A stretch of 61,766 bases of DNA, the filler included. It is 3 parts of 3 records of this genome, joined end to end, with 100 filler letters (N's around TTAATTAATTAA, not from the genome) between each part and the next. Parts side by side here need not be neighbours in the genome. Positions count along the whole stretch, not along the records: positions 21,095 to 38,192 come from DRR723986_3994; 2 more parts are not named here. One strand, given 5' to 3'. Both the position numbers and the translations under genes were made by a program. This document shows, piece by piece, positions 1-61,766 of this stretch. Each line of letters starts with the position of its first letter. Positions within the stretch are counted from its first letter, which is position 1. The notes under the pieces are model-generated. The model worked only from the letters and a program-made list of their open reading frames with translations, did not search any database and was not told the origin of the DNA.

Positions 1-515
1 CAATAGGCCGTCTGCGGCCAGAGGCCCGCGGCGATGATGCCATAGGTGACCCACTCCTCATCCGCCAGAACCGCAATGGGATCAAAGCCAAGCGCCTGAA
101 GGGCAATGTTCAAAAGGCCAAAGTTGGGGTCGTAAAACCAAGAGAACACAAGGCCGACGACAACCTGGGAGATCACAAAGGGAAAGAAAAACAGAGACTT
201 GTAGATCCGTATGCCGCGCACTGTCTGGTTCAGGAACAGGGCCACAAACAGACCCGCCGGGATCGCCAGCATATAAAGCACCAGCCAGATCACGTTGTTC
301 TTGAGAGAGGTATAGAACGCGTCGTCATCCATCAGCTCTACATAGTTGGAGAGGCCGACGTATTCTTTCTCGCCCAGCCCGTCCCAGGCATAAAGCGAGA
401 TGCTCATGGACTGAAAAATCGGGATGATGACGTAGATCGCGAACATCGCAATGCCCGGCGCGAGAAACAGCCAGGGTGCCAAACGCTGCTGGTTCTTTTT
501 CCAGTAGGTTTTCAT
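1..515 (-). CDS. Carbohydrate ABC transporter permease (MalF/UgpA-type), runs off the window edge; absent from ORF track
   Basis: Manual translation MKTYWKKNQQRLAPWLFLAPGIAMFAIYVIIPIFQS...YVGLSNY...YKSLFFFPFVISQVVVGLVFSWFYDP; GGGGAGG RBS 5 nt before ATG. Confidence 0.9.
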   Translation of the reverse strand, partial: MKTYWKKNQQRLAPWLFLAPGIAMFAIYVIIPIFQSMSISLYAWDGLGEKEYVGLSNYVELMDDDAFYTSLKNNVIWLVLYMLAIPAGLFVALFLNQTVRGIRIYKSLFFFPFVISQVVVGLVFSWFYDPNFGLLNIALQALGFDPIAVLADEEWVTYGIIAAGLWPQTAY

Positions 516-549
516 GTCATCCTCCCCCAGTGCCGCAGATGGTGCCTGC

Positions 550-573
550 GCTGCCGCCCGTACAGGCGGCAGC
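550..573 (-). other. GC-rich hairpin between binding-protein and permease genes (probable mRNA stabiliser)
   Basis: GCTGCCGCC-CGTACA-GGCGGCAGC perfect 9-bp stem, no U tract. Confidence 0.55.
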
Positions 574-593
574 ACGTTGTTTAGAAGGCGGCC

Positions 594-1832
594 TTATTTG
601 TAGACCCGGCCCCGGACTTTTTCGAGCCGCTCTAGGATCGCGTCCAGACGCTCTGGCTTGACCATGAACTCCTGAAAACCTTCCATGCCCGCTTTGGCCA
701 TTTCGGCTGGCGCGTCGCGGTCAAAGAACTGTGCAATGCCGCCCGTGGTGGAGCTGAGCATTTCGTAACCGGCCTGCAGGAACTTGTCGTCACCCACCGA
801 GGAACCGGAGTTGATCGGCAGCTGGCCCAGTGTATCGTTGATCTGGGTCTGCACATCGGCGCGGGCCAGATACGCGAGGAATTTCTTTGCGTCCTCTTTG
901 TTTTTGGCGTTGGCCGGGATGTGGATCGTGTCGGTTGGCGCTTCTTCGGCCAATGGCACATCGGGGTTGATCACGGGGAACTGGAAAAACCCAAGCTGAT
1001 CGTCCGTCAGGCCCGCTTCGCGCAGGGGTGCAACGGCAAAGTTGCCCATCACATACATTGCAGCGTCACCCTGAACCATCGGCGCCAGGGCCTCCTGCCA
1101 GGAATAGGCGGCGTGGTTTTCGAGGAAGAAACCGGCGTCGATCAGCTCTTTCCAGTTGGCCATGGTGGCGCGGACGCGATCATCGGTCCAGGCCACTTCG
1201 CCCTTGGTCAGGGCCATGTGGAAGTCATAGCCGTTGGTGCGCAGGTTCAGATAGTCAAACACGCCGCCAGCGGTCCAAAGGTATTTGGTGCCGATGGTGA
1301 TCGGTGTGATGCCCGCCGCCGTCAACGTTGCGCCCGCCGCTTTGAATTCGTCCCAGTTGGTGGGCACGGCGATGTTGTTCGCCTCAAACAGGTCTTTGCG
1401 GTAGTAAACGCCCCACTGGTAATAGGTGTAAGGCACGCCCCAGATCTTGCCATCAATGGTCATCGACCCTTTGGCGGAGGCCAGACTTTCGTTCAGCCCA
1501 TGTTCGGCCCAAACATCGTCAACTGGCTCAAACAGGCCGGCGTTCACGTATGGCAACATCCGGTTGCCCGCATACCAGTTTGCCAGATCTGGCGCATCGG
1601 CTGTCAGGAAGTTGCGGATCGAGGTTTTGTAACCCTCGTGATCAAACAAGTTCCACGTCACTTTGACGTCCGGGTTTTCTGCTTCAAAGCCTGCGATCAA
1701 CGCCTCGAACGCGGCCTTTGGCGCGGGGTCCGATGTGTCGGTGTTGATCACCAGCTCACCGGCAAAAACCGATGAGGCAAGCAATGTCGAAGTTGCCACA
1801 GCGGCGGCAAGAGTTTTGGTGCGATGGAACAT
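594..1832 (-). CDS. Sugar ABC transporter substrate-binding protein (family 1)
   Basis: Signal peptide MFHRTKTLAAAVATSTLLASSVFA with GGGAGG RBS; motifs DGKIWGVPY, YYRKDLF, QGDAAMYVMG. Confidence 0.92.
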   Translation of the reverse strand: MFHRTKTLAAAVATSTLLASSVFAGELVINTDTSDPAPKAAFEALIAGFEAENPDVKVTWNLFDHEGYKTSIRNFLTADAPDLANWYAGNRMLPYVNAGLFEPVDDVWAEHGLNESLASAKGSMTIDGKIWGVPYTYYQWGVYYRKDLFEANNIAVPTNWDEFKAAGATLTAAGITPITIGTKYLWTAGGVFDYLNLRTNGYDFHMALTKGEVAWTDDRVRATMANWKELIDAGFFLENHAAYSWQEALAPMVQGDAAMYVMGNFAVAPLREAGLTDDQLGFFQFPVINPDVPLAEEAPTDTIHIPANAKNKEDAKKFLAYLARADVQTQINDTLGQLPINSGSSVGDDKFLQAGYEMLSSTTGGIAQFFDRDAPAEMAKAGMEGFQEFMVKPERLDAILERLEKVRGRVYK

Positions 1833-1986
1833 GGTTTCCTCCCTAAGGTCCCAGGTCTTTCCCTGTTGACGGTCGGTTCCAAATATTGAAACCTTAATCT
1901 CAACTATTGAAAACACTGCGCTGATCGGCTATCCATGTCAACAGTTTCATGGGGTCTTGCCCTTTGAAGCGGGAGGGGAATTTGAC

Positions 1987-2766
1987 GTGAACAAGCCGGT
2001 TCAAAACGACGGAACTGTCGGAAAAGCTTTGGAAATTCTGGACATGGTGGCAGAGATTGGCCGCCCCGTCCGGTTTTCCGAACTGCTGGCGCAAAGCGTT
2101 CATCCCAAAGCCACGCTCTATCGCTTTCTGCAAACACTGACGAATCAACACATGCTGTCTTATGACCCCGAAGACGGGACATATTCGCTTGGCCTGCGCC
2201 TGATGCGGCTGGCTCATACGGCATGGAAGAACGCCTCGCTTGCCCCGATTGCACGGCCTTTTGTCGAAGAGCTGGCGGCGCTGGCGGGTGAAACAGTTCA
2301 CCTTGCGCAGATCGACAACGGTCAGGTTTTGTTCGTTGATAAGCTGGAGGCGACAGACCGTTTCGAAACCCTCGCCGAAGCGGGTAAGGTTGCGCCCGCC
2401 TATTGCACAGGTGTGGGCAAGGCGATGCTAGCCTTTATGGCGCCCAAACGCCTGCAACTGGCGCTGCACCAACAGGCCTATTTCCAATATACCCCCGCCA
2501 CCCATTGCTCCGCCCAGAGCCTCGCCATCGAGCTTGAAGCGATCCGCGAGGCGGGCATCGCCTTTGACCGGCAGGAACATGAACAGGGCATCATCTCAAT
2601 CGCCGCGCCAATATTGACCACCAATGGCCGCGTGATTGGGGCGCTGTCGATTGCCACATCTACAACCCGCCATACGCTTGAAGGATTGGACGCATTCCGT
2701 GCGCCGCTTTTGCAAGCTGCTGAAAACATCGGGGCCGAGGCGACGTCCTGGCAGTTCCCGTCCTAA
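1987..2766 (+). CDS. IclR-family transcriptional regulator
   Basis: TVGKALEILD HTH start, PKATLYRFLQTL, GETVHLA, CTGVGKAMLA, SIAAPI; GTG start after GGGAGG. Confidence 0.93.
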   Translation: MNKPVQNDGTVGKALEILDMVAEIGRPVRFSELLAQSVHPKATLYRFLQTLTNQHMLSYDPEDGTYSLGLRLMRLAHTAWKNASLAPIARPFVEELAALAGETVHLAQIDNGQVLFVDKLEATDRFETLAEAGKVAPAYCTGVGKAMLAFMAPKRLQLALHQQAYFQYTPATHCSAQSLAIELEAIREAGIAFDRQEHEQGIISIAAPILTTNGRVIGALSIATSTTRHTLEGLDAFRAPLLQAAENIGAEATSWQFPS

Positions 2767-2787
2767 CAACCGCGAAGGAATACTGAA

Positions 2788-3849
2788 ATGTCCGGTGTTA
2801 CACTTACCAAGGCCGTCAAAAAGTATGGCGATGTTCAGGTCATCCATGGTGTCGATCTTGAGATCAACGAAGGTGAGTTCTGCGTCTTTGTTGGCCCCTC
2901 GGGATGTGGCAAATCCACTTTGCTGCGGATGATTGCGGGATTGGAGGAAACCACGGATGGCCAGATCCATATTGGTGGCCGCGATGTGACCCATGATGAT
3001 CCTTCCGACCGGGGCATCGCGATGGTGTTCCAGACCTATGCGCTTTACCCCCATATGACGGTGAAGGAGAATATGGGCTTTGGCCTTAAGATGAACAACG
3101 TTCCCAAGGCCGAGATCGAAAAGAAGGTTGCCGAAGCCAGCCGGATTTTGCAGCTGGATGATTATCTGGGCCGCAAGCCCAAGGCCCTGTCCGGTGGCCA
3201 GCGCCAGCGGGTTGCCATTGGCCGCGCCATTGTGCGCGGACCCGAAGTGTTCCTGTTCGACGAACCCCTGTCCAACCTTGATGCCGAATTGCGCGTTGAT
3301 ATGCGCGTTGAGATCAGCCGCCTACACAACAAGATCGGCGCAACGATGATCTATGTGACCCATGATCAGGTTGAGGCGATGACACTTGCCGACAAGATTG
3401 TTGTGCTGCGGGCCGGGCGCATTGAACAGGTCGGCAGCCCGATGGAACTGTATCAGAACCCGGACAACAAGTTCGTCGCGGGGTTCATCGGATCGCCCAG
3501 CATGAATTTTGTGAACGGTATCGTCGAGGACGGCAAAGTGCGCATTCCTGCGCTGAACGATGCGGTGATCGCTGCGTCGGTGGCCTTGCCAGCGGAGGGC
3601 AGCAACATCACCGTGGGCCTGCGCCCGCAGGATCTGTCGATCAGGCCGGCCAGCTCCCCGATCACGGTGGATATATCAGAGCAACTGGGCGGGGTGGCCT
3701 ATGATTATCTCAACACCCCGACATCAGAGCGGATCGTGGTCGAGACAAAGGGGGATGAACTGATCAAATCGGGCACCTCAGTCGAGGTGGTTCTTGACCC
3801 GGACACGGCCTATTTCTTTGACGCCAAAACCGAGGCGCGGCTGCGTTAA
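2788..3849 (+). CDS. Sugar ABC transporter ATP-binding protein (MalK/UgpC-type)
   Basis: Walker A GPSGCGKST, LSGGQRQRVA, FLFDEPLSNLDA, YVTHDQVEAMT. Confidence 0.95.
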   Translation: MSGVTLTKAVKKYGDVQVIHGVDLEINEGEFCVFVGPSGCGKSTLLRMIAGLEETTDGQIHIGGRDVTHDDPSDRGIAMVFQTYALYPHMTVKENMGFGLKMNNVPKAEIEKKVAEASRILQLDDYLGRKPKALSGGQRQRVAIGRAIVRGPEVFLFDEPLSNLDAELRVDMRVEISRLHNKIGATMIYVTHDQVEAMTLADKIVVLRAGRIEQVGSPMELYQNPDNKFVAGFIGSPSMNFVNGIVEDGKVRIPALNDAVIAASVALPAEGSNITVGLRPQDLSIRPASSPITVDISEQLGGVAYDYLNTPTSERIVVETKGDELIKSGTSVEVVLDPDTAYFFDAKTEARLR

Positions 3850-3851
3850 CG

Positions 3852-5090
3852 TCAGATTGCCGGGTCTACCCGATCCATAAAGGCACGGAAGCTATCCAGA
3901 TGGTCTGGATCTTCCAGCTGATTGGGCAGCTGCGCAAAGATCACCCGCATATGGCGGGCGCAAAGGGGATCGTCGTGGATATATTTCCACGGCACGCCAA
4001 AGCTGGCCTCCAGAAGATCGCCAAAAACCAGTGCTTTGGTTTTCACCGGTCCGTCCTGTAGGGCGCGCAACCCGCCTTTGTGATTGGCGGCTGCGACACA
4101 GGCCGAGTGCAGCCAGTTCAAACAGTTGATCGCGGTGAACGGGTCATTGACCCCCGGTGACATGGCGCGGGCAATCATCTCGACCAGCTGATCAACAATG
4201 AACATCAGGTTTTGACTTTCTGTCGGGCTGTGGCCAAGCGCGAAACAGGAGGTCAATTCCTCCTGTGCCTCATCGGGAACCTGAGGCCCCCAGATCCGCA
4301 AAACCACGGTATCTTCGGTCACAAATTCGCCAACCGGCAGGGGCACGTCAATGAACAGGTCATGATCCTGCGCCAGATTGCGCAGCTGTTCCTTGTTCAT
4401 CGTTTGAATATAGCCGGATTGCCCCAAGGTGACGGTCATGGCCGGATCACTGGTGGGCTGGATCGGTGTGGTTGAAGGGTCGCGGTCCGATTGCGTGTCG
4501 ATCAAGGTTTTGATGTCCCTGACCAGCCGTTTTCCCAAACCCGCGGTGATGTTGGAGACATTGATCGTTTCGGGAATGTGGTGCACGAAATAGACAACCG
4601 TAAAGACCGACACGAAGGTCAGCCCAAGTGCGATCAGGATCGACAGATAGGGCACAAACAGGGCGGTGGACAGATCCGCATCCGCGCCCGTCGGACTTTG
4701 GATCGCGCGGGTGATCAGCAAGGCATAAACAAAGGTCGCGACGAGAATGCCCAGGCTCCATTGATTGCCGCGGTCCCGCATGAAATTGCCAATCAGCCGC
4801 GGCCCAAAATTGCCCGAGGCAAAGGACACCGCCACGATGGTCATTGAGAACATCACCCCGGCGACCCCAAAAACCGATTGTGAGATAATTGACATCAAGG
4901 AACGCGCGCCGTCCACTTGGGTGTCGCGCAAACCCTTAGGCAGATCGAAGGGCAGGAAATCGGGGTGCTGGTCCAGATACAAGGTGCCCTGTGCCAGCAA
5001 TGCGGCAAGACACACCAGCGATCCCGGCAAGAACCAATAGCTGGCGCGGACGTCTTGGATCAGCTTGGATACAAGGGCGCGTTTGCTCAT
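3852..5090 (-). CDS. DUF2254-type membrane protein
   Basis: SYWFLP start, SFASGNFGPRLIGNFMRD, QLVEMIARAMSPGVNDPFTAINCL; start reassigned to MSKRALV. Confidence 0.82.
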   Translation of the reverse strand: MSKRALVSKLIQDVRASYWFLPGSLVCLAALLAQGTLYLDQHPDFLPFDLPKGLRDTQVDGARSLMSIISQSVFGVAGVMFSMTIVAVSFASGNFGPRLIGNFMRDRGNQWSLGILVATFVYALLITRAIQSPTGADADLSTALFVPYLSILIALGLTFVSVFTVVYFVHHIPETINVSNITAGLGKRLVRDIKTLIDTQSDRDPSTTPIQPTSDPAMTVTLGQSGYIQTMNKEQLRNLAQDHDLFIDVPLPVGEFVTEDTVVLRIWGPQVPDEAQEELTSCFALGHSPTESQNLMFIVDQLVEMIARAMSPGVNDPFTAINCLNWLHSACVAAANHKGGLRALQDGPVKTKALVFGDLLEASFGVPWKYIHDDPLCARHMRVIFAQLPNQLEDPDHLDSFRAFMDRVDPAI

Positions 5091-5159
5091 TTGAGGCCGC
5101 AACACTGGTAAGGTTCGGGGGCCATATGCGGGTCTTTCCTTGATCAGCCTGCGCGGATT

Positions 5160-5185
5160 AACGCACGATTGACCCGTCTGGTTCC
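5160..5185 (-). promoter_or_regulatory. EcfG-type promoter for DUF2254 gene
   Basis: GGAAC-cagacgggtcaatcgtg(17)-CGTT on minus strand. Confidence 0.8.
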
Positions 5186-5193
5186 GTGCCATG

Positions 5194-5922
5194 TCACAAA
5201 ATTGGTCGTGCCGGCAGTTTTTCGGTGTCTGTTTCGGCAATATCGGCCAGCGCTTCGAGATTGTTGACCTGCAATGCGCCGTCCGACCAAGACGCCAGTT
5301 GCCGGTCGCGCAACACCGCCAGCGTTTTGTTGGTGTGCACAAGCGAAAGCCCCAGCGCATCGGCCAAATCCTGTTGCCGGAAGGGCAGGGGCATCACGCC
5401 GTTGCGCAGCAAACCCAGCGCACGCCCCCGCAGGTAGACGCGCACCAGCGCCCATGCGATGGCTTGGATTGCGCTGCGCTGCCCGACGGACGACAGCGCC
5501 TCGCCCAGAAAATGTTCCTCGCTTGCGGCCAGCCATGTCAGATCGAACGCCCGTTCGGGGTGGAATTTAAACAGGTTCCAGATGCCTGACCGGTCAAACA
5601 CACACAGTGTCATCTGGGTGGTTGCCTCAACCGAATGCCCCATCTCGCCCATGATCCCTGCCTGCATCCCGATAAAATCGCCCGGAAAAACAAAGCTCAG
5701 CACCTGACGGCGACCATTTTGCAGGGTGTTGTATCTTATGCCCATGCCCCTCAGCGCAGTGAACAATTGCGGGCTGTTGGACCCCTCCATCAAGATGGGC
5801 GCGCCCGGATCAACGACAAGTTCGCCAACCTTGAACTTTTGCATAAAGCGGACCTCATCCGGTGACAGGTCTTGAAAAAGCGGTTTTTGACGTAGCGGGC
5901 AATTCTCGCACTTCTGGGCCAT
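5194..5922 (-). CDS. Crp/Fnr-family transcriptional regulator
   Basis: cNMP-binding motif GRRQVLSFVFPGDFIG; HTH QQDLADALGLSLVHTNKTL; N-terminal CENC. Confidence 0.92.
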   Translation of the reverse strand: MAQKCENCPLRQKPLFQDLSPDEVRFMQKFKVGELVVDPGAPILMEGSNSPQLFTALRGMGIRYNTLQNGRRQVLSFVFPGDFIGMQAGIMGEMGHSVEATTQMTLCVFDRSGIWNLFKFHPERAFDLTWLAASEEHFLGEALSSVGQRSAIQAIAWALVRVYLRGRALGLLRNGVMPLPFRQQDLADALGLSLVHTNKTLAVLRDRQLASWSDGALQVNNLEALADIAETDTEKLPARPIL

Positions 5923-6003
5923 TTAATGTCTGCTCCTATGTCATAGTTTAATGCAGGGTATTTTTGCGGCGGTATGCTGGTGCTTCACTTTGGGGAAATG
6001 CAC

Positions 6004-6360
6004 ATGCGCGGAAAAGTTGTCATCGTTCTGGATGATGTCGTCGTAGCGCTGGATCTTGCACAAACGTTGCTGGATCTCGACCCCAGTGCGGATGTGGTCA
6101 CCTTTCGGTCTGCGGCAGACGCCAGAGAGGCGATGAAAGGCGGCCGCAAGGCCTCTTTGATAATCTGGCAGCCAAGGTCCGATCCACCGGAGGGCGATGG
6201 CGCCGCTTTGGTTCAATGTGACCTCGCGGAGCGCAGCATATTGTTAAGTGATGCTGCGGAGGCTGTTTATGATGCTGCGCCGCATATTGTGGTGTTGCCG
6301 CGCCCTTTTTCCGCGGAAATGGTGGAAAAGGCCGTTTCGCGCCTCAGCGCCGATCACTAG
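6004..6360 (+). CDS. Atypical single-domain response-regulator receiver
   Basis: VIVLDDVVVALDLAQTL and LPRPFS resemble receiver beta1 and KPF motifs; no Asp at the expected phospho-acceptor position. Confidence 0.6.
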   Translation: MRGKVVIVLDDVVVALDLAQTLLDLDPSADVVTFRSAADAREAMKGGRKASLIIWQPRSDPPEGDGAALVQCDLAERSILLSDAAEAVYDAAPHIVVLPRPFSAEMVEKAVSRLSADH

Positions 6361-6685
6361 AAGCGCCGGCTTGCAAGCCAAACAGGAAGGCCTGCAAAAG
6401 CGGTGGCGCATCAGAGGAGGCCGGAGCCGCCTTGGGATCAGGTTCTGTCGCGCGATGTTGTTCCGGCTCCTCTGATCCGGCCAGTCCAACCAAAAGCAAA
6501 CCGATGCCCGCATAGACCGCGCCGATCACAGAGGCCGCGATCAGCGTGTCATAGGCGGCTGCCAGAAAAATCCAGGCAGCGCCGGTCAGGAAACCGGCCC
6601 CGACCAAAATGCACAGGGCGCCCGCGCTGACCATCCCGGCCTTGCGCGCGGCCCGTGTCGCGGATTGTTTGACCTTGCTCATCAT
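6344..6685 (-). CDS. Small two-TM membrane protein (YqjE/phage-holin-like family)
   Basis: Two hydrophobic helices; immediately downstream of DUF883 gene as in yqjDE-type pairs. Confidence 0.65.
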   Translation of the reverse strand: MMSKVKQSATRAARKAGMVSAGALCILVGAGFLTGAAWIFLAAAYDTLIAASVIGAVYAGIGLLLVGLAGSEEPEQHRATEPDPKAAPASSDAPPLLQAFLFGLQAGASSDRR

Positions 6686-6686
6686 A

Positions 6687-7016
6687 TTAGCGGCGCGTGC
6701 TCATCAAACCGACCAGAAAGCCAACCCCAGCGGCGATACCCAGCGCAGTGGCCGGTTGCGATTTTACAAAATCGTTGGCTTGTCCCTGCACGTCGCGGGC
6801 ATGGCTGCCCAGCATATCTGCGGTTTCAATGCCTTTTTGGCGGGCGGTTTCAACCTGCTGTGCAGCGGCATCGGCAAGCTGGGCTTTCTTGGCTTTTCCC
6901 ATGTCGGCCATAGTGGTTGTCAGATCGCTCAGATCCTTGCGCAGGGTTTCGATCTGATCTGTCAGGTCTTGGACAGAAACGTCCTTTGTGGAACCGTTGG
7001 TGCTGGCACGTGCCAT
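6687..7016 (-). CDS. ElaB/YqjD/DUF883-family tail-anchored protein
   Basis: Coiled N-terminus and C-terminal FVKSQPATALGIAAGVGFLVGLMSTRR; AAGGAG RBS. Confidence 0.88.
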   Translation of the reverse strand: MARASTNGSTKDVSVQDLTDQIETLRKDLSDLTTTMADMGKAKKAQLADAAAQQVETARQKGIETADMLGSHARDVQGQANDFVKSQPATALGIAAGVGFLVGLMSTRR

Positions 7017-7058
7017 GATGTCACTCCTTATCAATTGGTTATTCGTCTCTGACTAACA

Positions 7059-7083
7059 AACAGATGGCTGGGCAAAAGGTTCC
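7059..7083 (-). promoter_or_regulatory. EcfG-type promoter for DUF883 operon
   Basis: GGAAC-N16-TGTT on minus strand. Confidence 0.65.
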
Positions 7084-7107
7084 AAAAAACATTGACCAAG
7101 ATTCTTT

Positions 7108-7133
7108 GGAACTTGTCCAAGGGGCCGCCCGTT
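7108..7133 (+). promoter_or_regulatory. EcfG-type promoter for DUF1328 gene
   Basis: GGAAC-ttgtccaaggggccgcc(17)-CGTT. Confidence 0.8.
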
Positions 7134-7190
7134 GGTGTCTCAGATCAGCGCCCTTTTGCGGCGCACCAACACATACGAAAGGACCATGAC

Positions 7191-7361
7191 ATGCTTTCTT
7201 GGGCAGTTATATTTTTTGTGGTCGCCATCATCGCGGCCATCTTTGGATTTGGCGGAATTGCAAGCGCATCGGCAGGCATCGCGCAAATCCTGTTCCTGAT
7301 CTTTCTGGCGCTTTTTGCCGCGACTATGATCGCGCGGGCCTTCAAGGACTCTTCGGGATAG
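7191..7361 (+). CDS. DUF1328 (UPF0391/YtjA-like) small membrane protein, 56 aa
   Basis: [39 protein letters not shown] signature; AAGGA RBS. Confidence 0.92.
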
Positions 7362-7394
7362 GGCTTGATCGATCCAGAGGATGAGCTCAAAAAC

Positions 7395-7430
7395 GAAAAA
7401 CCCCGCCTGAATGACAGGCGGGGCTTTCTT
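7395..7430. terminator. Bidirectional rho-independent terminator between convergent DUF1328 and phyR
   Basis: AAAAA-CCCCGCCTG-AATGA-CAGGCGGGG-CTTTCTT. Confidence 0.8.
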
Positions 7431-7448
7431 GTTGCGCAGGCAACCAGA

Positions 7449-8261
7449 TCAGCGCTTGAGCGTTTCGGTAGAGGCAAAGAACATGGCCTGGCTGACCGCG
7501 GACTGCACCTGATCTTCTTTGTAGGGCTTGGCGATCAGAAACGCAGGTTCTGGCCGGTCGCCGGTCAAAAGCCGCTCCGGGAAGGCAGTGATAAAGATCA
7601 CAGGCGTATCGCCCAACTCGGCCAGCAGATCATTAACCGCATCAATGCCGGAGGAATTGTCGGCCAGCTGAATATCAGCAAGGATCAAATCAGGCTTGTC
7701 GCCCTTGCCCTTGGCAACCGCATCCGCGCGGGTGCGGCCCACGCCGGTGACGGTGTGCCCAAGATCGCTGACAATTGCGCTCAGGTCGGCGGCGATGATC
7801 GGTTCGTCCTCGATAATCAGGATACGGCCGGACACGCTGTTTTCCATGTCGGAGCGGGCGGTTGCAATCAAATGCTGCGCCTCTTCATCGCTGACGGTCA
7901 TGATCGCGGCGACATGTGGGATCGTGAACTCTTCGACTGTGGACAACAGCAAAGCCTCACGTGTGTTGGGCGCAAGGGACGCCAGATGTGCCTGTGCCTT
8001 GCCAAGTGCCCCCGCACCATCTTCGACCACCGGTGCGCCGGAACTGGACCAGATGGCGTGAAAACATTTGAACAGACCAACTTTGGTTGTCGTATCGCCC
8101 TGAATGATGGAACGGTCTTCCAAAATCGCCTCAAGCGTGGCGATTGCATAATTGTCCCCACTGGTCTGAGACCCCGTCAGCGCCCGCGCATAGCGGCGCA
8201 GGTAAGGAAGTTCCCGTGCGATCTGATCAGAAAGGTCCACAGTGTCTTGTGTATCGGACAT
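7449..8261 (-). CDS. phyR: Anti-anti-sigma response regulator PhyR
   Basis: Sigma-like N-terminus LPYLRRYARALTGSQTSGD plus receiver ILIIEDEPIIA...LILADIQLADNSSGIDAV...FITAFPERLLTGDRPEPAFLIAKPY. Confidence 0.96.
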   Translation of the reverse strand: MSDTQDTVDLSDQIARELPYLRRYARALTGSQTSGDNYAIATLEAILEDRSIIQGDTTTKVGLFKCFHAIWSSSGAPVVEDGAGALGKAQAHLASLAPNTREALLLSTVEEFTIPHVAAIMTVSDEEAQHLIATARSDMENSVSGRILIIEDEPIIAADLSAIVSDLGHTVTGVGRTRADAVAKGKGDKPDLILADIQLADNSSGIDAVNDLLAELGDTPVIFITAFPERLLTGDRPEPAFLIAKPYKEDQVQSAVSQAMFFASTETLKR

Positions 8262-8290
8262 TCTTTTTTGCCTTTTTTTCAATTTGTTTC

Positions 8291-8316
8291 GGAACCAAAC
8301 GCGGCGATGATGCGTT
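8291..8316 (+). promoter_or_regulatory. EcfG promoter for nepR-ecfG-kinase
   Basis: GGAAC-caaacgcggcgatgatg(17)-CGTT. Confidence 0.85.
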
Positions 8317-8323
8317 CGGTTCC
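8298..8323 (-). promoter_or_regulatory. EcfG promoter for phyR
   Basis: GGAAC-cgaacgcatcatcgccg(17)-CGTT on minus strand, overlapping the nepR promoter. Confidence 0.85.
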
Positions 8324-8365
8324 GTTGGGTGATGAGTTTTTTCGAAAAAAAGAGACCGAGAAGCA

Positions 8366-8530
8366 ATGACAGATAACAAATCAAAAGACGATGAGCGCAT
8401 AGCAGACTTGATCGATCAGAACCTCAAGATGGTCTATTCCGACCTCGTGCAGGAACAGCTTCCTGATCGGTTCAAGGATCTGCTTGATGTTCTCAAAGCG
8501 CAGGATGCTGAGCAGAAGGGCAACAGTTAA
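8366..8530 (+). CDS. nepR: Anti-sigma factor NepR (54 aa; absent from ORF track)
   Basis: Manual translation MTDNKSKDDERIADLIDQNLKMVYSDLVQEQLPDRFKDLLDVLKAQDAEQKGNS; stop TAA overlaps ecfG ATG. Confidence 0.93.
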   Translation: MTDNKSKDDERIADLIDQNLKMVYSDLVQEQLPDRFKDLLDVLKAQDAEQKGNS

Positions 8531-9084
8531 TGTCCGAGGATCCAAGAAATGAGTTGGTCGAGCATTTGCCGGCCCTGCGTGCCTTTGCGTTGAGTTTGAC
8601 ACGCAACGGGGCGACCGCTGATGATATGGTGCAAGATACCGTCGTCAAAGCCTGGACCAATATTGATAAATTCAAGCCCGGCACCAAGATGCGCGCCTGG
8701 TTGTTCACCATTCTGCGCAACACTTATTATTCCAGCCGCCGCAAGCTGAACCGCGAGGTTGCGGATGTCGACGGTGTGTTCACAGCGACCCTATCGGTCA
8801 AACCGGAACACGATGGCCGGATGCAGCTGAGCGATTTTAAAGAAGCGTTTGAAATGCTGCCCGATGAACAACGCGAGGCGCTGATCCTGGTGGGGGCATC
8901 CGGGTTTTCCTATGAGGAAGCCGCCGACATGTGCGGTGTGGCTGTCGGCACCGTCAAGAGCCGGGCAAACCGTGGCCGTGCCAAACTGACGGAACTTTTG
9001 CATCTGGACGAAGAGGGCCCGATGGAGCTGACTGACCGCGCCACTATGGCCGTGATTTCCGGCGCAGGTACTGTTCCGCAGTGA
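8530..9084 (+). CDS. ecfG: ECF15 general stress sigma factor EcfG
   Basis: LRAFALSL...ADDMVQDT...AWLFTILRN; QREALILVGASGFSYEEAA...GTVKSRANRGR; synteny with nepR/phyR. Confidence 0.95.
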   Translation: MSEDPRNELVEHLPALRAFALSLTRNGATADDMVQDTVVKAWTNIDKFKPGTKMRAWLFTILRNTYYSSRRKLNREVADVDGVFTATLSVKPEHDGRMQLSDFKEAFEMLPDEQREALILVGASGFSYEEAADMCGVAVGTVKSRANRGRAKLTELLHLDEEGPMELTDRATMAVISGAGTVPQ

Positions 9085-10805
9085 CGCTGAAAGAAGATCA
9101 ATCCCCGCGCTGGTACAAAAGCCTGCGGTTTCGGATGGCAGTGATGATGTCATTGGCAATCCTGCCAATTGGCATGATCGCAGTCAGCCAGACCCGCAGC
9201 GTGACAGAACAAGCGCAGCAAAACTCGGAACTGGCACTGTTGGGTTTGACAGAACAGGCAGCGGCAGAAGAGCGTATCGTCATCCAGCGGGCATTCGGTC
9301 TCGCCTCTGGTGTCGGCGCGTTTCTGCCGCAAATGCTGGAAAATCCGGCAGCCTGTTCCAAACGACTGGCAAAGGTTCTGGAAAATGCGGGGATCTTCAG
9401 TTTCATTGGCTACGTCCCGGTTTCTGGGCGAATGAACTGTTCTTCAACCGGGGTTGAGCTGGATTATTCCACGACCCCCGGTTTTGCCGAAGCCGTCGAG
9501 GCGGAAAAGCCGCGCATCGAGGTCAGTATTGACGGACCCAACGGCGAAGGATCGGTCATCAACATTTCCCAGCCGGTTTTTGATGAGGATGAATTGACCG
9601 GTTTTGTCACAGTCTCGGTTCCGCATTCGACCCTTGATGCCTTGGGGGATGACAGTGACAAAAAGGCCCTGCTGGATTTGCTGACCTTTAATGGAAACGG
9701 CGAAATTCTCAGCTCCCGCAATGGCGCTGAGGCTGCTGTGGCGAACCTGCCCTTGGGAACCAACCTTGCGGATTTTGCCCGCGCAAGCGCCCAGACATTT
9801 TCGCGCCAAAGCGTCTATGGCGAGGATCGCATCTATGCGGTTGTGCCGATTGAAGCGGGCAAGATCTTTGCATTGGGTGTCTGGGACAAAGACAATGGTG
9901 TCTCCGGCCAGATCAGCAAGATCCTACCGACCAGCCTGTTTCCGGCACTCATGTGGATGATCAGCCTCGCGGTTGCGCTGTTTGCGGTTCACCGGCTGGT
10001 GTCCCGCCATATCCGAAGTGTCGGCGCGCAGATGATGCGCTTTGCCGATAACCGCACATTGCTGACCGACGAGCGCACCCGCGAGATGCCAAGCGAGCTG
10101 CAGAGCATCCAAAATTCGTTTCTTGTTATGGCCCACTCGATCCTGCGTGACGAGGCCGAGCTGGAAGATTCTGTGCGGCAAAAGAATGTGCTGCTCAAAG
10201 AGGTACACCACCGGGTCAAAAACAATCTGCAACTGATTTCGTCCATCCTGAACATGCAGATCCGTGAGGCGCAACATGACGATACAAAACGTATCCTTCG
10301 CCGCATGCAGGACCGCGTTTTAAGTTTGGCCACCATTCACCGCGACCTTTACCAAACCAGCAGCGGTGGCTTGGTCAACGTGGGTGAACTGGTGCGGGAA
10401 ATTATCGAAAGATCGGTGGAGATCGGGACAGACACTGCCAAAAACATCGCCGTTGATGTGCAGGTCGAAGATGTCATGCTTTACCCTGATCAGGCTGTGC
10501 CGATGTCGCTTTTGGCTTCGGAGGCTGCGACCAACGCGATAAAATACGTGGGCGCCTCCGAAAACGGGGACAACCGGATGTCGGTGACTTTCACCCGTGA
10601 TGCGCAAGACAGATGCCGCTTTGTTCTGGTGAACTCTTTGAGCAATGACGCCGCGCCCGAAAGCACGGGCATGGGGTCGAAACTTATCACCGCTTTTGCG
10701 ATTCAATTGGGCGCTGACATCGACGTGCAGCGCGATCACAATCAGTACCAGATGACAGTGAGTTTTGACGCCGCAACCTTTGAATTGGAACCGGGCGATT
10801 TCTAA
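9081..10805 (+). CDS. Membrane sensor histidine kinase, HisKA_2 type (PhyK/RsiC-like)
   Basis: Two TM helices flanking a periplasmic domain with two Cys; H-box LLKEVHHRVKNNLQ; EAATNAIKY; GMGSKLI. Confidence 0.9.
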   Translation: MTLKEDQSPRWYKSLRFRMAVMMSLAILPIGMIAVSQTRSVTEQAQQNSELALLGLTEQAAAEERIVIQRAFGLASGVGAFLPQMLENPAACSKRLAKVLENAGIFSFIGYVPVSGRMNCSSTGVELDYSTTPGFAEAVEAEKPRIEVSIDGPNGEGSVINISQPVFDEDELTGFVTVSVPHSTLDALGDDSDKKALLDLLTFNGNGEILSSRNGAEAAVANLPLGTNLADFARASAQTFSRQSVYGEDRIYAVVPIEAGKIFALGVWDKDNGVSGQISKILPTSLFPALMWMISLAVALFAVHRLVSRHIRSVGAQMMRFADNRTLLTDERTREMPSELQSIQNSFLVMAHSILRDEAELEDSVRQKNVLLKEVHHRVKNNLQLISSILNMQIREAQHDDTKRILRRMQDRVLSLATIHRDLYQTSSGGLVNVGELVREIIERSVEIGTDTAKNIAVDVQVEDVMLYPDQAVPMSLLASEAATNAIKYVGASENGDNRMSVTFTRDAQDRCRFVLVNSLSNDAAPESTGMGSKLITAFAIQLGADIDVQRDHNQYQMTVSFDAATFELEPGDF

Positions 10806-10857
10806 GCCGTCCGGTTTCCTGAAACGCCGCTTCGACATGCAGACCTATGTTGAACCC

Positions 10858-11916
10858 TCAAAGTGTAGTTTGATTGGGGTTTGTGCGGATCAAATTCGGG
10901 ATGCCGTCCGAAATGGGCTGTCCCAACGCGCGTTCTGTGATCGTGATCATCCAGATCAGTAGCGGGATCGCAATCACGCCGCCAATTGGCCCCCAAAGCC
11001 ATAGCCAGAACACCAGCGACACAAACACCAATAGCGTGTTGACCGACATGCGTTTGCCAACCATCGCAGGGGTCACAAATTGCCCCTCAACGGCGTTCAT
11101 TGACAGATAAATCGCTGCGGGCGCAAAGCTGGCCGCGCCGTTGAATACCACCATCCCTGCCACCAAAAGCGTCGCCCCAAGGGCAAGCGGCCCAAGGTAG
11201 AGGATGTAGTTCAGAAAGAACGCGGAGACACCCCAGAACACCGCGCCGGGCATGCCGATCAGTTGCATCACCACGGCAATGGCCACGCCAAAAGATCCGT
11301 TGATTGCCGTGATGGTCAGGAAATATCGTGAGACCTGCCGCTCGGCATGCAAAAAATCGTCCCGGCTCAGCGATGGAACAGAGGCACCGACCCAGCGGTA
11401 AATCTCTGTCCGGGTCAGCAAAAAGAAATACAGGACGCCGACGAACATCATCAATTGGGCAAGGAATTGTGGCGCATAAAACAATGCGTCCGTGATTGAG
11501 GGTACATCTATGCCTTCGGCAGGTGGCTGGGCCTGTTCGCCTTTGGGATCGACGGCCGCAACAACGTCTTCGGCGATTTCATCCAAGCCGAGGATCATCG
11601 CCCTGATCCCCTCAATTGTTGTGCGCAACTCGACCCAAATGACGGGCGCACGCGCGATGGCCTCTGCGACATAGGGTTCCAGCAGCAGGACAAGGCAGAC
11701 GACAGCAATCATCGTGATCGCAACCGTGGCAAACGCGGACAATGACGGGCGAAGGCCGATGCGTTCCCAAAACCGGACAAGCGGTGAAAGGACGATACCC
11801 AGGATGAGTGCAGACAGCACCGGGGCAAAGAAATCCTGGGCGTATTCCAATGTGCCAAAGGCCGTCACCACGCCCATCCCCAAAATGGCGAGGCGTGTCA
11901 TCAGCGTGCTGGTCAT
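10858..11916 (-). CDS. AI-2E family transporter
   Basis: Multi-TM; VSRYFLTITAIN, FFLNYILYLGP, EGQFVTP, FWLWLWGPIGGVIAIPLL. Confidence 0.9.
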   Translation of the reverse strand: MTSTLMTRLAILGMGVVTAFGTLEYAQDFFAPVLSALILGIVLSPLVRFWERIGLRPSLSAFATVAITMIAVVCLVLLLEPYVAEAIARAPVIWVELRTTIEGIRAMILGLDEIAEDVVAAVDPKGEQAQPPAEGIDVPSITDALFYAPQFLAQLMMFVGVLYFFLLTRTEIYRWVGASVPSLSRDDFLHAERQVSRYFLTITAINGSFGVAIAVVMQLIGMPGAVFWGVSAFFLNYILYLGPLALGATLLVAGMVVFNGAASFAPAAIYLSMNAVEGQFVTPAMVGKRMSVNTLLVFVSLVFWLWLWGPIGGVIAIPLLIWMITITERALGQPISDGIPNLIRTNPNQTTL

Positions 11917-12069
11917 ATGTCTGGGCTTTCGTTTTGGCGCCGCGAAATTGGATGTGCGGCGGGAATGCCTGCACCAGCGGCGCATCGGAGCATGCATGGT
12001 TTGAGATCCCAGACCAGCGGTAGACTGGGCAATTCAGAAACGAGGTGCCGGGCCGGGATCTCTGACAAT

Positions 12070-12094
12070 AACGCAGGGCAGCAGGTTCGGTTCC
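12070..12094 (-). promoter_or_regulatory. EcfG-type promoter for AI-2E gene
   Basis: GGAAC-cgaacctgctgccctg(16)-CGTT on minus strand. Confidence 0.75.
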
Positions 12095-12199
12095 GGCTTG
12101 GCCGCATTTTTCTTGGCCGCAGGCCAGAATGTCTGGGCGTTTTCAGTCAAAGCGCTTTTGAAGCTTTGCAGTGGTCAAGCCGGCGCAGCTATGAGGATC

Positions 12200-12817
12200 T
12201 CAGGGCCCCGCAGCAAGCCAAGGAGCAGCTTCTAGATGACTTTGCTCAAACTTACGGATCATCTCTGCTGATTTGAGGGTCTCTGAAATGTGATCCAGCC
12301 CTTCGATCAAGGCCTGCTGGTGTCGGGGGTTGATGTCAAAGGTTATGTTTTCCCCATTTGCCAGTCGGATTTTGTGCTGAGGCAAATCAATGGTCACATC
12401 CGATCGGGCGGCAGTGCTTACAAGATCTACGATATGGTCGACGGTGCCTTCATCCAACGTAATCACCAAAAGCCCGTTCTTTTCGCAGTTGCCATAAAAG
12501 ATCCCCCCAAAGCTGGATCCGATGATCGCCCGTACCCCCCGTTGCATCAGCCCCCACACCGCATGTTCGCGGCTGGACCCGCATCCAAAGTTCGGGCCGG
12601 TCACAAGAATGCTGGCATTATCATAAGGTGGGTGGTTCAGGATGAAATCGCGCCGGACCTGCCCTGCAGGATCAATCCGCAGATCATGAAACACGCCTTG
12701 CGCCAGTCCCGCCCGGTCAATCCGTTTGAGAAATTGCTTGGGCATGATCACATCCGTGTCCAGATTGGCAGACGGCAAAGGCGCTGCGGTGCCAGTTACA
12801 ATGGTAAAAGGGATCAC
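12200..12817 (-). CDS. leuD: Isopropylmalate-dehydratase-like small subunit (paralogue in catabolic operon)
   Basis: NLDTDVIMPKQFLK, NFGCGSSREHAVW, SFGGIFYGN. Confidence 0.9.
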   Translation of the reverse strand: MIPFTIVTGTAAPLPSANLDTDVIMPKQFLKRIDRAGLAQGVFHDLRIDPAGQVRRDFILNHPPYDNASILVTGPNFGCGSSREHAVWGLMQRGVRAIIGSSFGGIFYGNCEKNGLLVITLDEGTVDHIVDLVSTAARSDVTIDLPQHKIRLANGENITFDINPRHQQALIEGLDHISETLKSAEMIRKFEQSHLEAAPWLAAGP

Positions 12818-14241
12818 GGCCTGTCCTCCTGCATGGCTCTTACGTCGGTCAGGTGGCCCGCCACCGCCGCGGCGGCCACCATTGCCGGGCTCATCAAATG
12901 GGTGCGGGAGTGTCGCCCTTGCCGCCCTTCGAAGTTGCGATTGGTCGAAGAGGCACAGCGTTGCTCAGGGCCCAAAACATCATCGTTCATTGCCAGACAC
13001 ATCGAACAGCCCGATCCGCGCCATTCAAACCCTGCCTTTCGAAAGATCTGATCCAACCCCTCATCTTCCGCCTGTCTCCGCACAGCGCGTGATCCGGGCA
13101 CGATGATCGCCTGAACACCCGCTGCAACCTGCCGGCCCCGCAGAATTTCTGCCGCTTGCCGCAAATCCTCGATCCGGGCGTTGGTGCATGATCCAATGAA
13201 GGCCATGTCAATGGGAATGCCTGTCAGCGCGGTGCCCGGGGACAACCCCATATAGGACAATGCCCGTACGGCGGCGTCGCGTGCGGGCGCGGTTGCGGCA
13301 TCAGAAGGATCGGGGATGCGTCCATTGATGGGGCCGGATTGATCGGGGCTGGTGCCCCAGGTCACAGTTGGCGCAATGGCCGTGGCATCCACCCGGATGT
13401 CGCGATCAAAAATGGCGGTGTCATCGCTGTGCAAACCGGCCCAATCGGCAACGGCGCGATCCCACATCGGGCCTGTTGGCGCACGGGGGCGACCGCCTAT
13501 GTAATCCAGGACACGTTGATCTGGGGCCATCAAGGCAACCCGCGCACCACTTTCCACAGCCATGTTGCAGATCGTCATCCGGGCCTCGATGCTCAGATCC
13601 GAAATCGCCTGTCCGCAAAACTCAACCGCATAGCCAACTGCGCCGGACACCCCGACTTTGGCGATGAACGCCATGATCATATCCTTGCTGGTCACGCCAT
13701 GGGGCAAGGCACCGTCAAAACGCACGCGCATGTTCTTGAGCTTGCGATAGACCAGCGTCTGGCTGGCCAAGACATGTTCGATTTCCGAAGTGCCGATGCC
13801 AAACCCCATGGCCCCGAAGGCGCCATAGGTGGTTGTATGGCTGTCACCACAGGCAATCACCATGCCCGGGCGGACAAACCCGTTTTCCGGCACGACAACA
13901 TGTTCGATGCCCTGGCGTGGGTCGAACAGGTCAAAAATCTCGATCCCGTGCCGTTTGCAATTGCGGCCAAGGTTTTCGATTTGCAGCCGCGCATCTTGGT
14001 CTGTGATGTCATCAAGCGCCGCAATCGCGCGGGTCGGATTGACATGATCCACCACAGCCAAATGTGCGCTGGGCCGCCAAACCGGGCGTTTGGCGTCATG
14101 CAGCCCGGCAAAGGCCTGCGGGCTGGTGTATTCGTTCATCACATGAAAATCGATGTAAAGCAGCAGTGTTTCATCATCGATCTGATGCACAGTGTGACGG
14201 GCGCAAAGTTTGTCGTAAAGGGTCAGTCCGGTCGTGGTCAT
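12814..14241 (-). CDS. leuC: Isopropylmalate-dehydratase-like large subunit, aconitase family (paralogue)
   Basis: TLYDKL, CGDSHTTTYGAFG, FIGSCTNARIEDL, GCSMCLAMN, STNRNFEGRQG; variant NEYTSPQAF. Confidence 0.9.
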   Translation of the reverse strand: MTTTGLTLYDKLCARHTVHQIDDETLLLYIDFHVMNEYTSPQAFAGLHDAKRPVWRPSAHLAVVDHVNPTRAIAALDDITDQDARLQIENLGRNCKRHGIEIFDLFDPRQGIEHVVVPENGFVRPGMVIACGDSHTTTYGAFGAMGFGIGTSEIEHVLASQTLVYRKLKNMRVRFDGALPHGVTSKDMIMAFIAKVGVSGAVGYAVEFCGQAISDLSIEARMTICNMAVESGARVALMAPDQRVLDYIGGRPRAPTGPMWDRAVADWAGLHSDDTAIFDRDIRVDATAIAPTVTWGTSPDQSGPINGRIPDPSDAATAPARDAAVRALSYMGLSPGTALTGIPIDMAFIGSCTNARIEDLRQAAEILRGRQVAAGVQAIIVPGSRAVRRQAEDEGLDQIFRKAGFEWRGSGCSMCLAMNDDVLGPEQRCASSTNRNFEGRQGRHSRTHLMSPAMVAAAAVAGHLTDVRAMQEDRP

Positions 14242-15107
14242 GTTCGAACATCCTGTTGGCTGGTGCTGGCTCTCGCAGGCTCCGCGACGCCCGGATTGGG
14301 AAAATCATAAAGCTGTGCAGGATTGCGGCTGAAAATCTGTTCGATCATTTGCGGATCTCCGATCCAGCGCAGCCAATCCTCCAATTCCCGCAGTTCATCC
14401 GGCGGGTTTGACTGGCCGGGGTGTGGGCAATTTGAAGCCCAGACAAGCCGCGTTGGTGCCTGTTCCAGCAAGGCCTCCACACGGCTTTGAATGTCCGGTC
14501 CGACTTGCAAGCCGGGGGCCGAAAGCTTGACCCACCAATTGCCACTGTCAAGCAAACGATCAAAGACCTGTTTGGCAGGCATATCCTGATCAATGGGGCG
14601 CGAAAACCGCCCAAGATGATCAAGGATCACTGGGCATGGCAAGCGCCGCAACAAATCATGCCGGTCTGCCAATTCCATGCCGTCCATGTGCAGTTCGATA
14701 TGCCACCCAAAGGGGGCGATACGTGCAGCGGTGGGCAAAAGGCTTTCCCAGCTCAATGACCCGCCGCGCCACATGAAAAACCGCACCCCGCGCACGCCTT
14801 TGGCGTGAAGGGCGTGCAGGGTCTCTTCACTAACGGTTTCATCAATCGCCACAATGACCCGTGCCTGCCCGCCGAAGGCCGCTGCCGCCTCAAGCTGTAA
14901 TCGGTTATCGAGGCCGTAGGTCGTGGGCTGGACGGCCACCAACCGTTCGGTGCCAAGCTGCGCCATCAAGCTGCGATAATGCGTCACCAGAAAATCGGGC
15001 GGTGTCTGTTTGACCGCGCAAGCGGCAGTCGGGAACCGGCGATCATAAAAATGCATATGCGTGTCGCAGGCCCCGGCGGGCAATTGGATTTGACTGGGCT
15101 GTACCAT
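14238..15107 (-). CDS. Amidohydrolase_2 (COG3618) lactonase/isomerase-like protein
   Basis: GACDTHMH, VQPTTYGLDN, GVRGVRF, LDHLGR, WVKLSAP, LVWASNCPHP. Confidence 0.85.
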   Translation of the reverse strand: MVQPSQIQLPAGACDTHMHFYDRRFPTAACAVKQTPPDFLVTHYRSLMAQLGTERLVAVQPTTYGLDNRLQLEAAAAFGGQARVIVAIDETVSEETLHALHAKGVRGVRFFMWRGGSLSWESLLPTAARIAPFGWHIELHMDGMELADRHDLLRRLPCPVILDHLGRFSRPIDQDMPAKQVFDRLLDSGNWWVKLSAPGLQVGPDIQSRVEALLEQAPTRLVWASNCPHPGQSNPPDELRELEDWLRWIGDPQMIEQIFSRNPAQLYDFPNPGVAEPARASTSQQDVRT

Positions 15108-16945
15108 CAGGATACCCCAGCCCGATTTTGCGCGTTGCGAAAGCTGATCAGCAAAATCGGAATGGCGAGGCCAAGTCCTATCAGATCAAGCGAGGTACTT
15201 GGCCCCAGCAGGCACAGCCCTGCAATGGCCGCACAAAACCGCAACACCCCCGGCAGCGCCCGCAACAGCCAACCGTGCAAGCCCGCCGCCAGCAGCAAGC
15301 CGCCGAACAAGGCCGAGAGTGCGGTCTGGGCAATCTCCGCACCGGTGCCAAGCGTCAGGATCGCGGGCGACAGAGCAAACATGAAGGGCATCACATACGC
15401 GGTGCCAGCCAGTTTGATTGCCGCCAGGCAGCCCCGCCACAGTCCTGCACCCGAGATCGCATTGGCGGCATAAACAGTAATCGCGACCGGCGGCGTCAGT
15501 CCGGACAGAATGGCAAAGTAAAAGGCAAACATATGGGCGGCGGGCACCGGAATGCCCAATTCCGTGAGGGTCGGTACAAACAGGGCCACCTGAACGATGT
15601 AGGCCGGCGCGGTCGGGATGCCCATGCCGACAATGATCCCGGCAACAGAGGCCAGCAACAGTGCGAGATAAAGGTTGTTGTCCGCCATGCGCAGCACGGC
15701 TTGGCTGAAATCGAGGCCGATCCCGGTCACATTGATCACCCCGACGACAATCCCGGCCGTGGCGCAGGCCGTGGCAATCAGGACTGCGTTGCGCGCGCCT
15801 TCGGTCAATGCGCCAATGATATTTGCAACGGTCACATTTGCCCGTGTCGATTTGCGCATCAAGGCCACGGGCACCACGCTGGCAATCCCGACAAGCGCCG
15901 AGAATTGTGCGGAATACCCCAACATCAGCGTGACGATAATCGCAATGAGCGGCAGGCCAAGATGCCCGCTTTGCCGCAATACCGTGAAAAGCTTGGGCGT
16001 TTGATCGGCAGGCAAACCCTCCAGCCCGGTTGCCTTGGCTTCAAAATGCACCGCTGCAAAAACAGTCGCATAATAAAGCAGGGCAGGGATCAATGCATAA
16101 AGGCAGATCTGTGCATAGGACACGCCGATGAACTCGGCCATCAAAAATGCAGATGCCCCCATGACCGGTGGCAGGATTTGCCCGCCGGTTGAGGCAACCG
16201 CTTCGACCGCACCAGCAACATTGGGGCGAAATCCGGCTTTTTTCATCATCGGGATGGTGAACACACCGGTGGTCATCACATTGGCCACCCCGTTGCCGGA
16301 CACTGTGCCGAACAGGGACGACGTGATGATCGCCACCTTCGCGGCACCACCAGAGGATCGGCCAGCCAAGGCCAGGGCCAGATCAATAAAAAACTGGCCA
16401 ATGCCCATGCGTTCGATCAACGCACCAAACAGCACGAACAGCACAATGAATGTGGCCGATACAGCCAGCGGAATGCCAAAAATACCTTCGGTTGTCAGAT
16501 AGGTTTGTTCGATCAATTCGGCAGGGGTGATGGACGAGAATAGCAGCGCATACCCCAAGAACAGGCTCGCCGTGATGGCCAAAGGCAGGCCCATCAGACG
16601 ACGGGCAGCTTCGATCACCAGAAGATTTGCCGCGACACCAAACACCCAATCGGCGGGGCGGATTGGATCAATCAGATAAAACCGGCCGTAGATATAATCA
16701 ATTTCAATGATGGGATAGGCGGCGACACCAATGGACGTCAGCACCAAGAATACATCCCAAAGGCTTGGCCCGGCATCTTTCTTGCCGCGCCAATCCATCA
16801 TCAAGAACGTCACACAAAGGGTCAGGCCCAAATGGGCAGATCGCAGAACGAGCGCATTGGGTGCGCCGAAAAAACCGATCCAAAGATGGTAAAGAGCCAT
16901 GGCCATCGCGATGACCTTGCCAAGTTGCAGCAGGCGCTGTGCCAT
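15107..16945 (-). CDS. TRAP transporter fused 4TM/12TM permease (TAXI type); alternative start 16972
   Basis: EGIFGIPL, GGAAKVA, AGAVEAVASTGGQILPPVMGASAFLMAE, GMGIPTAPAYI, LTPPVA. Confidence 0.92.
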   Translation of the reverse strand: MAQRLLQLGKVIAMAMALYHLWIGFFGAPNALVLRSAHLGLTLCVTFLMMDWRGKKDAGPSLWDVFLVLTSIGVAAYPIIEIDYIYGRFYLIDPIRPADWVFGVAANLLVIEAARRLMGLPLAITASLFLGYALLFSSITPAELIEQTYLTTEGIFGIPLAVSATFIVLFVLFGALIERMGIGQFFIDLALALAGRSSGGAAKVAIITSSLFGTVSGNGVANVMTTGVFTIPMMKKAGFRPNVAGAVEAVASTGGQILPPVMGASAFLMAEFIGVSYAQICLYALIPALLYYATVFAAVHFEAKATGLEGLPADQTPKLFTVLRQSGHLGLPLIAIIVTLMLGYSAQFSALVGIASVVPVALMRKSTRANVTVANIIGALTEGARNAVLIATACATAGIVVGVINVTGIGLDFSQAVLRMADNNLYLALLLASVAGIIVGMGIPTAPAYIVQVALFVPTLTELGIPVPAAHMFAFYFAILSGLTPPVAITVYAANAISGAGLWRGCLAAIKLAGTAYVMPFMFALSPAILTLGTGAEIAQTALSALFGGLLLAAGLHGWLLRALPGVLRFCAAIAGLCLLGPSTSLDLIGLGLAIPILLISFRNAQNRAGVS

Positions 16946-17003
16946 TTCCGGCCCTCTCTTTGTAAATTGCATTCAGGGCGGACCGAAGCCCGCCCAAGGC
17001 GCC

Positions 17004-17951
17004 TTAGTCGGCGCTGACTGTTACACCGTTGTCGGCATAGAATTTTGCCGCAGCCGGGTGAAACGGAACACCCAGATCCTGGCTCATTCGCGCCAGATCA
17101 AGACCCTTGGCCGCGCTGGCCACACCGCCAAGCGCATCCGCATGATCAAGAACGGCCTTCGTCAGCGCGTAAATCAGGTCATCGGGCGCATCGCAGCGGG
17201 TGATGATATGCGCCGACCACGTCAAGGCGGCGGTGTCCTCCGCCACGCCATCATAGGTGCCGCCGGGAATCGCACCCAACTGCAGGCCCGGCATCTGGGC
17301 CTTGAGTGTCTGATAGGTGCTGTCTGCGACCGGCAACAACCGGATATCGCGGGCCGATGCCAAATCCATCACGGCACCTGCCGGTGCGGTGGTTACCAGC
17401 GTAAAGGCATCGGCATTGCCGTCCTTCATCATGGATACCGCATCGTTGTAACCAACCTGATTGAGCCGGCCCAAATCGTCATAGGACAGCCCGTGCACAT
17501 CCAGCACCAGCCGCGCAAATTGTTCCCCCGTGGTTCCTGCCTTTTGGCTGGCGAGGGATTTTCCCCTCATATCGCCAAGGCTTTGAATGTCGCTGTCTTC
17601 AAGCACAACCATCTGGAAATACTGCGGATAAAGAGCTGCAACACTACAGACATCCGATTGCGGGCTACCAAAGGGCTCTGCACCGTTCAGGGCGTCAACC
17701 GTGGTCACGGAATTGGCAAAACCCAACATGGCCTTGCCACCGCCAACCCCCTTGATGTTGGCAATCCCGCCGCCATTTACGATCTCAAGCTCAAGTCCAT
17801 CCATTGACGCTTCAAGATATCCCTTGAGCGCGCCACCGAGTGGATAAAACGAGCCACCCGGCGATCCGGTCATCCAACGATAGCTTTCGGCAAAGCTGGG
17901 CGTGGCAAGCCCTGCGGCAAGCGCCAATGTGGCAAGCAATGTCTTTTTCAT
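17004..17951 (-). CDS. TAXI-family TRAP solute receptor
   Basis: Signal peptide MKKTLLATLALAAG; TGSPGGSFYPLG; VPFHPAAAKFY; GGGAGG RBS. Confidence 0.92.
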   Translation of the reverse strand: MKKTLLATLALAAGLATPSFAESYRWMTGSPGGSFYPLGGALKGYLEASMDGLELEIVNGGGIANIKGVGGGKAMLGFANSVTTVDALNGAEPFGSPQSDVCSVAALYPQYFQMVVLEDSDIQSLGDMRGKSLASQKAGTTGEQFARLVLDVHGLSYDDLGRLNQVGYNDAVSMMKDGNADAFTLVTTAPAGAVMDLASARDIRLLPVADSTYQTLKAQMPGLQLGAIPGGTYDGVAEDTAALTWSAHIITRCDAPDDLIYALTKAVLDHADALGGVASAAKGLDLARMSQDLGVPFHPAAAKFYADNGVTVSAD

Positions 17952-18050
17952 GGTGTTCCTCCCAAAACGCCGTCCCCTCCTCGGGCGGCTCCTCGCCAAA
18001 AGCTGACAGAGCCAGGGATACCCGGCAAATGATGATATTTGAACGCGGAG

Positions 18051-18065
18051 TTCAAAATTGTTGAA
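18051..18065. promoter_or_regulatory. LysR recognition box in divergent intergenic region
   Basis: TTCA-AAATTGT-TGAA dyad containing T-N11-A. Confidence 0.6.
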
Positions 18066-18122
18066 TGGACTATCGCGGGCTTGATCAATTATGGTGAAGG
18101 CAACCACAAGAGGAAGCCCGCG

Positions 18123-19001
18123 ATGGATCTGACTGCGCTTAAGACGCTCCGAACGGTTGCCGAAACATCAAGCGTGACCCGTGCCGCGCATATCCTGTGC
18201 TGTGTGCCCTCAGCGGTGACCGCACGTTTGCGCCAGCTGGAAGATGAGGTGGGTCAGCCGCTGTTCCTGCGGGAACGGCAGGGTATGATCCTGACCCCCA
18301 AGGGCAGGGTTTTGCTGGATTACGCGGAAAAGGCGATGAGCCTTTTTCAAGAAGCCGAACGCGCGGTGCGCAGTGACGACCACCCAGAGGGCACCCTGAA
18401 AATCGGCGCGACAGACACGGCGGCGACTATCTATTTGCCACGGGTGTTTTCGGCCTACCACCAGTCCTTTCCAGAGGTGCAACTTGAGATAACGTCGGGT
18501 GTCACTGAAACCCTGATCGCCGCCGTGCGCGACCATCAGCTTGATTGTGCGATTGTGAATCGGGATGTGACAGATCCGGAGTTCCGCGCAGAGAAAGTGC
18601 GCCGGGAACGGCTCGTGCTGGTGTCATCCCTGACGGTTGAAGAACCGGAAAAGATGGATGAGTTCACTTTTCTGGCCGCGCCCGGCGGTTGCGTCCAACG
18701 GGCGCGCATCGAGGAATGGTGGGGCAAAAGTGGCCGCGCCCCGATCCGTATTATAGAGATGTCAAACATCGAATTGCGGATCAGTTGCGCGGCAGGCGGC
18801 ATGGGGATCACCGTCTTGCCTCTGTCCACCGTTGAAAGGTTGGCGGATCGGGAAACCGTGCGGTTCCACGATATTCCCGAACCGTGGTGCTGGCTCGACA
18901 CCTATCTGATTTCCCGCGCCGATAGCCTGAGTTTCGCGGCGCGGCGGCAGTTCCGAAGCATCGTGCTGAGCCAGATGCGAAGCCTCAAGGCGGTCAGTTA
19001 G
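18123..19001 (+). CDS. LysR-family regulator
   Basis: SVTRAAHILCCVPSAVTARLRQLEDEVGQPLFLR...LTPKG HTH. Confidence 0.93.
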   Translation: MDLTALKTLRTVAETSSVTRAAHILCCVPSAVTARLRQLEDEVGQPLFLRERQGMILTPKGRVLLDYAEKAMSLFQEAERAVRSDDHPEGTLKIGATDTAATIYLPRVFSAYHQSFPEVQLEITSGVTETLIAAVRDHQLDCAIVNRDVTDPEFRAEKVRRERLVLVSSLTVEEPEKMDEFTFLAAPGGCVQRARIEEWWGKSGRAPIRIIEMSNIELRISCAAGGMGITVLPLSTVERLADRETVRFHDIPEPWCWLDTYLISRADSLSFAARRQFRSIVLSQMRSLKAVS

Positions 19002-19006
19002 TCCGC

Positions 19007-19969
19007 TCAGGCGGCCAGAGATTCTGTGTCGATCGCCAGCGCATGATCCCGGGCGATCCTGTTCCAGCCTTCGGTTTGGTTTGGAACCTCGGGTTGCCAG
19101 CCTGTCATGTCACGAAACGCTTGCGACGTGACGCGCTGGCTGCGGCCTAGAAGGCGGCGCATTTCGGGCTGCAAAGCAAAGCGCAGCAGAAAACGGGGCA
19201 GTTTGAACAAACTGCGACGGCCTACGGCGGAGGCCAATGCCTTTATCGCCTGATCCTGCGTGAAGGGTTCTGTTTCCGCCACATCGAAGATCCCTGAGCG
19301 GGCATGGTACAGGGCCGCCATCACAGCGGCCGCCGCGTCATCGATCCAGATCATCGATTTGTAGGTGCCTGCGCTCGCCAACGGCATCACAATCCCCTTT
19401 TGCGCCATCGCGAACATGTCTTGGCTGTCACGCGAGCTGGGTCCATAGAACCCGCCAAACCGCAGGTTGATTCCGCGGTTCTGATTGTTTTGCGCGGCAA
19501 AGCGGGTCACGTGATTTTCGGCAGTGAGCGTGGATTGCAACGGTTGCGGCGGATCTATTTGCGCCGTTTTCGCACTCTGCCAACTGTCGCCGCCATCGGG
19601 ATACATGAAGAACACGCTCGGATAAATAAAGGTCCTGATGCTGCCACTCGCCAGCGCAGCATCCACCAGATTGCCCGTGCCTTCTGCGCGAATACGATCA
19701 TTGTCAGCCCAAGCTGTTGCCGATTTCATCTCGGAGGTCTTGGGGATGCGCGTCGCCAGATGCAGAACAGCATCGCAGCCCGTCATGGTTTCTCTTAGGC
19801 TTGCAGGGTCAAAGAGATTGGCGCCGGTCGGTTCTGCGCCGAGACTGCGCAGGGCCTCCATTTTTGCAGGATTGCGGCCCAATGCAGTAACTGTGTGTCC
19901 GCTTTTGACCAGTCTCTGGATGACGGGACGGCCAAGCACGCCGGTCCCGCCAGTGACGAGTATTTTCAT
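19007..19969 (-). CDS. NAD-dependent epimerase/dehydratase (extended SDR)
   Basis: MKILVTGGTGVLG Rossmann motif, DAVLHLAT, LRFGGFYGP; ATGA overlap with upstream Rrf2 stop. Confidence 0.88.
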   Translation of the reverse strand: MKILVTGGTGVLGRPVIQRLVKSGHTVTALGRNPAKMEALRSLGAEPTGANLFDPASLRETMTGCDAVLHLATRIPKTSEMKSATAWADNDRIRAEGTGNLVDAALASGSIRTFIYPSVFFMYPDGGDSWQSAKTAQIDPPQPLQSTLTAENHVTRFAAQNNQNRGINLRFGGFYGPSSRDSQDMFAMAQKGIVMPLASAGTYKSMIWIDDAAAAVMAALYHARSGIFDVAETEPFTQDQAIKALASAVGRRSLFKLPRFLLRFALQPEMRRLLGRSQRVTSQAFRDMTGWQPEVPNQTEGWNRIARDHALAIDTESLAA

Positions 19970-20469
19970 CTTGATACGTTCCTTAGATTTTGGCTGACCC
20001 ATGCTTGGCCCAGGACCGCGATACGCGGGTCAACAGAGGCGGCGAAATCGGTCAACAGATCGCTGATGGTTTCTGCCTTGAGGGCAGCGCGATAGGCTGT
20101 TTCAGCGCGAAGCATCGCACGGTTGATGCCGCATGGTTTGGGATAGGCTTTGGGATCTTCGAGGGCGCATGGCCCCCTCTGACGAATTTCGGAGCAGCGA
20201 AAAGCCGGGGCTGATCCTTCGACAGCGTGAACGATGTCTAGCATTGAAATCTCTGCGGGCGATTTCGCCAAGCCATATCCGCCAGCCGGGCCGGGAAAGG
20301 ATGTCAGGATGCCACTTTTTGCCAATGCTTTGAGGTGTTTGAGCAGATAGCTTTCCGGCACGCCATGAAATTCGGCCAAGGCCCGCCCCGAAAGCCGGGC
20401 CTCTCCGGGTAGGGCTGCCAACAATAAAACGCAATGCGCGGCCCATTCAACGCCATCACTTAGTTTCAT
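19966..20469 (-). CDS. Rrf2-family regulator, RsrR-like [2Fe-2S] type
   Basis: MKLSDGVEWAAHC (E8,W9,H12), GPAGGYGLA, FRCSEIRQRGP, PCGINRAM; AGGAG RBS. Confidence 0.88.
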   Translation of the reverse strand: MKLSDGVEWAAHCVLLLAALPGEARLSGRALAEFHGVPESYLLKHLKALAKSGILTSFPGPAGGYGLAKSPAEISMLDIVHAVEGSAPAFRCSEIRQRGPCALEDPKAYPKPCGINRAMLRAETAYRAALKAETISDLLTDFAASVDPRIAVLGQAWVSQNLRNVSR

Positions 20470-20663
20470 CGAGATCTCCTCACGAATCAATCGAGATAAC
20501 ATTTATCGTGGATATGAAAGATCGTCAATATAGACGGCAACAGACCGGGGAGGCAGGACGCCTCGATCCGGTCCGAGAGATCAGGTGATAGAAAAGCAAT
20601 GAAGTTTTACGTTGTGACCGTGCAGACAGGCGCGGTGTCTTGCTTCCCCGGTCTTCTCACGGG

Positions 20664-20994
20664 TCAGCTGGCGCGTATCTGGGCTTCTGCATTTGACCAC
20701 TGCGCGTCAGCAGCAGATTCGGCAGACAAAGCCGGGCCAATACCTGCGAATGACGTCTGGCCCTCGAATTTGAAATTCTCAATCAGCGCTTTCATCTGCT
20801 GGGCGGATTCCAGCAAAACAGCTGTCGCCGCCGAGGATTCCTCGCTCATCGCCGCGTTGGTCTGGGTCAATTGTTCAAGTTCAACAACTGTCCCTTCCAT
20901 TTGTTTGATTTGATGCACCTGATCACCGGTGGAGACAGCAATGGCCTGCACCGCTTCGGCGGCCTTGGAAATGCGGGCGACAACATCGCTCATC
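20664..20994 (-). CDS. Methyl-accepting chemotaxis protein, C-terminal fragment cut by contig end
   Basis: LEQLTQTNAAMSEESSAA methylation helix. Confidence 0.8.
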
Positions 20995-21094
20995 NNNNNN
21001 NNNNNNNNNNNNNNNNNNNNNNNNNNNNNNNNNNNNNNTTAATTAATTAANNNNNNNNNNNNNNNNNNNNNNNNNNNNNNNNNNNNNNNNNNNN
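20995..21094. other. Artificial contig spacer
   Basis: N44-TTAATTAATTAA-N44, exactly 100 nt, stops in all frames; identical copy at 38193. Confidence 0.97.
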
Positions 21095-21124
21095 GGTGGG
21101 CTTGCACCCACAACGGTTTTCGAG
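21095..21124 (-). repeat. tRNA-Ser(CGA) fragment (anticodon loop to variable arm): distal att copy
   Basis: Reverse complement CTCGAAAACCGTTGTGGGTGCAAGCCCACC; the 5' anticodon stem is not reconstituted beyond 21124, so it is a duplicated 3' half rather than a gene. Confidence 0.85.
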
Positions 21125-21371
21125 TCCAATTCCGAGGGCATCCCCTGATGGGGCAGTCAATTAAATAGGGATTTTGTTATAGCGGAATAGGCAATTTCGG
21201 CGCAGAAAACGGGCAGGGGAGTTATAGAAAAGTGTTATAGTGAGCGGGGAGTTAGGTGCGCCTTTTGAGCACTCGCTCAGGGGGAGGAGTTTTCGTTAAT
21301 GGGCCGGAAGCCAACTATCATTGCATGAAGGATAAAGGGCCGCATTTGGAAAAATCCAAGGTCTTCCAACT

Positions 21372-22265
21372 TTACCCGACTCCCGTCTCCAGAAGCTGAT
21401 CGTTATTCGCAAGAACCCGGCGGAGATGTTCCGATACGATGCGCACGCGTGGCAATTTTGCAGCCTGATCCTGAACCAATAACCAAAGATCAAGCGTAAG
21501 GCTCGCCTCGTCCTCCAGAACCCGCACCAAGCCTGCACGTTTGGCGGCAAAACAGGGCAGAACGGCAACCCCAAGACCTTTTTGCACTGCCTCCAGCTGC
21601 GCATTGAAGGAACTCAACTTTAGGCTTGGGGGGGTACCGGGGCACAGTTCTTCAAGCCAAAGTGCCATCGTCAGAAATCGCAACTCGTCGTTCCAACCGA
21701 TCACCCGAAATTGCTGCAACTCCTCCGCATGCGACGGCATCCCATTGCCTTGCGCAAAGCCCTTTGAACAATAAAGTCCAAACCCCACTTTACCGACGGT
21801 TCTCATCTTGTAGCTTCCGTGCTCAGGGCGCACCAAGCGCAACACGATATCGGATTCCCGCGCGGTCAAGCGAACGGGACGTACGCTTGAACGAATATCA
21901 AGCCTGATGTCGGGGTAATCCGACGCGAGCGTACCGAGACTGGGCAACAGGATGTTCTGGCCAAGAAGTTCGGGCGCATCCAGTCGCACCTCGCCCGAAA
22001 AACCACCTTCCTTTTCCAGCGCCGAACGTTCCAGAACCGCCATCTGTGCAGCGGCGATTTCCGCCGAAGGCAGCAGGTCCTCCCCCGCTTCGGTCAAGTC
22101 ATACCCATCCCTGTGGTGGCGAAACAGTTTCAGGTCCAGCGCTTGCTCAAGGGCCGCGATCCGCCGCGATACCGTAGACGCGCTGACACCCAGCTCACGC
22201 GACGTCGCACTCAGAGATCTTGATCGTGCCACGGCAAGGAAAAATTTCAAATCATTCCAGTCCAT
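21372..22265 (-). CDS. LysR-family regulator
   Basis: MDWNDLKFFLAVARSRSLSATSRELGVSASTVSRRIAALE. Confidence 0.93.
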   Translation of the reverse strand: MDWNDLKFFLAVARSRSLSATSRELGVSASTVSRRIAALEQALDLKLFRHHRDGYDLTEAGEDLLPSAEIAAAQMAVLERSALEKEGGFSGEVRLDAPELLGQNILLPSLGTLASDYPDIRLDIRSSVRPVRLTARESDIVLRLVRPEHGSYKMRTVGKVGFGLYCSKGFAQGNGMPSHAEELQQFRVIGWNDELRFLTMALWLEELCPGTPPSLKLSSFNAQLEAVQKGLGVAVLPCFAAKRAGLVRVLEDEASLTLDLWLLVQDQAAKLPRVRIVSEHLRRVLANNDQLLETGVG

Positions 22266-22287
22266 TTATCTTTCCATTTTCGGAATG

Positions 22288-22302
22288 CAGTTTGCAAAAC
22301 TG
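22288..22302. promoter_or_regulatory. Dyad in divergent LysR/qor promoter, candidate operator
   Basis: CAGTTT-GCA-AAACTG perfect inverted repeat. Confidence 0.4.
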
Positions 22303-22362
22303 TTTCTCGCACGTGCTCAACTTTTCTATACCCTACCATAAAATACCAAGAAGGGTAGCAAC

Positions 22363-23352
22363 ATGACACTCCAATCCACCGCACACATCTTTTCCGAATT
22401 TGGAGACCCATCTGTCTTGAATTGGCAAGATTTAGATCTTTCCGACCCTGCGGCTGGCGAAATACAGATCCGCCATGACGCCATTGGCGTCAACTATATC
22501 GACGTCTACCACCGAAAAGGCGTGTTTGCCGCACCGCTTTCGCTACCCAGCGGCCTTGGCGTTGAGGGGGTCGGCGTCATCACGGCGCTTGGCGATGGCG
22601 TCGAGGGGTTTGCTGTGGGGGATCGCGTTGCGTATGTCGGCGGGCCGCCCAATGGTTATGCCACACACCGCAACCTGCCGGCTGGCCGCGCGCTCGCGGT
22701 TCCCGATGATCTGAACAGCCAAGACGTTGCTGCGTTGATTTTCAAGGGTTTGACTGTTGAATACTTGATCCATCGCTGCGTTGCTGTCGCCAGGGGTGAT
22801 ACTGTATTGTTGCACGCCGCAGCTGGTGGTGTCGGTTCGATTGCCTCTCAATGGCTGAGCCACATCGGTGCCACAGTCATCGGCACGGTAGGTTCGGACG
22901 AAAAGGCTGAGATCGCTAAAGCCAACGGTTGCGATCATGTCATCAACTACGGCGAAGAAGATTTCCAAGCCCGTGTTGCAGAGATCACCGGCGGTAAAGG
23001 GGTCGATGTGGTTTACGATTCCGTGGGTGCCGACACATTTGCCAAATCTCTGGATTGTCTGCGCCCGCGCGGCACCATGGTGAGTTTTGGTGAAGCTTCG
23101 GGCCCGGTAGATTCCTTGGCAGTGGCATCTCTGGGGGGCAAAGGGTCTTTGTTCGTGACCCGCCCGTCGATTGCCCATTACACCGCCGACCGTGGTGAAT
23201 ACGTCGCGGCTGCAGCGAACCTTTTTAGGTCAATGAAATTTGGCGTGATCAAGGCCCCCAATGTAACGACATACGCGCTTTCGGACGCAGTCAAAGCCCA
23301 TGAAGATCTTGAGGCGCGTCGCACATCAGGCTCGGTGGTTCTGTTGCCTTAA
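22363..23352 (+). CDS. qor: NADPH:quinone oxidoreductase (zeta-crystallin/MDR family)
   Basis: AIGVNYIDVYHRKG, VLLHAAAGGVG, GVDVVYDSVG, KGSLFVTRPS. Confidence 0.9.
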   Translation: MTLQSTAHIFSEFGDPSVLNWQDLDLSDPAAGEIQIRHDAIGVNYIDVYHRKGVFAAPLSLPSGLGVEGVGVITALGDGVEGFAVGDRVAYVGGPPNGYATHRNLPAGRALAVPDDLNSQDVAALIFKGLTVEYLIHRCVAVARGDTVLLHAAAGGVGSIASQWLSHIGATVIGTVGSDEKAEIAKANGCDHVINYGEEDFQARVAEITGGKGVDVVYDSVGADTFAKSLDCLRPRGTMVSFGEASGPVDSLAVASLGGKGSLFVTRPSIAHYTADRGEYVAAAANLFRSMKFGVIKAPNVTTYALSDAVKAHEDLEARRTSGSVVLLP

Positions 23353-23460
23353 CCAATGCCACTGCAAGTGAAATCTCTCCGTTGGCCCGTTTGACACGGG
23401 CCCACTTTCCCGTAGGCTTGGCTTCCTGACTGGCCTGCGGTTTTTTTAAAGGAGCGCTCG

Positions 23461-25056
23461 ATGGGCCAAGACATTGGTGAATTTGACTATATCATCGTTG
23501 GTGCCGGAACAGCGGGGTGCTTGCTGGCCAACCGTCTCTCTGAAAAGCCCACCAACCGGGTTCTGCTGATCGAGGCAGGCAAGCGCGATACATACCCGTG
23601 GATCCATGTGCCGGCGGGATATCTTTACTGCATAGGCAATCCGCGCACTGATTGGTGTTTTGAAACTACCCCGATCACCGATTTGAATTACCGCTCGATG
23701 AGCTATGCGCGCGGCAAGGGATTGGGCGGCTGCTCGTCGATCAACGGCATGGTCTATATTCGCGGCCAGTCGCTGGACTATGACGGCTGGGCGCAAATGG
23801 GAAATACCGGCTGGGGCTGGGACGATATTCTGCCGTTGTTTCGCAAACATGAAGATTTTCACGGCGGCTCAGACAGGCTGCATGGGGTTGGCGGTGAAAT
23901 CCCGGTTCAAAAGCAGCGTGTCAATTGGCCAATCCTGAACGCCGTGCGTGATGCGCTGATCGAGCGCGGCGTGCCAAGCATTGATGACTTCAACAGCGGA
24001 GACAACGAAGGCGTCGGCTATTTCCACGTCTCACAACGCAATGGCCTGCGGGTCAGTGCCGCCCGTGCTTTTCTGAACCCAGCCAAAAAACGTCCGAACT
24101 TGCACATTCTGACCGAAGCGCATGTCAAACGTGTGGTGTTTGACGGCCGTCAGGCGACGGGCGTCGAGTTGCATCGGGGCGGCAAGGATCAGATCGTTCC
24201 GGCCCACGCTGAGGTCATTCTGTCCAGTGGTGCCATCGGGTCCCCTCAGCTTTTGGAATTGTCTGGCATCGGACAAGCCGACCGGCTGAACGACCTTGGT
24301 ATTTCTGTGCTGGCGGATCGTCGCGATGTTGGCGAAAATCTACAAGATCACCTGCAAATGCGACCCGTCTTTGCAGTTCAGAATACCAAAACCCTAAATA
24401 CCATGGCCAACAGCCTGTGGGGCAAAGCGATGATCGGCGCCGAATATGCGTTGAAACGGACAGGTCCCCTGTCGATGGCACCCAGCCAATTGGGCGCATT
24501 TATCAAATCCAACCCGTCGATCGCCTCGCCAGATCTGCAATACCATTTCCAACCTCTCTCGCTGGAAAGTTTCGGAGGTGATCTCGACGCATATCCAGCC
24601 ATCACCGCCAGCGTCTGCAACCTGCGCCCTGAAAGCCGGGGCTCGGTCCACGCGGTTTCACCTGATGCGCATCATGCACCTGCCATCAACCCAAACTACC
24701 TGTCCGAGATTGCGGACCGTCAAAAGATGGTCGACGCCATACGACTGACCCGTCACCTGATGCAAGCCAACGCCATGGCGGCATTCGAGCCGAAAGAGGT
24801 GCGCCCCGGCCAGGACTTGACTGAAGGTGAAGATCTTGTGATCGCCGCCATGCAAACTGCGTCTTCCATCTTCCACCCGTGCGGCACCTGCCGGATGGGT
24901 CCGGATGAAGATGCGATTGTCGATCCCGAGCTGCGTGTCCGGGGGATCGAGCGCCTGCGTATTGCCGATGCCTCAATTATGCCCCGCATTACATCGGGCA
25001 ACACCAATGCTCCGACGATGATGATTGCTGAAAAAGCTGCCGCGATGATTGGTTAA
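23461..25056 (+). CDS. GMC-family FAD oxidoreductase (choline/alcohol dehydrogenase-like)
   Basis: DYIIVGAGTAGC, RGKGLGGCSSINGM, GENLQDHLQ, FHPCGTCRMG, SGNTNAPTMMIAEK. Confidence 0.93.
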   Translation: MGQDIGEFDYIIVGAGTAGCLLANRLSEKPTNRVLLIEAGKRDTYPWIHVPAGYLYCIGNPRTDWCFETTPITDLNYRSMSYARGKGLGGCSSINGMVYIRGQSLDYDGWAQMGNTGWGWDDILPLFRKHEDFHGGSDRLHGVGGEIPVQKQRVNWPILNAVRDALIERGVPSIDDFNSGDNEGVGYFHVSQRNGLRVSAARAFLNPAKKRPNLHILTEAHVKRVVFDGRQATGVELHRGGKDQIVPAHAEVILSSGAIGSPQLLELSGIGQADRLNDLGISVLADRRDVGENLQDHLQMRPVFAVQNTKTLNTMANSLWGKAMIGAEYALKRTGPLSMAPSQLGAFIKSNPSIASPDLQYHFQPLSLESFGGDLDAYPAITASVCNLRPESRGSVHAVSPDAHHAPAINPNYLSEIADRQKMVDAIRLTRHLMQANAMAAFEPKEVRPGQDLTEGEDLVIAAMQTASSIFHPCGTCRMGPDEDAIVDPELRVRGIERLRIADASIMPRITSGNTNAPTMMIAEKAAAMIG

Positions 25057-25260
25057 AACGAACCAATGCCGATGTTGTGGATTGATGCCCCGTTTGTCCA
25101 CCATGGGCCGAATTGGGGGCATAGAGGAAAGGCTCGCAGGCCTAAGTAGATTTGTTTGCCAAAATAGAAAAACTATTTTGGCCACTCGGGAAAGAGACCC
25201 ATCTGTTGTTCGAGGGAAAGAGCACCGGATAGGTGCAGCGCATCTCTTGTCAGAGAGTAG

Positions 25261-25318
25261 TGGGGGAGAGACAGGGATTCGACCCCTGGGTCCCCGTGAA
25301 GGGACAACTGTTTTTGAG
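25261..25318 (-). repeat. Degenerate tRNA-Ser 3' half: internal att junction between cassettes A and B
   Basis: Reverse complement CTCAAAAACAGTTGTCCCTTCACGGGGACCCAGGGGTCGAATCCCTGTCTCTCCCCCA, colinear with the fragments at 21095-21124 and 38166-38192. Confidence 0.85.
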
Positions 25319-25680
25319 GCCATATCCAAAAGGTTCACGCCAACAAAATAAGGACTTTCGTACGTACGATTAGGCAATCTCGGCTTAGAAAACGGGTAAG
25401 GGTGTCATAGAAAAGTGTCCTAGCGAAGGGGAGTGCGCCAACTACGCATTCACTCAGACGAGAGGAGATTTTTTGAAAAGGGAGGAAATCGGACTTTCTC
25501 TGCAAACGCGAGGTGGGAATACATCAACAGCGAGATCCGACATTCAAGTACCTATTGGTTATCCAATACTTAGGCCAACTTAGGCGCACAGCGGAGTTTG
25601 TGGAGAAGAGGTTTTGACCAATCCTGTTCCAAATCACCCCATCTCCCAGACTCTCAGCCGACTCCTATGTCAAATCGTTG

Positions 25681-26478
25681 TTAAGAAAAATTTTCCTCCC
25701 CAGTCATTCGTGTCTTTTCGAGCAGAAAATTCCGTACAGTCGGGGTGATGAAGCGATGTTCCATCGGATATATCCCGCATTTTGAAAGCGAATGGCGTGC
25801 CGACTGGGACGCCTCAATCCGTTTCCAAATGGATCTGGACGCATATGGAGACCGACGCGGACGCCAGGCAAGCCCCAGCGTCATGCCCCGCAAATAGGTG
25901 CGTTGCTGACGATGCGCCGGATAGAGAACTGTTTCGGTCAAAGAGCCTTCCTGATCACTTTCGAATTCCAGCACAAAAATGCGCCCCCCCATGTAGCTGG
26001 CCTTGCCGTTGTATCGCGTCCGGTTGATGGGGCCTTGTTCTGGGTTTTGCCCGCGTTCAACAGTTCTGGCCAGAACCTGCCCACGCTGTTCATAGAGTTC
26101 GGTGAATCCGACCATGACAGAGCCCGGCCACGATGGGGTCAAAAAGTGAATATGATAGCTCCCGATGTATTTTCGCAATCGCGTGATGTCACCTGGAAAG
26201 GCATGGGCCAATGGATCTAGGGAGGACCGCGAAGAGTTCTGATCGGGAACACCACGGTGTCCGATAAAGTCGGCCGGGTCCATGAAGAGATGTTGTTCTT
26301 GCAAGCCAAAATGTAGGCAGATTTTTCGCAGGTTATGAGCGGATGGCAGGCCTGCACCATTCAGGTATCGGCTGAATTGCTGCTGATTGATTCCAATCTC
26401 TCGGCAAATCTGCGCAATCGAGACTCTCTCGGCGCAGAGATGTTTCAGATTCTTTGAAAAACTTTCATGATTGGGCAT
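25681..26478 (-). CDS. XRE-family HTH regulator with C-terminal domain of unknown function
   Basis: FSKNLKHLC...SIAQICREIGINQQQFSRYLNG...PSAHNLRKIC; divergent from the cargo operon. Confidence 0.85.
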   Translation of the reverse strand: MPNHESFSKNLKHLCAERVSIAQICREIGINQQQFSRYLNGAGLPSAHNLRKICLHFGLQEQHLFMDPADFIGHRGVPDQNSSRSSLDPLAHAFPGDITRLRKYIGSYHIHFLTPSWPGSVMVGFTELYEQRGQVLARTVERGQNPEQGPINRTRYNGKASYMGGRIFVLEFESDQEGSLTETVLYPAHRQQRTYLRGMTLGLAWRPRRSPYASRSIWKRIEASQSARHSLSKCGIYPMEHRFITPTVRNFLLEKTRMTGEENFS

Positions 26479-26576
26479 CAAGCGTTATCACTTCTTCACA
26501 TAATTGCTAATAGTAGCTAAAGAAATACAATACTCGCTAACTTGTTTTTGGCAAGGGCCTTGGTCAGGAATACCCC

Positions 26577-28562
26577 ATGACTGACCAAATCGAGATTATT
26601 GAGAACACATGGATTCCCCTCGCGGATGGGAGGCGGCTGGCTGCCCGCCTTTGGATACCAAAGGGCGATGGCCCGTTTCCAGCCATTCTGGAGTATCTGC
26701 CCTACCGAAAGCGTGACGGTACCGCGCCAAGGGATGAAACGACGCACCCCGAATTTGCGCGGGCTGGGTATGTCTGCCTCCGGGTGGATATAGCGGGAAC
26801 AGGTGACAGCGACGGCCTGTTTGACGATGAATATTCTGAACAGGAACTAAGCGACGGCGAAGGCGTGCTTAGTTGGATTGCCGATCAGCGATGGAGCGAT
26901 GGCAATGTCGGCATGATTGGAATTTCATGGGGTGGCTTCAACGGGCTGCAGCTGGCTTACCGTCGGCCAAAGGCGTTGAAAACGGTCGTCAGCGTTGCCT
27001 CGACCGTGGATCGATATGCTGATGACATCCACTACATGGGCGGCTGTCTGCTAAGCGATAACGTCAATTGGGCAAGCCAGATGTTTGCCTATCAGACCCG
27101 ACCGGCTGACCCTCAGTTGCGCCCGGACTGGCGTGAGGAGTGGATCGACAAGCTCAACAACACACCTTTCCTGGCTGCCGATTGGCTGGCAAATCCCACC
27201 CGCGGCGCCTATTGGAAGCATGGGTCAGTTTGCGAAGACTGGTCTGCCATCGAAGTGCCGGTTCTGGCGATTACCGGTTGGGCAGATGCTTACGTCAACG
27301 CCCCAACCGCTTTGGTTGCCAATCTGCAGTCCCCGTCCAAGGCGATGATTGGCCCGTGGGAACATCGATATGCGCATATTTCCAAGCTGGCCCCGGCGGA
27401 TTTCCATTCCGAAGTGATCGGATGGTTCGATCGTTGGTTGAAGGGGGAACAAAACGGCGCCGAAGACCTGCCCGACTATCGCACGTTCATGCAAGAGCAT
27501 TTTCCGCCAACTGCGCATAACTCCCCGCGCAAAGGCCGTTGGATTGCCGAGCAAGATTGGCCCTCATCAAACATTTCAGTTAAGCACATGAATCTGGGCG
27601 ATGGCGGATTGCTGGATACGCATCAAACAGGGCAAGTCAGAATTTCAACTCCGGCGCATGTTGGTCAGGCCAGTGGCTATTTCTGCCCGGGTATGCGCAA
27701 CGACAACGAATTAGCCGGCGATCAGAAAGATGATGATGCGCTGTCTGTCTGCTTTGATACGCCCCCCGTGCAAGCGCCTTTGGAAATACTGGGGCGCGCC
27801 GTGTTGGAATTCACCTTCACTGTTGACCGCCCTGTGGCGCAACTTGTGGCCCGCCTTTGCGACGTTGCGCCGAATGGGCAGTCTTTCCGGATCAGCTATC
27901 GATCGCTGAACCTGTGTGCCTTTGAGAGCTTTGAAAATCCTGAGGCTCTTGTGCCGGGAAAAACGTATACAGCGCGGATTGAACTGAACGAATGTGCGCA
28001 TCATTTGCGGCAGGGTCACAGGCTTCGGCTGGCTCTATCCAATAGCTATTGGCCAATTGTATGGCCCGCGCCAGAACAGACAGCCGTCACTTTGGATGTT
28101 TCCAATTCTGTGCTGAAGCTCCCTGTGAGGCAGGTCGAAACGGAGATCGAACCAGCCAACCCCGGCCCTGTACAGGACTTTCCGCAACTGGAGGTTCAGA
28201 CGCTCCGGGCCGCGTCCAGCGCATCCGAACGTGTCACCCAAGAGGATGGTGTTGTGGTGCTCGAGGCATATGACGATTTTGGGAAGAACCGTGATCCGTA
28301 TCACGGCCTAACCGTCGGCAGCGATGTTGCGATGCGCTTTTCAATTCATCCTGACAATCCGGCCACGGCAAGTTTCTGGGAGAAGTGGACCTTCACCTTT
28401 GAGCGCGGCGATTGGCAGGTCGCAATCGACACGGAAAACACCATGACCTGCGACACCGACAATTTCTATTTGCATCGCAAACTGCACGCCACTGAAGGTG
28501 CTGACAAAACCGAAGTTCTGACCCGGGAATGGTCGACCACCATCCCGCGCGGGCTTCTTTGA
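26577..28562 (+). CDS. CocE/NonD-family serine hydrolase (peptidase S15)
   Basis: AILEYLPYRKRD, nucleophile elbow GISWGG, GWADAY, IGPWEH, RLRLALSNSYWP. Confidence 0.93.
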   Translation: MTDQIEIIENTWIPLADGRRLAARLWIPKGDGPFPAILEYLPYRKRDGTAPRDETTHPEFARAGYVCLRVDIAGTGDSDGLFDDEYSEQELSDGEGVLSWIADQRWSDGNVGMIGISWGGFNGLQLAYRRPKALKTVVSVASTVDRYADDIHYMGGCLLSDNVNWASQMFAYQTRPADPQLRPDWREEWIDKLNNTPFLAADWLANPTRGAYWKHGSVCEDWSAIEVPVLAITGWADAYVNAPTALVANLQSPSKAMIGPWEHRYAHISKLAPADFHSEVIGWFDRWLKGEQNGAEDLPDYRTFMQEHFPPTAHNSPRKGRWIAEQDWPSSNISVKHMNLGDGGLLDTHQTGQVRISTPAHVGQASGYFCPGMRNDNELAGDQKDDDALSVCFDTPPVQAPLEILGRAVLEFTFTVDRPVAQLVARLCDVAPNGQSFRISYRSLNLCAFESFENPEALVPGKTYTARIELNECAHHLRQGHRLRLALSNSYWPIVWPAPEQTAVTLDVSNSVLKLPVRQVETEIEPANPGPVQDFPQLEVQTLRAASSASERVTQEDGVVVLEAYDDFGKNRDPYHGLTVGSDVAMRFSIHPDNPATASFWEKWTFTFERGDWQVAIDTENTMTCDTDNFYLHRKLHATEGADKTEVLTREWSTTIPRGLL

Positions 28563-28583
28563 ACTGATCCAAGGGAGGACATC

Positions 28584-30146
28584 ATGAAAATCGAATGGAC
28601 AAAGGCGCCCGTAGGCCGCCGGAACTTTCTGAAAGGCGCAACTGCGTTGGGCGCAATGGCTGCGCTGCCGATGGGGTTGGCTTCGCGTGCTCATGCCGCG
28701 GCTGACGGTGTGTTGCGGGTGCGCGCCTATGGCGACACGCAGACCATGGATCCGGCCAAGATCCTGTCTGTGAATGAAGAAGAGGTCATGGCGGCCACCT
28801 ACAACAAACTGATCCAGTATACCCCCGGCAAGGAATGGGGCTGGCAGCTCGATGCTGCTACGATGATCGAACAGGTTGACCCGACCCACATCAAATTCGC
28901 GCTGCGTGATGACATAGGGTTTACCAACGGCTTTGGCGCAATGACGGCTGACGACGTAAAATTCTCGTTTGAACGGGTGATTGACGACGCCACTGAAGCG
29001 ACCAACAAACCTGATATGGGCACCCTTAGCCATGTCGAAGTTACTGGCGAGCGTGAAGGAACGATCGTTCTGAAAGATCCCTTTGCGCCACTCTGGAGCA
29101 TCGCGTTGCCTTATCAGACCGGCAATATCGTCTCCCGCAAGGCGGTTGAAGCTGCGGGCGGTATTATTGGTACCGATCCGGTTGCGGAATCCGGCCCTTA
29201 CCTTCGTGACAGCTGGAGCCCGAAATCGAAAACAGTATTGAAGCGCAATCCCGATTGGAAAGGGGATGCACCTGAATGGGATACAATCGAGATCCTGCCA
29301 ATTGACGATGAGAACACGGCGGAGATCGCCTTTGAAGCCGGTGAAATCGACTTTACCCGCGTGTCGCTGGGATCGGTTGAACGGTATCGCGGCGGTGTCC
29401 CCAACGGCGGAACTCTGATTGAAAACCCATCGCTCTATTATGTCTGGCTGGGCATGAACTTGGAGCATCCTAAGCTGCAGAACATTAAACTGCGCCAGGC
29501 GATCCAGCATGCAATTGATGTGCCAAGCATCCTGCAGGCGGCGTATTTCGATGCAGTCGAACCGTCAACGGGCATCATCGCTCCGGGTCTTGCCGGCAAC
29601 CGCGCAAACGGGCTGGTTCCTCCAGAGGCAAATTTCGAGAGAGCCGCAGAACTGCTTGCAGAAAGCGGTGAAACCAATGTCTCGCTGACTCTGGATGTCT
29701 TGAACAAAACGACCTTTGCAACCACTGCGCAGATCATTCAGGCCACCTTGGCCCAGATCGGCATCACGGTTGAAATCAACTTGCTGGAGTCAGGTGCGTT
29801 CTGGGCCAGTGGTGATAACGAGAACCTGCAACTGGTGCTTAATCGATACTCGATGACACCGGATCCGTACTATGCAACGTCATGGTTCACGACCGAACAA
29901 GCGGGCATCTGGAACTGGGAACGTCACAAAAACCCCGAGTATGATGCTCTGCACGAAGCAGCTTTCCGCGAAACTGATACTGTTAAGCGTGATGAGATGT
30001 ATCAGCAGGCTCAGAACATCATGGAAGAAAGTGGGGCCTATCGGTTCATCACCCATGAGGCGACGCCAGTGATCCACTCGGCCAATATCGTGCCAGCGCT
30101 GCGGCCAGACGGCCTGTCGCTCCTGCGGTATTTTGGTAAAGCCTGA
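28584..30146 (+). CDS. Peptide/opine ABC substrate-binding protein (family 5), Tat-exported
   Basis: GRRNFLKG twin-Arg signal; TADDVKFSFER; SGPY; LRQAIQHAID. Confidence 0.92.
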   Translation: MKIEWTKAPVGRRNFLKGATALGAMAALPMGLASRAHAAADGVLRVRAYGDTQTMDPAKILSVNEEEVMAATYNKLIQYTPGKEWGWQLDAATMIEQVDPTHIKFALRDDIGFTNGFGAMTADDVKFSFERVIDDATEATNKPDMGTLSHVEVTGEREGTIVLKDPFAPLWSIALPYQTGNIVSRKAVEAAGGIIGTDPVAESGPYLRDSWSPKSKTVLKRNPDWKGDAPEWDTIEILPIDDENTAEIAFEAGEIDFTRVSLGSVERYRGGVPNGGTLIENPSLYYVWLGMNLEHPKLQNIKLRQAIQHAIDVPSILQAAYFDAVEPSTGIIAPGLAGNRANGLVPPEANFERAAELLAESGETNVSLTLDVLNKTTFATTAQIIQATLAQIGITVEINLLESGAFWASGDNENLQLVLNRYSMTPDPYYATSWFTTEQAGIWNWERHKNPEYDALHEAAFRETDTVKRDEMYQQAQNIMEESGAYRFITHEATPVIHSANIVPALRPDGLSLLRYFGKA

Positions 30147-30161
30147 TCTCCTCTCAGGCGC

Positions 30162-30193
30162 GGTGTGACCATCTGAAGTCAGGTGGTCACACC
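30162..30193 (+). other. Long hairpin after binding-protein gene (mRNA stabiliser/attenuator)
   Basis: GGTGTGACCATCTG-AAGT-CAGGTGGTCACACC, 14-bp stem with one G-U pair. Confidence 0.65.
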
Positions 30194-30224
30194 ACATAGA
30201 CGATCAAACTAAAGGTGCCTGCAC

Positions 30225-31163
30225 ATGCTGTTTTACACCCTCAAACGATTTGCGCTTGCGGCGTTGATTTTGGTCGTGGCGGTCACCGTCATGTTCCTGA
30301 TGATCCGCGCCGTTCCGGGCAATCCCGTCGAGATTATGCTTGGCCCACGCGCCACGCCTGAATTGCAGGCCAAACTGACAGCGGAACTGGCGTTGGACCA
30401 ACCGATGTGGCGGCAACTGGCCTTGTTTTATAGCGGGTTACTGCGAGGCGACCTTGGGGCTGACGTTTTCTCGGGGCGGGCCGTTACCGATATCGTCTTT
30501 GAACAGTTGCCCTACACGCTGCATCTGATTTTCCTGTCAATCGGCTGGTCTGCCATCTTGGGCGTTGCGATTGGCGCTTATGCTGCGGCGCACCCCAACA
30601 CTCTGGCCGACCGGATCGTGGCAACCTTATCGGTCAGCTTCGTGGCGGCCCCTGCTTTTGTTGTCGCCTTGTTGTCGTTGTTACTGTTCGCAGTTTATCT
30701 ACGTTGGTTTCCCGCAATTGGTGCAGGCGAAGGATTTTGGGATGTGCTGTACCATCTGATACTGCCCGCTTTTGCCATGGGGCTGTCTTGGGTCGGTTAT
30801 ATTTCACGGCTGGTGCGGGCCTCGATGCTGGAAGTTCTGGGCGAAAGTCACATTCGAACGGCGCGCGCTTTTGGCCTAAGCGAGCGCCGCATTATCGGAG
30901 CTTATGCCCTGCGTATCGCAATCTTGCCGGTTGTCACGGTGATTGGTGTCGGCATGGGATTCCTGCTGAGTGGAGCCGTGTTCACCGAGATCGTTTTTGC
31001 CCGTCCCGGCCTTGGTAAGCTGGTGATCGACAGCATCACCACACGCAACTACCCGATCGTGATGGGTGCGGTGCTGGTTTCAACCGGGTTGTTCGTGGTC
31101 TCGACGGCGCTGGCCGACATCATCAATGCCATTCTTGATCCGCGCGCGCGGACAGAAAGCTGA
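30225..31163 (+). CDS. Peptide ABC permease (DppB/OppB-like)
   Basis: LRGDLG, HLILPAFAMG, HIRTARAFGLSE, EIVFARPGLG. Confidence 0.93.
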   Translation: MLFYTLKRFALAALILVVAVTVMFLMIRAVPGNPVEIMLGPRATPELQAKLTAELALDQPMWRQLALFYSGLLRGDLGADVFSGRAVTDIVFEQLPYTLHLIFLSIGWSAILGVAIGAYAAAHPNTLADRIVATLSVSFVAAPAFVVALLSLLLFAVYLRWFPAIGAGEGFWDVLYHLILPAFAMGLSWVGYISRLVRASMLEVLGESHIRTARAFGLSERRIIGAYALRIAILPVVTVIGVGMGFLLSGAVFTEIVFARPGLGKLVIDSITTRNYPIVMGAVLVSTGLFVVSTALADIINAILDPRARTES

Positions 31164-31174
31164 GGGAGGAGAGT

Positions 31175-32053
31175 ATGACAGATATCACTTCGAATACCCC
31201 GAAACCGCGTTCCGAGTTGATGAACATCCTTTTGGGTGTAGCGCGGGAACCGCTGGGCCTGATGGGGCTCATTATTGTTGGTGCCATTGTTCTGGCGGCG
31301 GTGTTCGCGCCCTGGATTGTGCCCTACGACCCGATCGCCATGAATATTCCGGATCGGATGCAGGGTCCCTCGTGGGCGCACTGGTTGGGAACCGACCTGC
31401 TGGGCCGCGATACATTTTCCCGCGTTGTTATGGGCGGACGTGTTGCGCTGAAAGTGGCTCTGCCGGCCGTGTTTGGGGCGATGGCGATTGGACTGACCTT
31501 GGGCATGATTGCCGGATACGGGCCAAAATGGCTCGACAACTTGCTGATGTTGTTCTTTGATACGATCCGCTCTTTCCCGACCGTGATGTTTGCGCTGGCG
31601 GTTGTGGCTCTTGTGGGGCCAAGCCTGCAAACCGTTGTGGTTGTTGTCATGGCGACCTCGATCCCGACCTATGGGCGTGTGGCGCGCACCCAAACTCTCA
31701 CACTGCGCAATTCCGAGTTTATTTTGGCCGAACGTGCCATGGGTGCCTCGATGGCGCGTATTCTGGGGGTACACATGCTGCCCAATATTATCGGTGTTCT
31801 GGCGGTTCTGGCCGCGATGGATATTCCGACAGTGATCGCACTTGAAGCGGGGCTTTCCTTTCTGGGTCTTGGGGTGAAGCCACCGACGCCAAGTTGGGGC
31901 GCGCTTTTGAAAGACGGCTATGCGCTGATCCGCCAAACGCCGTGGTTGGTCGTTGGTGGTGGCCTACCAATCATTCTGGCAACCCTTGGATTTACCTTTT
32001 TAGGTGAAAGCCTGCGCGATGTGGTTGACCCCAAACTGAGGAAACAGCGATGA
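31175..32053 (+). CDS. Peptide ABC permease (DppC/OppC-like)
   Basis: HWLGTDLLGRD, EAGLSFLGLG, PTPSWG, GESLRDVVDPK. Confidence 0.93.
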   Translation: MTDITSNTPKPRSELMNILLGVAREPLGLMGLIIVGAIVLAAVFAPWIVPYDPIAMNIPDRMQGPSWAHWLGTDLLGRDTFSRVVMGGRVALKVALPAVFGAMAIGLTLGMIAGYGPKWLDNLLMLFFDTIRSFPTVMFALAVVALVGPSLQTVVVVVMATSIPTYGRVARTQTLTLRNSEFILAERAMGASMARILGVHMLPNIIGVLAVLAAMDIPTVIALEAGLSFLGLGVKPPTPSWGALLKDGYALIRQTPWLVVGGGLPIILATLGFTFLGESLRDVVDPKLRKQR

Positions 32054-33027
32054 GCGACCTTCTTTTGGAAATCGATGGCCTGAGTGTCGACTATGAAACC
32101 TCGCGCGGAGATCTCAAGGCACTACGTGACATCAGCTTTGATGTGCGCAAGGGCGAGATTGTCGGCATCGTTGGTGAAAGCGGATGTGGCAAATCCACCC
32201 TGATTTCGTCGATCTTGCGATTGATTGCCCCCAACACCCGGTTCCGCGCCGGTGAGGTCCGGTTTAAAGGCGACGATCTGCTGTCTCTGCCCGAAAAGAG
32301 GATGCGCGATTTGCGCGGGTCGGACATATCCATCGTGTTTCAAGACCCGATGCAGACCCACAACCCGGTGATCTCGATCGGGCAGCAGATGGTGGATATC
32401 CAGCACCGCGCAAAGGCCTCGAAACGGGAGAAGCTGTCGCGGGCCGCTAAGATGTTGGGCGCTGTCGGCATTCCGGATCCCGAGGCCCGCCTGCAGCAGT
32501 TCCCGCATGAGTTTTCCGGCGGGATGCGACAGCGGATTGCCATTGCCATGGCCTTGATGAGCGAACCGGACCTGTTGATCGCCGACGAGCCGACCACTGC
32601 GCTGGACGCCACGCTGGAAGTGCAGATCATCGAGCGCCTGCAGGATCTGCAAAAAGACCTTGGCTGTTCGATCCTGTTCATCTCTCACCATTTGGGCGTG
32701 ATCGCTGAGCTTTGTGATCGGGTTGTGGTGATGTATGCCGGGGCTGTCGTTGAAAGCGGTGACGTGCGAGAGATTTTCCACCACCCAAAACATCCCTACA
32801 CCCGCCGCCTAATCGAATGTGATCCCGGTCACATCAAGACCCGTGCCCGCGTTCTGCCAACCATTCCCGGTGAAGTGCCGGATCTGGCAAACTTGCCCTC
32901 CGGCTGCATTTTCCGGGACCGCTGCGAACAGGCAACGGATCGCTGTGCACAGGTGCCAGAACTCAGAAAACTCAAAGAGGGTCACTTTGCGGCCTGTTGG
33001 CTGAACCAAGAGGAGGTCCCCGCATGA
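32050..33027 (+). CDS. Peptide ABC ATP-binding protein (DppD-like)
   Basis: GESGCGKST, FSGGMRQR, IADEPTTALD, HPYT, GCIFRDRC. Confidence 0.94.
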   Translation: MSDLLLEIDGLSVDYETSRGDLKALRDISFDVRKGEIVGIVGESGCGKSTLISSILRLIAPNTRFRAGEVRFKGDDLLSLPEKRMRDLRGSDISIVFQDPMQTHNPVISIGQQMVDIQHRAKASKREKLSRAAKMLGAVGIPDPEARLQQFPHEFSGGMRQRIAIAMALMSEPDLLIADEPTTALDATLEVQIIERLQDLQKDLGCSILFISHHLGVIAELCDRVVVMYAGAVVESGDVREIFHHPKHPYTRRLIECDPGHIKTRARVLPTIPGEVPDLANLPSGCIFRDRCEQATDRCAQVPELRKLKEGHFAACWLNQEEVPA

Positions 33028-33965
33028 GCCCGATCCTTGAGGTCAAAGACCTGAAAACCAACTATGGCCCGGTCAATGTATTGGCTGGCGTCAGTTTCAG
33101 CGTAGAGGCGGGCCAGACCTATGCAATGGTTGGTGAAAGCGGCTCTGGCAAGACAACCGTGATCCGGGCTATTGCCGGGTTGGCACCTGCTCAATCCGGT
33201 TCCGTGAAATTCATGGGGCAGGAAATCCGAGGCATTTCAGAGCGGGCTTTTCGTCCTTTGCGCAAGGACATCGCAATGATGTTTCAAGACCCGGTCGGGT
33301 CGCTGTCACCACGTCTGACCATTCGCAATCTGATCACGGAACCTTACCGCATCCAAGGCATGAAAGATCGAGATATGGATGCCGAGGCCAAACGGCTGCT
33401 GGAGCTGGTCAACCTGCCATCGCACTTTGCGGATCGCTATCCTTATCAGCTGTCCGGAGGTCAGGCACGACGTATCGGGGTGGCGCGGGCACTGGCCCTG
33501 GAGCCGAAGCTGATCCTTGCGGATGAACCCACCGCCGGCTTGGATGTATCAGTACAGGGCGAATTACTGAACTTGCTTAACGACCTACGCGAACGGCTTG
33601 GTCTTTCGATGGTGATTATCACCCACAACCTGAATGTGGTGCGCCACGTGGCCGACCGGATGGGCATTCTTTATCTCGGTCGTCTGGTCGAGGAAGGCCC
33701 CTCCGAAACGGTCTTCGCCGATCCGCGCCATCCCTACACCCACTGCCTGCTCTCGGCCAACCCCGAACCCGACCCCGACGCCCGCCTGGACCGCATCGCG
33801 CTCAAAGGCGAACCTCCCAGCCTGATCAGCCGCCCAAAGGGATGCGAATTCAGAGAACGATGCCCAATGGCATCCGACGTATGCACACAAGTCCCCCAGT
33901 GGGAGGTCGAAAACGGACACGGCATTCGCTGCCTGACTCCGCGCCTCGTTGGAAATGTCGCATGA
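33024..33965 (+). CDS. Peptide ABC ATP-binding protein (DppF-like)
   Basis: GESGSGKTT, LSGGQARR, ADEPTAGLDVSVQ; ATGA overlap. Confidence 0.94.
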   Translation: MSPILEVKDLKTNYGPVNVLAGVSFSVEAGQTYAMVGESGSGKTTVIRAIAGLAPAQSGSVKFMGQEIRGISERAFRPLRKDIAMMFQDPVGSLSPRLTIRNLITEPYRIQGMKDRDMDAEAKRLLELVNLPSHFADRYPYQLSGGQARRIGVARALALEPKLILADEPTAGLDVSVQGELLNLLNDLRERLGLSMVIITHNLNVVRHVADRMGILYLGRLVEEGPSETVFADPRHPYTHCLLSANPEPDPDARLDRIALKGEPPSLISRPKGCEFRERCPMASDVCTQVPQWEVENGHGIRCLTPRLVGNVA

Positions 33966-34750
33966 AGCGGTTCACCGGGAAAACGGTGCTGGTGACTGGC
34001 GGCGCTTCCGGAATCGGGCTGGCGATTGCGCGCAGGTTCGCCGAGGAAGGGGCCGCGCTGATCCTGATTGGGCGTGATGATGAAAAAGGCAAGGCTGCGG
34101 TTGCCTCTATCAGCGAAACGGGCACGGTCTGCCAGTTCTTCTCCGTCGATCTGTCGCAGGAGCGCGCGGTGAAAGAGGTCGTGTCCAGCATCGCCACTTT
34201 GGATATTCTGGTGAACAACGCGGGGCTTGGCTCCGCACGGATAGATATCACACCTGATGATGGCCCGGGCCAGCGATGGGACCGTTTGCGCGGTGCGAAC
34301 CTTGATTCGACCTACCTTATGACCGCCTATTGCCTGCCTCTGCTGCAAGCAACTGGCGGGAGCGTCATCAATATCTCATCCACGGCGACAATGCATGGCA
34401 ATTGGGGTCTATATGGGGTCGCAAAAGCCGGAGTCGAGGCTATGACACGTTCTTTTGCCGCCGAGTCTGCGCCGATCCGTGTGAACGCAGTCAGTCCCGG
34501 TTGGATAGTGACCAAAGCCACCTCGGGCGCGTCAGGTGACGCAAAAGAGGGTTGGGATCAACCGCCTTCGATGTTGGCCCGTATGGGGACAGGAGCCGAG
34601 ATCGCAGGAGCGGTCACCTTTCTGGCCTCACCAGATGCATCATTCATCACCGGACAGACCTTGATCGTTGATGGCGGCATGTCCGTCACTGATTACCCCT
34701 CGCGGCCAATGCTGGCCAAGCGCGGCAGCAAACTGTTTTCCCAAGGATAA
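33962..34750 (+). CDS. Classical SDR oxidoreductase
   Basis: TGGASGIG, LVNNAG, YGVAK, RVNAVSPG, FITGQTLIVDGG; ATGA overlap. Confidence 0.93.
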   Translation: MKRFTGKTVLVTGGASGIGLAIARRFAEEGAALILIGRDDEKGKAAVASISETGTVCQFFSVDLSQERAVKEVVSSIATLDILVNNAGLGSARIDITPDDGPGQRWDRLRGANLDSTYLMTAYCLPLLQATGGSVINISSTATMHGNWGLYGVAKAGVEAMTRSFAAESAPIRVNAVSPGWIVTKATSGASGDAKEGWDQPPSMLARMGTGAEIAGAVTFLASPDASFITGQTLIVDGGMSVTDYPSRPMLAKRGSKLFSQG

Positions 34751-34755
34751 GCTGG

Positions 34756-36402
34756 ATGATCCAAACTCTTTATTTCAACGGCAACATTCTGACTATGGAT
34801 GATCAGAATTCGGTTGCTGAGGCTGTGCTGACACAGGACGAGACCATCGTATCTTCCGGTCGAGAAGCTGACCTGCGCGCCATGCTCGCCGAAGACGCGA
34901 TTCAGGTCGATCTGCAAGGCAAAACCATGATGCCAGCGTTCATTGATCCACATGGGCACTTCCCCGATCCCGGGTTTATCCGCCTGTTCCGGGTCGATCT
35001 GGCCTCGGCCCCGCGTGGGGATTGCCCGGACATGGCCACTGCACTGGATCGATTGCGCGCCAAGGCCGACGAGACTGCGGCTGGTGAATGGGTGATGGGG
35101 GTACTGTTCGATAATACGGCAATCGCTGAAAAACGTATGCCAACGCGGGAAGAACTGGATTCCGTATCAACGGATCATCCGATTTGGGTGATCCACGCGT
35201 CTGGACATAACGGCGCAGCCAACTCGATGGCGCTCTTGCGCCACAGGGTAAATCGAGACACGCCTGACCCTTTGGGGGGACGATTTGGCCGCGACCCTGA
35301 GACCGGAGCGCTGACTGGGCTGATCGAAGGCATTTCAGCCATGGGAGAAATGGGTGACACAATTTTCCTGATCGACCATGAGCGTTTCTGGCAGGGATTT
35401 GATGCAACCCGCGAAGAATACCTGGGCCACGGGGTCACATATGCCCAAAACGCCTGGGCGGCCCGCGATATGCTGGCGCATTTTAACTCCCTTCCTGTGG
35501 ATGTAGATCCGGGAATTGATCTGCAAATTCTACCTGTTGGAGAATTGGAACCAGAGCTTAGCCAGGGCCCGGATGCGCTGGAGTGGTCAGGGAATCCCCA
35601 CTTCACGCTGGGGCCGCGCAAGCTGTTCACGGATGGGGCGTTTCAACTGCAGACGGCTTTTCTGTCAAAGCCGTACCTTAAGCCCGTCAATCCGGATGCC
35701 CCTTGCGGGATGACCTATGCCGATCCTGCCGAGCACCATGCGCAGGTGAAAAAGCTGCATGACATGGAATTTCAAATCCACTGTCACTGCAACGGCGATG
35801 CTGGGTTGGATCTATTTCTGGACGCAGTGGATGCGGCCCAGAACGCCAATCCACGCGCCGATCACCGGCACACCGTCATTCATGGGCAGGTCACCCGCGA
35901 TGACCAGTTGGAACGCATGGCGCGTTTGGGGGTAACTGTCAGCTTTTTCTCGGCCCATATCCATTTCTGGGGAGATCGCCACTATGACACGTTCCTTGGC
36001 CCCGAGCGGGCGAATCAAATTTCTCCCGCTGCATCAGCGGAGCGATATGGGGTGCGCTACACGATCCACAATGATGCGTCGGTGACCCCCACGCGGCCCA
36101 TTCATTTGGCCCATTGCGCGGTCAACCGGCTGACTGCCTCGGGGCGCCTATTGGGTGAGGATCAGAAGGTCTCGGTAATGTCTGCCTTGCGCGCGCAAAC
36201 GATTGATGCCGCATGGCAGGTGTTTGAGGAGAGCCGTCGCGGTTCTATCGAGGCCGGGAAACTGGCTGATTTTGCCGTGCTATCACGCAGCCCGATGAAC
36301 GCGCCGGAGCGTTTGTTTGAAACACAAGTGGTTCAAACAATTCGCCGTGGCCAGCTGGTTTTCCAATCTCCCGAGATTGCAGATCAGAAAGACAGAAAAT
36401 GA
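34756..36402 (+). CDS. Amidohydrolase_3 (YtcJ-like) metal-dependent amidase
   Basis: PAFIDPHGH, KLFTDG, HCNGD, RHTVIHGQ, GSIEAGKLADF. Confidence 0.9.
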   Translation: MIQTLYFNGNILTMDDQNSVAEAVLTQDETIVSSGREADLRAMLAEDAIQVDLQGKTMMPAFIDPHGHFPDPGFIRLFRVDLASAPRGDCPDMATALDRLRAKADETAAGEWVMGVLFDNTAIAEKRMPTREELDSVSTDHPIWVIHASGHNGAANSMALLRHRVNRDTPDPLGGRFGRDPETGALTGLIEGISAMGEMGDTIFLIDHERFWQGFDATREEYLGHGVTYAQNAWAARDMLAHFNSLPVDVDPGIDLQILPVGELEPELSQGPDALEWSGNPHFTLGPRKLFTDGAFQLQTAFLSKPYLKPVNPDAPCGMTYADPAEHHAQVKKLHDMEFQIHCHCNGDAGLDLFLDAVDAAQNANPRADHRHTVIHGQVTRDDQLERMARLGVTVSFFSAHIHFWGDRHYDTFLGPERANQISPAASAERYGVRYTIHNDASVTPTRPIHLAHCAVNRLTASGRLLGEDQKVSVMSALRAQTIDAAWQVFEESRRGSIEAGKLADFAVLSRSPMNAPERLFETQVVQTIRRGQLVFQSPEIADQKDRK

Positions 36403-37904
36403 TGCACCCCAAGATTGCTATTGCAGGCTTTCAACATGAAACCAATACGTTCAATCCGAACCTCACCCCGGTGTCCGAGTTTGAACGCGCCGATGGATGG
36501 CCCCCCGCAACCCGTGGTCAGGACATTCTGGACGTGTTTGCCGATCTGAATATCGCAATTGGCGGCTTTATTCAGGACGGGCAGGATTTTGAACTTTGCC
36601 CAATCCTGTGGTGTGCCGCCGAACCCGCCGGGCTGGTCAGCGCAGAGGCCTTTGAGAAATACTGCGCGGAAATCTGTGAGGGGTTGAAAGAGCACGCGCC
36701 GCTGGATGGCGTGCTGCTGGATTTGCACGGGGCAATGGTTGCAGAGGGCTATTTTGACGGCGAACTTGAAATCCTGCGCCGCGTGCGCGCCGTGGTGGGG
36801 GACATTCCTGTCGTGGTGGCGCTCGACTTTCACGCAAACATCTCTCCGGCTTTTGTCGAACTTTGCGATGCGATTACGATCTATCGTGAATATCCGCACC
36901 TGGACATGAGACAGACGGGCGTACGGGCGGTGCGCCTAATGCGCCAGCGCCTCGCCCATGGCAAACCCTTCCCAAGGGCGTTTTTGCAGGTGCCTTACCT
37001 CGTTCCGCTTTCGGATCAGGCAACCGGCCAAGGGCCTTTTGCCGACATATTTACTGGGTTTGATGACCTGCCAGTGCCCGGTCTCATCAGCGCAGATGCG
37101 GCAGCCGGTTTCCCGGCCGCAGACATACCCAATTGCGGACCCTCCGTTTTGGCCTATTGTACCGATGAAACAGCGGCTCAACGAGCGACGGAAATCCTCC
37201 TTGATCGCTTTATCGCAGCCGAACGCGATTTGACCAACGGCTTGCTGTCAGAAAATCAGGCGATCCGAAAGGGCGCTGAAATGCTGCGGACCTCTGTACG
37301 CCCTGTGGTGCTGGCTGACGTCCAAGACAATCCCGGTGCAGGCGGTAGCAGCGATACCACAGGACTATTGCACGCCCTAATCGAGCAGGATCTTGCACCA
37401 GCTGTCATGGGTATTTTCGCAGATCCAGACTGCATTCAAAAAGCAAATTTAGTTGGGGATGGAAATCACTTTGTCCATGTGATTGGTCAAAACACCCCAA
37501 TTCCTGGGCTGAAACGGCGGAAGGTAACTTTCGAGGTAGTAAGTTTGTCAGAGGGTCCAATCGTCTGCACAGGCGAAATGTACAAGGGAATTGCCGTAGA
37601 CATTGGATGTACAGCATTGCTGAAGATTGTGGGGACTTCTCATGAGATATGTGTGGTTGTCTCTGAGCAACGGTTTCAGTGTCTTGATCGGGCGTTGCTT
37701 GAGCACTTTGGTTTGGATTTGAGCGAACCACGCCTTATAGTTGTAAAAAGCACAGCTCATTTTCGCGCGGATTTCGATCCGATTGCACGGGCCACGCTTT
37801 TGGTTGAATCACCTGGTCTTCACCCATGCCGTTTGGAGCAGGTACCCTATGAGAACCTACGTGAGAATTTGCGTTTGATCGAAGGAATCCTAAAACGCGA
37901 ATGA
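36399..37904 (+). CDS. M81-family (MlrC-like) metallopeptidase
   Basis: AGFQHETNTF, LDLHGAMV, DFHAN, YPHLD, DNPGAG, VVKSTAHFRADF. Confidence 0.92.
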   Translation: MMHPKIAIAGFQHETNTFNPNLTPVSEFERADGWPPATRGQDILDVFADLNIAIGGFIQDGQDFELCPILWCAAEPAGLVSAEAFEKYCAEICEGLKEHAPLDGVLLDLHGAMVAEGYFDGELEILRRVRAVVGDIPVVVALDFHANISPAFVELCDAITIYREYPHLDMRQTGVRAVRLMRQRLAHGKPFPRAFLQVPYLVPLSDQATGQGPFADIFTGFDDLPVPGLISADAAAGFPAADIPNCGPSVLAYCTDETAAQRATEILLDRFIAAERDLTNGLLSENQAIRKGAEMLRTSVRPVVLADVQDNPGAGGSSDTTGLLHALIEQDLAPAVMGIFADPDCIQKANLVGDGNHFVHVIGQNTPIPGLKRRKVTFEVVSLSEGPIVCTGEMYKGIAVDIGCTALLKIVGTSHEICVVVSEQRFQCLDRALLEHFGLDLSEPRLIVVKSTAHFRADFDPIARATLLVESPGLHPCRLEQVPYENLRENLRLIEGILKRE

Positions 37905-38165
37905 CTTGCATAGACGCGACGATGTTTTGCGGAATTACTGCGTAGTGCTTGAACGGCGGCTTTCAGGAAACCAATAGGTGGTTTCTGGAAGTGGCCGAAT
38001 GGGTTCTTTGGGTAGGGGGCTCGGAACAAGCAGACTTTTTGCCAAAAGTAAAAAAACTATTTTGATGTACCTGAAAACAGACCCATCTGATGTTCAACAG
38101 ATAGAGCGCCGACAGTGATTGGTGTTTCGCATCGCTGGTCAGAACTTGTGCTGATCGCAGGATAG

Positions 38166-38192
38166 TGGCGGAGAGACAGGGATTCGAACCCT
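38166..38192 (-). tRNA. 3' end of tRNA-Ser (T arm, acceptor stem, GCCA), truncated by contig end; may be the real gene or a further att copy
   Basis: Reverse complement AGGGTTCGAATCCCTGTCTCTCCGCCA. Confidence 0.7.
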
Positions 38193-38292
38193 NNNNNNNN
38201 NNNNNNNNNNNNNNNNNNNNNNNNNNNNNNNNNNNNTTAATTAATTAANNNNNNNNNNNNNNNNNNNNNNNNNNNNNNNNNNNNNNNNNNNN
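38193..38292. other. Artificial contig spacer
   Basis: N44-TTAATTAATTAA-N44. Confidence 0.97.
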
Positions 38293-38484
38293 CGTCACAC
38301 CCGCCGACGTCTACTTCGGCCGCGATAAAGCCATTCTAAAACAACGTGAAAGGATCAAGCAAAAGACACTCCAAACGCGACGCTTGCATCACAGACTGCA
38401 CGCCGCATAATCAAACCAAACAGATGAGCAAAACTCTCTCTTAGTTTAGGACGCCATTGGTTCCAAAAACCCTGACGACGGACA
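38293..38484 (+). mobile_element. Right end of an IS3-like element (transposase C-terminus plus terminal repeat)
   Basis: VTPADVYFGRDKAILKQRERIKQKTLQTRRLHHRLHAA* (stop 38410); ends CCTGACGACGGACA; sits at a contig break. Confidence 0.7.
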
Positions 38485-38541
38485 ATCTAAACCCTCCGAC
38501 TTCCTGTCAGACCCGCTTTAGCGCGAAAGAATCGTCTTATG

Positions 38542-38603
38542 ATCATACCCTCTGAAAAATGAAACGCAGCCGGGTCGGAGGCTCATTTTTCAGAAGGTAT
38601 GAT
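38542..38603 (+). other. IS200-type 5' hairpin covering the tnpA translation start region
   Basis: ATCATACCCTCTGAAAAATGA ... TCATTTTTCAGAAGGTATGAT, 21-bp arms with one mismatch. Confidence 0.75.
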
Positions 38604-38604
38604 T

Positions 38605-39020
38605 ATGCAAAATGACACTGGCAAGCACTGTGTTTTCTATCACCGCTATCATCTCGTTTGATCGACCAAATATCGCTACAAGGTGCTGACCGGTGCGCTG
38701 CGCTTGCGGGTGCGCGATATCTGCCGTCAGGTCTGCCGCGAGAACGAGGTCGACATCTTGCGCGGGGTGCTGTCGAGCGATCACGTCCACATGTTCGTGT
38801 CGGTGCCTCCAAAGCTCGCCATCTTGGATCTGGTGCGAAAGATGAAGGGCCGTTCGTGGTTCAAGGTGCAACGCGAGTTTTCTTCAATCTGCAAGCGTTA
38901 CTGGGGTTGCCGATTTTGGGGCAGAAGGTATTTTTCAACTACCAACGGCGTCAATACCGAAGACATCGTACTTCAGCACCAGGAACAGCACATCGCCGAT
39001 CCTACCGGCACCAGCTGGTT
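38605..39020 (+). pseudogene. tnpA: IS200/IS605 TnpA (Y1) pseudogene
   Basis: YHLV*STKYRYKVL with TGA at 38659; HUH motif DHVHM; KGRS; catalytic-Tyr region reads LQHQEQH. Confidence 0.85.
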
Positions 39021-39285
39021 TTTCGCCATTAGGGTAATCCGTTGTCATTCGCTGAAGAGAGATTGGTTTTGGTCAAGCAAAACTTTTATCCCAGAGGCAA
39101 AGGCATCCCATGGTCGACAGGGTTTTATGTTCATTGGCCTAAGCATGCTACCAGCACGACGCGACTATCATCAACGTGTCGTTTGCTATGGGACTTGAGA
39201 AAATATGACAGCAAACGTGTTGTTTGATCAGTGCTGCGCCTGCAGGTAGTGCAAAAAAAATAGGGTTCACAACGGGGGACAAGGA

Positions 39286-39711
39286 CTAATATTCTTCGTG
39301 GATCGTGGGATTCCAGTGGTCGACCCAATAATCACATTCATGTAAAAACACAGGAACCGCGACTATTCCGGATGAACCGACTAAGAGATCAACGACATCG
39401 AGCAGTGTTTTGTCCGCAAAGAAGGCTATTATTACTTCTCCGTTAAAGGTCTGATCGATTGTTTCAAGAGTCGATAGGGACAGCTTAGAACCTGACTGCA
39501 ATTGAATTGGCCTACCGCTGCTCAAATCCTTAGCATCGGAAACCCCGATGTGGTGAGCTAAAAATGTCTTATCTATTTCTCGTTTCGTGTGAACAAGCAA
39601 AACAATATTGGTGGGTTTTGCGCTTTGTTCCACGATTTTTTCTGCATAGGCCAGAGAAATTTGCCATGATTTAGCATCTTGCGTGTCACTTATGACAACT
39701 ATCCGCTGCAT
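39286..39711 (-). CDS. Hypothetical protein (141 aa)
   Basis: Open ATG frame with GAGG RBS and protein-like alpha/beta composition; family not recognised. Confidence 0.6.
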   Translation of the reverse strand: MQRIVVISDTQDAKSWQISLAYAEKIVEQSAKPTNIVLLVHTKREIDKTFLAHHIGVSDAKDLSSGRPIQLQSGSKLSLSTLETIDQTFNGEVIIAFFADKTLLDVVDLLVGSSGIVAVPVFLHECDYWVDHWNPTIHEEY

Positions 39712-40367
39712 AACTTACCTCTGTTTTGGGAAGAAGCCATTCTTCAGAGCGTGGTTGAAGTCACGATGACCTGGCTGTCTTATTTGATAACTAACATGAT
39801 CACCCTGTATCGAAAAATGTTACGATGCAAGACGATCATGTCTGGAAACGCCCTTTGTGTCTCAATAAATTGGTGGTAGACAATTCAGATTCAGTATGAA
39901 GTTCAATGTTTACTTACATTTGCGGTCAACATAGGAGTAATCATTCTCATTTGTGATGGCCGTCTGAGTGGGCGTGAACGGGGAGACGTAGTGAGTGTAA
40001 GTGTCATGATTTGAAGGCGAGTTGGTAACTGATTGTGATAACGTAAAATCCGTTGCAACGTTCCCCAAGGCGCAACTTCACTACCTCTTCTCTGGAGGCC
40101 ACAGAAGATCACTACTCTGTAGGTCATGATCTGCTGTGGCCTTCCCGAAGGTTGCTTAATCGCGGTAGTCTGATGGGTGGCAGGGACGTGGTGTTACGAA
40201 AGTGCAGATTCCGAGCGTGATGATCGACGAGATTGCGTGTTGATAGGCTTTGCCGCCTAGCTCTTGGCTGCCACGGCGAAGGGGAGGGCTATATACTCGT
40301 GGTGTTTGAATCTGAAGTAGCACTGTGTGTGGCTACGTCGGATAGCATTTTATCGAAATCTCTCCAT

Positions 40368-40410
40368 CAATTTTTTTGCGGTGCCGTAGGAACGCACCTT
40401 GTCAGTGATT
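40368..40410 (-). pseudogene. Possible IS6-family transposase scrap
   Basis: Translates ITDKVRSYGTAKK, resembling IS6 ITDKLRSYGAA. Confidence 0.4.
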
Positions 40411-40724
40411 AAAGCGCGTAGTTCGCGTCAATGCGTGTGGCTCTTGTCCTCGATTCGGATAATGACCCCGTAGAGATGTCCATTGTTGCCGACGCATGGA
40501 CGGTCAAGTTGGTTTCTGGGTCAAAACTAATGGTTTTAGGCAGAAGACCTTCGAGTTCATGTTGGCAGAATGCTAAGCGATGGTTTGCCTAGTTAGTATC
40601 GCTAGCGGGTTTCTCAAAAAAAGAGGAAATCGTAATCCAAGTAGAAGATCATCATGGCAACCGATTACAGGACGGGCAAGGTATTAGCAGTCTGACAAAG
40701 CCATCTGATCGCATCAGTAAACCC

Positions 40725-41621
40725 TTAGGGGATCAGAGCTACTCGGTCTAAAGATCTAATTTTCACCACATCTTCTTCATAAATGTCATTAAGTCTTTGG
40801 GCTGTTTCGGGCGAATGTAATTGAAATTTTTCCATTGTGCTCAATTGAGCCCGACCGAAAGATCCAAGGAGGTTTTTGGCATTTTCGCTGGGGTGATCTG
40901 TGCATTTTTTAATGGTTTCTAAAACTACTTCGGAAGGAGGTGTTACCCTTATTCTGTCTTTTAAAGCCTGTATCTTCCCTGGGTCAGCAAATTTAATAAT
41001 GCGAGAAATTGCGGCGGTGGGGTCAATGGAGTAATCTTCGTATCTCCAAATAGAAAAAACGTCGTCTGGATGTGATGCATTCAATAGTCTTTTGATTAAC
41101 TCATACCATGAAATACGACGAAGTAAAACTCCCCTCGTGAAGGCTTCTGGGGGGACGAACGTGAAATGCCGAATGTACTCTATGTATAGTGAGGGCAGAA
41201 ATGTGGAGGGGTTTCGAATAGAAAGGAAAAATTCCACTTTTTGCTGGTTTATTAGATCTCGCGTTCTTCTTAACCTATCTTCTGCCTGTGGATACAGTCC
41301 ATTTTTCCATATTGGGTTTTTTAGAACCAAAATGTTCTCATCGGAGAGTATTAATCGCTTGGCGTCGGGAGCATGATTATCCAACACATACTTGTATTTT
41401 GGTTTCACTTCGGAGATATCTTCCCCCCTGCTAACCGCGCGCTCCAGCGGACTCAATTCTCGTCTATATTTTGTGGTATCAAGGTAAGACACACCTAACT
41501 TGGTCATTTCTTCCTTATTCATCTCTAGAGATTTTTGGAGGTGAGTGCTTGCCGTTTTGTGAGCCCCTATGTGAAATGCGACTTCTTTACTGCGTGTATA
41601 GTGTTTGTGAGATTTAGCCAT
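40725..41621 (-). CDS. Sulfotransferase-like P-loop protein
   Basis: FHIGAHKTASTHLQ, LILSDENIL, IRNPSTFLPSLY, WRYEDY. Confidence 0.75.
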   Translation of the reverse strand: MAKSHKHYTRSKEVAFHIGAHKTASTHLQKSLEMNKEEMTKLGVSYLDTTKYRRELSPLERAVSRGEDISEVKPKYKYVLDNHAPDAKRLILSDENILVLKNPIWKNGLYPQAEDRLRRTRDLINQQKVEFFLSIRNPSTFLPSLYIEYIRHFTFVPPEAFTRGVLLRRISWYELIKRLLNASHPDDVFSIWRYEDYSIDPTAAISRIIKFADPGKIQALKDRIRVTPPSEVVLETIKKCTDHPSENAKNLLGSFGRAQLSTMEKFQLHSPETAQRLNDIYEEDVVKIRSLDRVALIP

Positions 41622-41790
41622 TTTAGCGCCGTCGAAGAAAGTTCGAGAGTGGGTGGTTGCCCCCCGCGGATTGCGAAGTAGGGGTGATTTTAACTTATCC
41701 ACTCGATTAGCTATGTTCAACCGCTACAGCATCGACGATTGGCTAAGTCTTGGTATCCGATAGGCTGCTAAATTTTGAGGGTGTGCCCTA

Positions 41791-42470
41791 GGTTTGGGAT
41801 CCACTGATTTTCACCTGATGGGGCGATAAGCGTACCTTTGCCGAGATGCTGATTGGCTTGGCGGCTGATCATGTTGAGGAAGAGACCGTCTTGCTTGACG
41901 CAACTTATCTTAAAGTGCATCGCACGGCGTCCAATCTGGGCGTCAACAAGAGGGGCGTGACCGCCTGATCATTGCCCGGTATGAAATTTTATGGGAAATG
42001 TCCCGAGAGGGAGGTCGAGCCGAGGTTGGTATAAGCACGAATCTACACGCCATCTGCAACGGTCAAGGGCGGCCTTTGAGCCTGTTTGTCACCGCTGGTC
42101 AAGTCTGCGATTGCATTGGCGCACGGGCGCTTGTTGGCAGTTTGCCAATGGTAGATTGGTTGCCTGGCGCTTCTCGAGATCATGCTTTGCATGAACCTGC
42201 CGGGCAGTGGATCGCGGCTATGACTCTGGTTGGTACGGGGAAAAGCTGTAAGACAAGGGGATACGCGCGTGGGTCCCGGCCCGGAAGCAACGCAAGACAA
42301 CAATCCGTTTCAACAAGCACCGAGGCGAATGCCACGATTGGATTGAAGCCATGTTTACCAGGTTGAAGGATTGGCGACGCGTGGCAACGCGATACGACAG
42401 GTGTCCGAGTCTTCCTCTCAGCAATCGCTCTCGCCGCTTTGATCATCTTTTGGCCGTGGTTCTTAAATCT
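41791..42470 (+). mobile_element. Decayed IS5-family (IS427 group) element
   Basis: DATYLKVHRTA, TNLHAIC, MFTRLKDWRRVATRYDRCP fragments in different frames; CTAG at both ends. Confidence 0.8.
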
Positions 42471-42886
42471 AGAAACAGGCCCCCCCCCCCCCAAAAAAAA
42501 ATACAGCCAGGCTTATCGTGTTTGCAACTTTGAGAGGTTTGCCCATTTCCGCCACGATAGTTAGGTGGATTTACTGATTGTAGTTTGTCCGTGTCCTGAG
42601 CTTTTACCCAGGACATGACAGTTTTGGATCGGTTAGTGCTTCTGGTTTGTTGAGTTTAATGATGTTATTGGTTTGATAAGTTTAGTGGATGGCTGCTCCC
42701 ATCTCGGTTACCACTACGTTATTGAGGAAAACAATTACTTAACAAAGCGGCATTCTGTGAGAGTAAACGATGGTTGGATTGACGCTGTTGATCACCTCAA
42801 GTGCATCGGATGCAGGGTCTTGCGCCTAGAAGATCCAAGGAAGAATACAGTTACCTGTTTAGGCTTGGAAGCCATACACCACCTGC

Positions 42887-43320
42887 TGAACTGCCCCTCC
42901 CAAAAAAGAATTCGTTCAACTTGACGTAGAGTTTGCTCAACCTTTCGAAGGAGCAAACAGGTGCGAAAGAGCGGATCTAGCGAAGCCCAGATTATTGGGG
43001 TGATCAAAGAGCAGGAAGCCGGGATGCCGACTGCTGAGGTGTGCCGCAAACACGGCCTCAGCCAAAGTGCGTTCTACAAGTTCAATTCAAAGTATGGCGG
43101 CGTGGAAGTGTCAGATGCGGCGAAATTGTGTGCTGGTACGGACGAGAATGCCAAGCTGAAGCGCTACCTGCAATGTGGGAACACGACTTCTCGCAGCGTC
43201 GGGCCTGCCGGCTTGTCGGTGTTGGCCCGAGGACCGTCCGACGTAAGCGCCCGCCGGACAATCCAGAGATACGCGCTGAGATGAAGGCGGTCGCGCACAA
43301 ACGTCGCTGGCTCGCGGGCT
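42887..43320 (+). mobile_element. Truncated IS3-family (IS407 group) element
   Basis: TGAACTGCCCC left end; orfA EAQIIGVIKEQEAGMPTAEVCRKHGLS; orfB start SQRRACRLVG. Confidence 0.85.
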
Positions 43321-44271
43321 CCGCGTACGACGCGCTTGCTCAAAGTGAAACCGAAGAATATGAAATCCAAACCTGCAAGCTTTCGTTATGAATGAGGGGT
43401 CTCGGGGGGGTATTGGCTGGATGGCGCCAAGCTAGCATGCTTTTCGCTAATTTTCTCCTCCTCCGTCAGCGTCATTGTGACCTGTGGCTCTGTCGGGTAC
43501 GGCTTGCATTTGGACCTTTTTGACCTGCTTCGTGCCATAGGCTGGCAGACAGGTAATCGCAGGCCACATTAATGTTGGCATTTGGGATCGGTAGCTTTTA
43601 GCTTGCTCTTCCTTCCTTGAATTGTGAAGCAAGGTCCTTGCAAGCAAGCAAGCGAAGTGGCAGCATCCACTTCGGCCCAACTAATTATATGAAACCTTGG
43701 AGTAAGCAGTGAAAACCCCGATTCAACAGGTCCGTCTGGAAGGAAGTGCCAACCATCGCTGGATCGTAGAGATCTTAGATGATATTCAACAATATGCCAA
43801 ATTGAACAATCTTCGTGAGCTTGACGGGGCGCTGACTGAAAGTCTGCGAGCCGCAAGGAGACTTGAAAACAACACCTAGTTGGTGTCGCTTCATTGCTTA
43901 GCTGTAGTGAAGGCAAGATGGACGGATAGGATGTGTTTCGGAAGGCCTTTTACTGCGACACGGATCCGAGGGGCCTTTGGGAGATACTGCAGCTGGTGTC
44001 GTTGAGGGCGTTTGCGGAATGCAATGGTTTTCGTTGTGTCAAGATTGCATAGGGGGCATGTGATCTGAACCAGAGCAATGCCTGAAAGCTCAATATCTAT
44101 CAGAAAAACACTCTGCATCATTTGTGCTCGCAATGGTGGTGGCGGTTTCATTAGAGACATGATCCATTTCATTGGCTCCTGCTCTCCAAATTCAACCTTG
44201 ACCGTGCTAACTGGCCAATGCCATATTTGGGGCGCAGAATTCAAAAAAAATGATGTGAGTTGAAAACCCGA

Positions 44272-45792
44272 ATGGAAGAGCCAACTTGGTCGGTTGTGAC
44301 AACATGCGCCGAGCCTCGCCTGTTGCTTGAGGCCTTTATTGAGTATCACTTAAATATCGGCGCTCAGGAAGTCTTTATTTTTTTGGATGATCCAACAGAT
44401 GGATTTTTTGACATTTTTTCCCAGATTCCTGGAGTTACTGCAATCAATTGTGACAGTAAGTTCTGGGCCGAGAGGAAGCCCAAAAAAGGAAGGCCCAAGG
44501 ATCATAGGCTTAGGCAAGTTCATAATGCCGAGTATGCCGCAAAAAAACTGTGTAAATCGGAGTGGCTGGCCCATATCGACGGCGATGAATTAATGTACCC
44601 TAGGGCCGTTTCATCTATCTCCCAAGCCTTGGCTAATGTTCCGGTAGATATTGATGCTGTGAGGGTGTTGCCCGCCGAGCGAATGTTTTTTGGCGAATAC
44701 ACCTCTACTACACCTTCATTTAAGGGCGTATATAAACTCCCTGGATGTAAAAAGGATATTGGATTTACGATTTATGATGACCTTGGGTATTTCTTCCCTG
44801 ATGGATTTCAGGGACATACGCAAGGCAAGAGTTTTAAGAGGTGCAAAAACCAGACAGCTCACTTTAATATACATTTCGTCAGAAAGGATGGGGAGAATAT
44901 CCCTGAGTATGTTGTGCCTGTTAGTGATGTAATCCTATTGCACGCATTTCCTTTATCGTACGAGGATTGGAAACATAAATATGAGCGCAGGATAGATAAC
45001 CATGACTATTTTTCTTCAGTCCCGAAGAAGGCACAACGGAGATTTGGTGTCTATAAATCAGTGAGGGAAGATGGTGGCGAAAAGAACTTGCTTGAATTAT
45101 TTTCCTTTCTATGCGTTTTTCCTGACGATCACGTTGCTCTTCTTGATGATGAGGAATGCTTCATGAGGATTGAAGAAGAACCGTATTCGATAGCCAGATC
45201 CCCCATGCTACGAAATGTCGTGGAACCGTATATTTCGTTGTTCAGTTCGAAAATGGAAGAAAATATTCCGGATAGCCGCCGAATATTTATTGATGGGCGA
45301 TGCTGCGCGAGAAATTATGACCTTGTACGGATGTTCGAAAATCATAATTTTAGCTATGCATTTTTTCCTGAAAAGAGCTATCTTCAGCTACTAAAGGATG
45401 GAAAATCCGATTTTCTTAATAAGCTAGGGGGGTATCAAGTCGTTGGAGCGGCTTTTACCGATAGCGAGTACTCGGTTTTGGGCGTTGAGAGGGTTGCGTC
45501 GCTATTCCCAAACAGTATCTATATTGCTCATAGTCGTGGATTAGGAGAGGTTTCCCAGCAGCGAAATCTAGAGGTTGGGGGAGATTCAATTAGAGGAGGG
45601 GAGCGCGAACCTTCTGCGACGTTTGGTGAAGGTTCCAGTGTGACCCTTCCGATGGTCGACGTTGGGGCGTTCCAATTCTCAGAAAACCCAAATATCAATA
45701 ACAATGTGCGTATCTTGAGTTATTGTGGTAAAATGACAAAACCCCACGTTTTCTTTTCGCGTCTAAATGAGATGATTGGAAGTGGTGGCTGA
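44272..45792 (+). CDS. Glycosyltransferase family 2-like protein with C-terminal extension
   Basis: FIEYHLNIGA...IFLDDP, RQVHN, WLAHIDGDE (DxD), GHTQGKSF, LLHA. Confidence 0.82.
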   Translation: MEEPTWSVVTTCAEPRLLLEAFIEYHLNIGAQEVFIFLDDPTDGFFDIFSQIPGVTAINCDSKFWAERKPKKGRPKDHRLRQVHNAEYAAKKLCKSEWLAHIDGDELMYPRAVSSISQALANVPVDIDAVRVLPAERMFFGEYTSTTPSFKGVYKLPGCKKDIGFTIYDDLGYFFPDGFQGHTQGKSFKRCKNQTAHFNIHFVRKDGENIPEYVVPVSDVILLHAFPLSYEDWKHKYERRIDNHDYFSSVPKKAQRRFGVYKSVREDGGEKNLLELFSFLCVFPDDHVALLDDEECFMRIEEEPYSIARSPMLRNVVEPYISLFSSKMEENIPDSRRIFIDGRCCARNYDLVRMFENHNFSYAFFPEKSYLQLLKDGKSDFLNKLGGYQVVGAAFTDSEYSVLGVERVASLFPNSIYIAHSRGLGEVSQQRNLEVGGDSIRGGEREPSATFGEGSSVTLPMVDVGAFQFSENPNINNNVRILSYCGKMTKPHVFFSRLNEMIGSGG

Positions 45793-46359
45793 GCTGTGTT
45801 GTGGGGCATTTCGATTTTGAGGTACGGTCCTTATTGGCGGATTTCATAAGTTTTCTTTCAATGTACGTGCGTTATAGGCGGTCTCTCACTTACCCTCTCT
45901 GATCGCATAGTGGTTGCGCCAAAAAAAGGCTATATTTATCAAGTTACGTCGCTGGCACAGTGTATTCAAGCTAGGTACAGACTCATCCGGCTCCAGCAAT
46001 TTCGGCGACGTTCTTCGCGTAAGTAAGTGTTCGTCGAAAGAGCAAACCATCCCGTTCCTTTAAGGTGGCTAGACTTGAGGTAGGGCATTGCCGAAGCTCT
46101 GTTGACGGCCATGGTTATCTTTCGATGGCGTTGTGCAAATAGTCATCGTGCCCGTCCGTTGAGGGCGCTCTGTTGTGATGCTTGGAAATTCTATAGTGTT
46201 GCCGTCGAGCTCCACAGAGCTACCCACAAGATGGGGCCGCACCTTTGCTGTCGGACCGTTCGCATAGGGGATAGCCTTTGCCAGTGACGACTTGCCCGAC
46301 ATTTTTGGGAAATTGTGCGCGCAGCGTATCTGTCCGGTTTGCCTGCTGGTGGAGAGTGC

Positions 46360-47100
46360 TGATAGTGTCCACCAATGATGCCGGACATCATGGGGCACTC
46401 TATGGCGGGCAAGAAGGGTTGGAAGAAGCGGTTTTGGTCGGATGACGAGAAGCGGTCGATCTGTGGGCAGATGCGCCGCCCTGCGCATGGTATCAGTTCA
46501 GCACAGATCGCTAGGGCGAACACCCTGTCAACCATCTCTCGGGCTATATCGGCACCGTGCATGTCGATGGCTTCGAGCTGTTCGGGGGAGATAAAGCCGA
46601 TGAGTAGGCCTGCATGGTGCATGTGCGTCGCAAGTTTGTGGAGGATTCCGAGCGCACCGGGGCCGATATCGCCAAACATGCCATCACGCAGATCGCAGAC
46701 CTCTATGCCGTTGAGAAGGTAGCCAAAGGCAAATCCCCCGAAGATCGTGTTGCTTTGCGTCAGGCAAAGGCCAACCCCGTCTTTGATGGGTGAGAGGTCT
46801 GGCTGCAGGTGCAGCTGCCCAAAGCCCGCGCCTATCTGAGCGACGGACAGTTGGAGCTGGACAACAACATTTGTGGACGCTCGATCCGCCCCATTACCTT
46901 GGGCCGCAAGAACTATCTGTTCATGGGCTCTGTCGGTGGCGGTAAGGTCGCTGCCATTGCCTACCCCCTGATCGATATCACCAAGATGAATGGCGTCGAT
47001 CTCGAGGTCTGGCTCACTTGGGTTCTCGACCGCCTGCCAGATCACAAATTCAACTGCATCGATGCAGTGATGCCTTGGCATTGGCGGGAAAGTAACAACC
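46360..47100 (+). mobile_element. Internally deleted IS66 remnant
   Basis: TnpA start MAGKKGWKKRFWSDDEKRSIC; TnpC pieces QIADLYAVE and YLSDGQLELDNN...GRKNYLFMGS...KMNGVD...WLTWVL. Confidence 0.82.
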
Positions 47101-47116
47101 GACGCTTTGAGTAAGC

Positions 47117-47443
47117 ATGACGCTATTTGATCTACTTTTTCTAGCGGTACCGATTGCCGCCATTGTCGCGTTCAGATACTCGTCGGTCGGCTGGATCAAA
47201 CGAATATTCTGGGTTCCTACTTTACAGATCATTCTGATCCCTGTGCTGATATTTATCGAGGATCGATGCCCAGGTCATGGGGTTAAACTGTCGTGGATCA
47301 AGCGTGGTAACCAGTTTTTGGATCAATATGCCGACATGATCGCTGTGCAGCTCAACGTAAATGTGTTTTCATTCTTGGCGCTTCTGCCAGCACTTGTTGT
47401 GCAAGCTATTGCCGAAGCGGTCGTGCGAAAGAGCAGTAAGTAG
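47117..47443 (+). CDS. Hypothetical membrane protein (108 aa)
   Basis: Three hydrophobic segments, ATG start. Confidence 0.55.
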   Translation: MTLFDLLFLAVPIAAIVAFRYSSVGWIKRIFWVPTLQIILIPVLIFIEDRCPGHGVKLSWIKRGNQFLDQYADMIAVQLNVNVFSFLALLPALVVQAIAEAVVRKSSK

Positions 47444-47796
47444 GGCTATCGCGTTGCTTCGCTCAAGGAGAAATCGACATCATCGAAGGGATACCGCGCA
47501 GTCAGTCTTCCAGCTTATTAAAGGCCAATTTTGCATGCGATTGTCGCAGTGTCGCTCAGAATATGTTGCCGGATCAACGAAAAGCCAAAATCTGAGCTAA
47601 ACCAAGTTGAAACTGCTGTCTCTCAGTGGGGTAGAGCCGGGGTTGTGAGTGATGGCGATAAGCCAGCAACAAGCCAAAAAAGGCTCCTTTCTCTATGGAA
47701 CTTGCTTGAATTTCGCGTGGTTTGAGCAATATAGTGGCCGAAATCCAAAGCGTTTGGAGTTGATCTCCACGCTTACCTTAAGCAACGTTAGGCTTC

Positions 47797-48657
47797 ATGA
47801 CCACTGACATCTATCCCTTGCGAAAGCCCGATGTACTTTGCATCGGGGCACAAAAAGCTGGAACTTCTTGGTTACACGAAGTCCTTGGGCGACATATTGA
47901 TATTTGGGTGCCTCCCTTTAAAGAGTTACATTTTTTTGATCACAAGTTTGTCCTCGAAAATAGGAAGTGGACAAAATGGCACGTTCAAAAGGGGGTCAAT
48001 GAGGCCATTAAGGGCCATAATCGAGGGAATAGTAATCCAGATCAAGAGTACTTGAATTACTTGAATAAGATAATGGAGCCTCCGATGTTCAATGGGCGTT
48101 GGTACAAGTTTGTTTTTTCTAGGGCTCCGAAAAATTGTTTAGGTTTGGACGTATGTCCTGAATATTGCACCATCTCTGATGAGGGTGTAAAGTTTGTGAA
48201 GAAGTACCTACCCAAAGGGAAATATATTTATATTATTCGTAGCCCTTTTGAGAGAGCGCTGTCACAACTGAAGATGAATGTGGGTAGGAATGCCAACTTT
48301 GATCTTCTTAGCGAAGAAAAGTGGTTTGAGAAGGCGAAAGAACCTGTTGTCCTTCAACGAGGTGATTATTCTCAGTATGTACCTAGATGGGCGGATAATA
48401 TGGGTCCGGGAAACACATTATTTCTTCCATTCGGTGAAATTTCTCGAAATCCACTCCGTTTATTGAGGGGTGTTGAGGATTTCCTATCTATTCGAAACGT
48501 TCCACATGATTGGGCGACCAGAAAAATTCATCCAACGCAGAATTTTTCCGTACCCCCTCAGGTTATGGATTTTCTCAAAGAAAAAACTTACAATCAAGAA
48601 GTTTTTGTTAGAGAGTTTTTTGGAAGTGATTTTGTTTCGAAGATGAGGGAGACTTAG
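47797..48657 (+). CDS. PAPS-dependent sulfotransferase
   Basis: 5'-PSB CIGAQKAGTSWL, KELHFFD, 3'-PB IRSPFERALSQ. Confidence 0.9.
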   Translation: MTTDIYPLRKPDVLCIGAQKAGTSWLHEVLGRHIDIWVPPFKELHFFDHKFVLENRKWTKWHVQKGVNEAIKGHNRGNSNPDQEYLNYLNKIMEPPMFNGRWYKFVFSRAPKNCLGLDVCPEYCTISDEGVKFVKKYLPKGKYIYIIRSPFERALSQLKMNVGRNANFDLLSEEKWFEKAKEPVVLQRGDYSQYVPRWADNMGPGNTLFLPFGEISRNPLRLLRGVEDFLSIRNVPHDWATRKIHPTQNFSVPPQVMDFLKEKTYNQEVFVREFFGSDFVSKMRET

Positions 48658-48659
48658 TC

Positions 48660-49010
48660 GTGGGAGAAGTAGCATCGAATAGTTGGCGCGTTCTAATTGA
48701 AATTTCTGGCGATAGGTGTGAGTTTTCATCTAGTCAAGGGTGCAGTTCACTTTTTCCAGAAGTTGAGGTAGGGGTGACTGCCATTTATGACTATCTTTCT
48801 TTGATCCAGGATATTTCTCGCCAGCTGCAGGAACTTAAAAAGGATGACGTGGAAATAGTGTCAAGGTTGATTCGGGCCCTTGATCTCAAGGCGCTAGGGT
48901 ATTTGACCTTGGCAAGCAATACCGCGTTGGAGATACAAAGTGTTGTTGAGGGGGACATACCGAAGGGATGTTTTGGATTCCCAGAATTTTCAACTCAAGA
49001 GAAGAAATGA
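48660..49010 (+). CDS. Hypothetical protein, probably cotranscribed with the sulfotransferase
   Basis: GTG start 3 nt after upstream stop; helical composition. Confidence 0.45.
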   Translation: MGEVASNSWRVLIEISGDRCEFSSSQGCSSLFPEVEVGVTAIYDYLSLIQDISRQLQELKKDDVEIVSRLIRALDLKALGYLTLASNTALEIQSVVEGDIPKGCFGFPEFSTQEKK

Positions 49011-49248
49011 GTGAGGGTTAGGGGGGGTAAGGTATCTACTTAATTGATTTTCCTTGTGTCAACGAAGTCTCTTGTTTCAAGAATAAGTGGGTATCACTTT
49101 TCAAACTCTGGATCTATTAAGTCGGTTAAAGCTTTGGGGCAACCGCAATCTATTTGCTGTAAATGCGGGTGGTTTTCAGGCAGATTTTACCAATTTAACG
49201 GCCGCCATATGGCGCGCCTTCAACAAGGTTTCACTAAAGGAAGCGGTG

Positions 49249-49985
49249 TGAAGTAGTCCCGGAAAATTGGATAGTGATTTAAGGCGTATCCAACCCTTTT
49301 GGAGGGGTACGAAAATGGCAACGCGCCGAAATTTTACAGATCAGTTTAAAGTCAAAGTTGCGTTGGAGGCGCTGTGTGGCGACAAGACCGTGTAGGAGAT
49401 TACAACGAAACATCAGTTGCACTTAAATCAGGTCAGCACGTGGAATCGCCAGGCAATTGATTGGATGGAGTAGGTGTTCTTGGGTGGAGGCAAGCCAGCA
49501 GGCCCCGTCGAGGGGGAAGTCAAAGATCTGCATGTTAAGATCGGGAGGCTGGCGGTCGAGAACGATTTTTTTCCGAAGGACTGAAGCTATGAGCCGGATA
49601 AGAAACGCCCCTTGGTCAATCGCGGTCATCCTGGTCTGAGCGTCACCCAGCAATGCAAGCTGGTGTGCCTTAGTTGCTCTGCCTTTTGTTAGGCGCCTGT
49701 TGGGATCGACGGCGACACGCTTGCGATGGTGAGCGAGGGTGATTGCGTGTTCACCAAATACCTGTTCTTTGGATCACGCCAGAACTCAGCCTACTTGCGC
49801 CGAGAGGGCACCATTGTTGGGCGTCATCGGGTACGCCGTATGATGGCGAAAATGGGGCTGGGGGTCATCTACAAACGCCCGAGAGCCAGTCAACCGCCCG
49901 AGCCAAGTTTGGTGCGCTGACATCACCTTCGTGCCGGTCAACAAACGGCTTCCTCAATCTTGTGGTGATCATGGGCTATGCATCC
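49249..49985 (+). mobile_element. Decayed IS3-family element
   Basis: TGAAGTAGTCCCGGAAAATTGG end; orfA MATRRNFTDQFKVKVALEAL with internal stops; orfB FFGSRQ...VGRHRVRRMMAKMGL. Confidence 0.82.
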
Positions 49986-50087
49986 TGACCCATTTGATTG
50001 TTAACCCTTAATAAGATTTGTGTTCGCGTCGATGCAATTTACTGAGTAAAATCCATCCACTGTGCCGACAAATGTAGGTGGTTTGTA

Positions 50088-51185
50088 ATGTTTATGTTGA
50101 TGACTGCTCTGAGTGCCTTGCTGGGCGTATCTATGTTCTTGGGGGATAATGAAGATGATGATGGCACTGAGCAGGAGATCGAAAGGCGAGATGTTGACGA
50201 AAGTGGGGAATTTCTCGACTCTATCCTGCCTGCAGTAAGTGAAGACGAGGCTGAGGGAGATACTCCAACTTCCGACGCTGACGAAGGTCATCCGTCGGAA
50301 GGCGTGGGAGAAGCTTGGCCCAACTCTGAAGATCAGCCAGACGAGGAAGGGGATATCTATACTATACCTGCTGTGGGAACTGCTGGAGAAGACTTGTTGG
50401 AAATCGATGGGTTTCGAGTGGGCATTGATAGTATTCATGTTGAACCAAGTAGTTCAGTGTCAGAGCTGTGGTCCAGCCCAGTGGTAGAGTTCATCGCTGA
50501 GGAAGATAACGGTACGATTGTTCGCATTTCGGGACAAGATGTTTGCCGGATCTTAGAGGTGACGGAAGTAATGGACGAGGCAGATATTGTACTCCTAAGA
50601 ACTCAAGGGCATGTACTCGGAAGCGATAATGATGATGCAATTTCTGGGACTGAGGCAAATGATACGATTTCTGGATTCGGTGGTACAGATACTATCGTAG
50701 GGGCTGGAGGAGATGACTTTATTGTTTCTGGGCTGGAAGGTGATAGCTCGATCGAAGGCGGTACCGGGAATGATACAGTATGGGGTGGAAACGGAAACGA
50801 AGAAATTTATGGCGGGGTAGGCGATGACTATCTCCTTGGCGGCACGGGGGCTGATGAGCTATTTGGTGGTGAAGGAAATGACACTCTAACGGTACTTGGA
50901 GGTGATACAGCTTCTGGGGGAGAGGGCGGTGACCATTTTCAGGTTGTAGCTGAAAGTCATTCGTACTCGGAGAGCGATGACTTAGGAATAATTGCCGACT
51001 TTGAACCGGGTGTTGATCAAGTTTTCGTTGAAATTTCGCCAGGTGAAAGTATCCCAGAAGTAGAAATTGTTAGCTTGGAGGGAAATGCTATTCTCAATTT
51101 GGATGGAAACCCTGTTTGCCTTTTTCCAAATATGGCTGGGCTGGTGGATCGAGCGGACGTCACATTCTTGGCTCTTGATCGGTAG
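50088..51185 (+). CDS. Acidic Ca2+-binding RTX-repeat protein with hydrophobic N-terminus
   Basis: GGxGxDx nonapeptides (GGTGNDTVW, GGVGDDYLL, GGEGNDTLT); IADFEPGVD; MFMLMTALSALLGVSMFL. Confidence 0.88.
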   Translation: MFMLMTALSALLGVSMFLGDNEDDDGTEQEIERRDVDESGEFLDSILPAVSEDEAEGDTPTSDADEGHPSEGVGEAWPNSEDQPDEEGDIYTIPAVGTAGEDLLEIDGFRVGIDSIHVEPSSSVSELWSSPVVEFIAEEDNGTIVRISGQDVCRILEVTEVMDEADIVLLRTQGHVLGSDNDDAISGTEANDTISGFGGTDTIVGAGGDDFIVSGLEGDSSIEGGTGNDTVWGGNGNEEIYGGVGDDYLLGGTGADELFGGEGNDTLTVLGGDTASGGEGGDHFQVVAESHSYSESDDLGIIADFEPGVDQVFVEISPGESIPEVEIVSLEGNAILNLDGNPVCLFPNMAGLVDRADVTFLALDR

Positions 51186-51246
51186 CCTGGCGACCGTAGT
51201 ATATAGACTTGGAGTTTTTTCAGTTCATCTTTTGTTGAGGCACTTC

Positions 51247-52524
51247 AGGACCTGTCCCGCTTTCGTGTCGCCCCAACAGCTCATTTGAGCCTCTTTTCGT
51301 TCGAACGTGTCCGGATTTTTACATCCCAGTGCTGGGTGAAGTGTCGCGGAGCGTAGGAGCCGTCAATGTATTTGAAGATTGCCATCTCAGCCTGCCGTCT
51401 TGTTTCCCACGACCTACGCCAGATCAGTTCGGCCTTGATGGTTTTGAAGAACGTCTCAACAGCTGCATTATCGTAGCAATTGCCCTTGCCACTCATCGAC
51501 GCTTTGAAGCCATGCTGACGCAGGATCTTCTGATAATCGTGAGAGCAATATTGCGACCCACGATCCGAGTGATGAACGCAGCCTTTGGGCGGTGCCCTGA
51601 ATGCAATCGCCATCTCCAGCGCCCGGATTGCAAGGTCACGTTTCATGCGGTTGCTCATGGCCCAGCCGATCACGCGCCTTGAATGCAGGTCCAGGATGAC
51701 AGCCAGATACAGCCACCCCTCACGCGTCCAAATGTAACTGATATCGCCCGCCCACTTTTGGTTGGGCGCATCAGCGTTGAATTCACGATCCAGCAGGTTC
51801 GGCGCAATGTTGAATCTTTGATTACTATCGGACGTCATCTTTTACTTGCCCGTTCTGACAACCGACATACCGTTCTGACAGCAAATATGCTGTTCTGACG
51901 TATTATGCGAACCATACGACGGTGCACAACATGCAAGCAAATCTCCTCAAATTCTTCCGTCATTCTGAGCTTGCCTTAGTTGTCAAACGAGGGACGCGAC
52001 TGTTCACTGGTATGCGTCAGCGTGACCAGATCGGGCCGCTGTCAGCAACTGGCGGGGCGGCTGCGGAAAACTGAAAATCGCGCGGGTTGACACCCATGAC
52101 ATCACACGGCCCGTGAGTGGGGGAGCTGTCGCGGTGTTCCTCAGCTCTCGTGCATGTAAATATTCACTGCTGGCAACGGATGAACCCTAGATTGATGACC
52201 TTTAGCCTGCGAAGAACTACGTCGCCCCTTTAAGTACTTCACCTTCTACTCGATAAGACGGTTCTCACGTCGAAGCCGTTCATTCTCTTTGGGCAAGGCT
52301 CAAACCCCAGTTCGCCACTACGTCAATGTCTCGGTGGGTCGTGATCCATTGGCTCAGTGGCGAGATGCTAACGCCAAGATCATCAGACATCAGCTTACGC
52401 GTCAGCCCACTGGGTGCTATTCGAATTACATCTCGTCGAAATTCGCCCGTCCGTTTCGTACCCATATTTCTCCCCTTTGCTGCAATGGGGCTATCGAAGG
52501 AGCGGTACAAACGCGACTGGTTCA
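51247..52524 (-). mobile_element. Full-length but decayed IS3-family element; rve core still open at 51281-51838
   Basis: WAGDISY, HHSDRGSQY, GNCYDNAAVETFF; orfA remnant MGTKRTGEFRRD; imperfect terminal repeats. Confidence 0.88.
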
Positions 52525-52600
52525 GTCTCAAGGCCTACCATTCAGCAGCCGCTCTCGTCACTTTGATCATCCATTGTCTATGGTTCTTGAGCCTAGACCC
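52525..52600 (+). mobile_element. IS5 (IS427 group) right-end scrap
   Basis: Similar to 42415-42470 (gctctcg.c.ctttgatcatc...tggttctt). Confidence 0.5.
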
Positions 52601-52971
52601 CAAGCAACAGCGTAAAGGAACTTCTGCAATTTATTTGGTTTGTGTAAAAACTCTCCTCCAAAGTCAGAACCAAAAAGGGAAAAAACCTTTCCTGTGCCAT
52701 ATAAGTGAGGTCAATTTATTGAATTTTTGTTTAGTTTTTTTGGCTGGGGGTTGTAAATTTAGTTGGATATGGCTTCTGGTTTTATCGATTTTTCGTGTTT
52801 TTCGGTCTCGACCCGAATTCAAAAAAGGGGGGGTAGATATGGAGGGGAATTTTGGAAACTTTTAAATATATGGAATTAATTTAACGTTTAACTCTCCGCT
52901 GCTCGTTCACCGGAAATCCGCCAAGTTTTTGCCATCATTCGAGGAAGAATGGGGTAAAAGGCGGTGGTGTA

Positions 52972-55953
52972 ATGCAGAGAAGTTTAGTTGAATTTGGGCG
53001 GGAAGAATGGGTGGAAAACCCTATGTCAGGAAATACTTCGCCGGTTGTGAGTGAGTATCTATTTGGAGGTATTTCCCTAAATGCGCAAGACAGGGTAGGA
53101 GAAACGCCTTATGTGGAACACTATGAGGGTGTTCATAGGGAACTATCTCTAAATTATGTGAGATATCCTGATGGCGAAATGCCGGACGGTTTTGTTGTGG
53201 AACGCAGTGATGGTTCTTGGGGGTTTCGGCACAACAATTTGAATAATGGTAATAGTCAAACATTTAGCCACCCTATCACTGGTGAAACCATACGAAGCGG
53301 CTTTGAATTAACTCAGGATTATATAGACGCGTTGCCCCCAGCATTTAGCTTGAAATACACGGAGTTGATACATGAAGGTTTGCTAGAGTCGGGTGGTCGC
53401 CAAAGTTTCACAGAAAGCTTGGAGTTTGCCGTGAGTAATAACTCTGCGTTTTCTTTGGTGCTGCCGGAATTTGAGTACCTGAAAATTCCGGTGAACAGGA
53501 CGCTCAGTGATGGTACCCGATTAGAGTTCAATCCGACAGATCACATCTACTATGAGGAGCTGAAAGGTGATTTAAAACTATTTTTGGAAAACGTTTTTTT
53601 GAACGGGTCATATAATGGTGGAGTCCTGCCGGAGCCGATGATTTTGGAACTGGGGAATGAGGATTTTTTTGGTTGGAACTCTAGCTTCTTTTCCCGAGAT
53701 TCAGGTAGAGATCTCGATAGTTATTCGGCATATTCTTTAGCGTGTCTCGAAGCAATTTCAGAGTTTCGAGAGGGCAACGAAGGCGTTGATTTTATGGTTT
53801 CTCTGCAGGCGCATGGAGGAAACTATGTTCAGGAGTTATACGATAACTTTGAAGAGGCAGAGGCAACTCATCTTTTTGCGGAAGTCAATATGATTGACGT
53901 TATGCATGTGGGGTTAAGTGCGACTGTTGATACCGTAAGGAATATTGAAGAGAACTGGACTATTACTTCTGGCATTCAACGTTTGCGTGATATTGTGGAA
54001 GCCGAGGGTGGAAGCATTCCAGATGGAAACATTAACATGTCCGCCTGGAGTGCCGCTGCAGTAGCAGAAAATGCTGAAGATCTGGGCAATTTCTCACTCT
54101 CTTCTGCGAGTAGCCTGCTTTCCCTGTTCTCTGGTTTAGCGGAGCTCGGGTTTGGTTTCGCTGCCAATTGGGGTATTGGTGCTTGGCGGGGATTTGGTAC
54201 ACAAGCAACTAATACAGAAAATGGTGAGGTTCGGTATTCACCGTATGCAGAGCTGCTTCGATCTATGGAGGAAAGCATCGTAGGCACTCGTCAAGTACAA
54301 ACCGACCTTATGGATGTAGATCAAAGTTCAGACTACTCAGTGTATGCGTTTGAGGACGACGCGAAAGGCGTGATGTTTGTGTCTGCGAATAATTTTTCAG
54401 GTGACATTGAGTTGGAAGTTAGCGGATTCGGGGAATTTTCTTCTATTTGGTATGAGCGGATATCCGTTGAGGAGAATAGCCAGGGGGAGAGTCAAACCGT
54501 AGTTACGAGAGGCATTCCAGAAATGAGTATGGGAGTTATAGCCTTGTCGATTAATCAACCTTACGAAGTTTTACGAGTAATTGTTGCACGTTCTGATGCT
54601 GGGCAGGCTGGCTTGCATTTATGGGGCGGAGATCAGGGCAGCGATTTACGAGGGGGGCTTGGGCAAGATTTGGTCGAAGGTGGAGTCGGTTCTGACTTTC
54701 TTCGAGGAGATTCCGGTGACGACATTCTGGTTGGCGGATTGGGAAGCGACACACTTAGAGGGGGGGAGGGTGCTGATGAGATTTATTGCGGAATTCGGCC
54801 AGGTTCTAATCGCTATGTGACAGACTATGAAATTTCTCGAGACTTGGCCTCCCTTGCAGGAAGTGGCGTTGACCGAGTTTCTGCTGGCTCAGGGAACGAC
54901 ACGGTTCATGGTGGTTTCGAAAACACAAGAGTTTATCTAAATCAGGGTGATGACTTATTCAATGGAGATGCGAATTACGATAGCCCGTGGGGGGATTCGG
55001 TGTTTGGAGGGTACGGTAATGATACAATTTACGGAGCGAGCGGGAATGATATGCTTCGCGGTCAATGGGGCGACGATGTCATTTTTGGAGGCGTAGGAGA
55101 CGACACCGTTTTTGGAGGGGACGGTCGCGATAGCGTACATCTAGGTTCGGGTGATGACATATTTTACGACACCCCTCAACATGGGCGTTATTCGCGTGAC
55201 ACAGTCTTTGGTGGACACGGAGATGATACTATCCATGGCGGTGGGGGAAACGACGTTTTCAACGGTCAATCGGGAAATGACGAAATTTGGGGAGGTAACG
55301 GCTTTGATACTATCTCAGCTGGGTTGGGGCAAGACACGGTTTATGGAGGTAATGGGAGGGATTTAGTTTTTCTGAATGTAGGGGATGACATATTTTATGA
55401 CAATTGGCAGTCAGGAAGCTTTGCTCAAGACACTGTTTTTGCTGGATACGGTAATGATACCATCAATGGCGGTGGCGGAAACGACGTTTTTCATGGACAG
55501 TGGGGGAATGATCTATTGTTTGGGGGTACTGGGAACGATCTCCTTTTTGGAGGAGAAGGTCGCGACACAATTAGGGCAGGCGCCGGGAATGATACCGTAT
55601 TTGGTGGAGCAGATCAAGATTTTATTGATTTAGGTCAAGGCGATGACCGATATGTGGATCGCGTGCCTGGTGGATATTCAAGTAACGATACCATTTCTGG
55701 GGGGGAGGGAAGCGACGAGTTTGTATTCTATGGGAATACTTCAGAGGAAGTAATTACCGATTTTGAGATAGGGTCGGATCGACTTACTTTGTCGTCTAGT
55801 TTGTGTGGTGGGCGCAATGTTAGTGAGCTCGTCTCTGAAAATTTGCAATTCAATGATAACGGGGTATTTTTGATATTTTCGGATGATCAGTCAATATTCT
55901 TGGAGGGTATTACTAGCTCAGTAGGGCTTGAAAGTGACATTACGATTCTCTAG
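52972..55953 (+). CDS. Large RTX (type I secreted) protein with N-terminal glycoside-hydrolase-like domain; alternative start 53023
   Basis: YVRYPDG and LELGNE motifs; many GGxGxD repeats; C-terminal ITDFEIGSDRLTL-type secretion tail. Confidence 0.88.
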   Translation: MQRSLVEFGREEWVENPMSGNTSPVVSEYLFGGISLNAQDRVGETPYVEHYEGVHRELSLNYVRYPDGEMPDGFVVERSDGSWGFRHNNLNNGNSQTFSHPITGETIRSGFELTQDYIDALPPAFSLKYTELIHEGLLESGGRQSFTESLEFAVSNNSAFSLVLPEFEYLKIPVNRTLSDGTRLEFNPTDHIYYEELKGDLKLFLENVFLNGSYNGGVLPEPMILELGNEDFFGWNSSFFSRDSGRDLDSYSAYSLACLEAISEFREGNEGVDFMVSLQAHGGNYVQELYDNFEEAEATHLFAEVNMIDVMHVGLSATVDTVRNIEENWTITSGIQRLRDIVEAEGGSIPDGNINMSAWSAAAVAENAEDLGNFSLSSASSLLSLFSGLAELGFGFAANWGIGAWRGFGTQATNTENGEVRYSPYAELLRSMEESIVGTRQVQTDLMDVDQSSDYSVYAFEDDAKGVMFVSANNFSGDIELEVSGFGEFSSIWYERISVEENSQGESQTVVTRGIPEMSMGVIALSINQPYEVLRVIVARSDAGQAGLHLWGGDQGSDLRGGLGQDLVEGGVGSDFLRGDSGDDILVGGLGSDTLRGGEGADEIYCGIRPGSNRYVTDYEISRDLASLAGSGVDRVSAGSGNDTVHGGFENTRVYLNQGDDLFNGDANYDSPWGDSVFGGYGNDTIYGASGNDMLRGQWGDDVIFGGVGDDTVFGGDGRDSVHLGSGDDIFYDTPQHGRYSRDTVFGGHGDDTIHGGGGNDVFNGQSGNDEIWGGNGFDTISAGLGQDTVYGGNGRDLVFLNVGDDIFYDNWQSGSFAQDTVFAGYGNDTINGGGGNDVFHGQWGNDLLFGGTGNDLLFGGEGRDTIRAGAGNDTVFGGADQDFIDLGQGDDRYVDRVPGGYSSNDTISGGEGSDEFVFYGNTSEEVITDFEIGSDRLTLSSSLCGGRNVSELVSENLQFNDNGVFLIFSDDQSIFLEGITSSVGLESDITIL

Positions 55954-56711
55954 AATCAGAAGCTCAAAAAATCCTTCCTGTTTTGTCTCGGCGCTTTCAG
56001 TGTTGAGGTTGGGGACGGGATTTATTCGGCAAACCTGCTAAATGACGAGATCCCTCTTCCTTCGTCGGAATTATTCTAGGGGGTATGTGGCAATTTCCCT
56101 TGCTGTCGAACAATTCTCTCAAAGAAGAAACCCACTGTATTGGGGAAAGGGGGGGGCACGAGCTAGGTCTCATGCGTGTTTTTGGCTGGAATCTGGGCTG
56201 GCGAATGTCCCGCCCTCCGTGACCCTCTTGCAGTGATTTAGCCCTGTCCGGTCGCTAGGAAATAGAGGATGATACTTTGATGCTAGTTGGTGGGACTTAT
56301 CTCAATTTAGTTCAGGTTTCTGTCTAGCGATGCTCGCAATGAGGGAGGCAATTTATTTCACCGAGATACAGCGATGAATTTCGGGGGTGATGTGGTTCGG
56401 ATAGCAACGGCATACGACTTGATGCGCCCGAAAATTGCTTCAGGTATGGGCGTTGCGGGGAGGCAGAGCAAAATAGATTCATCGCCATCCGAGTCAGGAC
56501 TTGATGACCGGCCCGCATGAGGGTGTTGAAAAAGGGAGCGCGCGCCTTTGCAAAGAATATGACTACTCCGCGACGAGAGGGACATGCAAAAAGGGCGACG
56601 ATCTTGGTTGCAGGTAAGAGGCCATTTTTCACGACACAATTGGGTCCTATCTCCGACAAATCACGACTCGTGGGCGTAATTTTCGATGCCATGACACGCA
56701 TGAAGTAGCTA

Positions 56712-57301
56712 GGCGTTGTTGCAGGACTCCCTCTTGAGGCCTGGCTACCCCTTTCCCCTCTGAATTTAGGCGACGCGAAAAATCGCGGCGGTGCCGGGTG
56801 CATTGAAGCGATTGATGAGGGCGATGCGGATGTGGATTTCGGTGGTTTGGCGATCAGGGCCTCTTACGGCGATGCGTTCACCGAATGCTTTCGAGCAGCG
56901 CACCTTTGCCTCGACCCGGCTCCGGGAATTGTATCCTGTCCAGCGCTTCCAGAAGGCCAGGCCGTAGTGTCGGGTGGCGCGCAGGGTTTCGTTTCTAACC
57001 TGCGCTGCCAGGCAGCCTTCTTTCCATGGCCGTCCATTCTTGCGGATAGGGATAATCGGGACGGCGTTACGCTCGATATGGCGGAGTGGGAACGGCGCGT
57101 GTCATAGGCCCCGTCTGCAGTCAAGCTGCCGATCTCTTTGCCCAACCAGGTCAGAAGCGACCCGCGCTTCCTGAGCGCATCGTTGTAGCTGGACCAATTC
57201 GTTGTGCGGTAGTGGGCAGGTGTGGACTTGCTCATCTACCCTGTCTAACCGCTTGGGTTTGTTATGTGAATCCTTGGCGGTCAGAATTCTGCAACAACGC
57301 C
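56712..57301 (-). mobile_element. Internally deleted IS5-family (IS903 group) element with both terminal repeats
   Basis: GGCGTTGTTGCAG at 56712 and its reverse complement ending 57301; YRTTNWSSYNDALRKRGSL fused directly to ADGAYDTR. Confidence 0.88.
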
Positions 57302-57719
57302 GGTCAAAACCAACAAGGCGACAGGCCCGGCGTTGCGAGACATCATGATACCGCATTGCACAAAGCGCTGCCGCTCGTCACTCGTTGTCAGCTCTTTCCA
57401 AGCATATCCTTCAGGGCAGCGCTGCCCAGCATCGTATCCGCCAGAAAACGCTTCAACTGGGCGTTCTCGTCCGCGTGTCCTGCAGCATTGCCGCGTCCGA
57501 GACCTTCCTGCCGTCGTACTTCGACTTGAATTTGTAAAATGTGCCCTAGCTAAGACCATGCTTACGGCACACCTCTGCCATCGGCATTCCAGCTTCCTGT
57601 TCTTTGATCATCCCAATAATCTGGGCTTCGCAAAATTGCCTCTTTCGCACCTGTTTTCTCCTTCGAAAACGTTGAGCAAGCTCTACATCGAGGTGAGAGA
57701 AGTTTCGGGGTGCAGGTCA
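57302..57719 (-). mobile_element. Truncated IS3-family (IS407 group) element
   Basis: TGACCTGCACCCC end; EAQIIGMIKEQEAGMPMAEVCRKHGL; SQRRACRLVG; related to the 42887 copy. Confidence 0.85.
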
Positions 57720-57829
57720 ATGGATATATGGGGACTGCTTCCAGCCTTAGGCATGTAACTTTGGATCTTTTTTTGGGGGGGCGAGTTTCGCTAATACGTG
57801 TCGTTTTTGGAGAGGTTAACCACGAATGC

Positions 57830-58205
57830 TGAGGACTCTTTACCTAGTGTTAACCACAGTGACCCAAGGGTGTATCAAGCTAAAAATGAGATCTGACTTG
57901 GAGCTTTTCTGTGCAGAGTTGCCACTGGTTTTTCGAGGCTATAGAATCGTTCACCAATGATTCTCGCGAAGCGAATTCTGATAGTCTGCTAATAGGGCTT
58001 TCATCGGTCATCGATATATTTGTAACGGAGGCAGGTCTTTCAATCGAAGATCAAGCGGCTTATCCCAGCTGCTTAGCTTGGCGGAGACACTCGCAGAATC
58101 AAAAGGTTTAGAGAAAATTCAACGGTTGAGAGCGTGTCTGAAGTAGATTCGTTCAGCATCCTTTTGAAAACGGATCATGGAAGTGGAAGTTGGCTTGTTA
58201 TGTTT
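57830..58205 (+). pseudogene. Decayed duplicate of the small-ORF pair at 59248-59732
   Basis: MQSCHWFFEAIESFTNDSREANSDSLLIGLSSVIDIFVTEAGLSIEDQ aligns to 59505-59650, then frameshifts; 3' end of the first ORF is also present. Confidence 0.8.
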
Positions 58206-59196
58206 TCGAACCTATTCGGCGAGCCCCAGAAAGTTTCTGTGGCCTGAGAGCGGTTTAAGGGCAGCCATTTTCAACAGGCCGACTGACGACGATGCAAGCA
58301 TTCCGTTAGATATTACGCAAATAGACTGAACGAAAAATTATCATGAAGCTAGACCCTGAAAATGACTGTGTTCATGTAAGCCCGCGGGTTATCCACAAAA
58401 AAATGGCGGCTCGGAGGGGCGGGGGTTGCTTTGTTAAAGTCATTATCCTCATGCTGTCTTATGGGGTCATAAGTGCAGTCTTGATGGGGGCATGGACACT
58501 TTTGTCTGGGATCTGGCTGTAGGTCTCAATGGAGGCTCGAGGGCGGGCAAGGAACACAAGCCGAGAGCTTTTTACATAACGTTTTGAATACGCCCGTGTA
58601 TCTGGCGTCAGTATCTAAAAATTCAAATAGATCTATTAATAAAATCTCATTCAATCGCAGTCATGCTTTCAGAAGAGGAAAGGGTTTGGTATGCAGTTTG
58701 ATTATTATAAAGATGAGCTAAAATTGAGACGTCGGTTGCTGTTTCGGATTCTAAAAACTTTTGATTTTGACAAGCCGACGTTTCGACCATTTGATCGAAC
58801 ATATTTACCTGTCGGGAAAAATATCCACGACAATTGGTTCACCAGCTCCTAAGCTTCTCAGCTTCGACATCTGATTGGTCAAACCTAGGATTGCCCTTGG
58901 CGTCAGGGGACTAGCTTCTGTCAAGTACATACCTAGAGATCTGATCCTGAAGTGTTTTCAGTTTGTGGGGGAAATGCAGCCTGCCACGAAGTGTGCTGGC
59001 ATCTGCCGTGCTGCGTCATGATCCTTCACCTGGGTGATGATGTTCGCTGATAGCTAATAACAGTCCAATGCTGCCTTTCGTAGGAGGGAGTGGTGCCAAA
59101 TAAAATTGAACTCAAATTTTATGGCTCATGACTAAATGCAAGTACAACTCTTGGGTGTGGCCGGACTCCGCCTAACTAGATTTCGCCGTTCGTAGG

Positions 59197-59212
59197 GTTA
59201 AGACAAAATTAA
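59197..59212. promoter_or_regulatory. CtrA binding site
   Basis: GTTAA-GACAAAA-TTAA = reverse complement of TTAA-N7-TTAAC, about 35 nt upstream of an ORF. Confidence 0.7.
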
Positions 59213-59247
59213 GAAGTGAATTCTAGGCAGTTTGAAAATTTTGGGTA

Positions 59248-59490
59248 ATGAGGTTGAGAACGATGGACGAAGCATTCCTGATCAAAGTGAATGAAATCAT
59301 TCAACGGCTGGAGGCTGAAGGATTTAAGAAGACTGCTTCCAGTCTCAGGTATGCTACTCAGGATCTGCGGAGTAGCGAGTTCTGTCAAAATATGATGGCT
59401 CTGGAAGCGGGGGCGATGATCGTTGAGAGTTCTTTACCACGTGTTAACCACACTGAGCGAAGGATATATCAAATCAAGACTAGGATCTGA
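59248..59490 (+). CDS. Small hypothetical protein (alternative start 59263)
   Basis: Open frame; C-terminus LPRVNH...YQ conserved in the duplicate copy. Confidence 0.6.
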   Translation: MRLRTMDEAFLIKVNEIIQRLEAEGFKKTASSLRYATQDLRSSEFCQNMMALEAGAMIVESSLPRVNHTERRIYQIKTRI

Positions 59491-59504
59491 ATTGGAGTTT
59501 GGTT

Positions 59505-59732
59505 GTGCAGAGTTACCACTGGTTTACCGAGATTATCGAAGAACTCAGCAACGATGCTCGCGAATCGAAATCTGACAATCTTTTGCTTGGGCTATCATCA
59601 GTCATCGATACATTCGTAACGGAGGCTGATCTTCCAATCGAAGACCAAGAGAGATTATCACAGCTACAATGCTTGGCTGCGACATCAAAGGGATCGAAGA
59701 AAATTCAACAGCTGCGAACCAGTATGGCCTAG
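59505..59732 (+). CDS. Small hypothetical protein
   Basis: GGAG RBS then GTG; duplicate at 57911 differs largely by synonymous or conservative changes, supporting coding status. Confidence 0.7.
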   Translation: MQSYHWFTEIIEELSNDARESKSDNLLLGLSSVIDTFVTEADLPIEDQERLSQLQCLAATSKGSKKIQQLRTSMA

Positions 59733-60569
59733 GGGCTGTTTACGTTCATTTTATGTGAATGATTGTTGCTGCGATAGAGATGAAGGCTTTGAAGCTTTGG
59801 TCAGTTTTACATGAGCGCATCGCTATCCCTCTGTTTTCCTTCAGTTTGCCAAAGTAGTTTTCGATCAGGTGGCGCCATTTGTAGGTCTCCTTGTCGAACT
59901 CTGCCGGGAACTTCCGATTGGATTTCGGTGGTATGACCGGAATAATGTCGCGATCCAGAAGGTCGTTTCTTAGCCAATCCGCATCGAAGGCCCGGTCCGC
60001 CAGCAAATGTCCGGCGGACAGATCACGGATCAGCGTACCGGTCTAGCGCAGGTCGTGGGCTTGCCCGGGCATCAGGCAGAAGTCGACAAGGTTGCCGAGC
60101 GCGTCCGTCAGGGCCAGTATCTTTGTCGTTATACCACCACGAGAGCGCCCGATGGCCTGGCACAGAGTCCCCCTTTTGCGCCTTGGCCTGACCGATGAAC
60201 CTTGACGATAGTGCCGTCGATCATGGCGTATTCGAGGTCGGATTCCGAGGCTAATACTTTAAACATATGATAGAAAGCGTCGGCCTTGACCCATCTGCGA
60301 AACCGTTTGAACACGCTGTTCCACTTTCTAAATTCATTTGGCAACTCGCGCCACTGCGCCCCGATGCGCACAATCCACAGAACCGCCTCCAGGAATAGTC
60401 GGGGATCGCGCCCGGTTTGTCCTGGATCAGTAGATTTGCCGAGGCAATAGGGTTCGAGAATTGCCCACTGGGCGTTGGTTAAAATTCTTCGGGTCAAGGC
60501 TGCTCTCCATTGTTTGCAACCTTGAATCAGAAATCAGTTGATTTGAGAATCCTGAACGTCAACAGCCCC
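59732..60569 (-). mobile_element. IS5-family (IS427 group) element, 838 bp, TA target duplication, nonsense mutation in orfB
   Basis: IRs GGGGCTGTTTACGTTCA / GGGGCTGTTGACGTTCA; orfA 60129-60497; AAAAGGGGG frameshift site; in-frame TAG at 60043-60045; LADRAFD and RHLIENYFGKLK. Confidence 0.93.
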
Positions 60570-60824
60570 TAGTTAATTCATTTTTTTGAAGCGGGATTAT
60601 GGGAGTAGCGGTTGGCTTGCTCTGTTCTTTTTGCCAATACCTTCTGGTCGGGTTCTAGACATCGAAACGCTGCATATCAGTGACCAGCCCAGGCACAACA
60701 TTCGTGCCGCGCCCAACTTTCGATCTGCTGCTAGCATGAAGCCCTGAGCTCACTTACCGGGCACAAATATGCCCGAACCTCTCGATAAAGGGAGGACATA
60801 TCGAATTTGGATTTGGAGTTTTTC

Positions 60825-61171
60825 ATGCGTCACCTGTTTCAGCTCTAGGAGTTGCGCTGTTTGTCACGACCTTCGCTAGTGCGGAGACTATCGCCCCTCG
60901 TGAGGCCGCTCAGTATGTCGGAAGTTCTTTAACGATAGAGGGGGTAGTTTCTCAAGTATCTAGAAGCCGTGGTGGGACGATCTTTATCAACTTTGGTGGA
61001 TGGTTTCCCAATCATGTCCTCTATGCGGTCATTTTCAAAAAATACGTCCCTAAGTTCTGGAGTTTAGGTGGGCTTGTAGTGCAATCTGTTGGAAAAAGTA
61101 GAGCTATCGAAATCTTTAAAGGCATGCCCTAGATCATCTTGTTTTCGCCGAGCCGGATCGCGCAATGCTAA
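60825..61171 (+). pseudogene. Secreted OB-fold protein pseudogene
   Basis: ALFVTTFASA-ETIAPREAAQYVGSSLTIEGVVSQV...TIFINFGGWFPNH.LYAVIF...KGMP*IIL; frameshift after ATG, TAG at 61130. Confidence 0.7.
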
Positions 61172-61766
61172 AAGTCAGCAAGAGTTCTCCAACCACGCCA
61201 GAATATCAGAAATCTAGGTTGATTATAGTCAAAAAGTGGGGAAACCCTTGCAATTTGTACATCTAGTTAGGTCGACGGGGGGGCGCCATCCGAGCGATAT
61301 GGAAAGCTAAAAGGCAGCGTTAGATTGCTGTTACCAGCCCGTAGCGGACCTTAACGCCAGCTATCGGCAGCACCCCTTTTGAGAAATTCACACTCTGTTA
61401 ACCAGAATCATCGAATGTTTTGTTGAGGTAGCGGCTATGAGCCTGTGTTTGGCCGACGGGGAGGAATTCCCCGTGTCGCGGGGACTAACTGTGCCCTGCG
61501 ACCTTCTCTATTGGCTTTGCGCGACGGATATTTTTGCAAACTAGAACAGAGATAGTTGCAGGAGAATATTTTGGAGCACAGCTTAGCTGGTGCAACCACT
61601 GTTTCCGCGTGCATGCCTTCTATCTAACTTGTAGAAAGGGAGGAGCCAAGAAAGGCGCGGGGCAGCCACGTTGTAAAACTTTGAAAAGCCCGCTTTTACG
61701 CAAAGTGGTCGTCCGCAGCAGGTGACTGTTCCCAGTCCTTAGCTGGCGTCCGGATTGTGAACCCAT

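Follow-up and report, generated by a model that had tools for sequence, protein, structure and literature searches.

Organisation of the locus

The stretch of DNA analysed here (the window, 61,766 nt) consists of three contigs joined through 100-nt linkers. Positions 21095-38192 represent one entire draft contig, with a linker on each side, from a marine Rhodobacteraceae bacterium. This contig holds two gene islands without an integrase of their own, which lie head to tail behind tRNA-Ser. Unit 1 is 4.1 kb and unit 2 is 12.8 kb in length, with a diverged 3' part of tRNA-Ser(CGA) between them (Table 1).

Table 1. Features of the two-unit array and its surroundings, in window coordinates
Feature	Position	Strand	Basis or remark
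Contig linker, N44-TTAATTAATTAA-N44	20995..21094	.	100-nt, not biological
Distal att copy, tRNA-Ser(CGA) anticodon loop and variable arm, cut by contig end	21095..21124	-	30/30 identical to the complete G317 tRNA
Unit 1 left arm, conserved core about 21158-21304	21125..21371	-	77.9% to G317 left arm over 149 nt
Unit 1, LysR-family regulator	21372..22265	-	Pfam HTH_1, LysR_substrate
Unit 1, Zn-dependent dehydrogenase or quinone oxidoreductase	22363..23352	+	Pfam ADH_N, ADH_zinc_N
Unit 1, GMC-family FAD oxidoreductase	23461..25056	+	Pfam GMC_oxred_N, GMC_oxred_C
Unit 1 right arm, with CAGATGGGT, CAAAATAG and TTCGGCC at +56, +81 and +149 from the tRNA end	25057..25257	-	76% to G317 right arm over 130 nt
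Arm-att-arm junction module, 467 nt	25119..25585	.	Absent from a roughly 98%-identical strain, run X7
Internal att copy, diverged non-functional tRNA-Ser 3' part with a different variable-arm type	25258..25318	-	80% to canonical G317 tRNA-Ser(CGA), 93% to G135 tRNA-Ser variant
Unit 2 left arm, conserved part about 25319-25520	25319..25680	-	72.5% to G317 left arm over 182 nt
Unit 2, XRE-type HTH regulator	25681..26481	-	Pfam HTH_26, HTH_31
Unit 2, S15 (X-Pro dipeptidyl) peptidase	26577..28562	+	Pfam
Unit 2, Dpp/Opp-type ABC transporter, five genes (binding protein, two permeases, two ATPases)	28584..33965	+	Pfam
Unit 2, short-chain dehydrogenase (SDR), true start probably later	33842..34750	+	Pfam
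Unit 2, amidohydrolase_3	34756..36402	+	Pfam
Unit 2, MlrC/M81 metallopeptidase	36399..37904	+	Pfam; 80% identical protein in Aliisedimentitalea scapharcae
Unit 2 right arm, with CAGATGGGT, CAAAATAG and TTCGGCC at +77, +102 and +167	37905..38165	-	Repeat search, alignment
Proximal att copy, tRNA-Ser T-arm and acceptor 3' end, cut by contig end	38166..38192	-	27/27 identical to the complete G317 tRNA
Contig linker, N44-TTAATTAATTAA-N44	38193..38292	.	100-nt

All 13 large ORFs of the contig were scanned against Pfam. The cargo of one unit is unrelated to that of the other. None of the 13 ORFs belongs to an integrase, transposase, replication, relaxase or phage family, and the scan found no conjugation or mobilisation genes in either unit. 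The type-A integrase described below has a best E of 1.4 against the window by tblastn, and the intergenic gaps of both units are too small to hold additional genes. The original prediction, made from the sequence alone, of unrelated cargo and of no integrase, transposase, rep, relaxase or phage gene was correct. The operon of unit 2 occurs without arms, and about 80% identical, in Aliisedimentitalea scapharcae. In a plasmid collection 59 records matched, all of them via ABC-transporter paralogues and over no more than 22% of the query, and the arms had no match there. No promoter-like sites were found in the junction region, where the one terminator-like site is the variable arm of the tRNA. 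Two below-threshold Rfam matches, to a plastid 3'UTR family and antisense of the tRNA pieces, were taken as spurious.

Copies of the tRNA 3' part flank both units as attL/attR-type bounds, the outer two being cut by the contig ends. Three copies of tRNA-Ser on the minus strand had been predicted to divide the contig into two units. The tRNA-derived pieces are present and the division stands, but the outer two are complementary fragments of a single repeat, with one base missing between them. ARAGORN reported no complete tRNA gene across the window, the internal copy (25258-25318) included, and the proximal copy at 38166-38192 could belong to the real tRNA gene or to one more repeat.

The two-unit layout is not an artefact of assembly, since it is bridged at about 98.5-99% identity by contigs from independent metagenome runs, namely record 10 of X3 (23352-25635) and record 2 of X1 (22201-25351). 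A mis-join, or a free 17-kb circle, closing through the tRNA segment is suggested by the contig ends, which are neighbouring parts of one repeat, and by contigs of X1 and X7 that read from 38192 through one base to 21095. This joint, however, is plain tRNA-Ser, the intact tRNA sequence of many bacteria. Its depth (46 in X1 and 596 in X7) is far above the depth of about 5-18 in most bins of the units, and the joint therefore comes from many organisms. When it is also considered that the 13 ORFs include no replication gene, that the internal layout recurs in independent runs and that the related cassette of genome G317 is integrated between chromosomal flanks, an artefact or a circle becomes barely credible.

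Conserved arms and a third member of the family

Homology between the left ends of the two units, and likewise between their right ends, had been proposed and was established by alignment. Judged against 500 mononucleotide shuffles, local alignment gave 55/67 identical positions for the left arms (z = 23) and 86/110 for the right arms (z = 25.7). A repeat search in the window also paired arm with arm (D2, 91 nt, 74%; D3, 84 nt, 73%), and MAFFT alignments were made too. When the third unit introduced below is included, identity ranges from 72-78% for the left arms and from 76-78% for the right arms. The blocks of the right arm keep their order in 3/3 units, with CAAAATAG 25 nt on from CAGATGGGT and TTCGGCC a further 65-68 nt on. 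In the left arm of unit 1 the core has three copies of CTATAAC, which are variants of the CTATGAC repeat of the arm family. In its recent evolution this arm seems to have been free of constraint: of the 15 differences in record 1 of X1, no fewer than 11 fall within its 217 nt, and at four of five core positions checked the window has a non-consensus base.

The third member of the family, a cassette of 2.7 kb with a single gene and both arms, is located at tRNA-Ser(CGA) in another genome (G317:C40). It is composed, in order, of the tRNA, a 179-nt right arm, 2353 nt of cargo, a 179-nt left arm and the repeat. The cassette is flanked by exact 70-bp direct repeats and integrated with chromosomal flanks on both sides, and three genomes (G406, G410 and G407) have the corresponding empty site, in which both flanks adjoin with a 69-nt overlap. 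Its cargo is one flavin oxidoreductase gene, unrelated to the cargo of units 1 and 2. A 96% identical copy of this cargo without arms is found in G425, in a neighbourhood that is not syntenic in G317. A type-A integrase was not found in G317, the best match being 26% identical, and no helper is currently available to the cassette. The predicted family, in which att-arm-cargo-arm elements lack an integrase and exchange their cargo, is borne out by a third member with unrelated cargo and three empty-site relatives.

The known family nevertheless amounts to three units in two genomes, on the basis of 401 family genomes, 151 relatives of G317 and exact-pattern scans of two large collections. It is very small, and conservation arguments therefore rest on three sequences. 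Whether the arms recur beside tRNA-Ser(CGA) with variable cargo had been posed as a check. They do so in G317, and a right-arm-only query of the 401 family genomes found only this genome; five other matches of 19-29 nt (E 0.007-0.01) were taken as chance. A junction query matched 336 of the 401 genomes, almost all via the tRNA part only, with two candidates per genome scored, so that arms may have been missed. Against the 151 relatives, the right-arm region of G317 matched in G317 itself and in G425, in the latter on the cargo side only. In the genome contig collection a looser left-arm pattern returned two real stretches (L048 and L049), and the exact right-arm pattern returned three, of which only L049 is real. 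The first exact left-arm pattern had two matches there, in Bacteroidales MAGs, which are due to chance, and none of five stretches found by the right-arm pattern in the metagenome contig collection has wider similarity to the arms.

The three units occupy separate att-bounded positions in two hosts. Because of this, and because their cargo is unrelated, their arms are 72-78% identical and the internal copy is of another tRNA variant (93% identical to the G135 type), we conclude that they arrived separately and not by local duplication.

Integrase-bearing islands at the same tRNA gene

A family of tyrosine-integrase islands at tRNA-Ser(CGA), here called type A, bears on how the units may have moved. 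Type-A islands have the core and the left arm in common with the integrase-less units, but not the right arm. Homologues of the integrase are present in 8/401 family genomes, and at seven of nine loci the gene is convergent with a complete tRNA-Ser(CGA). The type-A left arm is roughly 180 nt long and has two CTATGAC-type repeats. Both the 20-kb island of G099 and the island of about 23 kb in G409 end in the shared left arm and the repeat, the arm being 90% and 86.7% identical, respectively, to that of G317. CTATGAC-like copies are a feature of the left arms of type-A and integrase-less elements alike. The motif or a variant also occurs in 11/11 type-A spacers examined, at about +74 to +147, as a palindrome that reads GTGTCATA/CTATGAC in eight of them and is of a GGCATA-type variant form in three; these spacers have CTATGCC-type sites as well. 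These repeats may be the arm sites of the type-A integrase. One type-A island was annotated; it is of a defence type, and no conjugation genes were detected in it.

It might be supposed that no integrase is needed at all, and that circles with the 60-70-bp tRNA-Ser segment integrate through a single RecA-dependent homologous crossover. A repeat such as the exact 70 bp of G317 is long enough for homologous recombination, and a helper integrase was not found in that genome. The bounds of the repeat, however, are those of the integrase-bearing islands at this tRNA, with one in the anticodon stem-loop and the other some bases beyond the 3' end. In addition, elements with and without an integrase have kept a common left arm and its repeated motif, which homologous recombination would not require. 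We consider this route very improbable.

The right arm is a different matter. Alignment to the type-A spacers gave no credible homology, and CTATGAC is absent from the right arm in two of the three units, so the type-A integrase may not recognise the right side. A decamer, CTATGCCCCC, is shared between type-A spacers and the right arm of unit 1 only and was judged too weak. The original prediction proposed a search for an integrase beside the tRNA or in a sister element with the same arms; the type-A islands have such a gene and share the core and the left arm, yet lack the right arm. The 401 family genomes, the 151 relatives and the exact-pattern genome and metagenome scans yielded no element that combines this right arm with an integrase. 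The type-A integrase is a candidate helper for the integrase-less units.

Type-A islands also decay in place. In G403 residues 85-364 of the integrase are left, in G405 only the spacer is left, and in G015 residues 136-365 are left beside a tRNA 3' part and the left-arm core. G015 in addition provides an example of tandem accretion within the type-A family, with no third att copy within 60 kb past the second. Ordinary decayed islands had been named beforehand as the outcome that would overturn the original reading, to be recognised by relatives with an integrase and by a scar of its loss. The first part of this applies to the wider family, since elements sharing the left arm carry an integrase and decay in place, but no integrase, spacer or scar is left in any of the three integrase-less units.

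It is on balance unlikely that the units are ordinary islands which lost their own integrases after integration and never moved in integrase-less form. The shared arms would then go back to a single ancestral lineage that had an integrase and, on its tRNA-proximal side, the right arm. The frequent decay of integrases at this hotspot, the drift of the left arm of unit 1 away from the family consensus, and the lack of a helper integrase in G317 are all consistent with such a history. It would, however, need three independent and complete losses without a scar, each leaving the same right arm of roughly 180 nt abutting the cargo, from a lineage of which the searches above returned no integrase-bearing member. 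The cassette of G317, with its 179-nt arms around one gene and its exact 70-bp repeat, also argues against decay. Three cargos with common arms point to an ancestor that was itself integrase-less rather than to three separate decays.

A related strain without the internal junction

Record 27 of run X7 joins 25006-25118 to 25586-26114, and the two sides of the joint share a 3-nt microhomology. The loss spans the right arm of unit 1, the internal att copy and the left arm of unit 2, and the depth of X7 in the bin of this module is 1.39. This variant is a case of consolidation by deletion, in which two units have been fused. A TTCGGCC block marks the boundary between arm and cargo in two comparisons, at the X7 joint (25118|25586) and at the start of homology between G317 and G425 (L043:15122); the left-side breakpoints in these comparisons do not coincide.

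Such breakpoints raise the possibility of a dedicated cassette platform, an analogue of the integron in which an arm-core-arm module has its own recognition factors and cargo is swapped at defined inner boundaries. The fixed spacing of the right-arm blocks in all three units, the two independent comparisons that place the breakpoint at TTCGGCC, and a different cargo in each unit are in keeping with this. The coincidence, however, consists of two cases with discordant left-side breakpoints. The known members are three units in two genomes, there is no associated recombinase and no array of more than two units, and neither an attI- or attC-like structure nor a common promoter was found. We therefore consider a platform of this kind improbable. 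In a related form, which we also hold to be unlikely, the units would represent a self-perpetuating lineage of integrase-less operon cassettes, in which the arm-core-arm module of roughly 430-470 nt is functional, a putative factor reads the right arm (CAGATGGGT, CAAAATAG and TTCGGCC) and cargo is exchanged at TTCGGCC. If this were true, marine Rhodobacteraceae would gather entire catabolic operons as cassettes at tRNA-Ser(CGA).

A model for the origin of the array

The units are probably non-autonomous islands of the cis-mobilizable element (CIME) type, which made use of a type-A-family integrase in cis or in trans and were stacked by accretion. Each unit would enter tRNA-Ser(CGA) through site-specific recombination by a tyrosine integrase, within a core that begins in the anticodon loop, measures about 60-70 bp and ends shortly beyond the 3' end of the tRNA, and successive integrations would stack the units. 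The recombinase would be provided from elsewhere, most likely by the type-A family, which shares the tRNA, the core and the left arm. The most economical route might be cis-mobilisation from an array in the order tRNA, type A, integrase-less unit. The outer arm pair of this composite would be the type-A spacer and the type-A-like left arm of the unit; an integrase could use this pair, and the composite could therefore excise, transfer and integrate. Subsequent excision of the type-A part alone would leave the integrase-less unit between direct repeats, and repeated rounds might have led to the two-unit array. An array with a type-A island adjoining an integrase-less unit was not seen, and neither was a circular form. 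Alternatively, the integrase could act in trans on a free circle. Mobilisation in trans is something we infer, no type-A-family integrase having been found in the window or in G317. Cargo may change through accretion followed by internal deletion of the kind found in X7.

Relationship to known elements

Integron gene cassettes have no recombinase of their own and are stacked at a single site by an integrase whose gene lies outside them. The original prediction likened the array to such a system, and the two do have in common a promoter-independent stacking of units without a recombinase. In other respects the analogy is not supported. The window has no intI, attI, attC or common promoter, the site is a tRNA gene, and the array is one of two units within a family of three units in two genomes. 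Each unit comprises an entire operon under its own regulator, together with two different arms, and its ends are tRNA-derived cores rather than imperfect inverted repeats of the attC type.

Nor do the units constitute an undescribed kind of element, a point that the original prediction had left open, since cis-mobilizable elements and tandem accretion are already published for ICESt1/ICESt3-type elements of Streptococcus (PMC5704250, section 2.3, which cites Pavlovic 2004 and Bellanger 2011), and the term 'cis-mobilizable element' occurs twice in the ICEberg 2.0 paper. As in section 2.3 of that review, the units have attL/attR bounds at the 3' end of a tRNA and no integration or transfer genes; they lie in tandem with related elements, have att sites that in core and left arm, though not in the right arm, are akin to those of integrase-bearing elements, and show accretion and deletion. 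They differ from the CIMEs of that section in their host, an alphaproteobacterium (Rhodobacteraceae), and in their cargo of metabolic operons. The integrase-bearing relatives here are of a defence type, with no conjugation genes detected in the one annotated, and share a single arm. Three units share the second arm as well and seem to form a separate lineage instead of representing three decay products. The array is a clear new example of the stacking described at tRNA genes and not a new category. Our literature search, which did not proceed by arm name or motif, found no description of this arm family.

What the array adds is a compact and testable Rhodobacteraceae case, with a cassette and its empty-site controls, a two-unit array, a fused strain and a candidate helper with a clear repeated arm motif. 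With it, spread of integrase-less islands in cis could be told apart from spread in trans. The case is likewise an illustration of the way in which accretion and deletion turn mobile DNA into ordinary-looking chromosome.

Islander maps genomic islands that are targeted to tRNA genes by tyrosine integrases (PMC4383910). With a displaced tRNA 3' fragment at each end and a crossover region between the anticodon loop and the 3' end, the units resemble such islands, and their type-A relatives (G099, G409, G015 and others) are standard members. Units 1 and 2 and the G317 cassette differ in having no tyrosine integrase next to the tRNA. A search that begins from the integrase would miss the units because they have none, although their cargo comprises complete regulated catabolic and transport operons.

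The tycheposons of Prochlorococcus, as introduced in the preprint that describes them (bioRxiv 10.1101/2020.12.28.424599), have their own tyrosine recombinase and often replication genes. They too are cargo elements at tRNA genes of marine bacteria, in which neighbours are parted only by a partial tRNA, newer arrivals displace older ones inward and some elements persist as degenerate remnants. They are unrelated in sequence to the units, in which Pfam found neither a recombinase nor a replication or packaging module; both units are without any mobility gene and yet have kept both arms. The adjacent elements among the supplementary examples of that preprint may include integrase-less units.

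Arms and cargo of the two units

The original prediction held that the non-coding ends of unit 1 (4.1 kb) and unit 2 (12.8 kb) of the middle contig are homologous, left with left and right with right, and alignment of these arms bears this out. A repeat search recovered a 91-nt repeat between the left arms (74% identity) and an 84-nt repeat between the right arms (73% identity), and local alignment gave 55/67 identities for the left arms (z = 23) and 86/110 for the right arms (z = 25.7), each against 500 shuffles. The G+C content of the arms, 47-50%, is below the 56% of the cargo. Equally sound was the proposal that the units carry unrelated regulator-plus-catabolism cargo and no mobility gene: all 13 large ORFs were scanned with Pfam, and none matched an integrase, transposase, replication, relaxase or phage protein.

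Contig limits and arrangement in related strains

A single draft contig makes up precisely the segment 21095-38192, and what lies next to it in the window is not necessarily next to it in the cell. No tRNA gene was found by ARAGORN anywhere in the window. The three tRNA-Ser 3' copies said to divide the contig are indeed tRNA-derived and on the minus strand at all three places, but two of them are truncated where the contig stops, leaving the real tRNA out of sight. Metagenome contigs read from 38192 through one base into 21095, so that both contig ends must be adjacent pieces of a single repeat that assemblers could not pass. The internal copy is nearer to a tRNA-Ser variant of G135 than to the canonical tRNA, and the variable arm of that variant is of a different type. 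Below-threshold matches to RF04351 (Rfam, plastid 3'UTR RNA) at 25264-25315 and 38169-38192, on the strand opposite the tRNA-Ser pieces, were taken as a spurious antisense-tRNA resemblance.

Features of the window and of the tRNA-Ser(CGA) locus in related genomes
Feature	Position	Strand	Remarks
Linker, 44 N + TTAATTAATTAA + 44 N, 100 nt	20995-21094		
tRNA-Ser anticodon loop (CGA) and variable arm, contig start	21124->21095	minus	100% identical to complete tRNA-Ser(CGA) of related genome
Left arm of unit 1	21125-21371 (21129-21356 compared with metagenome strains)		
Cargo of unit 1			LysR regulator, Zn-dependent dehydrogenase, GMC oxidoreductase (Pfam)
Internal tRNA-Ser 3' part, full but diverged	25318->25258	minus	80% to canonical tRNA, 93% to G135 variant
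Operon of unit 2	25656-37864		XRE regulator, S15 peptidase, five-gene Dpp-type transporter, SDR, amidohydrolase, MlrC/M81 peptidase (Pfam)
tRNA-Ser T-arm and acceptor end, contig end	38192->38166	minus	100% identical to complete tRNA-Ser(CGA) of related genome
Linker, 44 N + TTAATTAATTAA + 44 N, 100 nt	38193-38292		
Transposase-like C-terminal end	38294-38410		Read by eye
IS200-type Y1 transposase ORF	38683-39198		
Cassette of G317	G317:C40		In order: complete tRNA-Ser(CGA), 179-nt right arm, 2353-nt cargo, 179-nt left arm, second repeat copy
Island of G409 at tRNA-Ser(CGA)			About 23 kb
Insertion of G403			3.4 kb; N-terminally truncated integrase and distal repeat
Insertion of G405	L088 (G405:C1:2021501-2024800)		About 2.2 kb; spacer remnant alone, type-A spacer palindrome
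Insertion of G408	L089 (G408:C56:231201-234900)		About 2.7 kb of unrecognised DNA

At least part of the stretch is present in 19 metagenome runs from 11 studies. In the four of these 19 runs whose contigs were compared in detail, contigs approximately 98.5-99% identical cover both units, and the inter-unit junction is bridged by record 10 of run X3 (23352-25635) and record 2 of run X1 (22201-25351). The tandem arrangement is genuine and recurs in related strains sampled from coral, seawater and sediment; that it is an artefact or a free circle we regard as extremely improbable.

A strain of about 98% identity in run X7 has a different arrangement, in which a 642-nt contig passes straight from 25118 to 25586, where the two sides show 3 nt of microhomology, and omits 467 nt (25119-25585): the internal tRNA copy together with the unit 1 right arm and the unit 2 left arm on its two sides. 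Depth over the junction bin was 1.39 in X7, against 18.7 and 6.2 in the flanking bins. Loss of the internal attachment module has fused the two islands of this strain into one, with their cargos joined. This corresponds to the deletion step in the published model of accretion and deletion. A contig of run X1 (depth 21) joins the tRNA piece at 21095-21124 to a left-arm core resembling the unit 2 one (25394-25424) before passing into different sequence; this could represent another member of the family, perhaps one that lies past the contig end in the organism of the window.

The left arm of unit 1 differs from the metagenome strains at approximately 5% of positions, as against well under 1% for the adjacent LysR gene, and at least 11 of the 15 differences in record 1 of X1 fall inside this arm. 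The window base is non-consensus at four of the five core positions checked. At 21180, 21196, 21220 and 21236 the metagenome alleles are those of the family consensus, so it is the window's copy that carries the derived bases.

Related insertions at tRNA-Ser(CGA)

When the internal junction was used as a query against 401 genomes of the same family, with two candidates per genome scored, 336 genomes matched, nearly all on the tRNA part only, and arm matches were found in two, G099 and G317. The cassette of G317 is a third unit in which no integrase was found; its cargo is one gene of 675 aa (Oxidored_FMN and Pyr_redox_2), and its exact 70-bp direct repeat consists of the 3'-terminal 62 nt of the tRNA and 8 further bases. 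The flanks of this cassette adjoin, with a 69-nt overlap, in G406, G410 and G407 (three of the 13 relatives searched), and the presence of such empty sites indicates a clean site-specific insertion. More generally, tRNA-Ser(CGA) is an insertion hotspot in the clade of G317. After the tRNA in G405 and G408 no distal repeat was detectable, and both have 2-3 kb of unrecognised DNA there.

The unit 2 operon has a syntenic counterpart, about 80% identical, in Aliisedimentitalea scapharcae, where it is armless and beside tRNA-Glu, and G425 has a 96% identical copy of the G317 cargo segment with neither arms nor a tRNA. Such armless copies show that ordinary chromosomal operons were placed between conserved arms, and more recently than the arms diverged. 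On the A. scapharcae chromosome (L003, 11987-12061) the homologue ends approximately 500 nt from the tRNA-Glu(TTC) gene. The G425 copy (L076, G425:C1:346001-362000, reverse-complement positions 6970-9323) starts precisely at TTCGGCC, the final block of the right arm, and has therefore kept some 10-30 nt of arm-derived sequence; its neighbourhood has no synteny in G317.

The original prediction called for a search for an integrase beside the tRNA or in a sister element with the same arms; the islands here called type A carry one at tRNA-Ser(CGA) and have the left arm, but not the right arm, of the integrase-less units. In G099 the island is 20 kb long and its tyrosine integrase (365 aa) lies 240 nt past the tRNA and convergent with it; a defence-like cargo (C5 methylase, HATPase_c_3, HNH, SNF2 helicase and Fic) is followed at the far end by the left arm, 90% identical to that of G317 and about 80% to those of the window, and then by the tRNA 3' part. 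The G409 island has an integrase of 86.6% identity, and its left arm is 86.7% identical to that of G317 over 181 nt; a contig named as uncultured Rhodobacteraceae (L048) has the same left end. Homologues of the type-A integrase occur at nine places in eight of the 401 family genomes. The gene adjoins a complete tRNA-Ser(CGA) at seven of the nine loci, an eighth is cut by a contig end, and the last, the second copy in G015, is N-terminally truncated (residues 136-365) with a tRNA 3' part and left-arm core alongside, so that this genome has a tandem array with decay. The two type-A islands of G015 (L056 and L062; G015:C1, ~3551046 and 3599394) are 48 kb apart, and no third att copy was found in the next 60 kb.

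All 11 tRNA-integrase spacers examined have a palindrome between about +74 and +100, which is GTGTCATA/CTATGAC in eight and a GGCATA-type variant in three, as well as CTATGCC-type sites between about +113 and +147. CTATGAC-like copies are present in the left arms of both type-A and integrase-less islands, and these repeats are candidate arm sites of the integrase.

The right arm is kept in all three integrase-less units as CAGATGGGT, followed by CAAAATAG 25 nt on and TTCGGCC 65-68 nt on, and two breakpoints coincide at this last block. No type-A spacer could be aligned with it, and type-A motifs are absent from it in two of the three units. Beyond G317 it was not found in the 401 family genomes, in 151 relatives of G317, or by exact-pattern scans of a species-representative genome collection and the JGI metagenome collection.

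Possible origin of the units

Direct repeats, empty sites and boundaries in common with integrase-bearing islands all point to tyrosine-integrase recombination at a 60-70-bp core; integration mediated by RecA is very unlikely. We consider it probable that these integrase-less islands were moved by a tyrosine integrase from elsewhere, acting in cis or in trans, and were stacked by accretion. The left arm is a type-A arm, and in an array of tRNA, type A and unit both outer att sites, attL and attR, would resemble those of type A. Such a composite could be excised, transferred and integrated, and subsequent departure of its type-A part by itself could give the arrangement seen in G317; repeated rounds might then produce the two-unit array of the window. 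Alternatively, integrase could be supplied in trans to a free circle. That no helper integrase was found in G317 counts against mobilisation by a helper.

It is also possible, if rather doubtful, that the units are islands that decayed in place. Against movement by an outside integrase are the lack of type-A motifs in two of the three right arms and the drift of the unit 1 left arm. The three units, in two hosts, occupy three distinct positions bounded by att and have both arms in common; the tRNA type of one junction copy is foreign, and an integrase scar is seen in none of the three. The simplest history on these grounds is the spread of an already integrase-less element that changed its cargo, three separate scar-free decays being a less simple one.

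Relation to known elements

The feature is real and well delimited, and its kind has already been described. PMC5704250 presents a model for cis-mobilizable elements (CIMEs) in which an element integrates, decays to a CIME and is joined by another through accretion, with transfer of CIME-ICE tandems. The two units have the structure of CIMEs and are putatively mobilised; their candidate helper, type A, matches them in one arm only. Tycheposons, as described in 10.1101/2020.12.28.424599, are likewise marine cargo elements stacked at tRNAs with partial tRNAs between them, but they carry integrases whereas the units of the window do not. The likeness to an integron that had been proposed fails for every defining feature tested, and a dedicated cassette platform, in which conserved arms would serve exchangeable cargo, seems to us very unlikely. 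The value of the material lies in a tidy comparative set, comprising a one-gene cassette with empty sites, a two-unit array, a fused variant and a family of candidate helpers marked by a clear motif.

The right-hand contig has a G+C content of 48%, as against 56-57% in the other two. It opens within what appears to be the C-terminal end of a transposase, a 38-residue fragment for which Pfam gave no match, and an IS200-type Y1 transposase ORF follows; their position at the start of this contig fits with contigs breaking at repeats.
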